Below, piece after piece: positions 1 to 64,000 of a DNA stretch of 64,000 bases (positions within the stretch are counted from its first letter, which is position 1; each line of letters starts with the position of its first letter). A program made the position numbers and the translations under genes. This DNA comes from an uncultured Gemmatimonadales bacterium (GTDB taxonomy: Bacteria > Gemmatimonadota > Gemmatimonadetes > Gemmatimonadales > GWC2-71-9): NCBI GenBank assembly GCA_963771275.1, contig CAVYSW010000009.1, positions 320,001 through 384,000 of the forward strand, given 5' to 3'. The notes below the pieces were generated by a model, which made no database searches, was not told the DNA's origin, and worked only from the letters and a program-made list of their open reading frames with translations.

Positions 1-1
1 C

Positions 2-553
2 ATCGAGGCGGAGCATGCCGTCGAGCGCGCGCGCATGACGCGGCGGGCCGCCGTCGCCGCCTGGTTCCCGCAGCTCGACGCGCTGGGCGGGCTGTACGCC
101 TATGGCAGCGGCGCCGGCGGTTTCACCACGGAGTGGCAGGCGGGGGTGCGGCTGTCCTACCCGCTGTTCTCCGGCGGCGCCCGGAGCGGCGCGGTGACGC
201 GCGCCGGGGCGCTCGCCACGGCGGCCGAGGCGCACTACGCCCTTGCCGCGCTCCAAGCGGAGGACGCCCTCGACCGGGCGCTTGGCGCCGTCGACGACGC
301 GGCCGCCCGCGCTGACGCCGCCCAAACCGTCGTCATTCACCTCACCGATGTCGCCCGGATCGAGCTGCTCTCGCTCCAGAGTGGAGCGGGCACCGAGGTC
401 GAGTACCTGCGCGCCGAAGCCGACGTGCGCCGCGCGCGGGCCCAGCTCGCGGAGGTCCGCGCCGCGGAGATCAACGCGCGCGTGGCGCTCGCCAACCTGA
501 CCGGAGACCTGTCGCTGGACTGGCTCGCCCAGGCCGTGGAGGACGTCCCATGA
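2..553 (+). CDS. TolC-family outer membrane efflux protein (5'-truncated by window edge)
   Basis: Frame is open from base 2. Beta-strand motif WQAGVRLSYPLFSGG followed by Ala-rich coiled helices. First gene of an HlyD/ABC operon. Confidence 0.85.
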   Translation: MEAEHAVERARMTRRAAVAAWFPQLDALGGLYAYGSGAGGFTTEWQAGVRLSYPLFSGGARSGAVTRAGALATAAEAHYALAALQAEDALDRALGAVDDAAARADAAQTVVIHLTDVARIELLSLQSGAGTEVEYLRAEADVRRARAQLAEVRAAEINARVALANLTGDLSLDWLAQAVEDVP

Positions 554-1545
554 CCCGAACAACGCGGCTCGCCGCCGCCCTGGCCGTCATCGTCGTCCTC
601 GTCGCCGTGGTGCTCGTGGTTGCGCTGCGGCGCGACCACAACGGGGAGGTCCTCGCCTCCGGGACCGTCGAGGTCACCGAGACCGACCTCGGCTTCCAGG
701 TTCCTGGCCGGATCGACAGCATCGCGGTGCAGGAAGGCGATGACGTCCAAGCCGGCCAGGTGCTTGGCTGGCTGGACCGCACCGAGCTCGAGGCCCGTCG
801 CCGCGCCGCGGAGGGGCAGCGCGCCGCGGCGGCGGCCCGCCTCGCCGAGCTGGAGCGCGGCTTCCGGACCGAGGAGATCGGCCAGGCGCGCGAGGCGGCG
901 CGCGCCGCCTCGGAGCGGCTCGATGAGGCGCGGCGCGAGGTGGAGCGCGCCCGTCGGCTGTTCGCCGGCGGCGCGATCAGCCGGCGGCAGCTGGAGACCG
1001 CCGAGACGGCGTTCGCGGTCGCGGAGGCCCAGCACGGCGGCGCGGCGGATCAGCTGACGCTGCTCGAGTCCGGCCCCCGAGTCGAGCAGATCACCGCGCA
1101 GCGCGCCGTCGTCGCGCAGGCCGCCGCCGCGGTGGCCCAGGCCGACGCGGCACTCGACCATGCGGTGATTCGCGCGCCGTTCGACGGCCAGGTCACGATC
1201 CGCCATCGCGAGCCCGGCGAGATCGTCTCCGCCGGCGCTGCCGTGCTCACCGTGGCCAACCGGGCGGACCGCTGGGTGCGGATCTATGCCCGTGGCGACG
1301 AGGTCGGGCGGCTGACGATCGGCCAGGCGGCGGAGATCCGGGCCGACGCGTATCCCGATCGGACCTACGGCGGCGCGATCGCGTTCATCGCCAGTGAGGC
1401 GGAGTTCACCCCGCGCAACGTCCAGACGACGGAGGAGCGGGTGAAGCTGGTTTATCGCGTGAAGGTGCGAGTCGTCGACGATCCGCGTTACGACCTCAAG
1501 CCCGGCTTGCCCGCCGACGTGCGGATCGCGCCGCGCGCGCCGTGA
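550..1545 (+). CDS. HlyD/YbhG-type periplasmic adaptor (membrane fusion protein)
   Basis: N-terminal TM, lipoyl-like GRIDSIAVQEGDDV, coiled coil, AEFTPRNVQT and LKPGLPADV motifs. ATGA overlap with TolC gene. Confidence 0.92.
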   Translation: MTRTTRLAAALAVIVVLVAVVLVVALRRDHNGEVLASGTVEVTETDLGFQVPGRIDSIAVQEGDDVQAGQVLGWLDRTELEARRRAAEGQRAAAAARLAELERGFRTEEIGQAREAARAASERLDEARREVERARRLFAGGAISRRQLETAETAFAVAEAQHGGAADQLTLLESGPRVEQITAQRAVVAQAAAAVAQADAALDHAVIRAPFDGQVTIRHREPGEIVSAGAAVLTVANRADRWVRIYARGDEVGRLTIGQAAEIRADAYPDRTYGGAIAFIASEAEFTPRNVQTTEERVKLVYRVKVRVVDDPRYDLKPGLPADVRIAPRAP

Positions 1546-2486
1546 GTCCGGCCCAGCCGGCCGTCGTCCTCGACGGCCTGACGCGCGACTTCGGCCCCGT
1601 CCGCGCGGTCGACGACCTCCGCTTCAGCGTCGCGCCCGGCGAGCTGTTCGGCATCGTGGGCCCCGACGGCGCGGGCAAGACCACGACGCTCCGGATGCTG
1701 GCGGGGGTGCTCCGCCCCACCCGCGGTGACGCCACCGTGGCCGGTGCCAGCGTGGCTCGCGACCCCGAGCGGGTGAAGACCCACATCGCCTACATGTCCC
1801 AGCGTTTCGGCCTGTATACCGACCTCACCGTCCGGGAAAACCTCGAGTTCTACGCGGACCTCTACCTCGTCCCGCGCGGCAAGCGTGCGGCACGGCTCGA
1901 GCGGCTCTACGCCTTCTCGGGACTCGCGCCCTTCGCCGACCGGCTCGCCGGGAAGCTGTCGGGCGGGATGAAGCAGAAGCTGGGGCTGTCGTGCGCGCTG
2001 ATTCACCAGCCCGAGGTCCTGCTGCTCGACGAGCCCACGTTCGGCGTCGACCCGATCTCGCGCCGCGATCTCTGGCTCATCGTCCACGAGATGGTGGCGG
2101 CCGGCATGACGACGCTGCTCTCCACTTCCTATCTCGACGAAGCGGAGCGCTGCGATCGGGTGGCGCTGCTCCACGCCGGGAGCCTGCTCGCGCTCGACAC
2201 GCCCCCGGCGCTGCAGGCGCGACTCAGCGGGCGGCTGCTCACCGTGCGGACGGACGCACCGCGCCGGGCCCGCGATCTGCTTATCGCCCTCCCGTTCGTG
2301 CGGGACGCCACCCTGTTCGGCGACGCGCTGCACGTGGCCCTCGACGATCCGGCCCGCGACTGGCCCACCGCCCGGGCCGCGCTCGCCGGCGGTGGGGTCG
2401 CGGTCCTCGCGGACGGGCCGATCGAGCCGTCGCTCGAGGACGTGTTCATCGCCGTCGTGCGCGATCGGGAGCCCGTCCATGCCTGA
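1542..2486 (+). CDS. ABC transporter ATP-binding protein (YbhF-like, first ATPase)
   Basis: Walker A GPDGAGKTT, signature LSGGMKQK, Walker B LLLDEPT. Confidence 0.93.
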   Translation: MSPAQPAVVLDGLTRDFGPVRAVDDLRFSVAPGELFGIVGPDGAGKTTTLRMLAGVLRPTRGDATVAGASVARDPERVKTHIAYMSQRFGLYTDLTVRENLEFYADLYLVPRGKRAARLERLYAFSGLAPFADRLAGKLSGGMKQKLGLSCALIHQPEVLLLDEPTFGVDPISRRDLWLIVHEMVAAGMTTLLSTSYLDEAERCDRVALLHAGSLLALDTPPALQARLSGRLLTVRTDAPRRARDLLIALPFVRDATLFGDALHVALDDPARDWPTARAALAGGGVAVLADGPIEPSLEDVFIAVVRDREPVHA

Positions 2487-3417
2487 CCCCGTCGTCGTGG
2501 ACGGCCTCACGCGCCGGTTTGGCGACTTCGTGGCGGTGGACCACGTGTCGTTCGGGGTCGGGACCGGCGAGATCTTCGGCTTCGTCGGCCCGAACGGCGC
2601 GGGCAAGACGACCACCATCAAGCTGCTCACCTGCCTGCTGCGCCCGTCCGAGGGCACCGCCCGCGTGGCCGGCCACGACGTGCGCACCGAGGCGAAGGCG
2701 GTGCGGCAGCGCATCGGCTACATGTCGCAATTGTTCTCGCTCTACGGCGACCTGACCGTCGACGAGAACATCCGGCTGTTCGGGAGCCTCTACGGCGTCA
2801 CGGGCGCACGGCTCGCCGAGCGCCGCGCCTGGATCCTCGCGATGGCGGATCTCGCCGGGCGCGGCGACCGCATGACCCGCGAGCTGCCGCTCGGCTGGAA
2901 GCAGCGCCTCGCGCTCGGCTGCGCCGTGTTGCACGAGCCGCCGATCCTGTTTCTCGACGAGCCGACGTCGGGGGTGGATCCCACATCGCGCCGCCGCTTC
3001 TGGGACCTGATCTACCGGCTGGCGGAGGCCGGCACCACGGTGCTCGTGAGCACGCACTACATGGAGGAAGCGGAGTATTGCCACCGGCTGGCGTTGATGC
3101 ACCGCGGGCGCCTGATCGCCCTCGACCGGCCGGACCGACTGCGGCGCGACCTGCACCAGCCGGTGCTCGAGGTTCGGGCCGATGACCCGGCGCGCGCCGT
3201 CGAGGCGTTGCGCGGCGCCCCCGGCGTGATCGAGGCGGCGATGTTCGGCCGCGCGGTCCACGTCATGGTTGCCGACGAGGCGGCCGGCCTCGCGGACGTG
3301 TCGCGCCGCCTCGCCGCCGCGGGCCGCCCCGTCACGGCGGTCCGCGCGATCGCGCCGTCGCTCGAGGACGCGTTTGTGGCCCTGGTGCGTCGTCAGGGTG
3401 GGGCGGTGGCCGAATGA
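2479..3417 (+). CDS. ABC transporter ATP-binding protein (YbhF-like, second ATPase)
   Basis: GPNGAGKTT, LPLGWKQRL, LFLDEPTSGVDP, STHYMEEAE. Start placed at ATG 2479 (MPDPVVV). Confidence 0.93.
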   Translation: MPDPVVVDGLTRRFGDFVAVDHVSFGVGTGEIFGFVGPNGAGKTTTIKLLTCLLRPSEGTARVAGHDVRTEAKAVRQRIGYMSQLFSLYGDLTVDENIRLFGSLYGVTGARLAERRAWILAMADLAGRGDRMTRELPLGWKQRLALGCAVLHEPPILFLDEPTSGVDPTSRRRFWDLIYRLAEAGTTVLVSTHYMEEAEYCHRLALMHRGRLIALDRPDRLRRDLHQPVLEVRADDPARAVEALRGAPGVIEAAMFGRAVHVMVADEAAGLADVSRRLAAAGRPVTAVRAIAPSLEDAFVALVRRQGGAVAE

Positions 3418-4523
3418 GCGCGTGGCGCCTCTGGGCCGTCGCCCGGAAGGAGTGGATTCAGCTGCGGCGCGATACCCGGAGCCTCGCCCTGGCGTTCGCG
3501 CTGCCCGCCCTGCTCATCCTCCTCTTCGGCTACGCCATCAGCCTCGACGTCCGCAACATCCCGCTGGCGGTGCTCGATCACAGCCACACCCCGGAGAGCC
3601 GCCGGCTCGTCGAGGCGCTCGTCGCGTCGCGGTATTTCACCGTGACCACGACGCTCGCGCGTGAGGGAGAGCTGGACGGCGCGCTGCGCACGGGCCGCGT
3701 GCGGCTGGCGCTCGTGATCCCGCCGTCCTTTGTGCGGGATCTCGCCGCCGGGCAGGGGGCGCCGGTGCAGCTGCTGCTCGACGGCAGCGATGCCAACAGC
3801 GCCACGATCGCCCAGAACTACGCCGACGCGATCGTGGCCCGCTACTCCCTCGACGCCGGCGGCCGCTCGGTCGTCCTCCCCGTGGATCTCCGCACCCGCG
3901 TGTGGTACAACGAGACCCTCGAGAGCCGGAACATGGTGGTCCCCGGGCTGATCGCCGTGATCATGTCCATCATCGCGGCCATGCTCACCGCCCTCACCAT
4001 CGCCCGGGAATGGGAGCGCGGCACGATGGAGCAGCTGGCGGCGACGCCGGTCCACCGCATCGAGGTCGTGCTGGGCAAGCTGGTGCCCTACATCGGCATC
4101 GGCTTCGTGGACGTGACGATCGCGGTCGTCACCGGGCGGGTGGTGTTCCACGTCCCGGTGCGCGGCGACCTGCTGCTGCTGGCGGCGCTCACGCTGCTGT
4201 TCCTCCTGGCGGCGCTCGGCTGGGGCGTGTTCCTCTCCGCCGCCCTCAAGTCGCAGCTGCTGGCGACCCAGGCCGCCCTGATCACCACCTATCTGCCGGC
4301 CCTGCTCCTCTCGGGCTTCATCTTCTCCATCTCCGCCATGCCCCTGGCGTTGCGCGTGATCACGCACATCGTGCCGGCCCGCTACTTCGTCACGATCACC
4401 AAGGGGATCTTCCTCAAGGCGGTGGGCCTCGAGACCCTCTGGCCCGAAGTGCTGGCGCTGGCCGCGTTCTCGGCCGGCGGGCTCGGGCTCGCGCTCCGGT
4501 CGTTCCGCAAGGAGCTCGGGTGA
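3414..4523 (+). CDS. ABC-2 type permease (YbhS-like)
   Basis: KEWIQLRRD start, WYN motif, AREWERGTMEQL, multiple TM helices. Confidence 0.92.
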   Translation: MSAWRLWAVARKEWIQLRRDTRSLALAFALPALLILLFGYAISLDVRNIPLAVLDHSHTPESRRLVEALVASRYFTVTTTLAREGELDGALRTGRVRLALVIPPSFVRDLAAGQGAPVQLLLDGSDANSATIAQNYADAIVARYSLDAGGRSVVLPVDLRTRVWYNETLESRNMVVPGLIAVIMSIIAAMLTALTIAREWERGTMEQLAATPVHRIEVVLGKLVPYIGIGFVDVTIAVVTGRVVFHVPVRGDLLLLAALTLLFLLAALGWGVFLSAALKSQLLATQAALITTYLPALLLSGFIFSISAMPLALRVITHIVPARYFVTITKGIFLKAVGLETLWPEVLALAAFSAGGLGLALRSFRKELG

Positions 4524-5647
4524 GCCTGTCCCTCCTGCGTCTGCGCGAGATGGTGGGCAAGGAGGCACGACAGCTGCTCCGCGACTTCCGGACGCGCGGG
4601 CTGATCTTCGTCGCACCGCTCGTTCAGCTCCTGGTGTTCGGGTACGCGGTGAACACCGACGTGCCGAACACCGCGACCTTCGTGGTGGACCACGACCACA
4701 CCGCCGTCTCGCGCGAGCTGATCGACGCGTTCCAGCACACCGGCTACTTCGCGGTGGTCGGCACCTCCGAGCGTTCGGCCGACCTCGCGCGCGCGCTTGA
4801 CCGGAGCGACGCGGTCGTCGGGATCGAGATCCCGCCCGGGTTCACTCGGCAGCTCGCCGCCGGGGGCCCCGCCGAGGTGCAGATCCTGCTCGACGGCAGC
4901 AGCTCCAACACGGCGACGGTCGCCCAGGGCTACGCCACGCGCATCGTGCAGCGGTTCGCCCTGGCACACCTGCCCGCCGGCGCCCTCCCCCGCGCCGGCG
5001 TGGACCTCCGCGTCCGTCCATGGTACAACCCGACCCTCGAGAGCCGCGCGTACAACGTCCCGGCCGTGATGGGCCTGCTCCTGCTGCTGATGAGCCTCGT
5101 GCTCACGGCGCTCTCGATCGTGCGCGAGCGCGAGGACGGGACCCTCGAGCAACTGCTGGTGAGCCCGCTCTCGCCGGCCGAGTTCCTGCTCGGGAAGACG
5201 ATTCCCGCCGCGCTGGTGGCTCTGGTCGACCTCGTGACGATCACCGCGGTGTCGATCCTCTGGTTCCACATCCCGCTGCGCGGATCGGCCCTGGCGCTCC
5301 TGGCGGCGGCGATCCTGTTCATCCTCGCGGCCATCGCGCTCGGACTGTTCATCTCGACGATCTCGCACACGCAGCAGGAGGCGTTCATGACGATGTTCCT
5401 GCTGCTGCTGCCGTCCATCATCCTGTCCGGGTTCTTCTACCCGATCAGCAGCATGCCGCGCGTATTCCAGATCATCACGCTGGTCAACCCGGTGCGGCAC
5501 TTCCTGGAGATCGTGCGCGGGGTCTTCCTCAAGGGGGCCGGCTTCGTCCCGCTGTGGGACCACTACGCCTGGCTCGCGGTGATCGCGGCGGCAACGATGA
5601 CCCTTGCCATCGCCCGGTTCGCCCGCACCACGGCCCGCGGCGTCTAA
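4520..5647 (+). CDS. ABC-2 type permease (YbhR-like)
   Basis: GTG start overlapping the upstream stop. WYNPTLES, SIVREREDGTLEQL, multiple TM helices. Confidence 0.92.
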   Translation: MSLSLLRLREMVGKEARQLLRDFRTRGLIFVAPLVQLLVFGYAVNTDVPNTATFVVDHDHTAVSRELIDAFQHTGYFAVVGTSERSADLARALDRSDAVVGIEIPPGFTRQLAAGGPAEVQILLDGSSSNTATVAQGYATRIVQRFALAHLPAGALPRAGVDLRVRPWYNPTLESRAYNVPAVMGLLLLLMSLVLTALSIVREREDGTLEQLLVSPLSPAEFLLGKTIPAALVALVDLVTITAVSILWFHIPLRGSALALLAAAILFILAAIALGLFISTISHTQQEAFMTMFLLLLPSIILSGFFYPISSMPRVFQIITLVNPVRHFLEIVRGVFLKGAGFVPLWDHYAWLAVIAAATMTLAIARFARTTARGV

Positions 5648-5689
5648 CCCACTCCCCCCGCGGCGGCCACCGCGTAGGTTTCACAGCGG

Positions 5690-6346
5690 ATGACCAGCTC
5701 GGCGTTCGCGGAGCAGCGCTGCCAGATGGTCCGGCGGCAGCTTGCCGAACGCGGGATCACCGATCGCCGCGTTCTCGCGGCGATGCGCGCCATTCCCCGG
5801 GAGCAGTTCGTCCCGGCCGACCTGATCCACGACGCCTACGGCGACCATCCGCTCCGGATCGGCGCCGGCCAGACCATCTCCCAGCCGTACATCGTCGCCC
5901 TCATGACCGAGGCCGCGCACCTCACGCGGCGGAGCCGGGTGCTCGAGATCGGTGCCGGGAGCGGCTATCACGCCGCGGTGCTCGCCCGGCTCGCCGCCGC
6001 CGTCTGGACCATCGATCGGCTGCCCGACCTCGCCCGGCAGGCACGGCAGCGCCTCGCGACGCTCGGTGCGGCGAACGTCGCCGTCCTGATCGGGGACGGC
6101 GCGCTGGGCTACCCGCCCGCAGCCCCGTATGACGCGATCCTCGTCGCCGCCGCGGCCCCGCGACCACCAGCGCCGCTGCTCCGCCAGTTGGCGCCCGGCG
6201 GACGGCTCGTCATTCCCGTCGGCGCCCGCGACGTCCAGCAGCTCACGGTCTACGAGCGAACGGCGCAAGGCACCGTGGCGCACGATCTGTGCGCGTGCTG
6301 CTTCGTCCCGCTGGTCTCGCGCGAGGCGTTCGACCGGGCTCCGTGA
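5690..6346 (+). CDS. pcm: Protein-L-isoaspartate O-methyltransferase
   Basis: QTISQPYIVA, SAM motif VLEIGAGSGY, APYDAILVAAA, GGRLVIPVG, CFVPLV. Confidence 0.93.
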   Translation: MTSSAFAEQRCQMVRRQLAERGITDRRVLAAMRAIPREQFVPADLIHDAYGDHPLRIGAGQTISQPYIVALMTEAAHLTRRSRVLEIGAGSGYHAAVLARLAAAVWTIDRLPDLARQARQRLATLGAANVAVLIGDGALGYPPAAPYDAILVAAAAPRPPAPLLRQLAPGGRLVIPVGARDVQQLTVYERTAQGTVAHDLCACCFVPLVSREAFDRAP

Positions 6347-6427
6347 GCCGGCCGCCAGCGCGAGGCGCGGGTGGCGGGGCACACCGGTCCGGGGTATGAT
6401 TAGCTCCCAGTTCACAGGGATATCCCG

Positions 6428-7081
6428 CTGCGCCCGACCCGCTCGACGACCCGTGCCGGCGCCTTCTGGGTGCCAGCCCTCGCCCTCGGGCTCGCGCCCG
6501 CCACGGCGCCGGCGCAGGTGGCCATTGGCGCCCGCGCCGGCGTCCAGCTCACCTCCGCGCTGGTGCACGACTCCGTGGTGGAGTCGATCACGGTCCAGGT
6601 GAAGCCCGCCCCGGTCTTCGGGGTGTGGCTCGACGCCCCGCTCGGCGGGCCGTACATCATGGTCGCGGGCGTCGCGCTGAGCCGCAGCGATGTGGTGGCG
6701 CATGCCGCCAGCGGCGACGTGTCCCTCACGGGCCTCACGGTGTGGCACCCGACGCTGGCCGTGCGCCGGGCCGTCAGGCCGTGGATCGGGATCGAAGCGC
6801 GGGTCGGCGCCATCATCTATGCCCCGAGCAAGCGCACCGCCAACCTGTTCCAGGACGGGGCCCCGGTGGACGCGACGCTGGGCGCGGGCGTGCAGGTCGA
6901 GCGCCGGCTTGGCGGCGGCTTCGCGGCCGGCCTCTCCCTGCAGTACGACGCCACCCGCTTCACCACGCAGACGCTCCAGACCCAGGGCTTCGTCGGCGCC
7001 ACGGTGGTGCACCGCGTCGCGCTCTCGGCCACCATTCGCCGGGTCCTCCGGGCGGGAACGCGCCATGCGGCCGCGCGCTAG
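6428..7081 (+). CDS. Hypothetical secreted protein, probable outer-membrane beta-barrel
   Basis: Signal-peptide-like ALALGLAPATAPA-Q, then amphipathic beta-strand pattern. Start uncertain (CTG 6428 after CAGGGA, or GTG 6470). Confidence 0.55.
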   Translation: MRPTRSTTRAGAFWVPALALGLAPATAPAQVAIGARAGVQLTSALVHDSVVESITVQVKPAPVFGVWLDAPLGGPYIMVAGVALSRSDVVAHAASGDVSLTGLTVWHPTLAVRRAVRPWIGIEARVGAIIYAPSKRTANLFQDGAPVDATLGAGVQVERRLGGGFAAGLSLQYDATRFTTQTLQTQGFVGATVVHRVALSATIRRVLRAGTRHAAAR

Positions 7082-7709
7082 CCACGTCGTCGTGCTCGCG
7101 CTGGCCGCCGCGGGGTGCGACGTCGCCACGGCGCCCCCGCGGGCCACGATCTACGCGTTCGACCTGGAGGCCAGCGGCCTCGTGTTCCACTGGCCGGCGG
7201 GCCGCCTCCCCGTCCGCTACTGGGTGGACCCGGCGGCGGGGCCCATCGCGCGGTACGCCGAGACCGGCCTCCGGGCGTGGGAATCGCAGTTTCTCTACGG
7301 CGAGTTCACCGGCGTTCTGGTGACGGATTCGTCCCGCGCCGACGTGCTCATCGCGGTCGCCGGGCCGACACCGCCGGACGTCCCGCTCACCGAGGCGGCC
7401 CCGGTGGACGCGTGCGGCGGCGCAACGCGCAATGCGTTCTCCACGGACGACTACACGCTCCTCGGCCCGTTCCAGGTGACCATCAACTGGGACCGGAACT
7501 ACAGCGATGCGGACGTGGCCAACTGCCTACGGCGCGTCACCGCCCACGAGATCGGTCACACGCTCGGGCTCCTGGCCGAGAGTCCCGGCCCGCTGGATCT
7601 CATGAATACCGCGCCGAAGGTCGCCGTGCCGTCGGCGGATGACCGGGCCACGGTCGCCACGCTCTACCACACGACGCCGTCGATCGCTCCGCCGGTACGG
7701 CCTCCATGA
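7065..7709 (+). CDS. Matrixin-like zinc metalloprotease lipoprotein (copy 1)
   Basis: Lipobox LAAAGC, HEIGHTLGLLAES, Met-turn DLM. ATG at 7065. Confidence 0.8.
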   Translation: MRPRASHVVVLALAAAGCDVATAPPRATIYAFDLEASGLVFHWPAGRLPVRYWVDPAAGPIARYAETGLRAWESQFLYGEFTGVLVTDSSRADVLIAVAGPTPPDVPLTEAAPVDACGGATRNAFSTDDYTLLGPFQVTINWDRNYSDADVANCLRRVTAHEIGHTLGLLAESPGPLDLMNTAPKVAVPSADDRATVATLYHTTPSIAPPVRPP

Positions 7710-8326
7710 CGCCTCGCCTCGCGCTCGCCCTGCTGGCACTGACCGGCTGCGCCGACGTGGGCATGCCGGAGCGGCCGGTGCCCTACCAGTTCGCCTACAC
7801 CATCCCGAGTGGGTTCGTGGCGGTGTTTCACTGGCCGTCCTCCGCCCTGCCGGTGCGCGTCTGGGTCGAGCCCAACGGCGACCTGCCCTCCGATGTCGCG
7901 CACGGCCTGCGACTCTGGGAGAGCGTCGCCATCTACGGCGAATTCCGTGGGGTGCTGGTGGCGGATTCGACGCGGGCCGACGTGATCGTCACGATGGGAG
8001 CCCCCGAGGTACCGGGCCCGGGCGCCGTCCTCTCCTGCAGCGCCGGCACGGCCTGGGGGATCAACCTCGACACGACCATCGTGCTCCCGTTCCGGACGAC
8101 CCTCAGGCGGCGCGCCCTGGGGTCGACGTCGGACACGCAGGCGTGCCTCCGCATCGTGGCGGCCCACGAGCTCGGGCACACCCTGGGCCTCATCCCCGAG
8201 AGCGACGACCCCGGCGACCTCATGTACGGCATCCCGACGGTCAGCGAACCGTCAGCCCGCGACCGTGCGACGTTCACCACCCTGTACCACACGCAGCCCA
8301 CGGTCCGCCTGCCGGCCGGCCGGTAG
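7706..8326 (+). CDS. Matrixin-like zinc metalloprotease lipoprotein (copy 2)
   Basis: Lipobox LTGC, HELGHTLGLIPES, DLM. Clear paralog of the upstream gene (shared VFHWP..LPVR.WV, YGEF.GVLV.DS.RADV, TLYHT). Confidence 0.8.
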   Translation: MTPRLALALLALTGCADVGMPERPVPYQFAYTIPSGFVAVFHWPSSALPVRVWVEPNGDLPSDVAHGLRLWESVAIYGEFRGVLVADSTRADVIVTMGAPEVPGPGAVLSCSAGTAWGINLDTTIVLPFRTTLRRRALGSTSDTQACLRIVAAHELGHTLGLIPESDDPGDLMYGIPTVSEPSARDRATFTTLYHTQPTVRLPAGR

Positions 8327-8353
8327 CGCGGTGCCGCGGCGCCGCCCGGCTCG

Positions 8354-9937
8354 ATGACCCGACCCGGTTCCGTCATCGCGCCCGGGCTCGTGCCGCGCGG
8401 CCCCGTCCATCGCAACTTCGGGCCGGTGGCCCTGTACGAGGCCGCGATCCGTCGGGGGGAGGGGCGGGTCGTGGCCGGCGGTCCGTTCGCGGCGGTCACC
8501 ACGCCGCACACGGGCCGCTCCCCCAACGACAAGTTCGTGGTCCGTGAGCCCGGTTCCGAGCGGGACATCTGGTGGGGTCCGGTGAACCAGCCGATGGAGC
8601 CGGCACAGTACGAGGCCCTCCGGCGGGACGTGCTCGAGCATCTCGGCGGCCGGGAGCTGTTCGTCCGCGACGCGTTCGCCGGTGCTGCGCCGGCCCATCG
8701 CGTCTCCGTGCGCTTCGTCACCGAGAACGCCTGGCACGCGCTGTTCGCGTCCAACATGTTCATCCGCCCCAGTCGCGGCGAAACCGACGCCTTCGCGCCC
8801 GAGTGGATCGTGCTGCATGCGCCCGAGATGTCGGCGGACCCCGCGCGGCACGGCACGCGCAGCGGCACCTTCGTCGTGCTGCATCCCGGCGAGCGCGCGG
8901 TGCTGATCGGCGGCACGCGCTACGCCGGCGAGCTGAAGAAGTCCATCTTCACGGTGCTCAACTACCTCTACCCGGCGCAGGACATTCTCCCGATGCACTG
9001 CGCGGCCAACGTCGGCGATCGCGGGGACGTGGCGCTGTTCTTCGGGCTCTCGGGCACCGGCAAGACGACGCTCTCCGCCGACGCCACGCGCGGGCTGATC
9101 GGCGACGACGAGCACGGGTGGAGCGCGACGGGCGTGTTCAACTTCGAGGGGGGGTGCTACGCCAAGGTCATCCGCCTCTCGGCCGAGGGCGAGCCGGAGA
9201 TCTACGCCGCGACCCGCCGGTTCGGCACGATCCTCGAGAACGTGGCGCTCGACGAGGAGACGCGGGAGGTCGATCTCGCCAGTCCGGCGATCACCGAGAA
9301 TACCCGCGCGTCCTACCCGATCCCGTTCATCCCCAACCACGTGCCGGGCGGCCACTCCGGCCACCCGTCGCACATCGTCTTGCTCACCGCCGACGCGTTC
9401 GGCGTGCTGCCGCCGATCGCCCGGCTGACCCCCGAGCAGGCGATGTACCATTTCCTGGCCGGGTACACGGCGAAGGTGGCGGGGACCGAGCGCGGCGTGA
9501 GCGAGCCGGAGGCCACGTTCAGCGCCTGCTTCGGCGCGCCGTTCCTGCCGCGTCACCCGGGTGTGTACGCCCGGATGCTCGGCGAGCGGATCGGCCGGCA
9601 TCGCGTGTCCTGCTGGCTGGTCAACACCGGGTGGACGGCGGGTCCGTACGGCGAGGGCCATCGCATGCGCCTCAGCCACACGCGCGCGCTGCTCCGGGCC
9701 GCCCTCGCCGGCCGGCTGGACGACGTGCCGTCGCGCGACGATCCGGTCTTCGGCGTCCGCGTCCCCACGGCGGTCCCCGGCGTGCCGGACGAGATGCTCG
9801 ACCCGCGCGGCACCTGGGCCGATTCCTCCCGCTACGACGCGGCGGCGCGCAGGCTGGCGGAGCTGTTCCATCAGCACTTCGCGCGGTACGCGGACCAGGT
9901 GGAGCCGGCGGTCCGGGCCGCGGGCCCCCGCCGCTAG
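8354..9937 (+). CDS. pckA: Phosphoenolpyruvate carboxykinase (ATP)
   Basis: [53 protein letters not shown]. Confidence 0.97.
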
Positions 9938-9945
9938 GCAGGCGC

Positions 9946-11208
9946 ATGGCCGGGGCGGGCGGCTTCGAGGTGGTGCGCGATCCCCTGTGGAACAACATCG
10001 GGATCGACCCGCAGGCGCTGCCCATCCTCGACAGCGCGCCGTTTCAGCGCCTCCGCTACGTCCGCCAGCTCGGCCACGCGTTCCTCGTCTACCCCGGCGC
10101 GACCCACACCCGCTTCGAGCACGCGCTCGGCACGTATCACCTCGCGCGACGCGCGCTGTCGCTGCTGGCGGAGCGGGGAGCGCTCGACGGTGTCGCCCCC
10201 GAGGAGGTGACGCTTGTGCGGCTGGCGGCGCTGCTGCACGACGTCGGCCATTACCCGTTCTCCCACGCGCTCGAGGAAGCCGGGCTGCCGTCGCACGAGC
10301 AGCTGGCGCGCGAGCACCTCACGCATCCCGAGCTCGCCGTGGCGCTCGCCGCGACCGGCGTCGCCCACGCGGAGCGCCGCATCGCCGAGCTGATCGTGGG
10401 CCGGAGCCCGAGCCCGCTTCAGGGCCTGATCTCGGGCTCGCTCGATCTCGACAAGATCGAGTACCTGACGCGCGATGCGCGGATGTGCGGCGTGCCGTAC
10501 GGCACGGTGGACGTGGACCGCCTGCTCCACTCGCTCACCCTCGTGCCGGGCGCGGCGGGCCAGACGGTCGGGCTGCACGAGAAGGGCGTGAGCGCGCTCG
10601 AGTCCCTCCTGTTTGCGAAGTACCAGATGTACCGCAACGTGTACTGGCACCACGCCGTGCGCAGCGCCACGGTGATGTTCAAGCGCGTCGTGCGGAGCGC
10701 GCTGGCGCGCGCCGTGCTCGATCCCGCGTGGATCGCGCAGGCCTCGGACGAGGCGCTGATGGAGCGGCTGCGGACATTGCCGGATGCGCCGCTCGCCGAG
10801 CGGCTGCGGCGGCGCCAGCTGTTCAAGCGGGTGCTCGACCTGCCGGCTGCGGAGCTTCCTCCGGGGGCGGGGACCTGGGTGGCGGAGGATCCCGACCTCA
10901 CGGCCCGCGTGGAAGACCGGCTCGCGGTGGAGTGCGGCCGCCGACCCGGTGAGCTGCTGCTCGACTTCCCCGCCAAGCCTGCGATGCTGTCGGGAGACGT
11001 GCCCGTGCTCGCGCGGGACGGCACCGTGGCGCCGGCGCGACTCGGGATCCTGCAGGTCGCCGACGCGCTCCACACCACCGCGCGGCGGCTCCGGTTGTAC
11101 GCCGGCGCTCCGCTCGCCGTGGCGCCGCAGGGAATGGTGACGCTGCTGGAGGAATCCGCGGTGGAGGTCGAGGCCCACCTGGCCGCGGACCGGGCGCTGC
11201 TGCGCTAG
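9946..11208 (+). CDS. HD-domain phosphohydrolase (YdhJ/SAMHD1-like dNTP triphosphohydrolase family)
   Basis: RDP, FQRLRYVRQLG, VYPGATHTRFEHALG, LLHDVGHYPFSH, DLDKIEYL.RD, MYRNVYWH. Confidence 0.9.
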   Translation: MAGAGGFEVVRDPLWNNIGIDPQALPILDSAPFQRLRYVRQLGHAFLVYPGATHTRFEHALGTYHLARRALSLLAERGALDGVAPEEVTLVRLAALLHDVGHYPFSHALEEAGLPSHEQLAREHLTHPELAVALAATGVAHAERRIAELIVGRSPSPLQGLISGSLDLDKIEYLTRDARMCGVPYGTVDVDRLLHSLTLVPGAAGQTVGLHEKGVSALESLLFAKYQMYRNVYWHHAVRSATVMFKRVVRSALARAVLDPAWIAQASDEALMERLRTLPDAPLAERLRRRQLFKRVLDLPAAELPPGAGTWVAEDPDLTARVEDRLAVECGRRPGELLLDFPAKPAMLSGDVPVLARDGTVAPARLGILQVADALHTTARRLRLYAGAPLAVAPQGMVTLLEESAVEVEAHLAADRALLR

Positions 11209-11405
11209 CCCGCCGCCGCGCGCGGGCGGCCGCCGGCCTCCGCCAGCTCCGCCGCCACCGCCCGATAGTAGCGCCCGTCGTCCGGCCGCCCCGCCTCATC
11301 CATCGCGACCGCGCACACCTCGAGGGCGTACAGCAGCGGGCCAAGATGCTGGGCGGCTACTGCCCCCACGGCGTCGGAATTGGGACCGGCCGCCGCGGCG
11401 GTCAC
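11205..11405 (-). CDS. Small hypothetical helical protein (66 aa)
   Basis: GTG start overlaps the PP2C stop (GTGA). Protein-like core QHLGPLLYALEVCAVAMDEAGRPDDGRYYRAVAAELAEAGG. Fills the gap to the convergent HD gene. Confidence 0.55.
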   Translation of the reverse strand: MTAAAAGPNSDAVGAVAAQHLGPLLYALEVCAVAMDEAGRPDDGRYYRAVAAELAEAGGRPRAAAG

Positions 11406-12166
11406 GGCGAGCCGCCGTCGCCCTCCACCCGGTCGATCCGCACCACGATCACCGTGATGTTGTCGAGCCCGCCCATGCGGTTCGCCTCCGTGACCAGCGC
11501 GTCCGCCAGGGCCTGCGGCTCGGGTGACGAGTGCAACAGGCGATGCAGCTGGGGATCGTCGATCATCCCGGTGAGGCCGTCGGACGCGAGCATGAACAGG
11601 TCCCCGGGACGGAGGGATCCGATGTAGGTGTCGGGCGCCACGTCGTCGTTGGCGCCCACGCACCGCGTGATCACGTTGCTGTACGGGTGCGTGCGCGCGT
11701 CCTCGGGGGACAGATAGCCGGCATCGACCTGCTCCTGGACGTACGAGTGATCCTTCGTGAGCTGCACCAGCTCGCCGTCGCGCAGCAGGTAGGCCCGGCT
11801 GTCCCCCACCTGGCCGATGAGGTAGCGCCGGCCGCTGAGCACGAGGGTCGTGGCCGTCGTCCCCATGCCGCGCTTGTCGTGTTCCGTGAGGGTCCGCTCG
11901 AAGATGGTCGCGTTCGCCAACCGGATCGCGTGACGCATGCGCTCCGACGCCGCGACGTCGTCGAGCGCCGCCGGGTCGCCGAGCTCGTCGGCGATGATCC
12001 GTACCGCCATCTCGCTCGCCACCTCGCCGGCCGCGTGCCCACCCATGCCGTCCGCCACGATGAACACGGCGCGGTCGGGGATCATGAGGTAGTTGTCCTC
12101 GTTCCCCGACCGCACGATGCCGACGTCGGTCCGTCCCGCGCAGGTGAAGCGCACGTTGGGAGTCAA
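11402..12166 (-). CDS. PP2C-family Ser/Thr protein phosphatase (Stp1/PrpC-like)
   Basis: TDVG.VRSGNED, VADGMGGHAAGEVAS, MGTT, VGDSRAY, TKDHS, LASDGL, GGLDNIT. Confidence 0.95.
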   Translation of the reverse strand: MTPNVRFTCAGRTDVGIVRSGNEDNYLMIPDRAVFIVADGMGGHAAGEVASEMAVRIIADELGDPAALDDVAASERMRHAIRLANATIFERTLTEHDKRGMGTTATTLVLSGRRYLIGQVGDSRAYLLRDGELVQLTKDHSYVQEQVDAGYLSPEDARTHPYSNVITRCVGANDDVAPDTYIGSLRPGDLFMLASDGLTGMIDDPQLHRLLHSSPEPQALADALVTEANRMGGLDNITVIVVRIDRVEGDGGSP

Positions 12167-12167
12167 G

Positions 12168-13481
12168 CTACGGTTGGTCGGTTGGCAGCTTGAGGGCCTG
12201 GATGAGCTTCGTGGACCCGCCCTTGATCGGCTCGTTCAGGTCCGCCGGCTCGAAGAACGCGCGGACGTCGCCGAATCGTAGCAGCGCGCCCGGAGCAAGC
12301 GGCACCTCTCCGGCGACGCGCTCGCCGTCGGCGAACGTGCCGTTGGTGGAGTCGAGGTCCACCAGCACCCAGATGCCCTCACGACGCTGGAGCTTGGCAT
12401 GCGTCGTGGACACGCTGTCGTCCGGCAACACGATGTCGTTGTAGTCCGCCCGGCCGACGTTGACCACCGGCGTCCGGATCGGGACGCGCTGGCCCTTCAG
12501 CACCCCGCTCCGGATCACGACGTGGGCGAGCGGGCCGGTCGGGCCCCTGGGGCCCGGCGGCGCGGGGGCCGGGCCACCGCCCGACGCCGCCGGCACCGAT
12601 GGACCGGGCGCGGGAGCGGCCGGCGGCCGCGGGACCGGGGGCGGCGCCGGATGCCTCGGCCCCGCGGCGACTGGCGGCACCGCGGGCCCGGGTGGTGGGA
12701 CGGGAGGCCTGGGCGGCGCGCCGGCCGGTCGCACCCCCCGGACGCCGAGCAGCGTGTCCGCCAGGCGACGCAGCGCGCCCTGCGACCCGCGCGGCTCGGC
12801 GGCGGGCGGCGCCGACCCGGCGGCCTGGGGGCTGGCGTCCGCGTAGAACCGGAATTCGTTGTCCCCGATCCGGATCACGTCCGCCCGTGACAGGGCGAGC
12901 TGCCCGCTCACGCGCTGCCCGTTGACGAACGTGCCGTTGGTACTGCTGTCCACGATGAGGTAGCCGCTCGGCGTGCCGACCACCTCCGCGTGGCGGCGCG
13001 ACACATCCTTGTTCGTCACCACCACGTCGCACGCGGCGTCGCGGCCGATCACCACCGAGTCGGCCACGAGATACTCGCGTCCGTCGGTCAGACTGACCAG
13101 CCGTCCACCGGTGGTCGCCGTCGGGGCGCGCGCCGCCGCCCCCGGCGCGCCACCCTGGCCCGGCGTCAGGACCGGCATGTACTGCGTGCTCCCGCTGCGC
13201 CGCTCGTCGACGAACAGCAGCTCGTGTCCGCCGATCTCGATCTTGTCGCCGTGCAGCAGCGGGCTCGGCTGCGCGCCAAGCCGGACCCCGTTCACGAGGA
13301 TCTCCGCGCGCGCGTCCGCGCGACGGATGGCCACCTGCCCGTCCCCTCCGACCTGGAGCACGGCGTGTCGCGGCGCGACCAACATGCCGGTCAACACGAA
13401 TCGCGAGCCGGGATCGCTGCCGATCGCCGACTCGCCCGGCGCGATCGCCAGACGCTGACCCCCGATTTCCAGAAACGCCAT
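12168..13481 (-). CDS. Multi-FHA domain protein (three FHA-like domains, Pro-rich linker)
   Basis: Two canonical FHA domains (IGRD...VSRRHA...STNGT; VGRAD...VSTTHA...STNGT) plus one degenerate N-terminal copy. Confidence 0.9.
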   Translation of the reverse strand: MAFLEIGGQRLAIAPGESAIGSDPGSRFVLTGMLVAPRHAVLQVGGDGQVAIRRADARAEILVNGVRLGAQPSPLLHGDKIEIGGHELLFVDERRSGSTQYMPVLTPGQGGAPGAAARAPTATTGGRLVSLTDGREYLVADSVVIGRDAACDVVVTNKDVSRRHAEVVGTPSGYLIVDSSTNGTFVNGQRVSGQLALSRADVIRIGDNEFRFYADASPQAAGSAPPAAEPRGSQGALRRLADTLLGVRGVRPAGAPPRPPVPPPGPAVPPVAAGPRHPAPPPVPRPPAAPAPGPSVPAASGGGPAPAPPGPRGPTGPLAHVVIRSGVLKGQRVPIRTPVVNVGRADYNDIVLPDDSVSTTHAKLQRREGIWVLVDLDSTNGTFADGERVAGEVPLAPGALLRFGDVRAFFEPADLNEPIKGGSTKLIQALKLPTDQP

Positions 13482-13555
13482 GTGCCTCGTGCCCGGTTGG
13501 CTCCGCCCTGACCGGAAAAGCTAGTGACCGCCCAAACGAGGGGCAACCGAACCGC

Positions 13556-14623
13556 CTACCCCGTGTTGAGCATCGCCTCCTTGGACTCCGCTCCCTTCAG
13601 CCAGTGCCAGAAGATCACCGATCCGAACCCGACGGTGAGGTAGCAGACGGTGAGCCGCCACAGCAGGATGTACGACGGCGTGAGCGCCCGCGGCACGTAG
13701 ATCGACATCACCGCGGCCGACAGCAGCTCGGCCAGCCCCGATCCGCCGGGCGTCGGGGCGAAGTACAGCAGGAAGGTGATCAGCGTCTGGAGCAGCAGCA
13801 CGTCGACGAACGGCGCGTGGATCCCCAGCATCTTCAGGACCACGAACCCGGCCAGCAGCTTGTTGGCGTGCGCCGCGCCCGACAGCAGCACGCTCGTGCC
13901 AATCGCAAGCCAGCCGCGGGGGCCGGCAAAGCGCGCCAGCGCGGCATGCGCCTGATCCACGCCCGCCTCGAGGTCTCGCAGGTGCCCCGCCCATGCCTGC
14001 CTGCCGCGCCGCTCGAGCCACCCGCCCATCCGCCGCACCAGTCGGCGTGCCAGACTCGGGAACATGATCAGCACCACGATCATCAATCCGACCGTCACGA
14101 ACCCCCCCAGACTCAGCCGGAACAGATCGTACAGGTCGATCCCGCTGCCGAGGACCCCATGGCGGGCGAGGGACCGGCCCGCGCCGAAGAAGATCGCGAG
14201 CGGGCCGGCGACGGCGAAGAACACGATCGTCGCCAGGAACGTCATCAGGCTCGCCACCATCGCTTCGGGCAGCGGGGTGCCGTACCGCTTGAGCGTGTAG
14301 ATCATCAGCGGCCCGCCGCCCGTCTGCGACGGCGTGAGGTAGCTGGCCCACGTGTTGAGGCCGCCGGCGAGAATGGCACCCGTGAGGGACTGCGGGCGGT
14401 ACGTGTGACGGGCGAGGACGAACAGCCGGAGCCCCCCGCCAAACCAGTCGAGCGAGGCCAGGCCCACTCCGACCAGCACCCACCCGAAGTGCACCGTCAC
14501 CATCGCGGTGAGGAACCGCTCGAAGTTGTTCCCGTAGAGCAGCAGCCCCGCGAACCCGAGCAGCGAGATCGCGGCGAAGATCTCGAGCCCGCGGCGGAGC
14601 AAGCGGGGGTTGAGCAGCGCCAT
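13556..14623 (-). CDS. Lysylphosphatidylglycerol synthase TM / flippase-like membrane protein (UPF0104 type)
   Basis: Multi-TM. TPSQTGGGP, PTPGGSGLAE and LLWRL motifs. Confidence 0.85.
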   Translation of the reverse strand: MALLNPRLLRRGLEIFAAISLLGFAGLLLYGNNFERFLTAMVTVHFGWVLVGVGLASLDWFGGGLRLFVLARHTYRPQSLTGAILAGGLNTWASYLTPSQTGGGPLMIYTLKRYGTPLPEAMVASLMTFLATIVFFAVAGPLAIFFGAGRSLARHGVLGSGIDLYDLFRLSLGGFVTVGLMIVVLIMFPSLARRLVRRMGGWLERRGRQAWAGHLRDLEAGVDQAHAALARFAGPRGWLAIGTSVLLSGAAHANKLLAGFVVLKMLGIHAPFVDVLLLQTLITFLLYFAPTPGGSGLAELLSAAVMSIYVPRALTPSYILLWRLTVCYLTVGFGSVIFWHWLKGAESKEAMLNTG

Positions 14624-14700
14624 GAGGCGCCAACCTACGCCCGGAAGACGGTTCCGGCAACGCCTTGTTGCGCCGAGCGGGGCCCGGCTATGCTTCCCGC

Positions 14701-17555
<2,855 letters not shown>

Positions 17556-17559
<4 letters not shown>

Positions 17560-18740
17560 CGCCACTTGAGGAGACGGCGCTCGTGACCGCGATTCCGTGG
17601 CACCGCCGCTGGGCCATCGGCCGGAACCGCTACGACTTCGTCGAGCTGGCCGGCGCCTTCGGTGATCTCGGCACCTTGATCCCGTTCGTGGTCGGCTACA
17701 TCGCCGTCGCCCACGTCGACCCGCTGGGCATCTTGTTCGGGTTCGGCCTGTGCCAGATCCTGGTCGGCCTCTACTACAAGACCCCGATCCCCGTGCAGCC
17801 CATGAAAGCCATCGGCGGCGCGGCCATCGCCACCGGCGCCGCGATCAGCCCCGGCATGATCTGGGGCGCAGGCCTGTTCACCGGCCTGTTCTGGCTCCTG
17901 GCCGGTGCCACCGGGACGGTCAATCTGGCGACCCGGCTCGCCGCGAAGCCGATCGTGCTGGGCATCGTGCTCGGCCTGGGGCTGCTGTTCATGCGCGAAG
18001 GCATCGCGCTGATGCTGGTAACCCCTTGGCTCGCCGGTCTCGGGCTGATCGTCACGCTCCTGCTGCTCACCCACGGGCGCGTCCCGGCGATGTTCGCCCT
18101 GCTGGTCCTGGGCACCGTGGCCGCGTTTCTGCTCGATCCGGCCGGCATGAGACACGTCCTCGCAATGCGGCCCGCCCTCCGCCTGCCCGACTTCAGCTTC
18201 GGCCGGATGACCTGGAGCGACTTCCTGGCCGGGACGGTCGTGCTCGCCATTCCGCAGCTGCCCCTCACCATCGGCAACGCCGTGATTGCGATCCGGGTCG
18301 AGAACAACGAGCTGTTCCCCGAGCGCCCCGTGAGCGACCGCATGATGGCGGTCTCTCAGGGACTCCTGAACCTGCTCGCGGCGCCGTTCGGCGGCGTCCC
18401 GCTCTGTCACGGCGCCGGCGGCATGGCCGGCCACGTGCGGTTCGGCGCCCGCACCGGCGGCTCTTTGGTCATGCTGGGCGGCATCCTGCTGGCGCTCGCC
18501 CTTTTCTTCAGTCACGCGGTGGGGCTCCTGTTCCAGGTCTTCCCCAAGGCCGTGCTGGGCGTGATCCTGTTCTTCGCCGGGACCGAGCTGGCCATCATGG
18601 TGCGCGACATCGGCAACAAGAAGGAGGACGCGTACGTGATGCTGGTGGTCGCCGCCTTCGCGATGTGGAACATGGGCGCCGCGTTCCTGGCGGGCATCCT
18701 GCTGCACCAGGCCCTGCAGCGTCGCTGGCTCCGGATCTAG
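17556..18740 (+). CDS. MOT1-family putative molybdate/sulfate transporter
   Basis: ELAGAFGDLGTLIP, PIPVQPMKAI, QLPLTIGNA, PLCHGAGGMAGHVRFGARTGG. Confidence 0.88.
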
Positions 18741-18767
18741 CTCGGTACGAACCCCTGCGAGCCTCGC

Positions 18768-18796
18768 TTGCCGGGGCCGCGTGACGGGATTACAAT
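18768..18796 (+). promoter_or_regulatory. Sigma70-type promoter of tRNA-Asn
   Basis: TTGCCG-N17-TACAAT ending 27 nt upstream of the tRNA. Confidence 0.7.
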
Positions 18797-18823
18797 CGAG
18801 TCGGCGCGCCGCGCCGCGCCCAT

Positions 18824-18896
18824 TCCGGAGTAGCTCAGCTGGTAGAGCAGGCGGCTGTTAACCGCCGGGTCGGGGGTTCGAGTCCCTCCTCCGGAG
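18824..18896 (+). tRNA. tRNA-Asn (GTT)
   Basis: Acceptor stem TCCGGAG/CTCCGGA, D arm TAGCTCAGCTGGTAGAGC, anticodon loop CT-GTT-AA, T loop GGTTCGAGTCC. CCA not encoded. Confidence 0.97.
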
Positions 18897-18904
18897 TCCT
18901 GCCC

Positions 18905-18946
18905 AGGCACCTGGTTCGCCGGCGGCGAACCAAGGTGCCTCTGTTT
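18905..18946 (+). terminator. Long hairpin after tRNA-Asn, probable terminator
   Basis: AGGCACCTGGTTCGCC-ggc-GGCGAACCA(A)GGTGCCT followed by CTGTTT. Confidence 0.6.
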
Positions 18947-18957
18947 GAGAGTGAGGC

Positions 18958-21036
18958 ATGACCATTCTCGCGAAGCTCCAGCAGGCCCTGCGCACGCAGC
19001 TGGCTAAACGGACGCCGGCCGAGAATGCCTACCTCCTCCTCATCCCCACCATTGGCGTCCTGACCGGCGTCGCCGCGGTCTCGATCGCCCACCTGATGGC
19101 CCTGCTCCAGCACCGGCTGTGGGGCGGCGGGGACAGTCTGCTGGCGAGCGCCATGGCCGCTCCCTGGTGGCGGCGGCTGCTGATTCCCACGCTCGGTGGC
19201 GCGGCGGTCGGGCTCGTGGCCTGGCTGGTGAAGCGGGAGGTGCGCGGCGGCGGGACGGCTGCCCTGGTCCACGCCCTCGCGCTGCGCGGCGGTCACATCT
19301 CGTTCCGCGAGGAACTGCCGGGGGTCTTCGCCGGCATGCTCACCGTGTCGTCCGGCGGCTCGCTCGGTCGCGAGGGCCCGATGATCGACTTCGCGGCCGC
19401 GCTGGGGTCGCGGTTGGGCCGCCTGTTCTCGCTGAGCACGCAGCAGGTCCAGGTGTTGGTGTGTTGCGGGACGGCGGCGGCGATCTCGGCCGTCTACAAC
19501 GCGCCCATCGGCGGCACGATTCTGGTGATGGAGATCCTGATCGGCCGGTTCGCCCTCGAGATCTTCGGGCCGGTGGTGATCGCCTCGGTCCTCTCGACGC
19601 TGATCTTCCGCGGCGCCATGGGCAACCTGCCCCGCTTCGTGATCCCGGCCTACGAGCTGGTCTCGCCCTGGGAGCTGCTCGGCTACCTCGCGCTCGGCGT
19701 GCTGTGCGGGGCCTTCGCCGTCTTGACGATCAAGGGCATCGCGTGGGTGGACGACGCCTTTCGCAAGCTGCGGCGTGTCGGCTGGGCACAGCCCGCCATC
19801 GGCTTCGCGCTGCTGGGCGCCATCGGCGTCGCGTTCCCCTATGTGTACGGCAACGGCTACGAAGCGGTCAACCTGGCGCTCCACGAGCAGCTGCCGTTCA
19901 CCCTGCTACTGGTTCTGCCCTTCGTGAAGCTGCTGGCCACGGCGATCACGCGCGGCAGCGGCGGGTCGGGCGGGATCTTCACGCCGACGTTGATGTTGGG
20001 GGCGTTTCTGGGCGGCGCGTTCGGGTACGCGGTGCATAGCTGGTTCCCCGCCCATACGGCCGAGTACGGCGCGTACTCGCTGGTCGGGATGGGCGCCGTG
20101 CTGGCCGGCGTCACGCACGCCCCGATCATGGCGATCATGATGATCTTCGAGCAGACCAACTCGTACCCGATCATTCTCCCGCTGATGCTCGTCTGCATCG
20201 TCAGCAACTTCGTGGCGCGGCGGATCAAGCGCGAGCCGCTGCATCTCGATGCCCTGCGCCGGCGCGGCGTCGTGCTGCCCACCGGCCCGGAGGCCGCCGT
20301 GATGAAATCGCTCCGGGTGGCCGACGTGATGCACGATGACGTGGAGGCGGTCGACGAGCGCGATTCGTTCAGCAAGGTGGTCGAGTACTTCCTCTCGAGG
20401 CCGCGCAGCCTGCTCTTCGTCGTCGATGACGAGCGACGCTTTGTGGGAACCATCTCCCTCCATGCCATCAAGGACGTGTTGGCCGCGGGCGTGGGTCTCG
20501 AAGTCGTGATCGCGGCCGATCTGGCCGAGCCGTTCGAGGTGGTGACGCCGAACGAGTCGCTGGCCGACGTGATGGAGCGGTTCTGGCGCCAGCGCGCCGA
20601 GCGCCTGCCGGTGCTCCAGGACGCGGAGTCGCGCAAACTCATCGGATGGGTGTCCCAGCGCGACCTGATCGGGATCTACAGCCAGGAGATCCTGCAGAAG
20701 GGGCAGCTGCTCGCGCGCTTCACGGTGCCCGACGCGGCGGGCGAGGAGCGCGGCACCTACGTCGAGCTGCCCACGGGCGTGGCGATCCGGACGCTCATCG
20801 TCCCCTCCGCGTTCGACGGCCGGACCATCGGCGATATCGCGGCCCGCTCCGCGTTCGGCGTGCACATCCTCCAGATCGCGCGCCACGATCCGGTTCGCGG
20901 CATGCGCAGCACTGAGCTGCCCGGCTCGGGCTCCGTCCTCCGCGCGCACGACCGGCTCATGGTCATCGGCCCGCGCCAGGGCCTCGTGCAGCTCCAACGG
21001 GCACTCCACGCCGAAACCGAGGAGCCCCACCTGTGA
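18958..21036 (+). CDS. CLC-family chloride channel/transporter with CBS pair and C-terminal RCK_C (TrkA-C)-like domain
   Basis: GSLGREGP, YNAPIGG, GGSGGIFTP, GVTHAP. CBS-like RVADVM...VVD and ERLPV. C-terminal FDGRTIGDI...GVHIL...DRLMVIG. Confidence 0.9.
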   Translation: MTILAKLQQALRTQLAKRTPAENAYLLLIPTIGVLTGVAAVSIAHLMALLQHRLWGGGDSLLASAMAAPWWRRLLIPTLGGAAVGLVAWLVKREVRGGGTAALVHALALRGGHISFREELPGVFAGMLTVSSGGSLGREGPMIDFAAALGSRLGRLFSLSTQQVQVLVCCGTAAAISAVYNAPIGGTILVMEILIGRFALEIFGPVVIASVLSTLIFRGAMGNLPRFVIPAYELVSPWELLGYLALGVLCGAFAVLTIKGIAWVDDAFRKLRRVGWAQPAIGFALLGAIGVAFPYVYGNGYEAVNLALHEQLPFTLLLVLPFVKLLATAITRGSGGSGGIFTPTLMLGAFLGGAFGYAVHSWFPAHTAEYGAYSLVGMGAVLAGVTHAPIMAIMMIFEQTNSYPIILPLMLVCIVSNFVARRIKREPLHLDALRRRGVVLPTGPEAAVMKSLRVADVMHDDVEAVDERDSFSKVVEYFLSRPRSLLFVVDDERRFVGTISLHAIKDVLAAGVGLEVVIAADLAEPFEVVTPNESLADVMERFWRQRAERLPVLQDAESRKLIGWVSQRDLIGIYSQEILQKGQLLARFTVPDAAGEERGTYVELPTGVAIRTLIVPSAFDGRTIGDIAARSAFGVHILQIARHDPVRGMRSTELPGSGSVLRAHDRLMVIGPRQGLVQLQRALHAETEEPHL

Positions 21037-21211
21037 TATCCATGGCTGGCATCCCCGGCGGCACCAGGGGTTCCCCCGGCGCCGGGCGCCCGATACCTTA
21101 TACCATCATCCAGCTCGGAATTCCCGGTCCAGCCCGGACCGCGCAGTCTTGTCGTGCCACGCGGCCGCTCGGCAGAGCCCCGCTTCGGATCCCTCGCATA
21201 GCGCAGCCGTA

Positions 21212-22231
21212 ATGCCCGGAGGCTCTTTGTCATCCCACGAGCCGGACTTCACGCACTCCTCCCTCCCCGAGCCCCATCACGGTCGCACCAAGACGATTCT
21301 GCGCCAGCATCCCGAAATCCGCGGGCTGATCGGCAAGAACCCCGCGACCTTCTGGCTCGCGCTCGGGATCGTAGTCCTCCAGATCGCCGTCGCCTACCTG
21401 GTGCGCGCCCAGCCCTGGTGGGTCGTGGTCGCGGTGGCGTATCTCGTGGGCGCGTTCGCCAACCACACGCTGTTCGTCGTGATTCACGAGTGCACGCACA
21501 AGCTGGTCTTTCGCCGGACGACGCCCAACATCCTCGCCGGACTCTTGGCGAACCTGCCGCTCGCGGTCCCCGCCTCCGTCTCGTTCACCAAGTACCACCT
21601 CAAGCACCACACGTATCAGGGCGTCTACGCGCTCGACGGCGACCTGCCCAGTCTGTGGGAAGCGCGCCTCGTGGGTCGCTCGCCGTGGCGCAAGGCGCTG
21701 TGGCTCGCCCTGTTCCCCGTGGTCGAGGGGCTCCGCCCGCTGCGTCTCAAGGAGATTCCCTTTTGGGACGGCTGGTTGGTCGTCAACACCGTCTTGCAGC
21801 TCGCGTTCGACGTGGCCGTCTTCGTGGTGCTCGGGCCCGCAGCGCTTGCGTACCTGGTGCTCTCATTGTTCTTCGGCATCGGCCTGCATCCGGTGGGCGC
21901 ACGCTGGATCCAGCGACACTTCCTCGTGGGGAGTGAGGAGCAGGAGACGTACAGCTACTATGGACCGCTGAACCGCATCGCGCTCAACGTGGGCTACCAC
22001 AACGAGCACCACGACTTCCCCTCGGTGCCGTGGAACCGCCTGCCGGACGTCCGCCGCGCCGCGCCGGAGTCGTACGAGTCGCTGAAGCATCACATGTCCT
22101 GGACCCGCCTGTTGTTCCGCTTCCTGTTCGACCGGGAGATCACGCTCTACTCGCGCATGGTCCGCACGAATCGCGACGCGGGCGCCCCTGCGGACGCCGG
22201 CGTCGAGCGCGAGGCACCGGTCGCGAGGTAG
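21212..22231 (+). CDS. Membrane fatty-acid desaturase, sphingolipid delta-4 desaturase (DES/DEGS)-like
   Basis: His boxes HECTH, HLKHH, HNEHH. N-terminal EPH..R...IL..HPEI..L.G and C-terminal ETYSYYGPLN....NVGYHNEHHDFP. Start may be TTG 21227. Confidence 0.88.
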   Translation: MPGGSLSSHEPDFTHSSLPEPHHGRTKTILRQHPEIRGLIGKNPATFWLALGIVVLQIAVAYLVRAQPWWVVVAVAYLVGAFANHTLFVVIHECTHKLVFRRTTPNILAGLLANLPLAVPASVSFTKYHLKHHTYQGVYALDGDLPSLWEARLVGRSPWRKALWLALFPVVEGLRPLRLKEIPFWDGWLVVNTVLQLAFDVAVFVVLGPAALAYLVLSLFFGIGLHPVGARWIQRHFLVGSEEQETYSYYGPLNRIALNVGYHNEHHDFPSVPWNRLPDVRRAAPESYESLKHHMSWTRLLFRFLFDREITLYSRMVRTNRDAGAPADAGVEREAPVAR

Positions 22232-22241
22232 GGACGCGGAC

Positions 22242-22270
22242 GCGGGCGGCTCCCTCCGGGAGCCGCCCGC
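22242..22270. terminator. 13-bp perfect hairpin between convergent genes
   Basis: GCGGGCGGCTCCC-tcc-GGGAGCCGCCCGC. Confidence 0.65.
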
Positions 22271-22288
22271 AGGTCGTGGATCCGGCGG

Positions 22289-22747
22289 CTACTTCGTCCT
22301 GATCTCGACGCGCCGCGGCCTGGCCGCCTCGGCTTTGGGCAGCGCCACCGTGAGCAGGCCGTTCTCGAACCGCGCGCCGATGGCATCCGCTTTCACCGTG
22401 CGCGGCAGCGTGAAGCTCCGCTCGAAGCGGCCACAGCGCCGCTCCACCAGATGGTACTCGGCGTCGGCGTCGCCCTCGGACACCTCCTGCTTCTTCTCCC
22501 CCGCGATCGTGAGGATGTTGTTCTCGACGTTCACCTCGACATCCCCAGCGGCCAGACCGGGAAGCTCGGCAAGGACCTCGATCGTGTCGGCCGTCTCCCG
22601 CACGTCTACCACCGGGACCCACGGGCCGGCCACCGAGCCAGCCTGCGTGAAGAACCGGTCGAACACCCGGTCGACTTCCCGCCGCGTCGTGAACAGATCG
22701 CTCCACAGGGAAGGCGTCTCAGAACGCCAAAGAGTCGGGAAAGCCAT
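22289..22747 (-). CDS. Hsp20/alpha-crystallin small heat shock protein
   Basis: PVVDVRET, ELPG, LTIAGEK, ERRCGRFERSFTLP, FENGLLTVALPK, RRVEI. SD GGAGG before ATG 22747. Confidence 0.95.
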   Translation of the reverse strand: MAFPTLWRSETPSLWSDLFTTRREVDRVFDRFFTQAGSVAGPWVPVVDVRETADTIEVLAELPGLAAGDVEVNVENNILTIAGEKKQEVSEGDADAEYHLVERRCGRFERSFTLPRTVKADAIGARFENGLLTVALPKAEAARPRRVEIRTK

Positions 22748-22842
22748 ATCACCCTCCTGCTGATGCCTCAGCGTGCTGCGCTCCAGTCCGAGCGCCGTGT
22801 CCAGCCGGCCAACCCCGCGTCGGCCGTTCTGCCGCGTCACGT

Positions 22843-22858
22843 TGCAGAGCCCGTGCCG
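22843..22858 (-). promoter_or_regulatory. Candidate sigma54 (-24/-12) promoter for hsp20
   Basis: Minus strand CGGCACGGGCTCTGCA has GG-N10-GC spacing, about 95 nt upstream of the start. Confidence 0.45.
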
Positions 22859-23019
22859 TTCCGGCATGCCAGAATTGCATGTCACATCTGCCTATGGGAC
22901 AATCACTTGGGTCGTTTTGGCCGACCTGCTCCCTACGCTCCAGCCGGGTGGTCGGTCGCCTGCCACCGCGGTATCTTCATCACCTGATTGGCCCCGTCCC
23001 TGCCGGCTTCGGAGGTCGC

Positions 23020-24366
23020 ATGAATCCGATCGCAGTCCTGTTCGCCCTTACGCTGACCGCTCCACTCCTTGCCCAGGCCCCCCCGGCATCCCCCCCACTC
23101 GGTACGCTGCGTGAGCAGGCGGCATTGCAGCAGACCTGGCTCAAGGAGCGGCTCGAAACCGTATTGCCGGCGGTCATGCGACGGCATGCGGTGGACATGT
23201 GGGTCATCGCAATGCGGGAATACAACGAGGATCCGGTGTTCCCGGCGCTCGTGTCTCCCACGACGTTCGCCGCACGGCGCCGCACGATCTACGTGTTCTT
23301 CGATCGCGGGCCGGAGCGCGGGCTCGAGCGCATTGCGCTCGGCGGCGCCTCGCAGGGCGGGCTGTACGACGTCGTGCGGGAGACGGAGCTGGCACCCGAC
23401 GGACGGCCGCGCGAGCTATGGGGGCCGGCGCAGTGGCAACTGTTCGCCCGCGTCGTACGCGAGCGGAACCCGCAGCGCATCGCCGTCGATATTTCCCGGG
23501 ACTTCAATTTCGCCGACGGGTTGAGCGCCGGTGAGTGGGAGCAGCTGCAGGCCGCTCTCGGCCCCGACCTGGTCGCGCGGGTCGTCCGCGAGGACCGGCT
23601 CGCCACCGACTACCTGTCCCTTCGGGTCGGCGCGATGCTCCCCACCTACCGCCGGATGCAGGAGATCGCGCACGAGATCATCGGCGTGGCGTTCTCGAGC
23701 GCGGTGATCACGCCCGGCGTCACGACGACCGAGGACGTGGTGTGGTGGATGCGCCAGCGCCTGCTCGAGCTCGGCCTCGGCACGTGGTTCCAGCCGGACG
23801 TCGACGTCCAGCGCCGCGGCGTGGACATGAGCGACTCGGCCGGCCCGGTCATTCAGCGCGGCGACGTCCTGCACTGCGATTTCGGGATCACCGCCCTGGG
23901 TCTCAACACCGACACGCAGCACATGGGATATGTGCTGCGCGACGGCGAGATCGAGCCGCCCGCCGGCCTGCGCCAGGCGTTCGCCAACAGCAACCGGCTG
24001 CAGGACCTCGTCCTGACCGCCGCGAAACCCGGCCTGACCGGTAATCAGGTGCTCGCCGACGCGCTCGCACGGATGCGCGAAGCGGGGATCGACGGCACCG
24101 TCTACAGCCATCCGGTCGGCGACCACGGGCATGCCGCCGGTCCGCTGATCGGCCTGTGGGACCGCCAGGACGGCGTGCCGGCGCGCGGCGACATCCCGCT
24201 GCTCCCCGGCACGTGGTTTTCGATCGAGCTGCAGGCAACGACCCCCATCCCCGAATGGGGTGGCCAGAAAGTGCGCTCGATGCAGGAAGAAGACGCGGAG
24301 CTGCCGCCGACCGGCGCGATGCGCTGGATCCTCCAGCGCCAGACGGCGTTCCACCTGGTGCGCTAG
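23020..24366 (+). CDS. Secreted M24-family (Xaa-Pro-like) metallopeptidase
   Basis: Signal peptide, REYNEDPVF, HCDFGI...NTDTQH, YSHPVGDHGHAAGP, SIEL, QEED. SD GGAGG. Confidence 0.85.
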   Translation: MNPIAVLFALTLTAPLLAQAPPASPPLGTLREQAALQQTWLKERLETVLPAVMRRHAVDMWVIAMREYNEDPVFPALVSPTTFAARRRTIYVFFDRGPERGLERIALGGASQGGLYDVVRETELAPDGRPRELWGPAQWQLFARVVRERNPQRIAVDISRDFNFADGLSAGEWEQLQAALGPDLVARVVREDRLATDYLSLRVGAMLPTYRRMQEIAHEIIGVAFSSAVITPGVTTTEDVVWWMRQRLLELGLGTWFQPDVDVQRRGVDMSDSAGPVIQRGDVLHCDFGITALGLNTDTQHMGYVLRDGEIEPPAGLRQAFANSNRLQDLVLTAAKPGLTGNQVLADALARMREAGIDGTVYSHPVGDHGHAAGPLIGLWDRQDGVPARGDIPLLPGTWFSIELQATTPIPEWGGQKVRSMQEEDAELPPTGAMRWILQRQTAFHLVR

Positions 24367-24374
24367 GTCCGTCC

Positions 24375-25463
24375 ATGCCGACGCTCGCCGATCTCCCCAC
24401 ACCGGCGCTGCTGCTCGATGTCGACCGGCTGGAGGCGAATCTGTCCCGGATGGCGCTGCGGTGCGACGCGCTCGACGTGGCGCTTCGCCCACATCTCAAG
24501 ACCCACAAGTGCGTCGAGGTCGCCGAGCGCCAGCGCCGGCACGGGGCCCGCGGCGCCACGGTCTCGACGCTGTACGAGGCCCGGGTCTTTGCCGACCACG
24601 GCTTCGACGACATCACCTGGGCGTTCCCCTTCATTCCTTCCCGCTTCGAGGAAGCGCGCCGACTCGCCGAGCGCATCACGCTGCGGATCACGCTGGACGC
24701 GCCGGAGACGCTCGCAATGCTCGAGGCCGCCGGGTTCCCGTTCCACGTCTGGCTCAAGATCGATTGCGGCTATCATCGGGCTGGGCTCGATCCCGCCGCC
24801 CCGGCGACGCTGGGTCTCGCCCGGCGCCTCGCCGCCTCCCCCACCCTGGTGCTCGACGGTCTGCTGACGCATTCCGGTCACGCCTACCATGCGGGGAGTC
24901 GCGCCGACCTCCAGCGCATCGCCGAGCAGGAACGACACGCCGTCGCCGAGCTGCGGGCGCGCCTCGCGCGCGAGGGCATCGACGTGGCCGCGTCCGTGGG
25001 GTCCACGCCCGCGATGTCCGCCGTCGCGAGCCTCGCGGGCGTGCAGGAGGCCCGGCCCGGGAACTACGCGTTCTACGACGGGATGCAGGTAGGGATCGGC
25101 TCGTGCGCCGCGACCGATTGCGCGGTGACGGTCCTTGCCACGGTCGTGTCGTCCCAGCCGCGCGCGGCCCATTGCGTCGTGGATGCCGGGGCGCTGGCTC
25201 TATCGAAGGATACGGCCCCGCAGCTCGCCGCTGCCGGGTTCGGCACCGTGTACGACGACTACGCGTCAGGCACCCTGCTCTCGGGCGCCCGGCTCAGCGG
25301 GCTGAGCCAGGAGCACGGCACGCTGATCCCACGGCTCCCGGTCGGCACGCGCGTGCGTATCCTCCCCAATCACTCGTGCCTCACCGTCGCATGCTTCGAC
25401 GAGTACCATGTCGTCCGGGGCGATGCGGTCGTGGATCACTGGAAGATCTGGCGCGGGCGGTGA
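24375..25463 (+). CDS. Fold-type III PLP enzyme (D-threonine aldolase / D-serine dehydratase family)
   Basis: LPTPALLLD, RPHLKTHK, HSGHAY, GSTP, RPGNY.FYD, SQEHG, PNHSC. Confidence 0.9.
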   Translation: MPTLADLPTPALLLDVDRLEANLSRMALRCDALDVALRPHLKTHKCVEVAERQRRHGARGATVSTLYEARVFADHGFDDITWAFPFIPSRFEEARRLAERITLRITLDAPETLAMLEAAGFPFHVWLKIDCGYHRAGLDPAAPATLGLARRLAASPTLVLDGLLTHSGHAYHAGSRADLQRIAEQERHAVAELRARLAREGIDVAASVGSTPAMSAVASLAGVQEARPGNYAFYDGMQVGIGSCAATDCAVTVLATVVSSQPRAAHCVVDAGALALSKDTAPQLAAAGFGTVYDDYASGTLLSGARLSGLSQEHGTLIPRLPVGTRVRILPNHSCLTVACFDEYHVVRGDAVVDHWKIWRGR

Positions 25464-25538
25464 GCGGGAGGACGGTCAGGCAATCCCTGCCCCGCGCGCC
25501 GCTGGGAGGGGCGGATCCGGAACCAGGGGAGGCGCCGG

Positions 25539-26909
25539 TCACGCCCCGCGCGCGCGAACCGCGCGCGCCCCCGCCATCCCCGACCCGGCAAGGAGCCACA
25601 ACAGCGCCGTCATCACCGCGGCCGACGCGAGACACCATGCGCACACGGCCCCGATCACGAAGGGCTCGAGCACCGTCAGCACCACCGACCCCGCCGTGCC
25701 GCTGAGGGCCAGCAGGAACGCGACCACCGCGGCCCAGTCACCAGTCCGCCCGCGACCGGCGCGAGCCGTTGCCCACGCCGTGAGTATCCCGAGATACCAG
25801 ACGAGACCGATCACCGCCACCGGTACGACACCGAGAAGGCGGGCGTACGGGCTATGCTGGACCGCATTACAGTCGCCGACGGGACCGCACACCGCCGTGG
25901 CGCCGGTGGTCTCGACGTACGTGAGATAGGCCGCGATCGCCACGCCGGCCAGCACGAGGAGCGGCACGGCCGCCCTGGTCGCCGGAGCGCCCCACGCCGG
26001 CACGCGCACGCCGATCCAGATCAGGCTCGCGAGCATGGCCACGATCAGCGCCAACGCAGCCACCGTGCCGATCGGATCGACCTGGAGCGTTTGCAGCAGG
26101 ACCATCCCCTGCCCAGCGCCGAGTGCGTTCGGCGGCACTGCCGATGTGGGAGCCGGGGCGGCTGGGGGCCCCGCACGACCCACGGCGATGCTCTCCGGTT
26201 GAGGGAGAGCGGGGACGGCGGCGGCCGGGGCTCGCGCGGAGTCCGCGTCGCGGGGGGGGGCCCTCCGGGGCTGGGCTGCGCGCGCCGCCGAGTCGCGCAC
26301 GACGGCGCTGGGTTGGGCCGGGGCCGCTCCGGACGCCGAGTCGGCACGCGGGCGCCCGCCGCTGTCGCGGCGCACCGTTGCCGAGTCACGGGCCGCTACC
26401 CCCAGCGGGCTCCCGAGTCCGGGGTCGTATCCCGGAGGGAAGACCTCGACCAGACCGCCGATCGCCGGCCAGGGAATCCCACCCGCCGCCAGTCCCCTCC
26501 TGATGATCCCCGGAAACCGCTCGGGGATCTCCAGCGACCCGACGAGCACGCTGTCCCCGCAGAGCAGCCGGGGCACTCCCTGCCGCTCGGCCGGAATCGC
26601 GAACGCTTGGGTCACCCGGTCGTACAGCTCGCGGCCGGCCGGCTCCGTCGTGTTCACCAGCAGCAGCGCGAGCGACTGGTTCACCAGCACGTGTCCGGCG
26701 CTTCCCTGGTAGAAGCGCGGTTCGCTCCCGACCGCCGCGAAGATGCCCGGCAGGTCTTCCTGGATCACCGTGTGGCAGTGGGGACACGTGGGCGAGTAGA
26801 ACAGGATGGCCCGTGCGACGCTCCCCTGTGCGGGAAGCGCAGTCGGCAGGGACACCGCGCCCGGCAGCCACACGAGACTCACGCTCAGCATCATCGACCG
26901 TCGAATCAT
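25539..26909 (-). CDS. Thioredoxin-like domain fused to vitamin K epoxide reductase (VKOR/DsbB analogue)
   Basis: Signal peptide, FYSPTCPHC, long Pro/Ala/Ser linker, then VKOR with CGPVGDC, SPYARLLGVVP and CAWC. SD GGAGG before ATG 26909. Confidence 0.88.
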   Translation of the reverse strand: MIRRSMMLSVSLVWLPGAVSLPTALPAQGSVARAILFYSPTCPHCHTVIQEDLPGIFAAVGSEPRFYQGSAGHVLVNQSLALLLVNTTEPAGRELYDRVTQAFAIPAERQGVPRLLCGDSVLVGSLEIPERFPGIIRRGLAAGGIPWPAIGGLVEVFPPGYDPGLGSPLGVAARDSATVRRDSGGRPRADSASGAAPAQPSAVVRDSAARAAQPRRAPPRDADSARAPAAAVPALPQPESIAVGRAGPPAAPAPTSAVPPNALGAGQGMVLLQTLQVDPIGTVAALALIVAMLASLIWIGVRVPAWGAPATRAAVPLLVLAGVAIAAYLTYVETTGATAVCGPVGDCNAVQHSPYARLLGVVPVAVIGLVWYLGILTAWATARAGRGRTGDWAAVVAFLLALSGTAGSVVLTVLEPFVIGAVCAWCLASAAVMTALLWLLAGSGMAGARAVRARGA

Positions 26910-27023
26910 CCAGCGCCTCCGGGGACGTCCCACGTAAAGTAGCCGCGCGCCTGGCTGCGCGGCGGTTCGCTGCCCGCCCATCTCACCAGTATCTTGCCTG
27001 GTGTCCCCAACCACCACGCGGTC

Positions 27024-27779
27024 ATGGACGACGCCTCTCGCCTGCTCTGGATCGTCCCCTTCAGCCTGCTGGGCAGTGTCGGCGCGGTGACGCTGTCCGC
27101 CGTCCTGCTGCTCGTCCGGGCGCCGACGCGCGCGCGCCTCGTGCCGCCGCTCGTGAGCTATGCGGCCGGAACCCTCCTGGGAGCCGCGCTGCTCGGCCTG
27201 CTCCCGGAAGCCCTGCATGCGGCCCGGCCGGAAGCGGTCTTGCCGGTCACGCTCGCCGGGATCGTGCTGTTCTTCATCCTGGAGCGCACGCTGATCTGGC
27301 GTCATTGCCACGAGGAAGGGTGCGAGCGCCACTCCACGGCGGGCTCCCTGGTCCTCATCGGCGACGGGTTCCACAATCTCACCGACGGGATCATCATCGC
27401 CACGGCGTTCCTCGTCTCCGTCCCCCTGGGCATCGGGACCTCGCTCGCCGTCATCATCCACGAGATTCCGCAGGAGATCGGTGATTTCGCCCTGCTGCTG
27501 GACTCAGGCTACCGACCCCGCTCGGCATTCCTGTGGAATGCGCTCTCGGCCGCGGCCACGCTTCCCGGGGCCGTGGGCGGCTACTACCTGCTCGCACCGC
27601 TTCGCACGGCGGTACCCTACGTCATGGCGCTCTCGGCGGCGAGCTTCCTGTACATCGCCATGGCCGATCTGATGCCCCACCTCCACCAACGGGGCAGAGA
27701 CCAGCGCTTCGCGCTCCAGGTCACGTTGATGGCCGCGGGAATCGGCACGATCGTCCTCGTGCGGACCCTGTCGAGGTGA
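27024..27779 (+). CDS. ZIP-family divalent metal transporter
   Basis: LLPEA, His-rich loop HCHEEGCERH, GDGFHNLTDG, HEIPQEIGDF, FLYIAMADLMP. Confidence 0.93.
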   Translation: MDDASRLLWIVPFSLLGSVGAVTLSAVLLLVRAPTRARLVPPLVSYAAGTLLGAALLGLLPEALHAARPEAVLPVTLAGIVLFFILERTLIWRHCHEEGCERHSTAGSLVLIGDGFHNLTDGIIIATAFLVSVPLGIGTSLAVIIHEIPQEIGDFALLLDSGYRPRSAFLWNALSAAATLPGAVGGYYLLAPLRTAVPYVMALSAASFLYIAMADLMPHLHQRGRDQRFALQVTLMAAGIGTIVLVRTLSR

Positions 27780-27888
27780 CTGCCGCATCGGTCACCACCG
27801 ACCCGGTCCCGCATGCCGTGGTGGCGATGTGACCTCCGCGACTGAACGGGGGTATCCGCTGCACAGCGAAGCCTCGATGGAGGCACCA

Positions 27889-29133
27889 ATGGTCCCGGTC
27901 CGTCGTACTCTGGCTCTGGCGCTCCTGGCGAGCGCCGCGGTGGCGTGCGGTGACGGCCCCGCTGGCCCTATTACCGACCTCCCCCGTCCCCTCACCAGCG
28001 GCGAAGCGCAGCTCGTCGCGGCCGACAACGGCTTCGCCTTTCGCCTGCTCGGCACGATCGCCGCGGCGGATGCGGGCGCCAACCTGTTCATCTCGCCGCT
28101 CAGCGTCGGCATGGCGCTCGGTATGGCCTACAACGGCGCGGCCGGCGGGACGGCGGACGCGATGCGGCTGACGCTCGGCTTCGATGGCCTCACGCAGGAC
28201 GAGATCAACACCTCCTATCGCAGCCTGATCGACCTGTTGCGCGGTCTCGACCCCAGTGTCGAGTTCGCCATCGCCAACTCCGTGTGGTACCGGCCGGACT
28301 TCGCCCTCGATTCCGCGTTCCTCGATCGCACGGAGCGCTACTTCGATGCGGCGGTGCGTCCGCTCGATTTCGCGAGCCCCGACGCCGCGCCGACGATCAA
28401 TCGATGGGTCTCCGACGCGACCCACGCGAGGATCACGGAGATCGTCGATTCCCCGATCCCGCCCGATGCCATCGCGTACCTGATCAACGCGATCTACTTC
28501 AAGGGCAGCTGGACTTCTCAGTTCCCGCGCGACGCCACGCGCCCCGGGCCGTTCCACCGGGCCGATGGGACCAGCCGGGACGTGCCGATGATGCGGACCC
28601 CGGAGCCGATTCCCGTGCGGCACGCGTGGACGGGCGCCGCGGAGGTGCTCGACCTGCCCTATGGTGGGGGCGCCTACAGCATGACGATCGTGTTGCCGGC
28701 CGCCGGCGTAGCGCTCGATTCGATGGTGGGCACGCTGACCCAGGCGCAATGGGACGGCTGGATCGGCGCGCTCGACTCGACGGCGCTGCTCGTCACCATG
28801 CCCAAGTTTCAGCTCGAGTACGAGAAGTCCCTGGTGGACGCGCTCGAGGTGCTCGGCATGAAGGTGGCCTTCTGTCGCAACATCCCGGCCTTCAGCCCGG
28901 ACTTCACGGCCATGTACCCGCCGGGTGGCGCGTGCATCAGCAACGTCAAGCACAAGACGTGGGTTGACGTGAACGAGGAGGGCACCGAGGCCGCGGCTGT
29001 GACATCGGTGGAGGTGGGAGTCACGAGCGCCCCGCCGAGCATCACCGTCGATCGGCCGTTCCTGTTCGCGATCCGCGAGCGCCTGTCGGGCACGATCCTG
29101 TTCATCGGGGCGATCGCCGACCCGGGCGCGTGA
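27889..29133 (+). CDS. Serpin (serine protease inhibitor), lipoprotein
   Basis: Lipobox AVAC, NLFISPLS, INAIYFKGSW, MPKF, hinge VNEEGTEAAAVT, DRPFLF. Confidence 0.95.
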   Translation: MVPVRRTLALALLASAAVACGDGPAGPITDLPRPLTSGEAQLVAADNGFAFRLLGTIAAADAGANLFISPLSVGMALGMAYNGAAGGTADAMRLTLGFDGLTQDEINTSYRSLIDLLRGLDPSVEFAIANSVWYRPDFALDSAFLDRTERYFDAAVRPLDFASPDAAPTINRWVSDATHARITEIVDSPIPPDAIAYLINAIYFKGSWTSQFPRDATRPGPFHRADGTSRDVPMMRTPEPIPVRHAWTGAAEVLDLPYGGGAYSMTIVLPAAGVALDSMVGTLTQAQWDGWIGALDSTALLVTMPKFQLEYEKSLVDALEVLGMKVAFCRNIPAFSPDFTAMYPPGGACISNVKHKTWVDVNEEGTEAAAVTSVEVGVTSAPPSITVDRPFLFAIRERLSGTILFIGAIADPGA

Positions 29134-29169
29134 CCCGCTTCGTGGCGCCGGGCCGGGCGCCGCGACACC

Positions 29170-30813
29170 CTAGAGGCGGCGGCGGTAGACGACCGCCCCC
29201 CCCACCATCGTCAGGTCCACCGGCACGCGCTCGATCTGGACCGGATCGATGGTGAGAATGTCCTCCGCCAGCACGACGAGATCGGCGTACTTCCCGACCG
29301 CGATCGTCCCCAGCACGCCCTCGAGGTAGTCGGCGTACGCGTTGCTGCGCGTGTACGCCGTGAGCGCCTCCTCCACGCTGATCTTCTGCTGCGGCAGCCA
29401 ACCGTCAGGATTGGCCCCGTCGAGGGTCCGGCGCGTCACCGCCGCATAGATGCCGTACAGCGGATCGAGCGGCGCCACCGTCCAGTCACTGCCGAAGGTG
29501 AGGCGCGCCCCCGCATCGAGCAGACTGCGGAAGGCGTAAGCGCCCTTGAGCCGCTCGGGGCCGATGCGTCTGACCGCCCAGCGACCGTCGTCGATGGCAT
29601 GATACGGCTGCATCGAGGGGATCACGCCTTCCTGCCCGATCCGCCGAATCGCGTCGGGAGTGAGGTGCTGCGCGTGCTCGATGCGGAATCGCTGGTTGGC
29701 GTTGTGGTTTCGCTTGGTGGCCTCCGCGTACACGCCAAGGAGCCAGTCGTTGGCGCGGTCGCCGATCGCGTGCACCACCACCTGGAGTCCCGCCGAGTCG
29801 GCACTCAGGATCTGGGCGCGCAGCTCGGCTGTGTCGGTCACGGTGAGACCCGTGGTATTGGGCGCATCGTCATACGGCTGATAGAACCAGGCGGTCGTCG
29901 AGCCCAGCGAGCCGTCCACGAAGCCCTTGGCGGCGCCCCACGCCAACCGATGGTCCCCCCGCCCGTGGCGCCCGATGTACTGCGCGAGGCGAGGCCATGT
30001 GGCGATCGGCACCGCGGCGTACACCCTGAGCGGCAGCCGGCCGGCCGCCGCAGCACGCCGATACGTCTCCAGACCGGCCCAGGTCCCCATGTCGGTCACG
30101 TGGGTGACGCCGCGCTCGACCGCGTAGCGCGCCGCCGCATCGAGCGCGCGGTCCAGCTCGGCCTCGGTCGGCTCCGGGATCGCGGCGAACACGAGTCCCT
30201 GCGCCTCGTCCTTCAGGATGCCGGTCGGCCGGCCCGCGGCGTCCCGCACGATCGTGCCGCCCGGTGGATCGCGGGTCTCGGCGGTGACCCCGGCGAGCGC
30301 CAAGGCCCGGCTGTTGGCCAGCCCCATGTGCCCGTCGAGACGGCTCACGAACACCGGGGTTTCTCCCGTGACCGAGTCGATCCAATCGCGCCGGGGCAGG
30401 TCCCCGCCCCACAGCTCGTGATCCCAGGTCCCTCCCTGCACCCAGGAGTCCGGGTGCAGCCGCACGAACTCGGCGATCCGCCGGATGAACTCCTGCGGCG
30501 TGGCGGCGTCGCGCAGCTGCACCCCCGCCAGCTCGAACCCGCCGGAAATGAAGTGGGTGTGGTTGTCGATCAGGCCCGGGACCAGGAGCCGCCCGTCGAG
30601 CGCGATCCGCTCCGTCCGAGGGCCGGCCATCCGGGAAATGGCCGCATCGTCCCCCACCCCTACGATCCGCCCATCTCGAACGGCCACCGCGCTGGCGGTG
30701 GCACCCGTTCCCGTCCAGACCTTGCCGCCCACGAACACGGTATCCGCCGGTTTCACGCATCCGCTTGCGGCCATGACCACCCCCAGCAGCGCCAAGCGCC
30801 TGACTGTCGCCAT
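29170..30813 (-). CDS. Amidohydrolase (YtcJ / amidohydrolase-3 type), lipoprotein
   Basis: Lipobox ASGC, PGLIDNHTH, KGFVDGSLGS, HAIGD, RIEHAQ, FGSDW, GKYADLVVL. Confidence 0.92.
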   Translation of the reverse strand: MATVRRLALLGVVMAASGCVKPADTVFVGGKVWTGTGATASAVAVRDGRIVGVGDDAAISRMAGPRTERIALDGRLLVPGLIDNHTHFISGGFELAGVQLRDAATPQEFIRRIAEFVRLHPDSWVQGGTWDHELWGGDLPRRDWIDSVTGETPVFVSRLDGHMGLANSRALALAGVTAETRDPPGGTIVRDAAGRPTGILKDEAQGLVFAAIPEPTEAELDRALDAAARYAVERGVTHVTDMGTWAGLETYRRAAAAGRLPLRVYAAVPIATWPRLAQYIGRHGRGDHRLAWGAAKGFVDGSLGSTTAWFYQPYDDAPNTTGLTVTDTAELRAQILSADSAGLQVVVHAIGDRANDWLLGVYAEATKRNHNANQRFRIEHAQHLTPDAIRRIGQEGVIPSMQPYHAIDDGRWAVRRIGPERLKGAYAFRSLLDAGARLTFGSDWTVAPLDPLYGIYAAVTRRTLDGANPDGWLPQQKISVEEALTAYTRSNAYADYLEGVLGTIAVGKYADLVVLAEDILTIDPVQIERVPVDLTMVGGAVVYRRRL

Positions 30814-31088
30814 GAGTCCCTCCGCGCAGGAAGATCACCCGCCGTACCAGAGGTCGCCACGGTCGGGTTCACGACTGCATGTCACCGGGGCCACGCCCGG
30901 CCGCTCGCCCGTGCCCACGGATCATGGTCAACGATACGTGAGTAATCACTTGCAGTGCTCCGTCAAGGAAAACCGGCCCAGAATGCACCTTTCGCTCCAT
31001 TGGCTTCGTGAGCATAACGCGTTGTAATGACGACAGTTGCGATGCAATGGCTACCGCGTTCGCCGGGGACCAAGTACCTTGGAGGTCG

Positions 31089-32153
31089 ATGCCTTCGCCG
31101 CCGTTGTACGGACATGATCGCCTGGTCAGCCGGCTGGGAGCCGCCATGGCGTCCGGCCGGTTTCCGCAGGCGCTGCTGTTTGCCGGTCCTCCCGGGGTCG
31201 GGAAGCAGCGGCTCGCGTTGTGGGTGGCCCAGGCGTTGCTGTGCGAGCGCGGTTTTGGGGCACCGTGCGGGACCTGCCCGGACTGCCGTCAGGTCCTGGA
31301 CCTGGCGCATCCGGATCTTCACTGGTTCGTGCCGATCCCCCGGCCCAAGGCCGCCGACCCGGCAAAACAGATGGAGGAAGCCCGCGAGCTGATTGGCGAG
31401 GCGATGGCCGAGCGCCGGACGGGCAGGCCCTACCGCCGCCCCGACGGCCTGGCGAGCCATGGCTTGGCGTCCGTCCGGGTCCTGCAGCGGGTCGTGGGAC
31501 TGACCCCGTTCCGCGGGCGCCGCAAGGTGATCATCCTGGGTGACGCGGAGCGCCTGGTGGTGCAGGACGCGAGCCCGGAAGCGGCCAATGCGCTGCTCAA
31601 GGTGCTGGAGGAGCCACCGGCGGACACCACGCTGATCCTGACGGCCGCCGAGCCGCAGACGCTGCTCCCGACGATCCGCTCGCGGCTCGTCACGGTCCGC
31701 ATCGGACCGGTCGGCGACGACGTGGTGCGACAGTTTCTGACCCGCGAGCTAGCCCCGCCGCCAGCCGGGCGGGCGCTCGAGCGGCGCGTGACGTTGGCGG
31801 AGGGGCTGATCGGTCGCGCGCTGTGGATGGACGACGATGGAGCGGATGGCGCGGACACCCAGGCCAGGTCCTTCCTCGCCGCGGTCCAGGCGGGGCCGGA
31901 GCGCTGGACGCCCCTGGTGCTGGCGCAGCCCCCGTGGGGTGCGCGTGGAGGGTACGGGGCAATGCTGGACGCTCTCGCCATGGCCCTGCGTCAGTCGCTG
32001 GTCGACGGCGTGGCCCGGCCGGACCACTCCGACCTCACACGGCACTTGGCGGCCCTGCGGCGGGTCGACGAGGCACGGGCGGAGGTGGGACGCAACGTGA
32101 ACCCTCAGCTCGCCCTCGCGGTGCTGGCGCACGATCTCGTGGGGCTCACATGA
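31089..32153 (+). CDS. holB: DNA polymerase III delta-prime subunit
   Basis: LLFAGPPGVGK, CGTCPDC Zn site, HPDL, AANALLKVLEEPP, LLPTIRSR. Confidence 0.88.
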   Translation: MPSPPLYGHDRLVSRLGAAMASGRFPQALLFAGPPGVGKQRLALWVAQALLCERGFGAPCGTCPDCRQVLDLAHPDLHWFVPIPRPKAADPAKQMEEARELIGEAMAERRTGRPYRRPDGLASHGLASVRVLQRVVGLTPFRGRRKVIILGDAERLVVQDASPEAANALLKVLEEPPADTTLILTAAEPQTLLPTIRSRLVTVRIGPVGDDVVRQFLTRELAPPPAGRALERRVTLAEGLIGRALWMDDDGADGADTQARSFLAAVQAGPERWTPLVLAQPPWGARGGYGAMLDALAMALRQSLVDGVARPDHSDLTRHLAALRRVDEARAEVGRNVNPQLALAVLAHDLVGLT

Positions 32154-32635
32154 CGCTGTCCCACCTGGACGCGGGGGGACGGGCCCGCATGGTGAACGTG
32201 GGGGACAAGCCCGAGACCGTGCGCCGGGCGGTGGCGGAAGGCACGATCACGATGTCGCCCGGGGCCGCGGAGCTGGTGCGGCGGGCGGCGGGCCCCAAGG
32301 GCGACGTCCTCGCGACGGCCGAGCTCGCCGGCACGATGGGCGCCAAGCGCACGGCGGAGATGATCCCGCTCTGCCACCCGGTGGGGCTCGACCACGTGGA
32401 GGTCGTCGCGGCGGTGGACGACGCCCTCCCCGGCGTGCGGATCCGCGCCGCAGTGCAGGCGACCGGACGGACGGGGGTCGAGATGGAGGCGCTCACCGCG
32501 GTCTCCATCGCGCTGCTGACGGTCTACGACATGGTGAAGGCCGCGGGGCACGGCATGTGCATCGGTGACATCGTACTGCTGGAGAAGTCCGGCGGCGCGT
32601 CGGGACACTGGATACGGAGTCATGATGACCGGTAG
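32150..32635 (+). CDS. moaC: Cyclic pyranopterin monophosphate synthase
   Basis: LSHLD..GRARMV.VG.K, KGDVL, IPLCHP, TGVEMEAL, YDMVKA, EKSGG.SG. Confidence 0.95.
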   Translation: MTLSHLDAGGRARMVNVGDKPETVRRAVAEGTITMSPGAAELVRRAAGPKGDVLATAELAGTMGAKRTAEMIPLCHPVGLDHVEVVAAVDDALPGVRIRAAVQATGRTGVEMEALTAVSIALLTVYDMVKAAGHGMCIGDIVLLEKSGGASGHWIRSHDDR

Positions 32636-33308
32636 ATCAAGCGGCCCGCAGATGCACATCCCGCAGCGGCTGATGCTGCGTGGCCTCGGCATCTTTGCCG
32701 TGCTCGTGGCGGTGGGCGCGGCCCTCAGCCTCGTCCCCCCCCGGGCCCGCGCGAGCCGTGACACCGCCCCCTGGACGGGCACGGCCGGGGTCATCAGCCA
32801 GCTCCGCACGTCGCTCCAGGCGAAGTCGGGTGAGCTCGAAATCAAGGACATCGAGCTCGAGCGCGCCCAGGACATCATCGCCTTCTCGGCGCACTTTCAG
32901 ATCCCCGCGGACCTGGCCACGCTCATCTACGACGAGGCGTTGGCCGCCGGGCTGAGCCCGGGCCTCGCTTTCGAGATCGTGCGGATCGAGAGCCGCTTCA
33001 ATCCCCGCGCCGTGAGTCGGGTCGGCGCGCTGGGGCTGACGCAGATCATGCCCGCCACCGCCGCGTTCTACGACTCGGTCGGGTCGGTCCAGGAACTGCT
33101 GGACCCGCGGACCAACGTCCGCGTGGGGTTCCGGTTCTTCCGGGACCTGCTGGAGCGGTTCAACGGGGATCTGCGCATGGCCCTGCTGGCGTACAACCGG
33201 GGTCCGGGGCGCGTGGCCGACCTGCTCGCGCGCGGGCGGAGTCCGGCGAACGGCTATGCGCAGTCGGTTATCGTGGGGTACAAGATGGGGGGCAGCCCGC
33301 CCCCGTGA
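32622..33308 (+). CDS. SLT-domain lytic transglycosylase, membrane anchored
   Basis: TM segment, IESRFNPRAVS..GALGLTQIMP.T, ALLAYNRG. Confidence 0.9.
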   Translation: MMTGRSSGPQMHIPQRLMLRGLGIFAVLVAVGAALSLVPPRARASRDTAPWTGTAGVISQLRTSLQAKSGELEIKDIELERAQDIIAFSAHFQIPADLATLIYDEALAAGLSPGLAFEIVRIESRFNPRAVSRVGALGLTQIMPATAAFYDSVGSVQELLDPRTNVRVGFRFFRDLLERFNGDLRMALLAYNRGPGRVADLLARGRSPANGYAQSVIVGYKMGGSPPP

Positions 33309-33314
33309 GCCGCG

Positions 33315-34832
33315 TCAGGGCCCGGCGACGCGCAGCCGCTGCCCGACCTTCACCAAGTCACCGTCCACATCGTTCCACTGCCGCAGATCGGCGACCCGGA
33401 CCCCGTAGCGCCGGGCGATCGTCCACAGGGAGTCCCCCGCCCGCACCGTGTGGTAGCGGGTTGTCGTCGCGGCCGCCACGCGCGCGCTGACGACGGGCCG
33501 GGGACGTCGCCCGCTGGCGATGTCACGCCGCGCCGCCGCACTCACGGGAATCGTGAGGCGCTGACCAATCGAGAGCCGTGTCGCCCTCACGCTGGGGTTG
33601 GCCGCCTTAAGCAGGTCCAGGCTCACCCGGTACCGCGCGGCGATCCCCGACAGCGTCTCGCCCCTGGTCACCCGGTGGTCGAGGAACGAGACGCGCTCGC
33701 TCGCCGGCAGCGCGGCCCAGCTCTGCGCCAACCGCGGACCCGTGCCGAGCGGCACGCGCACCGTCACCGCCCGGTTTGGAGGGGTCACGCCGCGGTAGAA
33801 CTGGGGGTTCAGCTCCACCAGCGCCGCGGTCGTGGTATCCGCGAGGCGCGCCAGCACGTCGAGGCCGGTGGCGTCGGTCACGTGGACCTCGTCGAACTGG
33901 AACGGCTGGAGCGCCGGCAACGTGTCGAACCCGTAGCGCGCGGGCTCTTTCGCGATCAACGCGGCGGCGATCAGCTTGGGCACGTAGTCGCGCGTCTCGC
34001 GCCGCAGGTACCGCTTGTCATACAGCGCGAAGAACGTGGAGTCGGTGGGTGACTCGCCCGCGTCACCGGGAAGCCGCTTCAGGCCCCGGGTGATGCGTCC
34101 CGCACCGGCGTTGTAGGCGGCGGCGGCGAGATACCACGATCCGAACGCCTCGTTCAGGTCCGCCAGATGGCGGGCCGCTGCGTCCGTGGCCTTGAACGGA
34201 TCGCGGCGCTCGTCCACCCAGGCGTCCTGCGCGAGTCCGTACTTCCGGCCCGTCCCGGCGATGAACTGCCACATGCCCACGGCCCGGGCGTGGGACACCG
34301 CCGTATTCGAGTAGCCGCTCTCGATCAGGGCGAGATAGACCAGATCCTCGGGCACCCCGTACCGCCGCAGCCGCTCCCGGATCAGGTCCTCGTAGCGCGG
34401 CAGGCGGGTCAGCCAGATGGCGAACCGGTCTCGCGCGGGCCCGAGGAAGAAATCCACATAGTACTGCACCCGGTTGTGATCGGCGAACGACTCGACATCG
34501 ATGTCGTAGGCCGGGCTCGCCGCGCTGTCGCCGGCGTCCCCCGCGCCGAACAACTGCGCGGTCTGCGCGTGCTCCGCATCCTGTTGCGCGGGATGGGCGG
34601 TGTCCGCGGCGGCGGTGTGGAACTCGAGCGCCGCGAGGGCCTCCAGCGCTTGCCGGTCGGCCGCCGAGTCGTCCGACGCGGCTGGGGGACCCGCGAGGCC
34701 CGCCGCCGCTCCGGAGTCGGCTGCCGCAGGACCCGGCTCGGGCCCGGGGGCTTCGAACGCGACGGGATGGGCGCAGGCCGCCGCGACGACCGCCATCGTC
34801 CCGAGTGCCAGTCGGCGCAGGAAGGCAGTCAT
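33315..34832 (-). CDS. MltD-like lytic transglycosylase lipoprotein with LysM repeats
   Basis: Lipobox [32 protein letters not shown], LysM repeats [13 protein letters not shown] and [13 protein letters not shown]. Confidence 0.92.
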
Positions 34833-35269
34833 CGCACGTCTCGCAGGAAGATGTTACCCATGATCCGGTTGGTCGCGTTCAGCACGGCGACCGCCGCGCC
34901 CCGCGCCGGGTCCTGATCGGCGAGAAACGAGCCCACGAGGCGGTGGGGCGAGCCGTCCGCCTTGGAAACGATGGAGACGATCAGCACAATGGTGTCGAAC
35001 GCCCGGATCGCCTTGACCCCCAGGAGCTCGAAGGCCACCTGCCCGGGGGCGGACAGCTCGATGGCGCGCAGCGTGGCCTCCGCGGCGCAGCGCAGCTCGC
35101 CCGCATCGGACGCCAGCCCGTCGGCGGTCCCCACCCAGCGCTGGCCCGGGCCGAGTTCCAGCGCGACCTCCGCCCGGCACTGGCCGCTCGGCAGCCGGTC
35201 GAAGGCGAAGCCGACGAACCGCAGGCGCTCCCGGTGGGTCCGTTCCTGCCCGTCGTACGACATGGTCAA
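34829..35269 (-). CDS. Hypothetical protein, possible stand-alone LeuA allosteric-domain-like fold
   Basis: Two beta-beta-beta-alpha-like repeats ending [10 protein letters not shown] and [11 protein letters not shown]. Overlaps the MltD start. Start may be ATG 35263. Confidence 0.6.
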
Positions 35270-35520
35270 TCGGCCCTGCCGAATTCAACTTCGAGTTGGC
35301 CCGGCATCGACTCCTCCGCCCCACGCAGCAGGTCGGCATCGAGCCGCGGCCGGCCACTGGCGTCTTGCCCCAGAGAGATCAGTAGGGTCTGCCCGTCGTC
35401 CAGCGTCACGCGCAGCTGGCGGCAGTCGGACCGCAGTACGACATCGAGCACCATCCGGTCGCGGAGATGGGCCACCGCGTCGGCGATGCGCCGCAAATCG
35501 TGGACCGACGTGAGGGGCAC
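35266..35520 (-). CDS. Small hypothetical protein (84 aa)
   Basis: Protein-like composition, stop overlaps the next start, GAGG upstream. Confidence 0.6.
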   Translation of the reverse strand: MPLTSVHDLRRIADAVAHLRDRMVLDVVLRSDCRQLRVTLDDGQTLLISLGQDASGRPRLDADLLRGAEESMPGQLEVEFGRAD

Positions 35521-35541
35521 GAACGACCTCGCCGCGACGGT

Positions 35542-35787
35542 TCAGGACAGGTGCCGGCTGAGTACCTCGTGCAGCACCTCGTCCGGGATCTTCTCCGCCT
35601 GGGTGAAGAGCGACGACTTGGACGAGGACTCGAGGGGAAAGGATGCCCACAGACACCTGCTTGTCCCGCCGTTTCTGGAAGCCCTGAAGGAGAGCATCAA
35701 CTGCCACGTCACCTGGTTGGCGCGCCGCTCTGCGGCGGGGTGTACGTGCCAAACCTCGCCCTCTCGTGACAGGATTCTCCAGGCCAT
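35542..35787 (-). CDS. Small hypothetical protein (81 aa)
   Basis: MAWRILSREGEVWHV... with AGGAG upstream of ATG 35787. First gene of the run leading into the MltD-like gene. Confidence 0.65.
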   Translation of the reverse strand: MAWRILSREGEVWHVHPAAERRANQVTWQLMLSFRASRNGGTSRCLWASFPLESSSKSSLFTQAEKIPDEVLHEVLSRHLS

Positions 35788-35931
35788 CGCGCACCGCTCC
35801 TTGCCGGCAGTCCGTCGCACAAACCGCGGGGGGCCGTCAAAGATGGGCCGACCCCGCGAGACGGTCAAGAGAGCGCGTCGCCGCGCGCCGGCTGTCTTGT
35901 CGCCAATATGCCCGCGTCCGCGCCGTATCGG

Positions 35932-35947
35932 TGTGACACCGGTCACC
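35932..35947. promoter_or_regulatory. CRP/FNR-family-like operator
   Basis: TGTGA-CACCGG-TCACC (9/10 match to TGTGA-N6-TCACA) in a divergent intergenic region. Confidence 0.45.
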
Positions 35948-36015
35948 TGGCGTCCGCCCGGCGCCGCCGCGAAACTTCCGGCCCTGGGCTTCGTCGGGAC
36001 AGGAGGGAGGATACC

Positions 36016-36294
36016 ATGCTCGAGATCATGCTGCTCGCCGGGACGGGCGCCGTTACCCTGTTTGGCTACCTCAAGGCGCGGAGCTTCGTGCGCGAGCGGC
36101 TCCGCTTCGTAGACGCGGCGCACAAGCCGGGCACGCCAGTCGTGGCCGGCGCGGCGGCGGCGCTGGCCGCCGGCCCGGTGGTGTGGCTGCTCCCGTTCGT
36201 GGGCGCACCCACGGCCCTGATCTTCGGCATCGGCGTGGGCTGGGGCGTCTATCACGGGTCGCGCGACGTGCGGAAGCGCCTGCCGGGCGGCTAG
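36016..36294 (+). CDS. Small hypothetical membrane protein (92 aa)
   Basis: Strong SD AGGAGGGAGG, hydrophobic segments. Confidence 0.75.
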   Translation: MLEIMLLAGTGAVTLFGYLKARSFVRERLRFVDAAHKPGTPVVAGAAAALAAGPVVWLLPFVGAPTALIFGIGVGWGVYHGSRDVRKRLPGG

Positions 36295-36378
36295 GTCTCC
36301 TCCGCCGGCTGTCGGCCCGGCCGGCCCGTGGAGCTTCCAGGACGACCCTTCGGGGCAAGGCTACCGGCGGGGGCGGCA

Positions 36379-36451
<73 letters not shown>

Positions 36452-36576
36452 GCGGCGCTGCCGGGACGTTACCTGCCGCCGTCCCGGCTCGCAATCCCGG
36501 CCGTCGAACGCCTGGGGGGCGCGTAGCGGCCGGTCTCCGGTCGCCACGCGCCCCCCTCGCGATCCCCCGCCGGCGT

Positions 36577-38343
36577 CTAGTTCCCCGGAGGGGTCAGCAG
36601 CTGGAAGTAGTTGGCCACGTTGAAGCCCACCGGGTCGACCTCGAAGTACCGGCCGCGCGCGAACACCCCGGTCGTCGGGAAATACGGCGGCGGATCGGTG
36701 AAGGCGCACGCGTCGTACGAGTACCGCTTGAGGTAGCCGGTGCCGGCCGTCGTGCCCACCGCGCCGCGGGTCGATTGGATGATACCGCCCGTGAGGTACA
36801 GGCAGCCTCGACCCCACGACGTCGTCCCGCACGGCTCGCTGGACGTGGCGCCCGCGTCGTAGTTCTCCACCGTGAAGTTGCTGAGCGCCAGCACGACGCC
36901 CTGGATGAACTCGTCTCGCGTCTCGTCGAACGTGTAGTAGTTGCTCGACGAGGAGACCGCCTGGAGCGGGCTGTTGATCGTGTTGTCGGCCACGACGACG
37001 TCGGTGCCGCTGAACAGCCCCATGATGTCGTTGCAGGTTCCGGCGCCGGGATCGGTGGCGTAGGTCAGGTCGTCGCCGATGATGATGTCGCTGGTGGCGG
37101 CCACCGTGACCCGGCCGCGCAGCACGCCGCTCAGCACGACCTTGCCCTGCACGAAGATCACGCCCTTGAAGTTGGGATTGAGCTCGCGCGTGATCGGGAA
37201 CAAGTACTGCTTGTCGGCGCGGGCGGCGAGGAGGCCGCTCACCGCACCCGGCCAGGCCAGCCACTGCCCCTTCGTATCGACCGCCTGGAACCCACCCGAG
37301 AACGCGTCCGCGCCGCCGAGCAGGCAGCGCCGGCCGCTGCCGGTGAGCGCGACAATGTACGAGTCGGTCCCGGTGCTGCTCGTGTGGGCCTTCGCCGACT
37401 TGAGCGTGTCGCCGTGGAAATGCCCGCAGTTGAGCGAGTTCCGCAGCCGGATGTCGGGGCTGCCGCTGGTGTAGTCGGAGGGGATGTCCGCCGTGACCCA
37501 GCCGGCGTCGCTGGACTGGTAGACCCGGATGAAGCCCTCGTTGGTGCCGTTCACCTCGCCGTCGCCGTTCAAGTCGATCGCGACGAACTCGATCCGCGTG
37601 GTCGCCTGGCCAACCGCCCCGTTGGTGTTCCCGACGAACGCGGTGTTACCCGCCTGGGCCTGCGTCTGGAGCTTGAGCAGGTCGGCCGTCTGGGGCATCT
37701 CGATGCGCCGGACGTGCTCGGTATACCCCTGCGCGAAGGTGCCGTACTGGGCCCCCTCCACGGTCTTCGCCGTCGTCACGGGGCCGAAGAAGGTGGCGCC
37801 CGACGAGTAGATCTTGAGATAGTCGTTGGTGTGCACCGGCCCGAAGATCTGGTCGCCGCCGCCGAACGAGATGTTCGACGGCTCGATGTCGGTGAAGTAG
37901 GCGTACTTGGCGAAGCTCTCCTGCACGATCTCCCCGCGGCGGACGACCGTGTTGCCGAACCGGTCGCGGGCAATCGAGACCGCGCTGCCGAACACGCCGT
38001 ATTGTCCCGACGTGATGCCCGTCGGGCCAACGTAGACCGAGCGGGTCACGTTGGGAATCACGGTCCCGCCGGCGTCCGTGACCGTCGCGTCCTGCTCGAG
38101 CGTGGTATAGCCCGAGGCGGGGTAGATGGCCGGTGTGCCGTTGACCCGCGAGCGCGCAATCTCGATCCCCGCGTCCGCGACCGATTCGAGCGACAGCTCG
38201 CGGTCGGTGTTGCGGTTCACCATCGCGCTCGTCATGCTCAGCAGCACGGCGGTGGTCGAGAGTACGGCCACCACGAGCGCCACGTACAGCACCGTGATCA
38301 GCGCGACCCCGCGCTCGTTCCGGATGCAATGTGTCCACGACAT
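36577..38343 (-). CDS. Large PilX/ComZ-like minor pilin (588 aa) with long beta-rich C-terminal domain
   Basis: Prepilin site ERG|VALITVL without Glu+5 (PilX/GspK trait). GPVHTND, LTGGIIQ...GTGY.KRYSYD...PPPYFPTT tail. SD GGAGG. Confidence 0.8.
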   Translation of the reverse strand: MSWTHCIRNERGVALITVLYVALVVAVLSTTAVLLSMTSAMVNRNTDRELSLESVADAGIEIARSRVNGTPAIYPASGYTTLEQDATVTDAGGTVIPNVTRSVYVGPTGITSGQYGVFGSAVSIARDRFGNTVVRRGEIVQESFAKYAYFTDIEPSNISFGGGDQIFGPVHTNDYLKIYSSGATFFGPVTTAKTVEGAQYGTFAQGYTEHVRRIEMPQTADLLKLQTQAQAGNTAFVGNTNGAVGQATTRIEFVAIDLNGDGEVNGTNEGFIRVYQSSDAGWVTADIPSDYTSGSPDIRLRNSLNCGHFHGDTLKSAKAHTSSTGTDSYIVALTGSGRRCLLGGADAFSGGFQAVDTKGQWLAWPGAVSGLLAARADKQYLFPITRELNPNFKGVIFVQGKVVLSGVLRGRVTVAATSDIIIGDDLTYATDPGAGTCNDIMGLFSGTDVVVADNTINSPLQAVSSSSNYYTFDETRDEFIQGVVLALSNFTVENYDAGATSSEPCGTTSWGRGCLYLTGGIIQSTRGAVGTTAGTGYLKRYSYDACAFTDPPPYFPTTGVFARGRYFEVDPVGFNVANYFQLLTPPGN

Positions 38344-38360
38344 AGGTTTCCTCCGTCCAA

Positions 38361-39533
38361 TCATGGCGCCACGACCGGCCCGGCCAGGGCCATGGTCGAC
38401 TGCGACGGCGTACAATCCTGCGCGGCCAGGGCATACTGATAGGCCTGTCCCGTGACCGCGGCCTCGTCGTCCCATGTGTAGCTTGCACTCCCCGCGGGCA
38501 CGCTGCGGTACGGATCGCCCCACTCGACTTCGCCCAGCAACCGCCGCCACAGCACGTAGCGCACCACGTCCCGCTCGCCTCCGGTCTCGTCGACCGCCGC
38601 GTTCCAGGTGAGCCGGATGGCGGGGTCGCCCGAGGCCAGCACGATGGGCGCCGCGACGAGCGGGTTGCCCAGGATCGGCTCGTCCCCGCAGGTCTGGCGC
38701 GTGCCGAAGCCGGCGTTGGGGAACCGGACGAGGCGCGTGAGCGCGCCGCGCCGCTCGCGCGCGCCCGTGAGCCCGTTGGTCGCGGTGAAGCTGATCTGGA
38801 CACCCCGGAGGCTGTCGATCCGTGCCGCCGGGCCCGTGTCCGCGGGCGACATGTGCATGCTGACCGAGTGCATGAGCGGGATCTCGCCGCTCGGGACCAG
38901 GGCGATGAAGGCCGGCGCGTTGTTCGGCGTGCGCAGCCGGTAGTACTGGAAGAACGGCACGCCCGGGGTCTGCAGCAGGTTGCGCGCGACCATCGCCCGC
39001 GCCTGGTTGTTCACCTGGCGGTACAGGATGTAGTCATCCGTGCGGGCGGTGGTGGCGTCCGGCGTGAAGTAGAAGATCAGCAGCTCCGCCGGACTGTTGG
39101 CGCCCTGGTACGTGTAGTTCACGGCGGGGTACTGGAAGGTCGTGCCGGGCAGCGTGATCTGCTGCGCCGTGCGCAGGGCGGTCACGGCCCCGGTGGGCGC
39201 GTCGGGATCGTGGTACACGGCCCACGCGTCGTTCACGACGTTGGTGGCGTAGTCGCCGTTGAACGCGAGGATGCTCGCGCCGACGTACACCAGCTGAGGC
39301 TGCTGGTCGGGCACATTGGAGCCGGCGGTGCGCAGGTCGTTGCCCAGCGTGGTGGCCGCGAACCGCAGGTTCTGCAGCACGTCCATCCGCTCGCTGCCGA
39401 GGCGGAACGCCGCTCCCTGGCGCCCGAGGAACGTCAGCGCCGAAGCCAGGACGATCGAGAACACCACCAGGGCGACCAGCATCTCGATCAGCGTCATGCC
39501 GCGCGCGTCGCGGCGCCGTGCGATCGTCGTCAT
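38361..39533 (-). CDS. PilW-like minor pilin with C-terminal fibronectin-III-like domain
   Basis: RG|MTLIEMLVAL, DLRTAG. C-terminal IRLTW...RYVLWR...YTWDD...YQYALAAQD. Confidence 0.82.
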   Translation of the reverse strand: MTTIARRRDARGMTLIEMLVALVVFSIVLASALTFLGRQGAAFRLGSERMDVLQNLRFAATTLGNDLRTAGSNVPDQQPQLVYVGASILAFNGDYATNVVNDAWAVYHDPDAPTGAVTALRTAQQITLPGTTFQYPAVNYTYQGANSPAELLIFYFTPDATTARTDDYILYRQVNNQARAMVARNLLQTPGVPFFQYYRLRTPNNAPAFIALVPSGEIPLMHSVSMHMSPADTGPAARIDSLRGVQISFTATNGLTGARERRGALTRLVRFPNAGFGTRQTCGDEPILGNPLVAAPIVLASGDPAIRLTWNAAVDETGGERDVVRYVLWRRLLGEVEWGDPYRSVPAGSASYTWDDEAAVTGQAYQYALAAQDCTPSQSTMALAGPVVAP

Positions 39534-39910
39534 GGAGCAGCCACCGTCGTCGTGCGGGTGATGGGCGTCGTCACGCCCGGTCCTGTCACCGTCACCGTCA
39601 CCACCTTGTAGTCCGTCGCCTGCCCCGTCCCGCCGATCTGCGTGACCTGGGTCACCCGGGTGTAGCCGGGCAACGCCGGCAGGTTGTTCTCGGTTCCCGC
39701 GTACGTGGCCGCGAGCCCGGCGTAGTCCGGGTCCATCTGAATCACCTGGAGGCGGTCCTGCGCGAGCTGCGTCGCCGTCGCGCGGGTTCCCTCCTGGGCC
39801 GTCTGTCGGACGAATGAGCCCGTCGCGCTCCCCATCGCGAGCACGACGACGAGCAGGATCACCAGGGCGATGATCACCTCGATCAGCGTAAAGCCGCGAC
39901 GGTTCGTCAT
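39530..39910 (-). CDS. PilV-like minor pilin
   Basis: RRG|FTLIEVIIAL, short body with YKVVTVTVT. Confidence 0.85.
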   Translation of the reverse strand: MTNRRGFTLIEVIIALVILLVVVLAMGSATGSFVRQTAQEGTRATATQLAQDRLQVIQMDPDYAGLAATYAGTENNLPALPGYTRVTQVTQIGGTGQATDYKVVTVTVTGPGVTTPITRTTTVAAP

Positions 39911-40491
39911 CAGAACCCCCTGATCCAGCCGTTGTTGTAGCGGTACCAGGACGTCCGCCCCGTCGACCGCTCGACCTCGAGCAGTCGCGTATCCGTCGCC
40001 AGGCCCGTCAGCACGGCGCGCCGCGAGGTGAGGTAGACGCCGCCGTACTCGCTGGCGCTGCCGTTGCGGTGGAACGTGACCGACGGAAGCCCGTCGCGCA
40101 CCTGGGCGAAGGTGACCGCCGCCGCACCCACCGCATGAGCTGGCGCGCCCGCCCGGCCGAGCACGACCAGATCGCCCAGGTCGCGTCGGGTGGCGGCCTC
40201 GCCCCCGTCGATCACGCCGTTGTTGTTCGCGTCCTGATGCACCCGGACCGTGTTGGTCGCCTGGTCGAACCCGACGATGACGTCGAACTGCCGGGTCGCG
40301 GCGAGACGCTGGGCGCCGAGCAGCACCATACCGGTGCTCTGCATGGCACCATCGACGCGATACCGTGTGAGGTCAATCTTCGGGATGGCGATGCTGGCGA
40401 CGATCCCGATGATCGTCACCACGATCAGCAGCTCGACCAGCGTGACGCCGCTCGAGCCGCTCAGCCGTTTCATCGCAGACCGCTGTTGCAT
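39910..40491 (-). CDS. FimU/FimT (GspH-like) minor pilin
   Basis: SG|VTLVELLIVVTIIGIVASIAIP, DANNNGVIDGGE, VTFHRNG, TGR. Start may be ATG 40473. Confidence 0.85.
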   Translation of the reverse strand: MQQRSAMKRLSGSSGVTLVELLIVVTIIGIVASIAIPKIDLTRYRVDGAMQSTGMVLLGAQRLAATRQFDVIVGFDQATNTVRVHQDANNNGVIDGGEAATRRDLGDLVVLGRAGAPAHAVGAAAVTFAQVRDGLPSVTFHRNGSASEYGGVYLTSRRAVLTGLATDTRLLEVERSTGRTSWYRYNNGWIRGF

Positions 40492-40648
40492 CCTGTCCGC
40501 CTCCGGTGCTCAATGCCTCCGGTCAACCTGCCGCCGGGCCCCAGCCCACTCCACACGAGCGTGATGCCCCGCCTGCCATGCTTCGCAGTTTGCCCGTTTT
40601 CGGCGGTTCCCGGAAGGGCCACCCCCAACCGGCTCGCAGCGATGATGG

Positions 40649-40664
40649 TGCAACGGGCGTGCCC
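40649..40664 (-). promoter_or_regulatory. Sigma54 (-24/-12) promoter of the minor pilin operon
   Basis: Minus strand GGGCAC-GCCCG-TTGCA is a near-consensus TGGCAC-N5-TTGCW, about 160 nt upstream of the first pilin gene. Confidence 0.65.
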
Positions 40665-41213
40665 TCACCGCACCGACGTGCCAACCGTGCGTGTCGCACG
40701 GAGTTCGCCCTCCTCGTGTGGAGCCAACGCGCGCGCGCCCCGCCGCAGCTTGCAGGCCGAGTCGTGGGCGATGCCAATTCCTGCAGGCCCGCGCGATTCG
40801 GTTCGTGACGTGCGTCACGGAGCGGTCCCATCCGCACGACGCGAGCGGGCGTCGTCACCGCGCCCGCTCCACACCCGCTGCCCCACCCCGGCCCTCGACG
40901 CGACGCGAGGACCGCCGCCGTCCACCCCTGCGTTGTCCGTCAACAGCACGATGACGAGCGTCGCCGCGTGGCCCGGTGCGGAGAGCATCGAAACGCCGGC
41001 CGCCAGCGCCACCATGATCACCGTCGGTCGCGGGCCGCCTGGTCCCCCCAAGGCGCCGTTCCTGCGCCACAGGAAAGGTCGGTCCGGCGGGGACACCACA
41101 CAAGCGGCGCACCGTGCGACGGGCGTTGTACGGCCACGCGGCGGGTCTCCCAGAGGGGAACGCACCCCCTCCGCGGGGGAGCGCGGGCCCCGCTCCCGAG
41201 GGGGGATCACCGT

Positions 41214-41249
41214 TTTCAGAGGGAAAACCCTCTTGTTTCAGAGGGAAAA
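41214..41249 (+). repeat. 14-bp direct repeat TTTCAGAGGGAAAA x2, 22-bp period
   Basis: Copies at 41214-41227 and 41236-41249. AT-rich island upstream of the SWIB gene. Confidence 0.8.
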
Positions 41250-41313
41250 ACACTTACTTTGGGCGCATGTAGCGGCTGGTTGTACCGACTTTCACCCATC
41301 TCGCGAGGTGACC

Positions 41314-41598
41314 ATGGCTGCGAAGAAGAAGGCCAAGAAGACCAAGCGGAAACCCAATGCCGCGTTCATGAAGCCGGTCATGCCGGACGCCAAGCTCTCT
41401 GAAGTCGTCGGGGCGAAGGCGATGCCGCGCACGGAGCTCACCAAGAAGCTGTGGGCCTACATCAAGCGGAAAGGCCTGCAGGACAAGAAGAACAGACGGA
41501 TGATCAACGCCGATGACGCCTTGAAGGCGGTGTTCAACGGCAAGTCCCAGGTGAGCATGTTCGAGATGACGAAGCTGGTCAGCAGGCACGTGAAGTAG
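41314..41598 (+). CDS. Stand-alone SWIB/MDM2-domain protein with Lys-rich N-terminus
   Basis: NAAFMKP, RTELTKKLWAYIK..GLQD..N.RMINAD..LK.VF, VSMFEMTKLVS.H. SD GAGGTG. Confidence 0.93.
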   Translation: MAAKKKAKKTKRKPNAAFMKPVMPDAKLSEVVGAKAMPRTELTKKLWAYIKRKGLQDKKNRRMINADDALKAVFNGKSQVSMFEMTKLVSRHVK

Positions 41599-41710
41599 CC
41601 GGCCCTGCCCGCGAGTGGGCGGGACAGGTCGAGCGGTGAGTCCAGCGGAGCGGAAGGCAGCAGGGTAGCGCAGGCACAGCAAGCTCTCCCATTGCATCAC
41701 CAGCCCTACA

Positions 41711-41746
41711 TGGGGGTCGGCGCGCTCGTCGGCCCCCACTGTGTTT
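41711..41746 (+). terminator. 12-bp hairpin with U-rich tail
   Basis: TGGGGGTCGGCG-cgct-CGTCGGCCCCCA then CTGTGTTT. The two G-U pairs form only on the + strand. Confidence 0.45.
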
Positions 41747-41810
41747 CCCGCCGGCGCGGCCGAACGTGAGGCCACGGGGTCTCGCGGCTGCCCGGCCGGC
41801 CGGCCGGCTC

Positions 41811-42425
41811 CTACAGGAGCGACAGTTGACTGACCGGCGTGAAGCTGCGTCGGTGATGGGGGGTGGGACCGGCGGCCGCGATCGCGGCGAGGTGGGCCGC
41901 CGTCGCGTAGCCCTTGTTCACGTCCCAGGCGAATGCCGGATACCGGCGTCCCAGGGCCACCATCAGGTGATCGCGCAGCACCTTGGCGAGCACCGACGCG
42001 GCGGCGATCGACAGGCTCAGGTTGTCGCCTCCCACGATGGCGTCGTGGATGTGCCCGAGATCCGGAACGGGATTGCCGTCCACGAGCACGTAGTCCGGCC
42101 GGACCGGCAGGTGCGCCACCGCGCGCCGCATGGCGCGCACGGTGGCGCGGAGGATGTTGAAGCGATCGATCTCCCGGACGGACGCGGCGCCCACCGCCCA
42201 ACCGAGCGCCAGCGCGCGAATGCGCACGGCGGCCGCTTCCCGCTCGGCCGCCGTCAGGCGCTTCGAGTCCCGCAGGCCCTCGATCGCCACGTCCCCCGGC
42301 GGGAACACCACCGCCCCCGCCACGACCGGTCCCGCCAGCGGACCACGACCGACTTCGTCCACGCCCGCCACGACCCGGTACCCCACCGCCCACAGCGCGC
42401 GCTCGCGCTCCAGCGTGGGGGCCAT
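41811..42425 (-). CDS. rnhB: Ribonuclease HII
   Basis: AGVDEVGRGPLAGPVVA, LRDSK, LVDGN, SIAAASVLAKV.RD, NKGY, HRRSF. Confidence 0.96.
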   Translation of the reverse strand: MAPTLERERALWAVGYRVVAGVDEVGRGPLAGPVVAGAVVFPPGDVAIEGLRDSKRLTAAEREAAAVRIRALALGWAVGAASVREIDRFNILRATVRAMRRAVAHLPVRPDYVLVDGNPVPDLGHIHDAIVGGDNLSLSIAAASVLAKVLRDHLMVALGRRYPAFAWDVNKGYATAAHLAAIAAAGPTPHHRRSFTPVSQLSLL

Positions 42426-42429
42426 CAAC

Positions 42430-42777
42430 TCAGGACTCGCGCTTCTCCCGGATGCGCGCCGCCTTGCCCGCGAGCTTCCGCAGGTAGTAGAGCTTGGCGC
42501 GCCGCACCTTGCCGCGCCGCACGACCTCGATGCTGGAGAGGCTGGGCGAGTGCAGCGGGAAGATGCGCTCGACGCCCACCCCGGCCGAGATCTTGCGCAC
42601 CGTGAACGTCGCGCTGATGCCGGCGCCGCGTCGCCCGATGCAGGTGCCCTCGAACGCCTGCAGCCGCTCCTTGTCCCCTTCGTGCACCCGCACCTGCACG
42701 CGCAGGGTGTCGCCGGGGAAGAACTCCGGCAGATCGGCCCGCAGGGCCGCGCGCTGAACGGCAGTGAACCTCTCCAT
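42430..42777 (-). CDS. rplS: 50S ribosomal protein L19
   Basis: [41 protein letters not shown]. Confidence 0.98.
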
Positions 42778-42790
42778 GTCGCTATCCTCG

Positions 42791-43495
42791 TCAGTCGGTC
42801 CCGTCGGACCCGTGTTCCGCCTCGTAGCGGGCCCAGAGATCGGGCCGCCGCGATTTCGTCAGTCGTTCCGTTTCCGCGCGGCGCCACGCCGCGATGCGCG
42901 CGTGGTCTCCGCTCAACAATACCTCGGGCACGGTACGCCCGCGATACTCCGGCGGCCGCGTGTAGCTCGGCGGGCTGAGCAGACCATCGTAGTGCGAGTC
43001 CGTCGCCGCCGACTCGTGATCGCCCAGCGCCCCGGGCAGCAGGCGCACCACCGCGTCCATCACGCACAGCGCCGCGAACTCCCCACCCGACAGCACGAAG
43101 TCGCCGACGCTGATCTCCTCCACCCCAGCCCGTTCCGCCACCCGCTGATCCACGTCCTTGTAGTGCCCGCACAGCAACGTCAGATCGGCCGCCAGACTGA
43201 GGCGCACGGCGGTCGCGTGATCGAACGGGCGCCCGCGGGCCGAGAGCAGCACGACCGGCCCGGTGGGCGCCAGCGCGTCGAGCGCCTCGTAGAACGGCTC
43301 CGGCTTCATCACCATCCCCGCGCCACCACCGTACCCGTAGTCGTCCACCGTGCGGTGCCGGTCGTGGGTGTGCGCCCGCAGATCGACCACCTGCACCGCG
43401 ATCAGCGCCTGGCGGCGGGCGCGCCCCACGATGCTGGTGTCGCACGCGGCCGCGAACAGCTCCGGGAAGATCGTGACCACGTTGATCCGGAGCAC
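42791..43495 (-). CDS. trmD: tRNA (guanine37-N1)-methyltransferase
   Basis: [52 protein letters not shown]. Confidence 0.97.
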
Positions 43496-43497
43496 CG

Positions 43498-44019
43498 CTA
43501 CAGCTCCAGCAGGCCGGGTGGCGGCACGATCGCAATCTCACGCCCCGCGCGATCCACCCGCGCCACGATCGGCGCCCGGAAGGGCACCAGGACCTCACGT
43601 CCCTCGTGCTCGACCACCAGCAACTCCCCTCCCGGCACCGGGATCAGCCCCCGCGCGGTGCCGATCGGGCGCCCCCCCGCGGTCACGGTGATGCCGGCCA
43701 CTTCGTCCGCCGTGAGGGGTCCCTCCAGCGGCGCCGGCAGCACGCTCGTCGGCACCGCCAGCCCCACGAGCCGCCAGCTCTCCCACGGCGTCCGCGCCGC
43801 GATCTCGCGGAACTTCAGCAGCCAGCGCCGGTGATAGGCCCGGGCCCGCTCGATCGTCAGGGGCGGCCCGGTCGGGCGGCCCGCCTCGTCGACCGGCGTG
43901 AGCGCGGCCCCCGGGACGAACACCCGCTCGGGCTGGGCGGTGAGGACGTACACGATCGCCTCACCCTTCAGGCCGTGGGGCTTGGAGAAGCGCGCCACCA
44001 ACCGGTAGCCCGCCTCCAC
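43498..44019 (-). CDS. rimM: Ribosome maturation factor RimM
   Basis: KPHGLKGE, LVPF, PPGLLEL. Conserved position between rpsP and trmD. Confidence 0.92.
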   Translation of the reverse strand: MEAGYRLVARFSKPHGLKGEAIVYVLTAQPERVFVPGAALTPVDEAGRPTGPPLTIERARAYHRRWLLKFREIAARTPWESWRLVGLAVPTSVLPAPLEGPLTADEVAGITVTAGGRPIGTARGLIPVPGGELLVVEHEGREVLVPFRAPIVARVDRAGREIAIVPPPGLLEL

Positions 44020-44030
44020 GCCGCCCCCGG

Positions 44031-44306
44031 TTACGCGGGCTCGGCGGTCGCCGGAGCGGCCGGCTTGAACACGCCGGCCTGCTTGAGCAGCGAGCGGACG
44101 GTCTCCGTGGGCAGGGCGCCTTTCGCGAGCCAGCTGCGCGCCCGCTCGGCGTCCACCTGGACCACCGCCGGCTGCTCCCGCGGCCGGTAGTGACCGATCG
44201 TCTCGATGAACCGGCCGTCCCGGGGCGACGTACTCTCCGCCACCACAATGCGGAACTCCGGCTGCTTCTTCCGGCCAACGCGGCGCAAGCGAATGCGTGT
44301 TGCCAT
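44031..44306 (-). CDS. rpsP: 30S ribosomal protein S16
   Basis: RIRL.R.GRKKQP.FRIVVA...PRDGRFIE.IG.Y, W..KGA.PTETV. Confidence 0.98.
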   Translation of the reverse strand: MATRIRLRRVGRKKQPEFRIVVAESTSPRDGRFIETIGHYRPREQPAVVQVDAERARSWLAKGALPTETVRSLLKQAGVFKPAAPATAEPA

Positions 44307-44331
44307 GTCCCTCGACTTCCCGTCCGGCGAG

Positions 44332-45643
44332 TTAGTGCAAGCCGAGCTTGCCCATGCCCTTCATGACCTGCTTCATCTGCTCGAACTGCTTGAGCAACTG
44401 GTTCACTTCCTGGACCGGCCGACCGGCCCCCCGGGCGATCCGCGCGCGGCGCGACCCATTGAGCACTTCCGGGCGCCGCCGCTCCGCGGGGGTCATCGAG
44501 AGGATGATCGCCTCCGTGTGCTTCACCCGGCTGGGATCGACCTTGGCCTGCTTCAGCGCCTTGGCCGGCATCCCCGGGAGCATCCCCAGCAATCCCTCGA
44601 GCGGCCCCATCTTCTGGAGCTGGCGCATCGCGGTCAGGAAATCCTCGAGGTCCATCCCGCGTTTCGAGGTCGCCTTCCGCGCGAGGCGCTCGGCCTCGGT
44701 CGCGTCGACCGCGTGCTGCGCGCGCTCCACCAGGCCCACGACGTCGCCCTGCTGGAGGATCCGTCCCGCCAGCCGCACCGGATCGAACGCGTCGAGCGCA
44801 TCGAGCCGCTCGCCGACGCCAACGTACTTGATCGGCGCTCCGGTCACCCCGCGCATCGAGAGGGCCGCGCCGCCCCGGGCATCCCCGTCGAGCTTGGTCA
44901 GGATCACGCCGGTGAGCCCGAGTGCCTCGTGGAACCCCCGGGCGATCCGCACGGCGTCTTGCCCGGTCATGCCGTCGGCGACGAGCAGGATCTCGTGCGG
45001 TCGCACGGCCGCCTTGATACGCGCGAGCTCGCGCCATCATCGCTTCGTCGATCTGCAGCCGGCCGGCCGTGTCCACCACCACCGTCCGGGCGCGGGCCCG
45101 GCCCGCCGCCTCGACGCCGGCGCGCACCAGCGCCACGACGTCGTCGGTCCCACCCTCCGACGGCCCGAAGCAGCCGACGTCCACCTGGCGCGCCAGCTGG
45201 CGCAGCTGCTCCTCCGCGGCCGGCCGGTGCACGTCCGCGGCCACGAGGAACGGGGCCTTCTGCTCGCGCTTGAGCCGGGCCGCGAGCTTGGCCGCCGTCG
45301 TCGTCTTCCCCGACCCCTGCAAGCCCACCAGCAGGATCACGGTCGGCGGCACCGAGGCAAACTGCAGCGGCACCCGCGTCTCGCCCAGCAGCCGCACGAG
45401 CTCGTCGTGCACGATCTTGACGAGCTGCTGGCCTGGGCTCACGGCCTTGAGCGCCGTGACGCCGACGGCCTGCTCCCGCACCCGGTCCGTGAAGGTCCGG
45501 GTGAGCTCGAAGCTGACGTCCGCCTCGAGCAGGATGCGCCGGATCTCGCGCAGCCCTTCGCTCACCGCCTCTTCGGTCAGCACGCCGCGGCCGGTGAGAT
45601 CGCGCAGCGCGGCCGTCAGCCGTTCCGAAAGAGCAGCGAACAT
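44332..45643 (-). CDS. ffh: Signal recognition particle protein Ffh (one extra base near 45031-45033, probable sequencing error)
   Basis: LLEADV, GLQGSGKTT and DTAGRL in one frame; DGMTGQDA, TKLDGDARGGAALS and the M-domain in another. Junction reads ATG GCG C GAG CTC GCG. Confidence 0.93.
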
Positions 45644-45807
45644 AGAGCCTTGAAGTATAGGCGCTTCGTCCCGGAATGGGCAGGGGCCGCGTCGTCGCGC
45701 CGCGGCGGCAGCCCCCCGACGCGAAACCGCCGCTCCCCGCAGTCCGTAACCCTCCCCGAGCAGCGTGTGGCGCCCAGCGGGGCGTCTGAGGAGATTCCTG
45801 ACCACCC

Positions 45808-47370
45808 ATGCCGCAAAACCTGCTGGTTCAAGCAGTGGTCACGATCGGCTTCGGCGCCCTGGCGGGCGGCATCACCAACGCCGTCGCCATCTGGATGCTG
45901 TTCCACCCCCATGAGCCCCGGGGCCTCTGGCGGCTCCGGATCCAGGGCGCCGTGCCGAAGAACCGCGAGCGGCTGGCCAAGACGATCGGCCGGACGGTGG
46001 GCCAGCGGCTGCTCACGCCGGAAGATCTGGCGCGCCAGCTCAGCTCACCCGGCGTGCGGGAGGCGTTCGACGACACGGTGCGCGGCCTGGTTCACGGCCT
46101 GCTCTCCACGGAGCGCGGCCCGCTGCGCTCGGAGCTGCCGGGGCCGCTCGTCGCGGAGCTCGAGGCGCTGCTGCTGGGGCTGGGGCCGACCCTCGCCGCC
46201 CGGTTCGCGGAGTTCGCGGCCACGGAGCGGTTCCGCGAGCCGCTGGAACGGTTTCTCCGGGCCACCGCGGCCTCGGTGGCCGACCAGCCGCTGGGCGCGC
46301 TCCTCACGGAGACCCGCCGGGCGGCGCTGCGGGAGCGGGTCGAGTCCTGGGTCTCGCAGGCGGTCGCGAGTCCCGACCTCGAGCGGGCGATTCGTGACTG
46401 GCTCGACCGCCAGATGGTGCGCGCCGCCGCCGATCACACGCCGCTGCTCGAACGGCTTCCCCCCGGGCTGGTGCCTGCCGTGGAGCGAGGCATCGCCAGC
46501 TATCTCCCGGTGGCGCTCGAGCGGCTGGGCTCCGTGCTGCGCGACCCGGATGCCCGCTCGCGCATCGAACACACGCTGCACACGCTGTTCGAGCGCTTCG
46601 TGAAGGACCTGATGCTGCACGAGCGGATCGTCGCGCGGCTCGTGGTGACCGAGCGCACGATCTCCAAGCTGCTGGACAACGTCGGGCAGGAGGGCTCGGA
46701 GCAGATCGGCCGGCTGCTCGACGAGCCGACGATGCGGGCTCATGTGGCGCGCAACGTGAACGACGCCGTGCTCACGTTTCTGCGGCGGCCGCTCGCGGAG
46801 CACATGGTGAGCCTGGGCCCCGAGCGACTCGAAGGGCTGCGGGACACGGCGGTGCGCTACGTCATCGCGGCCCTGCGCGACGAGGCCACGCGGACCTATG
46901 CCATCGAGCGCCTCGACCGGGCACTCGCGGCCGCCGAGACGCGCACGTGGGGCGAGCTGCTGGCCAAGCTGCCGCCCGAGCGGGCCGCCGAATGGCTGAC
47001 CGACGCGCTGCGATCGGATCGTGTGCGCGGCTGGATCGCCGACGGCTGGGGCAGCGCGATCGCGGCCCTGCTCGACCAGCCCATCGGAACCCCCGAGCGC
47101 CTGCTCGGCGCCGGTGCCGCCGACCGGCTGGGGGAGCGCATCGGCCCTGCCCTGTGGGGCTGGATCGAGCGACAGGTCCCCATCGTGGTCGCGCGCGTCG
47201 ACATCCAGACGATGGTGGAGCAGAAGGTGCTGGGGTTCTCGCTCGACCGGATCGAGGAAATCGTGCGGCTCACGACCCAGCGCGAGCTGGACGTCATCGT
47301 GCGCCTGGGCTTCGTGCTCGGCGGCCTGGTGGGGGTGGGGGCGTTCATTCTCGCGATTGCCCTGACGTGA
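45808..47370 (+). CDS. DUF445-family membrane-anchored helical protein
   Basis: GGITNAVAIWMLFHP, QGAVPK.RERLA, C-terminal RELDVIVRLGFVLGGLVG. Confidence 0.85.
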   Translation: MPQNLLVQAVVTIGFGALAGGITNAVAIWMLFHPHEPRGLWRLRIQGAVPKNRERLAKTIGRTVGQRLLTPEDLARQLSSPGVREAFDDTVRGLVHGLLSTERGPLRSELPGPLVAELEALLLGLGPTLAARFAEFAATERFREPLERFLRATAASVADQPLGALLTETRRAALRERVESWVSQAVASPDLERAIRDWLDRQMVRAAADHTPLLERLPPGLVPAVERGIASYLPVALERLGSVLRDPDARSRIEHTLHTLFERFVKDLMLHERIVARLVVTERTISKLLDNVGQEGSEQIGRLLDEPTMRAHVARNVNDAVLTFLRRPLAEHMVSLGPERLEGLRDTAVRYVIAALRDEATRTYAIERLDRALAAAETRTWGELLAKLPPERAAEWLTDALRSDRVRGWIADGWGSAIAALLDQPIGTPERLLGAGAADRLGERIGPALWGWIERQVPIVVARVDIQTMVEQKVLGFSLDRIEEIVRLTTQRELDVIVRLGFVLGGLVGVGAFILAIALT

Positions 47371-47489
47371 GCGGCGGCGGAGACCGGAGCCGGAGCACAG
47401 GGCTCCCGCCAGCGGCGCTCGGCCTGACGATCCGCCGAGTCGGGCGCGACTATTCTAGTACCGCTGGTCATACGTTCGATGACGCGTCT

Positions 47490-47602
47490 CACCGCAGAGT
47501 CCGCAGAGACCGCAGCAGCAAGCGCGTGATCGTCGGTCGCTGGGGTCGGCGCATGGTGCGCAGCAGTTCCCTCACTCCGCGTGCTCGGCGACCTCTGCGG
47601 TG
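47490..47602. repeat. Palindromic element with inverted arms built of 9-nt units (NNCGCAGAG)
   Basis: Left arm CACCGCAGAG-TCCGCAGAG-ACCGCAG (47490-47515). Reverse complement of right arm CACCGCAGAG-GTCGCCGAG-CACGCGGAG (47575-47602). Confidence 0.75.
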
Positions 47603-47633
47603 CAATACGTAACCGTAGTTGTGAGCTGATGGA

Positions 47634-48827
47634 CTAGTCGAGCACGACGGCCGGCGGGCGGCGCCACCCGGCCCACGCGTCCGGCGCGTCGATCAGGCGC
47701 ACGATCGGGCGGCCCGCGATAGTCTCCTGCTCGACGGCCCACCGCCGGCCGGGCGCCCCGCGCGCCCCCCAAGACCGGCCCAGCACGGCGGCGAACTTCT
47801 CGGCGGCGGGTCCGTCGTCCCAGACGGTCCACCACGCGACCGCGTAGCCGCCGGACGCGCGATACACCGCGAACCGGTCCCCGCCCCAGCCGAGGGCGCC
47901 CGCCGTTGCCACCGCCTCGCTGCCGGTGAGCTGCTGCAGCACGATGCGCGTCTCGAACTCACCCCAATCGTCCTGATAGACGAGCTCGCCGGTCGCGGAC
48001 GGTGCCGGCACGACCCGCACGGACACCGGCTCGTCACCGGCGCGGTACCGCTCCGGATGGAGGATCTGCTCGGTCGAGCGGGGCATGCGCGGTCCATAGG
48101 GCCGGGTGCCGGGATACGCGCTCTCGAACCAGCGCATGAAGTCGGCGCCCGCGAGGTAGGGGAACAGCAGGCCTTCCCGCACGATCAGCGGGGCGGCGGC
48201 GAACACCGGCATGCGCTCCTGAGCCTGACGCACGTTCTCACGCAGATCACGCCAGAAATTGCCGAGCTGGCTCACGCGGGCCGAATCGAACATGGCCGTG
48301 ATCGATGACAGGGTGGCCTGTCCTTCGAGCACGGCCTGGGCGGCCATCTTGCGGTCGTTGTCTCCCTGGCTCTCGAGGATCGAATCGAGCGGGAGGTACT
48401 GTCCCTGGAGCGCATGAACCAGCTCGTGGGCCAGCACAATGCGCACCTGCAGCGGATCCGTCCCGTCGACCACGTACAGGGTGGTCGAGTCGGGATCGTA
48501 GTATCCCACCACCTGCTCCGACAGGACGTCCAGCAGCAGCGCCCGGAAATCGAGCGTGTCGGGAATGACGCCAAACAGCCGGTAGCTCAACGCGATGTGC
48601 GCCATCTGCTCAGGAGGATACTCGGCATCGAGCCGGGCGATGAGATACTGCCGCACCTGGTCGCGGGTCCGGACCGCAAATGCCGGCGGAACGCGGAACG
48701 CGACCCCGACGGAACGCTCGACAGCCGGGATCACGTCGGCGGCCAGGCGACGGACTTCCTGCTCGGTGCTCGGCTGCGGGCGGGCGCAGGAAGAGACTCC
48801 GAGGAGCAGGAGCGGGACATAGCGCAT
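47634..48827 (-). CDS. Zincin-like (HExxH...E) lipoprotein of unknown function
   Basis: Lipobox VSSC, VVGYYDP, LAHELVHALQ, AVLEGQAT, FPYLAG, PRSTEQILHP. Confidence 0.78.
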   Translation of the reverse strand: MRYVPLLLLGVSSCARPQPSTEQEVRRLAADVIPAVERSVGVAFRVPPAFAVRTRDQVRQYLIARLDAEYPPEQMAHIALSYRLFGVIPDTLDFRALLLDVLSEQVVGYYDPDSTTLYVVDGTDPLQVRIVLAHELVHALQGQYLPLDSILESQGDNDRKMAAQAVLEGQATLSSITAMFDSARVSQLGNFWRDLRENVRQAQERMPVFAAAPLIVREGLLFPYLAGADFMRWFESAYPGTRPYGPRMPRSTEQILHPERYRAGDEPVSVRVVPAPSATGELVYQDDWGEFETRIVLQQLTGSEAVATAGALGWGGDRFAVYRASGGYAVAWWTVWDDGPAAEKFAAVLGRSWGARGAPGRRWAVEQETIAGRPIVRLIDAPDAWAGWRRPPAVVLD

Positions 48828-48842
48828 GGGAGGAAACTACAA

Positions 48843-48916
48843 CAATGTCGAATGTCCAATGTTCAATGTCCAATTCCCAAGTGACTTGGAAATTGGACAT
48901 TGGACATTGGACATTC
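48843..48916. repeat. AT-rich palindrome of 7-nt tandem units (CAATGTC)n / (GACATTG)n
   Basis: caatgtc gaatgtc caatgtt caatgtc caattcc caagt g acttg gaaattg gacattg gacattg gacattc. Arms of about 33 bp with two imperfect positions. Confidence 0.92.
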
Positions 48917-48925
48917 TGCGGTTTT

Positions 48926-49717
48926 CTAGTGCTTCCGGATCTCAATCCCGCCGTTCACGGTCTCGAGCCGCAGCTGGCGACCGCCGTCGCCAATCGTGCC
49001 ATGCAGGCGCCGGGGACCGAACCGGCCCTGCACCGTGATGGGAAAATCGGACTCGATGTCCCCGTTGACGGTCGAAGCGTCCAGCACGGCGCTGAGGTTG
49101 GCCGGGACCTGCACCGTGATGCTCCCGTTCACGGTCTTGAACGCCATCGCGCCGGTCCAATCCGCCCGGCCCATCGCCGCGTGGACCGAGCCGTTGACGG
49201 TCTCTGCCTCGACGAGGCCCGCGGCCGTCACGTCCACGTCGCCGTTCACCGTGGTGGCCCGGACGTCACCGCCCACATCGCGCACCTGCACGTCGCCGTT
49301 GACGGTCGCTCCGACGAACGCGACCCGGGCGGGCACCTGGACCGTGAAGTCGACTTCGACGTCGTTGTTGTCCGTGTTGTTCCGCCCGCCGCCCGGCCGG
49401 CACTCGTTGGGCCGGCCGTTCTTCGCGGGATAAACGGCGCAGATCGTGACGCCGCCGTCGTGCGGGACCACCTCGATCTTGACCTCGGACGGGTCGCTCC
49501 GCCGGCCAGACTTCACGGCGGTGACAACCACCTCGTTGCCGCTCGCCGGCGCCGCGTGGATCGCGCCGTTCACGTTGCGGATCTCCAGCGTCTTGCCGGG
49601 CTCGACCCGGCCGCGCCATTCGAAGGTCTCACCCTGGCCCTGCGCCGTACCGCGCCCCTGCGGGGCGAGCGACAGGGCCGCCGCTCCGAGTCCCACGATG
49701 ATCGCAATCGTACGCAT
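48926..49717 (-). CDS. Secreted DUF4097-type beta-strand-repeat protein
   Basis: Signal peptide, many TVNGD/TVNGS repeats, DFTVQVP, LRLETVNGGIEIRK. Confidence 0.88.
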   Translation of the reverse strand: MRTIAIIVGLGAAALSLAPQGRGTAQGQGETFEWRGRVEPGKTLEIRNVNGAIHAAPASGNEVVVTAVKSGRRSDPSEVKIEVVPHDGGVTICAVYPAKNGRPNECRPGGGRNNTDNNDVEVDFTVQVPARVAFVGATVNGDVQVRDVGGDVRATTVNGDVDVTAAGLVEAETVNGSVHAAMGRADWTGAMAFKTVNGSITVQVPANLSAVLDASTVNGDIESDFPITVQGRFGPRRLHGTIGDGGRQLRLETVNGGIEIRKH

Positions 49718-49734
49718 GTCGGCTGCCTCCCGGT

Positions 49735-50583
49735 TTACCGGCGCTCGAGCCGGATCGTGCCGTCAAAGGATTCGAGCTCCACCCGGGCGGCACCCGAGCC
49801 GAGCGTGAACGAGAACCGTCTGCCGGGCCGCACATTCGTGACCTGCACCTTGAACGCCGGATCGGCCTCGAAGGAGCCATCGAACGTGGCGACGCTCACC
49901 GCCGCATTGACGGTTGCGGGCATGCCCACCACGATGTCGCCGCTGTGGGCCGAGAACCCGTACCGCCCACCGTCCTTGATTGCGCCGTGAAAGCTCACGT
50001 CACCGTCCACGGTGCTGACGTCCACATTGGCCGCGTCCACATTCTCCAACGTGACATCGCCGTCGGTGGTTTCCACGGTCAGGTCACCGATCACGTTCGA
50101 GAGCGTGATGTCCCCCTCCACCCCCTCGACCTTGACCGTCCCGCGCGCCCCGTCGATCACGATGTCGCCCTCCACCGTGTGGACCTCGACGGGCCCGCCG
50201 GCCCCGCGAATCGTGACGCCGCCCTCGACGCTCTCCGCGCTGATCGCGCCGGTGACCCCCTCGACCGAGATCTCCGTCTCCTGGCCGCTCAGCTCCAGCG
50301 ACATCGTCCGGGGGACCGTGATCTCGTAGTCCACGAACGCGGGCCCGCCGCGGCGCCGTTGGGCGTCGATCTCGACGACCGAGCCACGCACGTTGATCTG
50401 AATCTCGTCGCGCGTGCCGTGCTCGGCGTGTACGCGCATCTCGTTGCGGTCCCAGGCGGTCACCTTGATGGAGCCCGACTGGTTCTGCAGCTGCAGCCGC
50501 GCCGACGGCGGCACGGCCAGGGTCGTATCGGTCTGCTGCAATGACGACAGCATGAGCAGCGCGACCGGAATGGTGATTGCCAT
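49735..50583 (-). CDS. Secreted DUF4097-type beta-strand-repeat protein
   Basis: Signal peptide then QQTDTT, VDYEITVP, repeats SVEGG/TVEGD/TTDGD/TVDGD, LESFDGTIRL. Confidence 0.88.
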   Translation of the reverse strand: MAITIPVALLMLSSLQQTDTTLAVPPSARLQLQNQSGSIKVTAWDRNEMRVHAEHGTRDEIQINVRGSVVEIDAQRRRGGPAFVDYEITVPRTMSLELSGQETEISVEGVTGAISAESVEGGVTIRGAGGPVEVHTVEGDIVIDGARGTVKVEGVEGDITLSNVIGDLTVETTDGDVTLENVDAANVDVSTVDGDVSFHGAIKDGGRYGFSAHSGDIVVGMPATVNAAVSVATFDGSFEADPAFKVQVTNVRPGRRFSFTLGSGAARVELESFDGTIRLERR

Positions 50584-50600
50584 GAGTCCCTCCCGCTCTA

Positions 50601-51299
50601 TCAGGATGCGCGCGTCGCCAGCACGACCGCGCGCTGCATCAACTCGAGTTTCCGCCGCATCGTCTCGGCGAGATGCGCGTTGAGGTACGCGTCCGACGGA
50701 TCCGCGACAAGCGCCGCCTGGGCCCGGGCGATCGCCCGATCGATCGTGCGCAGGCTCTCCTCGATCACCCGCACCGTCGACGTATCCAGTCGACTCCGAT
50801 TGGCGTCGAGCACCCGCTGGAAATCCGCCACGGCGCCCGCGTAGGCGACACTGCCGGCAAACTGCTGCGCGCCGGCGGACGCGGGTCCCATGCTGGGCCT
50901 GGTGGCCACCGGCGTCGGCCGTCCGCTCACCCCGGTGGGCCCGCCGCGCGGGCCCACCGCCAGCCACATCGCGCCCGCCCCCAGCATCAGCAGCACCCCG
51001 GCCGCCGCCGCGAGCTGGGACATCGTCACGGTGAATGGCCGCCGCCAGCGCAGTGGCCGGGCGCGGACGGGCGCCGTCCCCCCGACCCCAATCCGGGCTG
51101 CGATCCCGGGCCAGAGGTCCCGCTCCGGCGGCCGGTCCGCCAGCGCGCCCGCCCGCATCGTCACCCGCCGCAAGTCGGCCAGCGTCCGCTCGCAATCCGC
51201 GCACTCGCCGAGGTGCCGCTCCAGCTCGTCGCGCTCCGCCGGCGCCAGCTCGCCATCGAGGTACTCCGATAGCCGTGCCGTCCAGTGGTCGCCGGTCAT
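50601..51299 (-). CDS. Zinc-binding (ZAS/zf-HC2) transmembrane anti-sigma factor
   Basis: LSEYLDGEL...HLGECADC, PPERDLWPGI, one TM, helical periplasmic tail. ATGA overlap with the sigma gene. Confidence 0.9.
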   Translation of the reverse strand: MTGDHWTARLSEYLDGELAPAERDELERHLGECADCERTLADLRRVTMRAGALADRPPERDLWPGIAARIGVGGTAPVRARPLRWRRPFTVTMSQLAAAAGVLLMLGAGAMWLAVGPRGGPTGVSGRPTPVATRPSMGPASAGAQQFAGSVAYAGAVADFQRVLDANRSRLDTSTVRVIEESLRTIDRAIARAQAALVADPSDAYLNAHLAETMRRKLELMQRAVVLATRAS

Positions 51300-51880
51300 T
51301 GCGGCCTTCCTTCCGGCGCTCGCGGCTCCAAGTGGGTCCGGAGCAGCATCCGCGCCCGGTGCAGCTGCGCCTTCGATGTCCCTGCGGCGATCCCCATCAG
51401 CTCTCCGATTTCCTCGTGTCGATAGCCCTCGACGTCGTGGAGCACGAACACCTGCCGAGCCCCTTCCGGCAACCGCGCGACCGCGCTCTCGAGGTCGATC
51501 GCCAACTCGGGCCGCGACGGCGCCGCCCGCTGCAGCTCCAGTACGCCGTCCGCCTCGCTGAACCGCGACCGCTCCACCCCGAGCCGGGACCGCCGCGACA
51601 GGATCAGGTTGATCGCGAGCCGGTGCAGCCAGGTCCCGAACGCCGCCTCGCCACGGAAGCTCCCCAGCTTCTCCCACGCCCGGACGAAGACATCCTGCGT
51701 CAACTCGTCCGCGTGGTCGGGCCCGGTCATGCGCCGGGCGAGCGAGTGGATCCGCGCCGAGTGGCTGCGATAGAGCCGCTCGAAGGCATGTGCGTCCCCG
51801 CTCGCTGCGAGGGCAACGTCCACGGCGTCGTCGGGTACGGTCTGGCTCAGAAGGCCCGCTCCAGCGCTCGGCTCGTCCAT
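51296..51880 (-). CDS. ECF RNA polymerase sigma factor
   Basis: GD..AFERLY, DELTQDVFVRAW, FRGEAAFGTWLHRLA.N, VFVLHDVEGYRHEEIG, GTSKAQLHRAR. Confidence 0.95.
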   Translation of the reverse strand: MDEPSAGAGLLSQTVPDDAVDVALAASGDAHAFERLYRSHSARIHSLARRMTGPDHADELTQDVFVRAWEKLGSFRGEAAFGTWLHRLAINLILSRRSRLGVERSRFSEADGVLELQRAAPSRPELAIDLESAVARLPEGARQVFVLHDVEGYRHEEIGELMGIAAGTSKAQLHRARMLLRTHLEPRAPEGRPQ

Positions 51881-51888
51881 GCACTCCG

Positions 51889-51916
51889 TTGGACGAGCGG
51901 ACCGGCCGGATGGTTT
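51889..51916 (-). promoter_or_regulatory. Candidate ECF autoregulatory promoter
   Basis: Minus strand AAAC-N17-CGTCCAA, 8 nt upstream of the sigma ATG. Matches the generic AAC/CGT pattern of ECF promoters. Confidence 0.6.
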
Positions 51917-51926
51917 GGAGACGCGA

Positions 51927-52697
51927 TCACAGCCTCAGGATGCTGGTCCGGTACCACTGCACGACGGCGTCCCCCGCCACGAACGCGACGGCGGCGCCGG
52001 CCGCGAGGAAGATGCCGAAGGGCACCAACTTCTTGGTGCGCAAGGAGATAGGAACGAACACCAAGGTGCCGAGCAGGGCGCCGCCAAAGATCGTGAGCAG
52101 CACGCCCTGCCAACCCACAAAGGCGCCGACCATCGCCATCATCTTGATGTCGCCCCCGCCCATCGCCTCCTTCTTGAACACCTTCTCGCCGGCCCACGCC
52201 ACCGCGTAGAGCAGCGTGAACCCCACGACCGCGCCCACCAGGGCGTTCCCCACGGCCGGGAGGCCGACGGGCAGGGCCAGGGCGAGCCCCAGGGCGAGGC
52301 CTCCCCAGGTGAACTCGTCGGGGATGATGTAGTGGCGTGCGTCGGTGATGGCGATGCCGAGCAACAGCGTGCCGAGCACGGCCGCCGCCGCCGCGTGCCA
52401 GGAGAGACCGTAGCACCCTACCGCGGTCCCCCAGAGCAGCGCGACGAGCGCCTCGATCAGCGGGTACTGCACGGAGATCGGGGCGCGGCACCGGCGGCAC
52501 TTTCCCCCCAGCAGCAGCCATCCGAACACCGGTACGTTGTCATGCCACGGGATGCGCTGCCCGCACGACGGACAGGAGGACGGCGGCCGCACGAGCGATT
52601 GCTCGCGCGGCAGCCGGTAGATGCAGACGTTGAGGAAGCTCCCGAACGTGCTGCCCAGTGCCGCGGCAATGGCCACGATCGGCCATTCAGCCGCCAC
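51927..52697 (-). CDS. pilD: Type IV prepilin peptidase
   Basis: GSFLNVCIYRLP, SSCPSC, GKCRRC..PIS.QYP.IE, ITDA...IPD, MGGGDIKM, VPFG.FL. Confidence 0.93.
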   Translation of the reverse strand: MAAEWPIVAIAAALGSTFGSFLNVCIYRLPREQSLVRPPSSCPSCGQRIPWHDNVPVFGWLLLGGKCRRCRAPISVQYPLIEALVALLWGTAVGCYGLSWHAAAAAVLGTLLLGIAITDARHYIIPDEFTWGGLALGLALALPVGLPAVGNALVGAVVGFTLLYAVAWAGEKVFKKEAMGGGDIKMMAMVGAFVGWQGVLLTIFGGALLGTLVFVPISLRTKKLVPFGIFLAAGAAVAFVAGDAVVQWYRTSILRL

Positions 52698-53457
52698 GGA
52701 CCACCTCGTAGAGCAGGATGCCGGCGGCGACCGCCACGTTGAGGGATTCCGCGCCCCGCGCGAGCGGAATCGCCACCTGCTGGTGGGCCAGGCCGCGCAC
52801 GGCGGCGCCGACCCCCAGCCCCTCGTTGCCCACCACCAGCGCCAGCCGCTCGGGCACGGTTGCCCGCTGGAGCGCGGCACCGTCGGCGGCGGCCACCCAG
52901 ACCGCGAGCCGCTCGCGCCGCACCCAGGCGGCGAGCTCCGCGGGCTCGAGCGGAACCGCCGGCAGACGGAACGTGGCCCCCATCGCGCCGCGCACCACCT
53001 TGGGGTTGGTGAGGTCGGCGGTACCCTTGAGGAGCACGGCGCCGCAGGCACCCAGGGCGAACGCCGTGCGGAGCAGGGTGCCCACGTTGCCGGGGTCCTG
53101 GACCGCGTCCAGCACGAGCACGGGGGCGGTGCGTTGCGGGTGGAGATCCGCCAGCGTCCAGCGGCGCGGCTCCACCACCACGAGCACCCCCTGGGGCGTC
53201 TCCGTCTCCGCGAGGGTGGCGAACGTGCGGGCGGGCACCTCTTCGAGCGGCACGGCGCGGCCCGCGAGCTCCGCCAGGAGCGCGGCCCCGCGAGACGACT
53301 CGGCGAGGTCGCGCGTCACGAGCGCCCCCACGATCGGCACGCGCGCGGCGAGCACTTCCTCGACCAGGCGCACGCCTTCGGCGAGCGTCAGGCCCCGGCG
53401 TCTGCGCGCCCGGCGCTGTTGTAGATTCCGAACCACCGATTGGAGCTGAGAAGTCAT
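52687..53457 (-). CDS. TrmH/SpoU-family RNA methyltransferase
   Basis: [47 protein letters not shown]. Confidence 0.93.
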
Positions 53458-53514
53458 GGACACTCCCGCCGACGCCCAATCATACCACGGCGCGCGGATT
53501 CGGAAAGTCGCCGG

Positions 53515-54318
53515 ATGCGGATCGCCCTGACGATCGCGGGATCCGATTCGGGCGGCGGCGCCGGCATCCAGGCCGACCTCAAGACGTTCCATCAGTTCGG
53601 CGTGTTCGGCACGTCGGTGATCGTGGCGATCACGGCGCAGAACACGCGCGGCGTCACGGCGGTGCACGCGGTTCCCCTCGCGACGGTGGACGCCCAGCTC
53701 GCGGCGCTCGCCGCCGATCTGCCGCCCGCGGCGGTGAAGAGCGGCATGCTCGCCTCGGCGGCGCTCGTCGCGACGGTGGCCGACGGGATCGCGCGCTTCC
53801 GGTTCCCCCACTACGTGTGCGATCCGGTCATGGTGGCCACGTCGGGCGACCGCCTGCTGGACGCGGACGCGGTGCGCACCGTGCGCGAGCGCCTGCTGCC
53901 GCTCGCGACGCTCGTCACGCCGAACCTCGACGAGGCCGCGCTGCTGGCGGAGCAGCCCGTCGCGAGCCCCGGCGACATGGAGGCGGCCGGCCGCGCGCTG
54001 GTCCGCATGGGCGCGCGCGCCGCCCTGATCAAAGGCGGCCATCTCGCAGGCCACGAGATCGTGGACGTGCTCGTCACGGCCGGCGGCACCGAGCGGTTCC
54101 GCCGGGAGCGCCTCGCCACGACGTCGACCCACGGCACCGGGTGCACGCTGTCGGCCGCCGTGACCGCGGCCCTGGCGCTCGGTCGACCCCTGCGGGAAGC
54201 GATCGCGGCCGCGCTGGACTACGTGCACCGCGCGATCGCGGGGGCGCCGGGACTGGGCGGGGGTCACGGGCCGCTCAATCACTTCGTCCCGGCGGGTCTG
54301 CCGGGGACGGTGGCGTGA
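53515..54318 (+). CDS. thiD: Hydroxymethylpyrimidine/phosphomethylpyrimidine kinase
   Basis: [60 protein letters not shown]. Confidence 0.96.
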
Positions 54319-55772
54319 GCCCGTCCCCGATCTTTCCCCGCCCGCCCCGCGCCCGGGGCATCTTCTGCAACCGCACGCTCAACCTGCGGGCGATCCGGGC
54401 AATCGGCTACGACATGGACTACACGCTGGTCCACTACCGGGTGGACGAGTGGGAGCGGCGGGCCTACGAGTACCTGCAGCAGAAGTTCACGGACCTCGGC
54501 TGGCCCCTCGCGGCGCTTGCGTTCGACGCGTCGTTCATCGTGCGCGGCCTGATCATCGACACCGAGCTGGGCAACGTGCTCAAGGCCAACCGCTTCGGCT
54601 ACGTGAAGCGCGCGTATCACGGGACCCGCCAGCTGGATTTCGAGGAGCAGCGCCGCGTGTACGCGCGAACGATCGTGGACCTGAGCGAGCCGCGCTGGGT
54701 GTTCCTCAACACGCTGTTCGCGCTGTCGGAAGCGTGCATGTACGCGCAGCTGGTCGACCTGCTGGACGCGCGCACGCTGCCGGAGGTGCTGGGCTACGCC
54801 GACCTGTACGAGCGCACCCGGCAGCTGATCGACGAGGCCCACGTCGAGGGCCTGCTCAAGGCGGACATCCTGGCGGACCCCGACCGGTTCGTCGAGCCCG
54901 ACCCCGAGGCCGCGCTGGCGCTGCTCGACCAGATCAAGGCGGGCAAGCGCCTGCTGCTGATCACCAACTCCGAGTGGCCGTACACCCGCGCCCTGATGCG
55001 CCACGCGTTCGACCGGTTTCTGCCGGGCGGGATGACTTGGCGCGATCTGTTCGAGGTGGTGATCGTGCAGGCCCGCAAGCCGGACTTCTTTTCCAGCCGG
55101 AGCCCGGTGTTCGAGATCGTGAACGAGGAGGGCCTGCTGCGGCCCGCCCTGGGCCTGACGGCCGGCGGGGCCTACGTCGGCGGCAACGCCGGGCTCGTGG
55201 AGCACCACCTTGGCGTGTCGGGCGACCAAATCCTGTTCGTCGGCGATCACCTGTTCGCGGACGTGCACGTTTCCAAGAACGTGCTGCGGTGGCGGACCGC
55301 GCTCGTGCTCCGCGAGCTCGAGGCCGACCTGCTGGCGGAGGAGGCGTTCGCGGACGACCTGGCGCGGCTGGAGCGGCTGATGGCCCGCAAGGAGGAGCTG
55401 GAATTCGACGTCTGCCAGATCCGCCTGCAGCTGCAGCGCGCGCGGGCCCGCTACGGGCCCAAGCCGACCCGCTCGCCCGAGAGTCTCGAGCCGGACCTCG
55501 CGGCCCTGCGCGACCGGCTGGAGGCGCTGGACGAGGAAATCGCACCGCTCGCGGCGCGCGCCACCGAGATCAGCAATGCGCGCTGGGGGCAGCTGATGCG
55601 CGCCGGAAACGACAAGAGCCACCTGGCACGGCAGGTGGAGCGGTACGCGGACATCTACCTGTCGCGCGTCTCCAACTTCCTGTACCACACGCCGTTCGCG
55701 TTCCTGCGCTCGCCGCGCGGGAGCCTGCCGCACGACGCCGGCAGCGCGGGCGCCGAGGAACCCGCGCCTTAG
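54315..55772 (+). CDS. HAD-IG family 5'-nucleotidase (cN-II/NT5C2-like)
   Basis: IFCNRTLNL, GYDMDYTL, LITNS, ARKP.FF, FVGDH.FAD, C-terminal coiled coil, RYADIY.SRVSN. Confidence 0.92.
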   Translation: MSPSPIFPRPPRARGIFCNRTLNLRAIRAIGYDMDYTLVHYRVDEWERRAYEYLQQKFTDLGWPLAALAFDASFIVRGLIIDTELGNVLKANRFGYVKRAYHGTRQLDFEEQRRVYARTIVDLSEPRWVFLNTLFALSEACMYAQLVDLLDARTLPEVLGYADLYERTRQLIDEAHVEGLLKADILADPDRFVEPDPEAALALLDQIKAGKRLLLITNSEWPYTRALMRHAFDRFLPGGMTWRDLFEVVIVQARKPDFFSSRSPVFEIVNEEGLLRPALGLTAGGAYVGGNAGLVEHHLGVSGDQILFVGDHLFADVHVSKNVLRWRTALVLRELEADLLAEEAFADDLARLERLMARKEELEFDVCQIRLQLQRARARYGPKPTRSPESLEPDLAALRDRLEALDEEIAPLAARATEISNARWGQLMRAGNDKSHLARQVERYADIYLSRVSNFLYHTPFAFLRSPRGSLPHDAGSAGAEEPAP

Positions 55773-55781
55773 GCGCGTCCC

Positions 55782-56288
55782 GTGGACCTGCTCGTCGTGC
55801 GCCACGCGATCGCGGGCGATCGCCTCGACTGGAGCCGGTCGGGGAAGCCCGACAGCCAGCGTCCCGTCAGCGCGGAGGGGCGCAGGAAGATGGCGGCGGC
55901 CGCGCGCGGCCTCGCGGCCGTGGTGCCGCACCTGGACGTGCTCGCGACGAGCCCGTACCTCCGCGCCCGCCAGACCGCCGAGATCCTGCACACGCAGTAC
56001 GGGAAGCCCGAGCCGACCGAGGTCGCGGCGCTGGCCCACGGCGGGTCCCCGGCGGAGCTGCTCGAGTGGCTCGGGCGCGAGGGGAAGCGCGACGTGGTGG
56101 CGATCGTCGGGCATGAGCCCGACCTCGGCGCGCTGATCGGCCGGCTGCTCACCGGCGGACCCGCGGACGTGGTCCGGCTCGGGAAGGGCGGCGCCTGCCT
56201 GCTCTCGTTCACCCGCACGCCCGGCCCGGGCGCGGCGGAGCTCACCTGGGTGCTCACGCCCAAGCTGCTCCGCCGGCTGGGGAAGTAA
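55782..56288 (+). CDS. sixA: SixA-like phosphohistidine phosphatase
   Basis: VVRHAIA, D..RP.S.EG, TSPYLRARQTAE, VGHEPDL, LGKGG. Confidence 0.88.
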   Translation: MDLLVVRHAIAGDRLDWSRSGKPDSQRPVSAEGRRKMAAAARGLAAVVPHLDVLATSPYLRARQTAEILHTQYGKPEPTEVAALAHGGSPAELLEWLGREGKRDVVAIVGHEPDLGALIGRLLTGGPADVVRLGKGGACLLSFTRTPGPGAAELTWVLTPKLLRRLGK

Positions 56289-56289
56289 C

Positions 56290-57726
56290 GTGCCGCCGCG
56301 CGCGCCGCTGCTCGATCTGCCGGTCCGCGAGGGCGTCGCCCGCATCGCGCGGCGCTATCTCGACGAGGCGGTGTCCGGCCTCGACCGGCTGCGCGACCGC
56401 CGGGACACCGAGGCACTCCACGATTTCCGGGTCGCCGTGCGTCGCCTGCGGAGCCTGCTCCGGGCGTACCGCCGCTGGATGGGACGTGCCGGCGGGAAGA
56501 AGGTGCGACGCCGGTTGCGGGACTTGGGCCAGGCGACCAACGCCGGCCGCGACGCGGAAGTCCAGGTAGTCTGGCTCGAGGTACAGCGGGCCGCCCTCGC
56601 CCGGCGCGAGCGGAGCGGGCTCAACTGGCTGTTGCGGCGGCTGCGCGCCGTGAAGCGCGACAGCTATCGCGCGGCGCGGAAACGCGTCAAGGCGGGCCTG
56701 CACCGGTCCGAGCTGCTGCTGCGCCACCGACTCGACGAGCCGGCCGGTCAGGGGGCCACACGCTTCCGGGCGGCGTTCGCCGGGCTGCTCGTCGAGCAGG
56801 TCGCGGATCTGGAGGGCAAGCTGGCGGCGATCGCCGGCGCGGACGACGAGGAGCAGGCTCACGAAGCACGCATCAGCGCCAAGCGACTCCGCTACCTCGT
56901 GGAACCGGTGCGCTACGAGCTGCCGGGTGGCCGCCGCATCGTCGGGCGGCTCAAGCGCGTGCAGGACCTGCTGGGGACGCTGCACGACATGCATGTGCTC
57001 GCCGGGTCGCTCGCCACGGTGGTCGAGGAGGCGGCGCGCGAGAAGGCCCGGCGGATGCACGGGCTCGCGCTGGCGGGCGACGACCGGACGCTCGGCCGGG
57101 AGCGCCGGCGCGACGAGCGCATCGGGCTGGTCACCCTCGCGGCCCGTGCGCGCGGCGACCGCGACCGGGTGTTTGCCGCGCTCGACCGCGGATGGCTGCG
57201 CGGGCGGGCCCGGGCACTGTTCCAGGAGCTCAGGACGCGGGCGGACAGCCTGGCCATGCCGGCGCCGGAGGACAGCGAGATCGAGCGCAAGTTCCTGCTT
57301 GCGGCGCTGCCGCCGGAGGCCGCCGCCGCGCCCGTCGAGGAGATCGAGCAGGGATGGCTCCCCGGCGAGCGGCTGCGCGAGCGGCTGCGCCGGGTGGTGG
57401 ACGCCGATGGGGAGCGGTTCTATCGGACCGTGAAGCTGGGCAGCGGGGTGCAGCGGCTCGAGCTGGACGAGCAGACGTCAGCCGAGCTGTTCGGGGCGCT
57501 GTGGCCGCACACGGCGGGCTGCCGCGTCGCGAAGCGCCGCTACCGGGTGCACGACGGGGCGTTGACGTGGGAGATCGACGAGTTCCGCGACCGCGACCTG
57601 CTGCTCGCCGAGGTGGAGCTGTCCGATCCGGCTATGGCCGTGACCATCCCCGCCTGGCTCGCGCCGCATCTCGTGCGCGAGGTGACCGGCGATCCGGCCT
57701 ACGTGAACCTCAACCTGGCCGGCTGA
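56290..57726 (+). CDS. CHAD (polyphosphate-binding) + CYTH triphosphatase fusion
   Basis: CHAD motifs LHDFRVAVRRLRS, RDAEV, HEARISAKRLRY, QDLLGTLHD. CYTH motifs EIERKFL, IEQG, WEIDEF, LAEVEL, REVTGDPAY.N. Confidence 0.9.
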   Translation: MPPRAPLLDLPVREGVARIARRYLDEAVSGLDRLRDRRDTEALHDFRVAVRRLRSLLRAYRRWMGRAGGKKVRRRLRDLGQATNAGRDAEVQVVWLEVQRAALARRERSGLNWLLRRLRAVKRDSYRAARKRVKAGLHRSELLLRHRLDEPAGQGATRFRAAFAGLLVEQVADLEGKLAAIAGADDEEQAHEARISAKRLRYLVEPVRYELPGGRRIVGRLKRVQDLLGTLHDMHVLAGSLATVVEEAAREKARRMHGLALAGDDRTLGRERRRDERIGLVTLAARARGDRDRVFAALDRGWLRGRARALFQELRTRADSLAMPAPEDSEIERKFLLAALPPEAAAAPVEEIEQGWLPGERLRERLRRVVDADGERFYRTVKLGSGVQRLELDEQTSAELFGALWPHTAGCRVAKRRYRVHDGALTWEIDEFRDRDLLLAEVELSDPAMAVTIPAWLAPHLVREVTGDPAYVNLNLAG

Positions 57727-57798
57727 CGCTCAGGCCGGCTCGCGGTCGGTCCGCCACCGCGAGATCGCCATCCAGCCTCCCCGCGCGCGTCCTCAGCG

Positions 57799-59409
57799 CT
57801 ACCCGGCGCGGGCCCCGCGCACGACGCGCAGCACCGGCCGCGCCACGCCAGCCGCCGCGAGCCAACGGACCGCGAGTCGCAGGTCGAACACCCGCTCGAA
57901 CAGGCCCGCCTTGCGCCGGGCGTCCCACAGCTCCACCGACGGCTCCTGCTCCGCCTCGAGCGTGAGCCGCAGCCGGCCGCGGCGGACCTCGCAGCGGACG
58001 GCGCGCACCAGGTTCTGATGGCTGCGGTTCAGGGCCACCGCCAAGCGCAGCAGGCCGGCGAGCCGGCGCGCGAGCGCCCGGTCCTCGCGCGGCAGGCGCG
58101 CGAAGGTGGGATGCGCACGCTTGGGGTACGCGCGCCGGTGATAGCGCGCGACGTTGGCGATCAGCTCGATCTCCCGCGCGGAATAGCCCGGCAGATCGCT
58201 GTGCATGATCAGGTGGTACGCGTGCTTGTGGTGCTTCGCGTGGTTCACCAGGAACCCGATGTCGTGCAGCAGGGCCGCGGCGACGAGCAGCTCCCGTGAG
58301 GCGGCGGGCAGCCCGGCCCGCCGCCGCAAGCCGTCGAACAGCTGCCCCGCGAGCTCGGCCACGTGCGCGCCGTGGCGCTCGTTCGAGCGACAGGTGCGTG
58401 CGAACCGGCGCACCGCGTCGAGCCGCTCCGGCGGCACCGCCGGCGACGTCGGGGCGGCGAGGCCCAGGTCCGCCATCATCGACAGCAGGAGGCCGTCGCG
58501 CACGCCGCCTTCGTTGACGAGGATCTGGCGGCAGCCGAGGTACTTCGCGAGCCGGGCGACGACGGCGGCGCCCGCCACGAGAATGTCGGCTCGCTGGGGC
58601 GGCACGCCGGGAATCTGGCGTCGCTGGGACTCTGGGAGCTCCAGCAGCCACGCGAGCAGGCGCGTGGCTTCCGCGCGGGTGACGGCGTAGCCGTGGGGAT
58701 TGCCCTCGCGCCCCTCATGCTCGTAGCGCATCATCGCGCCGAGCGCCGAGAACGTCCCGCCGCTCCCGACCATCACCTCGACGGTGAACGGCGGCTTGCC
58801 GATCTCGTCCGCCAGCGCCCGGTCGATCGCGCGGCGCAGCGCTTTCCAGTGCTTCGTGCGCAGCGGATCCGACCGGACGTAGCGCTCGGTCAGCCGCACC
58901 GCTCCCAACGGCAGCGAATGGACCTGGTCCACGACTGAGCCGGCCGAGAGCACGACCTCGAGGCTTCCGCCGCCGATGTCCGCCACCGCGACCGAACGGC
59001 CCTCGAGATTGAACCGGCGAATCGCGCTCGCGAAGGCGAGGCGCGCCTCTTCGTCCGGCGAGATGACTTCGACCCGCACGCGATGCCGCTTCCACGCCTC
59101 GCGCCGGAACGCCGCTCCGTTCTCCGCCTCCCGCACGGCGCTCGTCGCCGCGGCGCGCAGCTCGGTCACGCCGAACCCGTCGGCGATGGCTTTCATCGTC
59201 CCGATCGCGCCGAGCGAGGTGGCCACGGCGGCCTCGGAGAGGCGTCCCGTGCGCGCCAGGCCGGCGCCGAGGCGCGTCATCTCGCGCTCCTCGTCGAGCA
59301 CGCGATACGTGCCGTCGGGCTGAACCTCGGCCACGATCAGCCGGATCGAGTTGGTCCCGATGTCGATCGCGCCGAGGCGCGGCGCGTGGGAGGCGCGGTC
59401 GGGGCTCAC
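57799..59409 (-). CDS. ppx: Exopolyphosphatase / GppA-family phosphatase with C-terminal HD domain
   Basis: AIDIGTNSIRL, ATSAVREAEN, EEARL, DIGGGSLE, SLPLG, GSGGT, RADIL, GVRDG, LLHDIG. Confidence 0.93.
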   Translation of the reverse strand: MSPDRASHAPRLGAIDIGTNSIRLIVAEVQPDGTYRVLDEEREMTRLGAGLARTGRLSEAAVATSLGAIGTMKAIADGFGVTELRAAATSAVREAENGAAFRREAWKRHRVRVEVISPDEEARLAFASAIRRFNLEGRSVAVADIGGGSLEVVLSAGSVVDQVHSLPLGAVRLTERYVRSDPLRTKHWKALRRAIDRALADEIGKPPFTVEVMVGSGGTFSALGAMMRYEHEGREGNPHGYAVTRAEATRLLAWLLELPESQRRQIPGVPPQRADILVAGAAVVARLAKYLGCRQILVNEGGVRDGLLLSMMADLGLAAPTSPAVPPERLDAVRRFARTCRSNERHGAHVAELAGQLFDGLRRRAGLPAASRELLVAAALLHDIGFLVNHAKHHKHAYHLIMHSDLPGYSAREIELIANVARYHRRAYPKRAHPTFARLPREDRALARRLAGLLRLAVALNRSHQNLVRAVRCEVRRGRLRLTLEAEQEPSVELWDARRKAGLFERVFDLRLAVRWLAAAGVARPVLRVVRGARAG

Positions 59410-59416
59410 GGCCGCG

Positions 59417-60854
59417 CTACCGGATCACCTGCCCCACGACCCGCTTGGCGAGGTTCCGGTTCATGAAGCGGCCATCGGCATCGAGCTGGTTGATGATCGC
59501 CAGCTCGTCGGCCGAGACGGGGCCGGGGTAGCGCTGAGCGAATTCCTGCGGTGTCATGGACCGGTCGAGCCGGACGATCGTAATGTGCCACGGCTGCACG
59601 CTCAGCGCGGTCTGGTCGGTGAGCGGCCGGAACGTCCGCATCGCGTCGACGACCACCGCCTCGCTGCCGGGCCAGGAGGCCGCCGTCCCGTAGCCCAGCA
59701 CCTGCAGCACGAGCCCGCCCTGCGCAACGAACATCACCCGCCCTTTCACGGTGCCGTCCTGCAGGGCCGCACTGAAGCCGCCGCCGGACGCCTGCAGCCC
59801 GTTGACCGTCAGCGCGGCCGGCGTCCCCGTGACACCCTGCTCGCTGAAGAACTGCCGCGCCGCCTCGCCGGGCGTGCCCGCCTCTGCGCCCGAGATGCGG
59901 AGGATCACGTCCTGGTTGGCGTTGGCCGCGAGCACGGCGGCTTTCTGGTTCGCCGTCGTCCAGCCCGTCGGGAAGGTGAACTCGAACCGGAGATCGGGGT
60001 GGAGGAACCGCGTGCCGCGGAAGAAGCCTTCCCTGGGGTTGGGGCCGAACATCAGATCGTCGAGGCGGCGCAGATAGGGGTCGCGGTCGACGACCGCCGC
60101 GGCGAGCTCGTCGGGCGTGAGCGTGGCGGCCCGCTCGACGGCCTTCTCCTCCCGGTTCGCGGGATCGGGGTGGGTGGAGGCCCACTCCGGCACCCGGGCC
60201 CCGGCGGCGGCGCTCACGCGGCTTAGCTCGCGGAACATCTCCGCCATCTCCCGCGGGTCGTAGTTGGTGCGCCGGACGTAGCGGAACCCCAGCTCGTCGG
60301 CCTGGGACTCGTCGTCGCGGCTGAACTTGAGAAACAGGAGGCCCAAGCGCCTGCTGCGCCGCGCCGGCATAGCGCGCCAGCTCGGGCTTGAGCACGACCC
60401 CCACGGCGAGCCCCACCTGGGCGAGCTGCTGCTGCGTCATCTGGACCACGGTGTGCCGCGCCGTCACGTGGCCGATCTCGTGCCCCAGCACCCCGGCCAG
60501 CTGCGCCTCCGAGTTCATGTGGGCAAGCAGGCCGCGCGTAACGTAGATGTAGCCGCCCGGCAGCGCGAACGCGTTCACCGCCGGATCGTCCACCAGCCGG
60601 AACGCCCACTCGAGCTGCGGCCGCTCGGACACGGCCGCGAGCTTCTTGCCGAGCGCCTCCACGTAGCGTCCGAGCGCCGTGTCGGGATACACCCCCATCT
60701 CCGCGGACACTTGCTGGTCGTATTGCCGCCCCATGGCGATTTCCTGGCTCTCGCTCACGAGCACCAGCTCTCTCCGGCCCGTGGCGGGATTGACGGAGCA
60801 GCGCGTGACGACAAGGCACAGGAAGGCAGGAACGAAGACGCTGCGGATGCGCAT
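59417..60854 (-). CDS. M48-family zinc metalloprotease lipoprotein (one extra base near 60342-60346, probable sequencing error)
   Basis: C-SVNPATG, NAFALPGGYIYVTRGL and GHEIGHV in one frame; FSRDDESQAD and STHP in the next. Junction reads GCG CTT G GGC CTC CTG. Confidence 0.88.
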
Positions 60855-60882
60855 GGGGCAGTCCCCCTGAGGCGGAACGAAC

Positions 60883-60923
60883 GTCGGTCGGGATCGACTG
60901 AAACGTAGTCGACCCCGACCGAC
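60883..60923 (-). terminator. 17-bp hairpin between the HEAT genes and the M48 gene
   Basis: Minus strand GTCGGTCGGGGTCGACT-acgtttc-AGTCGATCCCGACCGAC with one G-U pair, followed by GTTCGTT. Confidence 0.6.
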
Positions 60924-60943
60924 CCGTCACATCGACGACCCGC

Positions 60944-61693
60944 TCAGCGGCCGGTGAGAATCTCCTCGAAGAACGCCACCGCCCGTGGATCTCCGGTCTG
61001 CCCGAGCCAGAACATCGCCGACTTGCGGACGTCCGGGTCGCGGTGCTCGCGCGCGATCCGGATCAGCAGGGGAACCGCCTCGTCGCCCTTGTGCTGCGAG
61101 AGCGCGAACACGGCCTGCTTCTGGATCTCCCGGTCGGTGGTGTCGTCGATCAGTCCGCCGAGCGCTCGGGTGATCTCGGCGCCCGCGGCCTGGCCGAGCC
61201 AGAACACGGCGCTCTTGCGCGTTTCCCGCGGGATCGCGGCGTCCCGCCCCAGCTGGACGAGCTGGGGCCAGACGATCGCGCTGTCGGCCAGGGTCGCCGG
61301 AAACACCAGCTTGTCACCCACCCCCCCGGGAACGCGGGGGGCGAGGTCGAGGAGGTACTTGGCGGCCTCGGACGCCCCGACCGTGCCGAGATCGGTCACC
61401 CCGGCTTCCGCCGCGCGCCACCGCCCGCCGACGTACGTGTCCACCTTCACGAGCTTCCCACCGCGCCAGTCGAGCACCACGCGCGCCGGGCCGTGCTGAC
61501 AGTCGCTCTCCCAGTCAGCGGTCGACCGCACGATGTTGATGTTGCGCCCGTTGCCGCAGACCTCGGGCCGGGTCGCGTAGCTCATGCGCACCGTCCCGTC
61601 CCGCACCCGCTCCACCCGCTGCGCGAGCGACTGGGCCTGCGCGGCGGACGCCGCCAGCAAGACGAGCAGCCCCCCCATCACGGTCGTTCTCAT
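60944..61693 (-). CDS. Secreted HEAT-repeat protein (short)
   Basis: Signal peptide AQA-Q, disulfide-like Cys pair, repeats RKSAVFWLGQ / QKQAVFALSQ / RKSAMFWLGQ. Confidence 0.85.
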   Translation of the reverse strand: MRTTVMGGLLVLLAASAAQAQSLAQRVERVRDGTVRMSYATRPEVCGNGRNINIVRSTADWESDCQHGPARVVLDWRGGKLVKVDTYVGGRWRAAEAGVTDLGTVGASEAAKYLLDLAPRVPGGVGDKLVFPATLADSAIVWPQLVQLGRDAAIPRETRKSAVFWLGQAAGAEITRALGGLIDDTTDREIQKQAVFALSQHKGDEAVPLLIRIAREHRDPDVRKSAMFWLGQTGDPRAVAFFEEILTGR

Positions 61694-61721
61694 GCTCTCC
61701 CCCTCCGCCCCTCTGCGGCCG

Positions 61722-63182
61722 TCACTTGTTGATCACCTCCAGCAGGAACTGCGCGACGCGCGGATCGTGCGACTGTCCGAGCCAGAAGATCGCCTTGCTG
61801 CGCAGCTCGCGGTTCGGCTCGGCGCGCGCGATGCTCATCAGCTTGTCCACGGCCGCCGCGTCCTTGCTCTGCGAGAACCCGAAGATCAGCTGTTCCTTGA
61901 TTTCCGTGTCGCTTGCCCTGTCGTACAGCCGGGCCAGGTCGGCGAACGGGACCGCTTTGCTCTGCGCGGCCCAGAACAGCGCCGTCTTGCGGAGCTCGAC
62001 GGGACTATTGGCATCGAGCGCCACGTCCAGCAACCAGCGGCCGTTTTCCTCCATGGGATTCTGCGCGAGCGCGAACAGCACCTTCTCCTTGAGCACCGTG
62101 CTCGAGGTCTTGGCGTAGAAGTCCTTGAGATACTGCGCGTTGCCGGCGGACTGCCCCATCCAGAAGATGATGTTCTCCTTGATGTCGTCCGGCGTGTCGG
62201 CGCGCTCGAGGTGCGCCCGGAGCGCACGACCCGCCGCCGAGTCCTTGATCTGACCGAGCGCGAAGATCGTCTTCTCCTGAAGCTCGCGATCGATGGTCGA
62301 CCGCAGAATCGAGTCCAGGGCGCCCACGGCCTCCGAGGAGGGAACCTGGGAGAGCCAGAACACCGCGTTCTCGCGAACTTCGGGGTCCGGGTCGCTCCGC
62401 ACGGCGTCCAGCAGGATCTTCGCCGTCTCGGGCGACTTCTTCTGCGAGACCAGGAACACCGCCTGGCGCCGCAGGCACACCGACCCCTCGTCGCGCCGCT
62501 GCAGGACCTGGCGCAGGATCGGGATCGCCTGCTCCGCCTGCATCTGCAGCAGCGCATTGAGGGCGATCAGGCGGTCGTCGTCCTCGTCGCTGCAGCCGCC
62601 CTGGGAGTGCCCCACACCACGGCCTACTCCGGCGCCGCGTCCCACCCCCACCCCCACCCCCACCCCACCCCTGGGGGCGGCAGGGACGGCGGGAGCGGCA
62701 GGGACCGCCGCCGCGGCAGGCGGGGCAGCGGCGCTCGCCACCGCCGCCGCCGCGTCCGCATCGCCGAGGCGCGCCAGCTCGCCCTGCACCTGGATCTTGA
62801 GGCCCCGCGCGTCGCGCGCGGTGCGCGCGTCGGGATGCCGCTCCAGCTGCCGGTCGAGCAGCACCAGTGCGCCACGCAGGTCGGCCGTCGAGGCCAGCCT
62901 GCTCATCGCAAACGCCTGCCAGTAGTAGGAATCCGCCGCGTAGCCCGACCGGGGATAGCGGTCGCGCAGCGCCTGGAACTCGCGCGCCGCAGCCCGGTAG
63001 TCGCCGCGGTTCAGCGCGCCGCGGGCGGAGCGGTAGAGCGAGTCGCCGGGGTCCTGCGCAAGCCACGGGGCCGGGGCTTCGATCGCGGGCTGTTGGGCCG
63101 CGGGTTGAACCGGTTCCGTCGCCGTGCCCAGCAGCAGGGCGCTCAGCGCCCCCATCGCCAACATCGTGTGGAACGTCGTCAT
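61722..63182 (-). CDS. Secreted TPR + HEAT-repeat protein (long)
   Basis: Signal peptide, TPR-like SLYRSARGALNRGDY..AA...YYWQAFA, Ala/Pro/Gly linker, about 8 A.FWL.Q / .IFAL.Q repeats. Confidence 0.85.
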   Translation of the reverse strand: MTTFHTMLAMGALSALLLGTATEPVQPAAQQPAIEAPAPWLAQDPGDSLYRSARGALNRGDYRAAAREFQALRDRYPRSGYAADSYYWQAFAMSRLASTADLRGALVLLDRQLERHPDARTARDARGLKIQVQGELARLGDADAAAAVASAAAPPAAAAVPAAPAVPAAPRGGVGVGVGVGRGAGVGRGVGHSQGGCSDEDDDRLIALNALLQMQAEQAIPILRQVLQRRDEGSVCLRRQAVFLVSQKKSPETAKILLDAVRSDPDPEVRENAVFWLSQVPSSEAVGALDSILRSTIDRELQEKTIFALGQIKDSAAGRALRAHLERADTPDDIKENIIFWMGQSAGNAQYLKDFYAKTSSTVLKEKVLFALAQNPMEENGRWLLDVALDANSPVELRKTALFWAAQSKAVPFADLARLYDRASDTEIKEQLIFGFSQSKDAAAVDKLMSIARAEPNRELRSKAIFWLGQSHDPRVAQFLLEVINK

Positions 63183-63835
63183 CAGAGTGTCCCTCCCATG
63201 GCCAGGCGCTCGGCGCGGCTCGGCAGGTTCGCACGCAGCCGCAGCAGCACCGATCGATCCTTGATTCCCTGTTCGATGAAGCCGAAGTCCAGGGCATCGC
63301 CCGCCTCGGCGTACGCCGCGATCTGGACCAGCACCAGCTCGATGTCGTCGAGCAACGGCCCGAGCGCGACATCCCGCCCCGCCGGCGAGTCCCTGAGCAG
63401 TCGGGTCCGCTGCAACAGCTGCCGGACGGGCTGCTCGATCTCGCCAATCCGATTGGGTTCTCGTCCCGCCTCGGTCGAAAACACCGAGAGGAACGTCTCG
63501 ACGCGGCTCAGGTGCTCGCCGGCCGCGAGGCGGTACGCCGCCGGGAGTTGCGCGGGGGCGGGCCCGGTCGCCGAGGGCGGGGCCACCGGAGCCGTCCCAC
63601 CCCGGGCCGTGTAGCGTCCGATGGCCACTCCCATCGCCAGCGTGGCCGCGAGCCCGACCCCCCATGCCACCCAGCGCAGCGGCGAGCGGGTCTGCCCGCC
63701 TGGCGCCCGGCGGCGCCGTCGGGCACGCTCGCTCCCAATCCGGTCCCACAACTCGGCCCGCGGCGTCTCTGGGGGCCGGTTGTAGCTCTCCGCCAGATTC
63801 CGGATCATGGCGTCCGTCTTCTCATCGTCCGTCAT
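63182..63835 (-). CDS. Putative transmembrane anti-sigma factor (no ZAS motif)
   Basis: Coupled (ATGA) to the ECF sigma gene. [13 protein letters not shown], one TM, helical periplasmic domain. Confidence 0.72.
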
Positions 63836-63999
63836 ACGGCCCACTCTCCCGCGAAATCCACCAGCGCGTCGCGCAACCGCGCCCGGGCCCGAAACAGCTG
63901 GGCTTTCGAGGTACCGACCGGCACGCCCAGCGCCCCACCGATCTCCTCATGTGTGTAGCCCTCGACGTCGTGCATCACGAACACCATCCGCAGCTTGGG
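63832..63999 (-). CDS. ECF sigma factor, C-terminal region 4 (5'-truncated by window edge)
   Basis: My translation of the minus strand: [55 protein letters not shown]. Not in the ORF track. Confidence 0.9.
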
Positions 64000-64000
64000 C

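Follow-up and report, generated by a model that had tools for sequence, protein, structure and literature searches.

The 64,000-nt stretch of DNA analyzed here (the window) comes from an uncultured Gemmatimonadales bacterium and carries two ECF sigma factor genes, each followed by an anti-sigma factor gene, two genes for exported repeat proteins and, beyond a hairpin, a gene for an HExxH lipoprotein peptidase. This arrangement raises the question of which genes belong to each signaling unit and what the repeat proteins do within it. The explanation that we consider likely as a whole is that the region consists of two paralogous, self-contained four-gene ECF modules (sigma factor, single-pass anti-sigma factor and two exported repeat proteins). 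An earlier sequence-only reading, which had proposed cassettes that include the peptidase and use interchangeable sensors, was partly supported.

Gene content and conservation of the modules

All genes of cassette A lie on the minus strand (Table 1), and the inventory proposed for it (ECF sigma factor, ZAS anti-sigma factor, two DUF4097 proteins, heptamer palindrome and HELVH lipoprotein) was found in full. The features listed for cassette B were likewise all found, with the qualifications that the frame of its M48 gene is split and that the sigma B gene lies mostly outside the window, running to the window-equivalent position 64374. Sigma factors A and B scored 93.4 and 103.6 bits, respectively, against TIGR02937 (cut-off 42.9), and Sigma70_r2 and r4_2 were also present in sigma B. 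Both hold regions sigma-2 and sigma-4 only, as ECF (group IV) sigma factors do, and in NCBIfam they gave only generic, sub-threshold equivalog matches.

Table 1. Features of the two modules and their flanks, in window coordinates.
Feature	Position	Strand	Evidence or remark
HELVH lipoprotein, putative gluzincin-type metallopeptidase	47634..48827	-	HExxH + downstream Glu
(AATGTCC)n / (GGACATT)n heptamer palindrome	48844..48916 (about)	.	module A boundary
Toastrack/DUF4097 protein 2, 263 aa	48926..49717	-	PF13349 3.7e-10, 40 bits, cut-off 22.9
Toastrack/DUF4097 protein 1, 282 aa	49735..50583	-	PF13349 68.8 bits, cut-off 22.9
Anti-sigma A, 232 aa	50601..51299	-	zf-HC2 E 2.9e-10 (Pfam)
ECF sigma factor A, 194 aa	51296..51880	-	Sigma70_r2 2.8e-15, r4_2 6e-16 (Pfam)
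Predicted sigma-A-dependent (autoregulatory) promoter AACCAT-N14-CGTCCAA	51889..51915	-	motif conservation
Prepilin peptidase (A24)	51927..52700	-	A24_N_bact 1.4e-33, Peptidase_A24 7.9e-21 (Pfam)
M48 (HEIGH) lipoprotein peptidase, ~300-aa C-terminal domain	59417..60854	-	PF01435
17-bp hairpin	60883..60923	.	between module B and M48; z -4.05 (92-nt spacer)
Exported HEAT-repeat protein, 249 aa	60944..61693	-	HEAT_2 1.3e-18
Exported TPR (YbgF/BamD-like) + HEAT-repeat protein, 486 aa	61722..63182	-	HEAT_2 4.2e-18, YfiO 4.1e-8
Anti-sigma B, 220 aa, one TM helix	63182..63844	-	alignment of 21 orthologues
ECF sigma factor B, C-terminal 55 codons	63832..64000	-	rest past window end
Predicted sigma B promoter AACCCTTT-N11-GTGTC	64416-64439, outside window	-	conserved motif

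The start of the anti-sigma A gene overlaps the sigma A stop. The protein has an N-terminal ZAS domain and a single TM helix, which a variable linker joins to a C-terminal helical domain (~146-232) that is periplasmic and conserved. Its zf-HC2 match reached 40.5 bits (cut-off 22.2), and the H-x3-C-x2-C residues that define a ZAS domain (H29, C33 and C36) were invariant in 16 orthologues. The profile of anti-sigma A matched RslA (3hug_B) at 8e-6, and DdvA, RsiW and RsrA were matched as well. The exported pair of module A is formed by two toastrack proteins, both above the Pfam gathering cut-off for PF13349. Toastrack 1 carries an N-terminal export signal, with a hydrophobic N-terminus kept in its orthologues, and toastrack 2 carries a signal peptide and is better conserved than any other gene in module A (mean column identity of 60% over 16 orthologues).

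Anti-sigma B starts with a short N-terminal domain, followed by a TM helix, a linker and, in the periplasm, a conserved helical domain of its own. It matched no Pfam family, zf-HC2 included, and the zinc motif was absent across 21 orthologues, which places it outside the ZAS definition. Its gene is followed by those of a TPR/HEAT and a HEAT protein. The sequence-only reading had described two HEAT proteins; HEAT repeats were found in both, and the first also has a YbgF/BamD-like TPR head (tol_pal_ybgF match of 1.4e-11). Homologues of the 249-aa HEAT protein were detected in 118 of the 251 genomes of the phylum (E <= 1e-20).

Within both modules, the coordinates show genes that overlap or lie 17-28 nt apart, and from the sequence we infer a transcription unit for each module, whose genes would be translationally coupled or tightly packed. 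A search of RNA runs gave none that contains this DNA. Module A was complete in 12 of the 31 loci retrieved via toastrack 2, which were labelled Gemmatimonadota and Acidobacteriota. Module B was present in all 20 loci surveyed across the phylum and complete in 19, the remaining one being cut by a contig end. The grouping of sigma factor, anti-sigma factor and two exported repeat proteins into modules was thus confirmed.

The proposed relatedness of the sigma cores was also upheld: sigma A and sigma B are mutually closest paralogues (45% identity), and the region-4 string said to be shared by them is real, as is the P..R.(D/E)LW..I segment common to both anti-sigma factors. Profile comparison of the anti-sigma factors aligned only 58 columns, around the TM helix and the pre-TM motif common to both (PPxxxLW..I), and their periplasmic domains were not alignable. 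In each module, orthologue alignments showed a periplasmic domain that is conserved and module-specific. With so short an aligned core, a zinc motif in one protein only and unalignable periplasmic domains, the notion of interchangeable sensors on shared cores was not sustained.

Peptidase genes and hairpins beyond the modules

The HELVH and M48 peptidases are conserved neighbors of the modules, not members of them. HELVH was matched in 58 of the 61 genomes of the order, in which it is near-universal and single-copy, and it adjoined the A24 gene in all 20 fetched loci. Between these two genes, 6 loci had nothing, 9 had a gene for an AAA+ ATPase (7 of them were checked with Pfam) and 5 had module A. 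HELVH thus tracks the prepilin peptidase gene with or without module A, and the protease could not be retained as a cassette member. Among the nine assessable module A loci (those with 1.5 kb or more of sequence past the module), HELVH followed the module in one and was absent downstream in eight; the other genes found 3' of module A are mutually unrelated. Module B was followed by an M48 gene in 2 of 20 loci (adjacent in one, 1.5 kb off in the other), the first gene called past the module was M48 in 2 of 18, and no M48 gene lay within about 3.2-3.7 kb of module B in 18 of the 20 loci. M48 homologues had no module B upstream in 14 of 19 assessable loci, and they also occurred in genomes, G019, G023 and G018 among them, where the HEAT-protein search found no match. 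The neighborhood survey therefore showed no general synteny of either protease with its cassette, which is one half of what the sequence-only reading had named as refuting it. Module A and HELVH were adjacent in the organism's own genus as well as in G014, G019, G031, L074 and L082, and module B and M48 were adjacent in that genus and in G031 and G261. One contig of G014 bears an M48 match some 600 bp from a HEAT match, as judged by match positions.

The HELVH residues H134, E135, H138 and E168 were invariant in 32 orthologues. The protein scored below curated cut-offs (90.1 vs. 200 bits for Hvo_1808_fam and 21.4 vs. 27 for DUF6782), and its AF2 model (pLDDT 91.5) had 3cmn as the best PDB match (E 8.8e-4). 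A 1-nt frameshift, caused by one extra base at ~60341-60348 in the assembly, breaks up the M48 gene, so that its N piece (60854 to ~60390; 88 bits against PF01435) and C piece (60370 to 59417; 43.7 bits) are in different frames. The contigs of runs X1 and X2 have one base fewer, at 60348 and 60345, respectively, and an intact M48 frame, and the frame is whole in G001 (507 aa). The ffh gene, also inside the window, is frame-broken too, and the two broken genes together point to assembly indel errors. A second M48 paralogue lies elsewhere on the same contig.

The spacer before each peptidase gene measures 89-98 nt and contains a hairpin. Before HELVH it is filled by the heptamer palindrome, which ends ~14 nt upstream of the start codon, holds seven AATGTCC matches (0.07 expected) and has a folding energy of -49.6 kcal/mol (z -9.8); the near-identical run X2 is short of one 7-nt unit. 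The palindrome had been regarded as a cassette-specific device, and it turned out to be a generic repeat, one of about 30 dispersed clusters genome-wide. The 17-bp hairpin before M48 is unique in the genome, its sole near-exact copies being its own two arms. Orthologous junctions bear different, unrelated hairpins, several of which have T-runs by eye and resemble intrinsic terminators. A terminator consensus scan gave no site at either hairpin of the window, because the T-run is absent. The hairpins would mark the module boundary and are probably terminators or insulators.

Since the palindrome fills the spacer and ends so close to the HELVH start, HELVH would be transcribed through the palindrome or from inside the toastrack gene, and read-through from module A is plausible. 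It is possible, if somewhat doubtful, that the insertion of module A accidentally extended the operon, so that HELVH came to rely on read-through of the palindrome and to be co-expressed while standing outside the signaling logic. Such an origin would fit the 6 of 20 relatives in which HELVH comes straight after A24 with a short gap, the start of the G000 sigma gene 46 nt past A24, the closeness of the palindrome to HELVH, and the active-site residues that are still invariant in module-bearing genomes. However, so stable a hairpin could block read-through, and the spacers of 110-290 nt in other module-bearing genomes could hold a promoter. Under the four-gene explanation that we prefer, HELVH and M48 would be housekeeping envelope enzymes of the order upstream of which the modules landed in one sub-lineage, module A having presumably inserted within an older prepilin-peptidase-HELVH gene pair.

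Predicted docking and regulation

The complex predicted for residues 140-232 of anti-sigma A and the two toastracks scored 0.62 (0.64, 0.62 and 0.61 in separate runs), and the best control scored 0.08. Contact agreement between runs was at least 95%, with partner pLDDT of at least 74. In the model, anti-sigma A residues 172-227 touch toastrack 1, whose contacts lie on successive rungs, every ~18 residues, from 101-102 to 271-274. When the toastrack 1 chain was replaced, the score fell from 0.62 to 0.08, and toastrack 2 made no confident contact with anti-sigma A in the three-chain model. The calibration set contained 157 solved complexes, of which 116 reached the mark, and 215 mismatched pairs, of which 2 did; these counts apply only roughly here because the job used its own 16-row alignments and three chains. 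The prediction, a single model built on shallow alignments, supports docking of the anti-sigma A periplasmic helices on toastrack 1, which favors the earlier idea that the repeat pair acts as sensor or protector; that idea would extend to module B by analogy.

Under the mechanism that we propose, the sigma factor would be held by the N-terminal domain of the anti-sigma factor in the cytoplasm (ZAS in module A and zinc-free in module B), as family knowledge suggests. The C-terminal helical domain of anti-sigma A is predicted to dock along one beta-sheet face of the +2 toastrack, and anti-sigma B might, by the same token, dock on the HEAT proteins. Docked in this way, the repeat protein may act outside the cytoplasm as a co-sensor for the anti-sigma factor or as a lock on it, in an RseB/RseA-like manner. 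An envelope signal disturbing the complex could then free or destabilize the anti-sigma factor, and the released sigma factor would increase transcription of its own four-gene operon.

Each module would be driven by its own sigma-type promoter just upstream of the sigma gene. The predicted sigma A promoter lies within the 46 nt that separate the prepilin peptidase and sigma A genes, and CAACCWT...CGTCCAA / ATCCAA was conserved ahead of the sigma gene in G000 as well as in five orthologous loci. The strict sigma A and sigma B patterns each occur once in the 3.86-Mb genome, although, as they were built from six (A) and four (B) sequences, a wider regulon could escape them. A genome scan for the motifs found none before the HELVH and M48 genes.

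The restriction of the strict motif to each operon would also suit a rather unlikely reading, in which the repeat proteins are outputs, that is, LiaG/LiaX-like proteins, produced when needed, that protect the envelope or act as scaffolds and do not regulate the anti-sigma factor, with the sigma factor mainly driving its own operon. The weak LiaG and LiaX matches of the toastracks (34-36 bits, far below equivalog cut-offs of 285-350; LiaG 35 vs. 285) point in that direction, as does the lack of a confident anti-sigma contact for the best conserved toastrack. Against it stand the toastrack 1 complex model, which passes its controls, the conserved and module-specific anti-sigma periplasmic domains, and the fusion of HEAT repeats to an anti-sigma factor described for an ECF277 subgroup, which points to sensing. 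Very improbable is a five-gene system in which the HExxH lipoprotein would be the site-1 protease cleaving the anti-sigma factor, or the main effector, with its dose set by partial termination at the hairpin: the peptidase genes lie on the same strand as the modules behind short spacers, leave no space for a separate promoter between palindrome and HELVH start, keep their adjacency in several genera and encode exported zinc peptidases with conserved active-site residues, but most HELVH loci lack module A, most modules lack the peptidase downstream, M48 homologues occur in genomes lacking a HEAT-protein match, the sigma motifs do not precede the peptidase genes and the hairpin sequences are unconserved.

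Comparison with known systems

In the Escherichia coli sigma-E system, RseB is encoded after RseA, binds the RseA periplasmic domain and gates RseA inactivation; RseB has no solenoid fold, and the genes for DegS and RseP lie elsewhere. The modules are like RseA-RseB in their proposed working only, with no kinship of sequence or fold, and binding here is predicted. The M48 protein resembles BepA, LoiP and YcaL in its M48 domain, HEIGH motif and lipoprotein-type N-terminus (here followed by xVNPATGRRE). It scored 96.8 bits against a BepA cut-off of 570, and its ~300-aa C-terminal domain replaces the BepA TPR domain.

Toastrack sheets have been proposed as flat protein-docking surfaces for signaling partners near the membrane, and an operonic link between toastracks and a sigma factor is mentioned in the same work (Ravi et al. 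2024, PMC11237479). The Lia/Psp toastracks described there (LiaG, LiaX, YvlB and VraT) are predicted to be intracellular and to work with two-component systems or PspC (PMC11237479). The module A toastracks share PF13349 with them but carry export signals and belong to an ECF operon.

The sequence-only reading knew of no characterized system with this layout. Both layouts are uncharacterized, and both are already catalogued in the ECF classification, as ECF272 (DUF4097 at +2), ECF231 and ECF277 (Casas-Pastor et al. 2021, PMC7826278). In the group descriptions of its Supplementary Text S2, ECF272, from Gammaproteobacteria and the genus Gemmatimonas, has a single-TM anti-sigma factor at +1 and a DUF4097 "putative adhesin" at +2, and nothing in the group is given as experimentally characterized. 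Module A has this layout and keeps it in 12 loci, a likeness judged, as for ECF277 below, by layout and description. The promoter predicted there for ECF272, TTTAAACCTTT / CG(A|T)CTAA, resembles CAACCWT / CGTCCAA of module A. In contrast, ECF272 anti-sigma factors are described with an RskA-like domain, whereas anti-sigma A has a zinc-finger N-domain and no RskA-family match (Pfam, E <= 0.1), and module A, unlike ECF272, has two DUF4097 genes. ECF231, described with a ZAS anti-sigma factor and two "adhesins" (PMC7826278), resembles module A in both features.

ECF277 is described as mainly from Acidobacteria, with a zinc-finger anti-sigma factor; HEAT-repeat proteins are placed at +2 and +3 in ECF277s5, and PDZ proteins at +2 in sister subgroups (PMC7826278). 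Two paralogous modules of the same genome as the window, L063 and L064, have PDZ proteins at +2, as in those sister subgroups. The HEAT proteins at +2 and +3 were suggested to be part of the ECF277 sensing domain, and in one subgroup HEAT repeats are fused to the anti-sigma factor itself (Casas-Pastor et al. 2021, PMC7826278). Module B departs from ECF277 in its +1 anti-sigma factor, which is without zf-HC2, but has the ECF277s5 layout of HEAT proteins at +2 and +3.

Gene content of the two modules

The source genome comprised 3.86 Mb in 11 contigs at 72% G+C, and gene models were set from codon-position G+C and domain matches. The sequence-only reading had described two parallel five-gene cassettes, each with an ECF sigma factor, an anti-sigma factor, two solenoid proteins and a protease preceded by a hairpin. 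All of the listed features were present in the sequence, as were the strings said to be common to both sigmas and to both anti-sigmas, with corrections to the M48 frame, to the extent of sigma B and to the palindrome, which is non-specific. Within each module, genes overlapped or sat 17–28 nt apart, and the gap to the peptidase gene was 89–98 nt and contained a hairpin. A polyphosphate-related cluster was located between the modules, at 55782–59409.

Features of modules A and B, their downstream peptidase genes and nearby genes, in window positions
Feature	Position	Strand	Remarks
ffh (SRP54)	44332–45643	minus	broken into two frames near 45029–45049
HELVH gene	47634–48827	minus	lipoprotein, putative metallopeptidase, downstream of module A
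Spacer, module A to HELVH	98 nt		nearly filled by AATGTCC-heptamer palindrome (48844–48916)
Toastrack/DUF4097 protein 2	48926–49717	minus	module A
Toastrack/DUF4097 protein 1	49735–50583	minus	module A
Anti-sigma A	50601–51299	minus	module A; zf-HC2 zinc motif, one TM helix, C-terminal helical domain; start overlaps sigma stop
ECF sigma A	51296–51880	minus	module A
Gene without Pfam match	~54449–55772	plus	
Histidine phosphatase-like gene	within 55782–59409		polyphosphate-related cluster
CHAD-domain protein	56290–57726	plus	polyphosphate-related cluster
Ppx/GppA	57799–59409	minus	polyphosphate-related cluster
M48 peptidase gene	60854 to 59417	minus	HEIGH lipoprotein, downstream of module B
Spacer, module B to M48	89 nt		holds 17-bp hairpin
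HEAT protein	60944–61693	minus	module B
TPR (YbgF/BamD-like) + HEAT protein	61722–63182	minus	module B
Anti-sigma B	63182–63844	minus	module B; no zinc motif
ECF sigma B	63832 to 64374	minus	module B; 55 codons only within window

The M48 gene occupied two frames in the window. Near-identical sequence from two public DNA runs had one base fewer, at 60348 in a contig of 9084 nt (run X1, 74 other differences) and at 60345 in a contig of 1015 nt (run X2, 3 other differences). As read from the sequence, removing either base restores a single continuous M48 frame, and the orthologue in a compared genome (G001) had a 507-aa open frame. The essential ffh gene was also broken, with an N piece covering SRP54_N and GTPase profile positions 1–103 and a C piece covering positions 113–195 and the SRP_SPB domain. 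The base missing from both runs, the open frame in G001 and the split of ffh all point to probable assembly indel errors; a rare real variant is the less likely reading. The ffh break also bears on the trust placed in other frameshifts of this genome.

Module boundaries and downstream peptidases

Within the order, 58 of 61 genomes (source genome counted) had a HELVH match, and 55 of 61 relatives had homologues of the M48 C-piece; across the phylum, the small HEAT protein had homologues in 118 of the 251 genomes. These tallies count three genomes flagged as unpublished (G020, G213 and G188), which contributed none of the fetched loci. HELVH was on the same strand as, and just downstream of, the A24 prepilin peptidase gene in all 20 fetched loci. 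The slot between the two was empty in six loci, held module A in five (two own-genus genomes, G014, G019 and G031) and held one gene of ~1.2 kb in nine (L027, L029, L030, L033–L036, L038 and L039). This gene encoded an AAA+ ATPase (AAA + AAA_lid_9) in all seven of the nine that were scanned. Since it occupies the slot in nine of 20 relatives, the A24–HELVH slot is a variable insertion site. Sigma A and its orthologues were preceded by the pattern CAACCWT-N14-(C/A)(G/T)TCCAA, and this predicted promoter fell within the 46-nt gap between the A24 and sigma genes, so that module A appears to have been inserted into an A24–HELVH pair that predates it. Upstream of sigma B the pattern was AACCCTTT-N11-GTGTC, and matching each strict promoter pattern against the genome gave a single site, that of its own operon.

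The modules were also followed from their own side. Toastrack 2 as query retrieved 31 loci, 12 of which held all four module A genes. HELVH was next after module A in one (L074) of the nine loci with at least 1.5 kb downstream. The other eight were followed by a convergent Zn_peptidase, a tricorn-type S41 protease, Omp85/PD40, PepSY_TM, DinB, an amino-acid permease, a small ORF and then a redoxin gene, or a DDAH-like gene. One of these loci was taken to be contig C1 of genome G026, whose HELVH was on another contig. Module B lay upstream of M48 in five of 20 fetched loci, namely four own-genus loci (two cut by contig ends) and G031; one locus was too short to tell, and 14 did not have the module upstream, although some of these may be orthologues of the second M48 paralogue of the source genome. 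Positional M48 orthologues without module B were present in G019 and G036. The four-gene order of module B was kept in 20 of 20 fetched loci (19 complete, one cut), and M48 adjoined it in one and lay 1.5 kb off in one. The first called gene downstream was M48 in 2 of 18 loci and otherwise varied.

These neighbourhoods of HELVH, M48, module A and module B show that the conserved units are four genes and that the peptidases are lineage-specific neighbours. The proposed grouping of sigma, anti-sigma and solenoid pair was thus retained, and the protease was removed from the cassette. A general link between such modules and peptidases, prompted by loci with M28 (L063), M14 (L064) or Zn_peptidase and S41 genes (L076 and L078), was dropped because an unbiased look downstream of module B found a peptidase first in only those 2 of 18 loci. 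Separately, a large DUF5916 (+CBM9) protein was the first gene after module B in three of the 18 (L119, L121 and L122), and L075 had a DUF5916-type gene beyond further toastrack genes, ~1.9 kb downstream of its toastrack-2 relative.

Residues H134, E135, H138 and E168 of HELVH were invariant in 32 orthologues. Its structure model (pLDDT 91.5) best matched the solved structure 3cmn, an uncharacterised 'putative hydrolase' (E 8.8e-4), followed by weak M9 collagenase-domain matches, and its scores were below the Hvo_1808 and DUF6782 cut-offs. The N-terminus of the M48 protein was of lipoprotein type and its catalytic domain resembled those of BepA and LoiP, but its scores were far under equivalog cut-offs.

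The module A palindrome folded at −49.6 kcal/mol (z −9.8 vs. shuffled sequence), and the module B hairpin was also well beyond shuffled sequence (z −4.05). Heptamer arrays of the same kind as the palindrome formed ~30 clusters across the genome, at least 12 visibly two-armed, as counted from an array listing; a stricter two-arm pattern undercounts (5/16 arms). The palindrome is therefore not specific to the cassette. The 17-bp hairpin was rejected as a repeat family, as no further copy was found in the source genome. The dispersed palindromes were of low G+C, with (N)AATGNN heptamers and many long hairpins, and were concentrated on the contig of the window (e.g., nine clusters at C9:179720–242065). 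The X2 copy of the module A palindrome was shorter by exactly one 7-nt unit, and the same gene junction in G004 (L023) carried an analogous palindrome of AGGGCAG heptamers. Hairpins at orthologous module/peptidase junctions were unrelated in sequence, several being followed by T-runs. A consensus promoter and terminator scan gave no site at the boundaries, and neither hairpin of the source genome qualified as a terminator. The suggestion that the hairpin tunes the downstream protease was not borne out. Because only ~14 nt separate the end of the palindrome from the HELVH start, read-through may be needed for HELVH expression in the source genome, possibly as a by-product. The locus shows the peptidases and the palindrome, however conspicuous, to be bystanders, and setting them aside saves effort.

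Anti-sigma factors and predicted docking on toastrack 1

Sigma A and sigma B shared 45% identity and were mutually closest among ~13 ECF genes. NCBIfam equivalogs for the sigmas were all far under their cut-offs. The two next-closest sigma paralogues (37–41% identity) headed modules whose +2 gene encoded a PDZ protein. In these loci, L063 (G000:C3:119400–128400) and L064 (G000:C3:711300–720300), the sigma gene was accompanied by genes for a small anti-sigma-like protein and the PDZ-domain protein, with a convergent peptidase gene alongside. Three more ECF modules of the source genome (L065, L069 and L071, on contigs C3 and C10) had other accessory domains: one had a LiaF_C/Toast_rack_N protein at +3, and two had post-sigma proteins bearing CBM48/AMPK glycogen-binding modules, a feature described for ECF278.

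Profile comparison of anti-sigma A (16 orthologues) with anti-sigma B (21) aligned 58 columns (probability 66.5%, E 5e-5), which covered only the PPxxDLW..I string and the TM helix. The N-domains were unlike, the zinc motif being in A only, and the conserved periplasmic domains gave no alignment in this comparison. The sensors are thus not interchanged on a common anti-sigma core, contrary to the proposal; each anti-sigma has its own outer domain, travelling with its own repeat-protein pair.

A single controlled complex prediction was carried out with toastrack 1 (22–282), toastrack 2 (28–263) and anti-sigma A (140–232) as the scored partner, with a 16-row alignment each. Scores were 0.64, 0.62 and 0.61, compared to 0.08 for the best control. 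In the calibration of the method, 116 of 157 solved complexes reached the mark, as did 2 of 215 mismatched pairs, counts that apply only roughly to a three-chain job with custom alignments. The runs had at least 95% of contacts in common, with a partner pLDDT of 74 or more. In the model, confident contacts were all with toastrack 1, on successive rungs ~18 residues apart, and the score was lost when toastrack 1 was replaced. The N-termini of both toastracks were of export type, so the compartments match. The prediction supports binding of the anti-sigma A periplasmic domain to toastrack 1, which makes the suggested sensor or protector role of the repeat proteins plausible.

We tentatively propose, as a possible if speculative mechanism, that the exported solenoid proteins might be dedicated extracytoplasmic co-anti-sigma factors. 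In module A the short periplasmic helical hairpin of the anti-sigma would lie along the flat sheet of the beta-solenoid (toastrack), and in module B presumably along the alpha-solenoid (HEAT); envelope signals would be sensed when the solenoid surface is occupied or damaged. If true, this would provide a concrete, testable sensing mechanism for uncharacterised ECF272/231/277-type groups of Gemmatimonadota and Acidobacteriota, and a periplasmic partner for the toastrack domain.

Comparison with described ECF groups

Among bacterial signalling systems, ECF sigma factors form a major family, and for most ECF groups we know of no input. Groups with DUF4097 'adhesins' or HEAT proteins beside the anti-sigma are, to our knowledge, known from genome context only. 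In the ECF classification 2.0 (Casas-Pastor et al. 2021, PMC7826278), the ECF272 entry of Supplementary Text S2 describes a one-TM RskA-like anti-sigma and DUF4097 at +2, in Gammaproteobacteria and Gemmatimonas. The entry for ECF231 describes two adhesins together with a ZAS anti-sigma that has a HEAT repeat on its periplasmic side. In the ECF277 entry, HEAT proteins occupy positions +2 and +3, sister subgroups have PDZ at +2, and the HEAT domain is suggested to belong to the sensor (PMC7826278). Layout terms were absent from the main text of that paper. The layout is therefore already on record as genome context, but its mechanism is uncharacterised. The literature search found no paper that combined anti-sigma or sigma-factor terms with 'toastrack' or 'toast-rack', and the papers listed for DUF4097 with ECF were all on Listeria, none of them on the present layout. 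The locus adds clean four-gene boundaries for two modules with their own predicted promoters, and a controlled, directly testable structural prediction of an anti-sigma periplasmic domain on the first toastrack. Toastrack sheets were proposed as docking surfaces in Ravi et al. 2024 (PMC11237479), where the domains described are intracellular, whereas both toastracks of module A appear to be exported.
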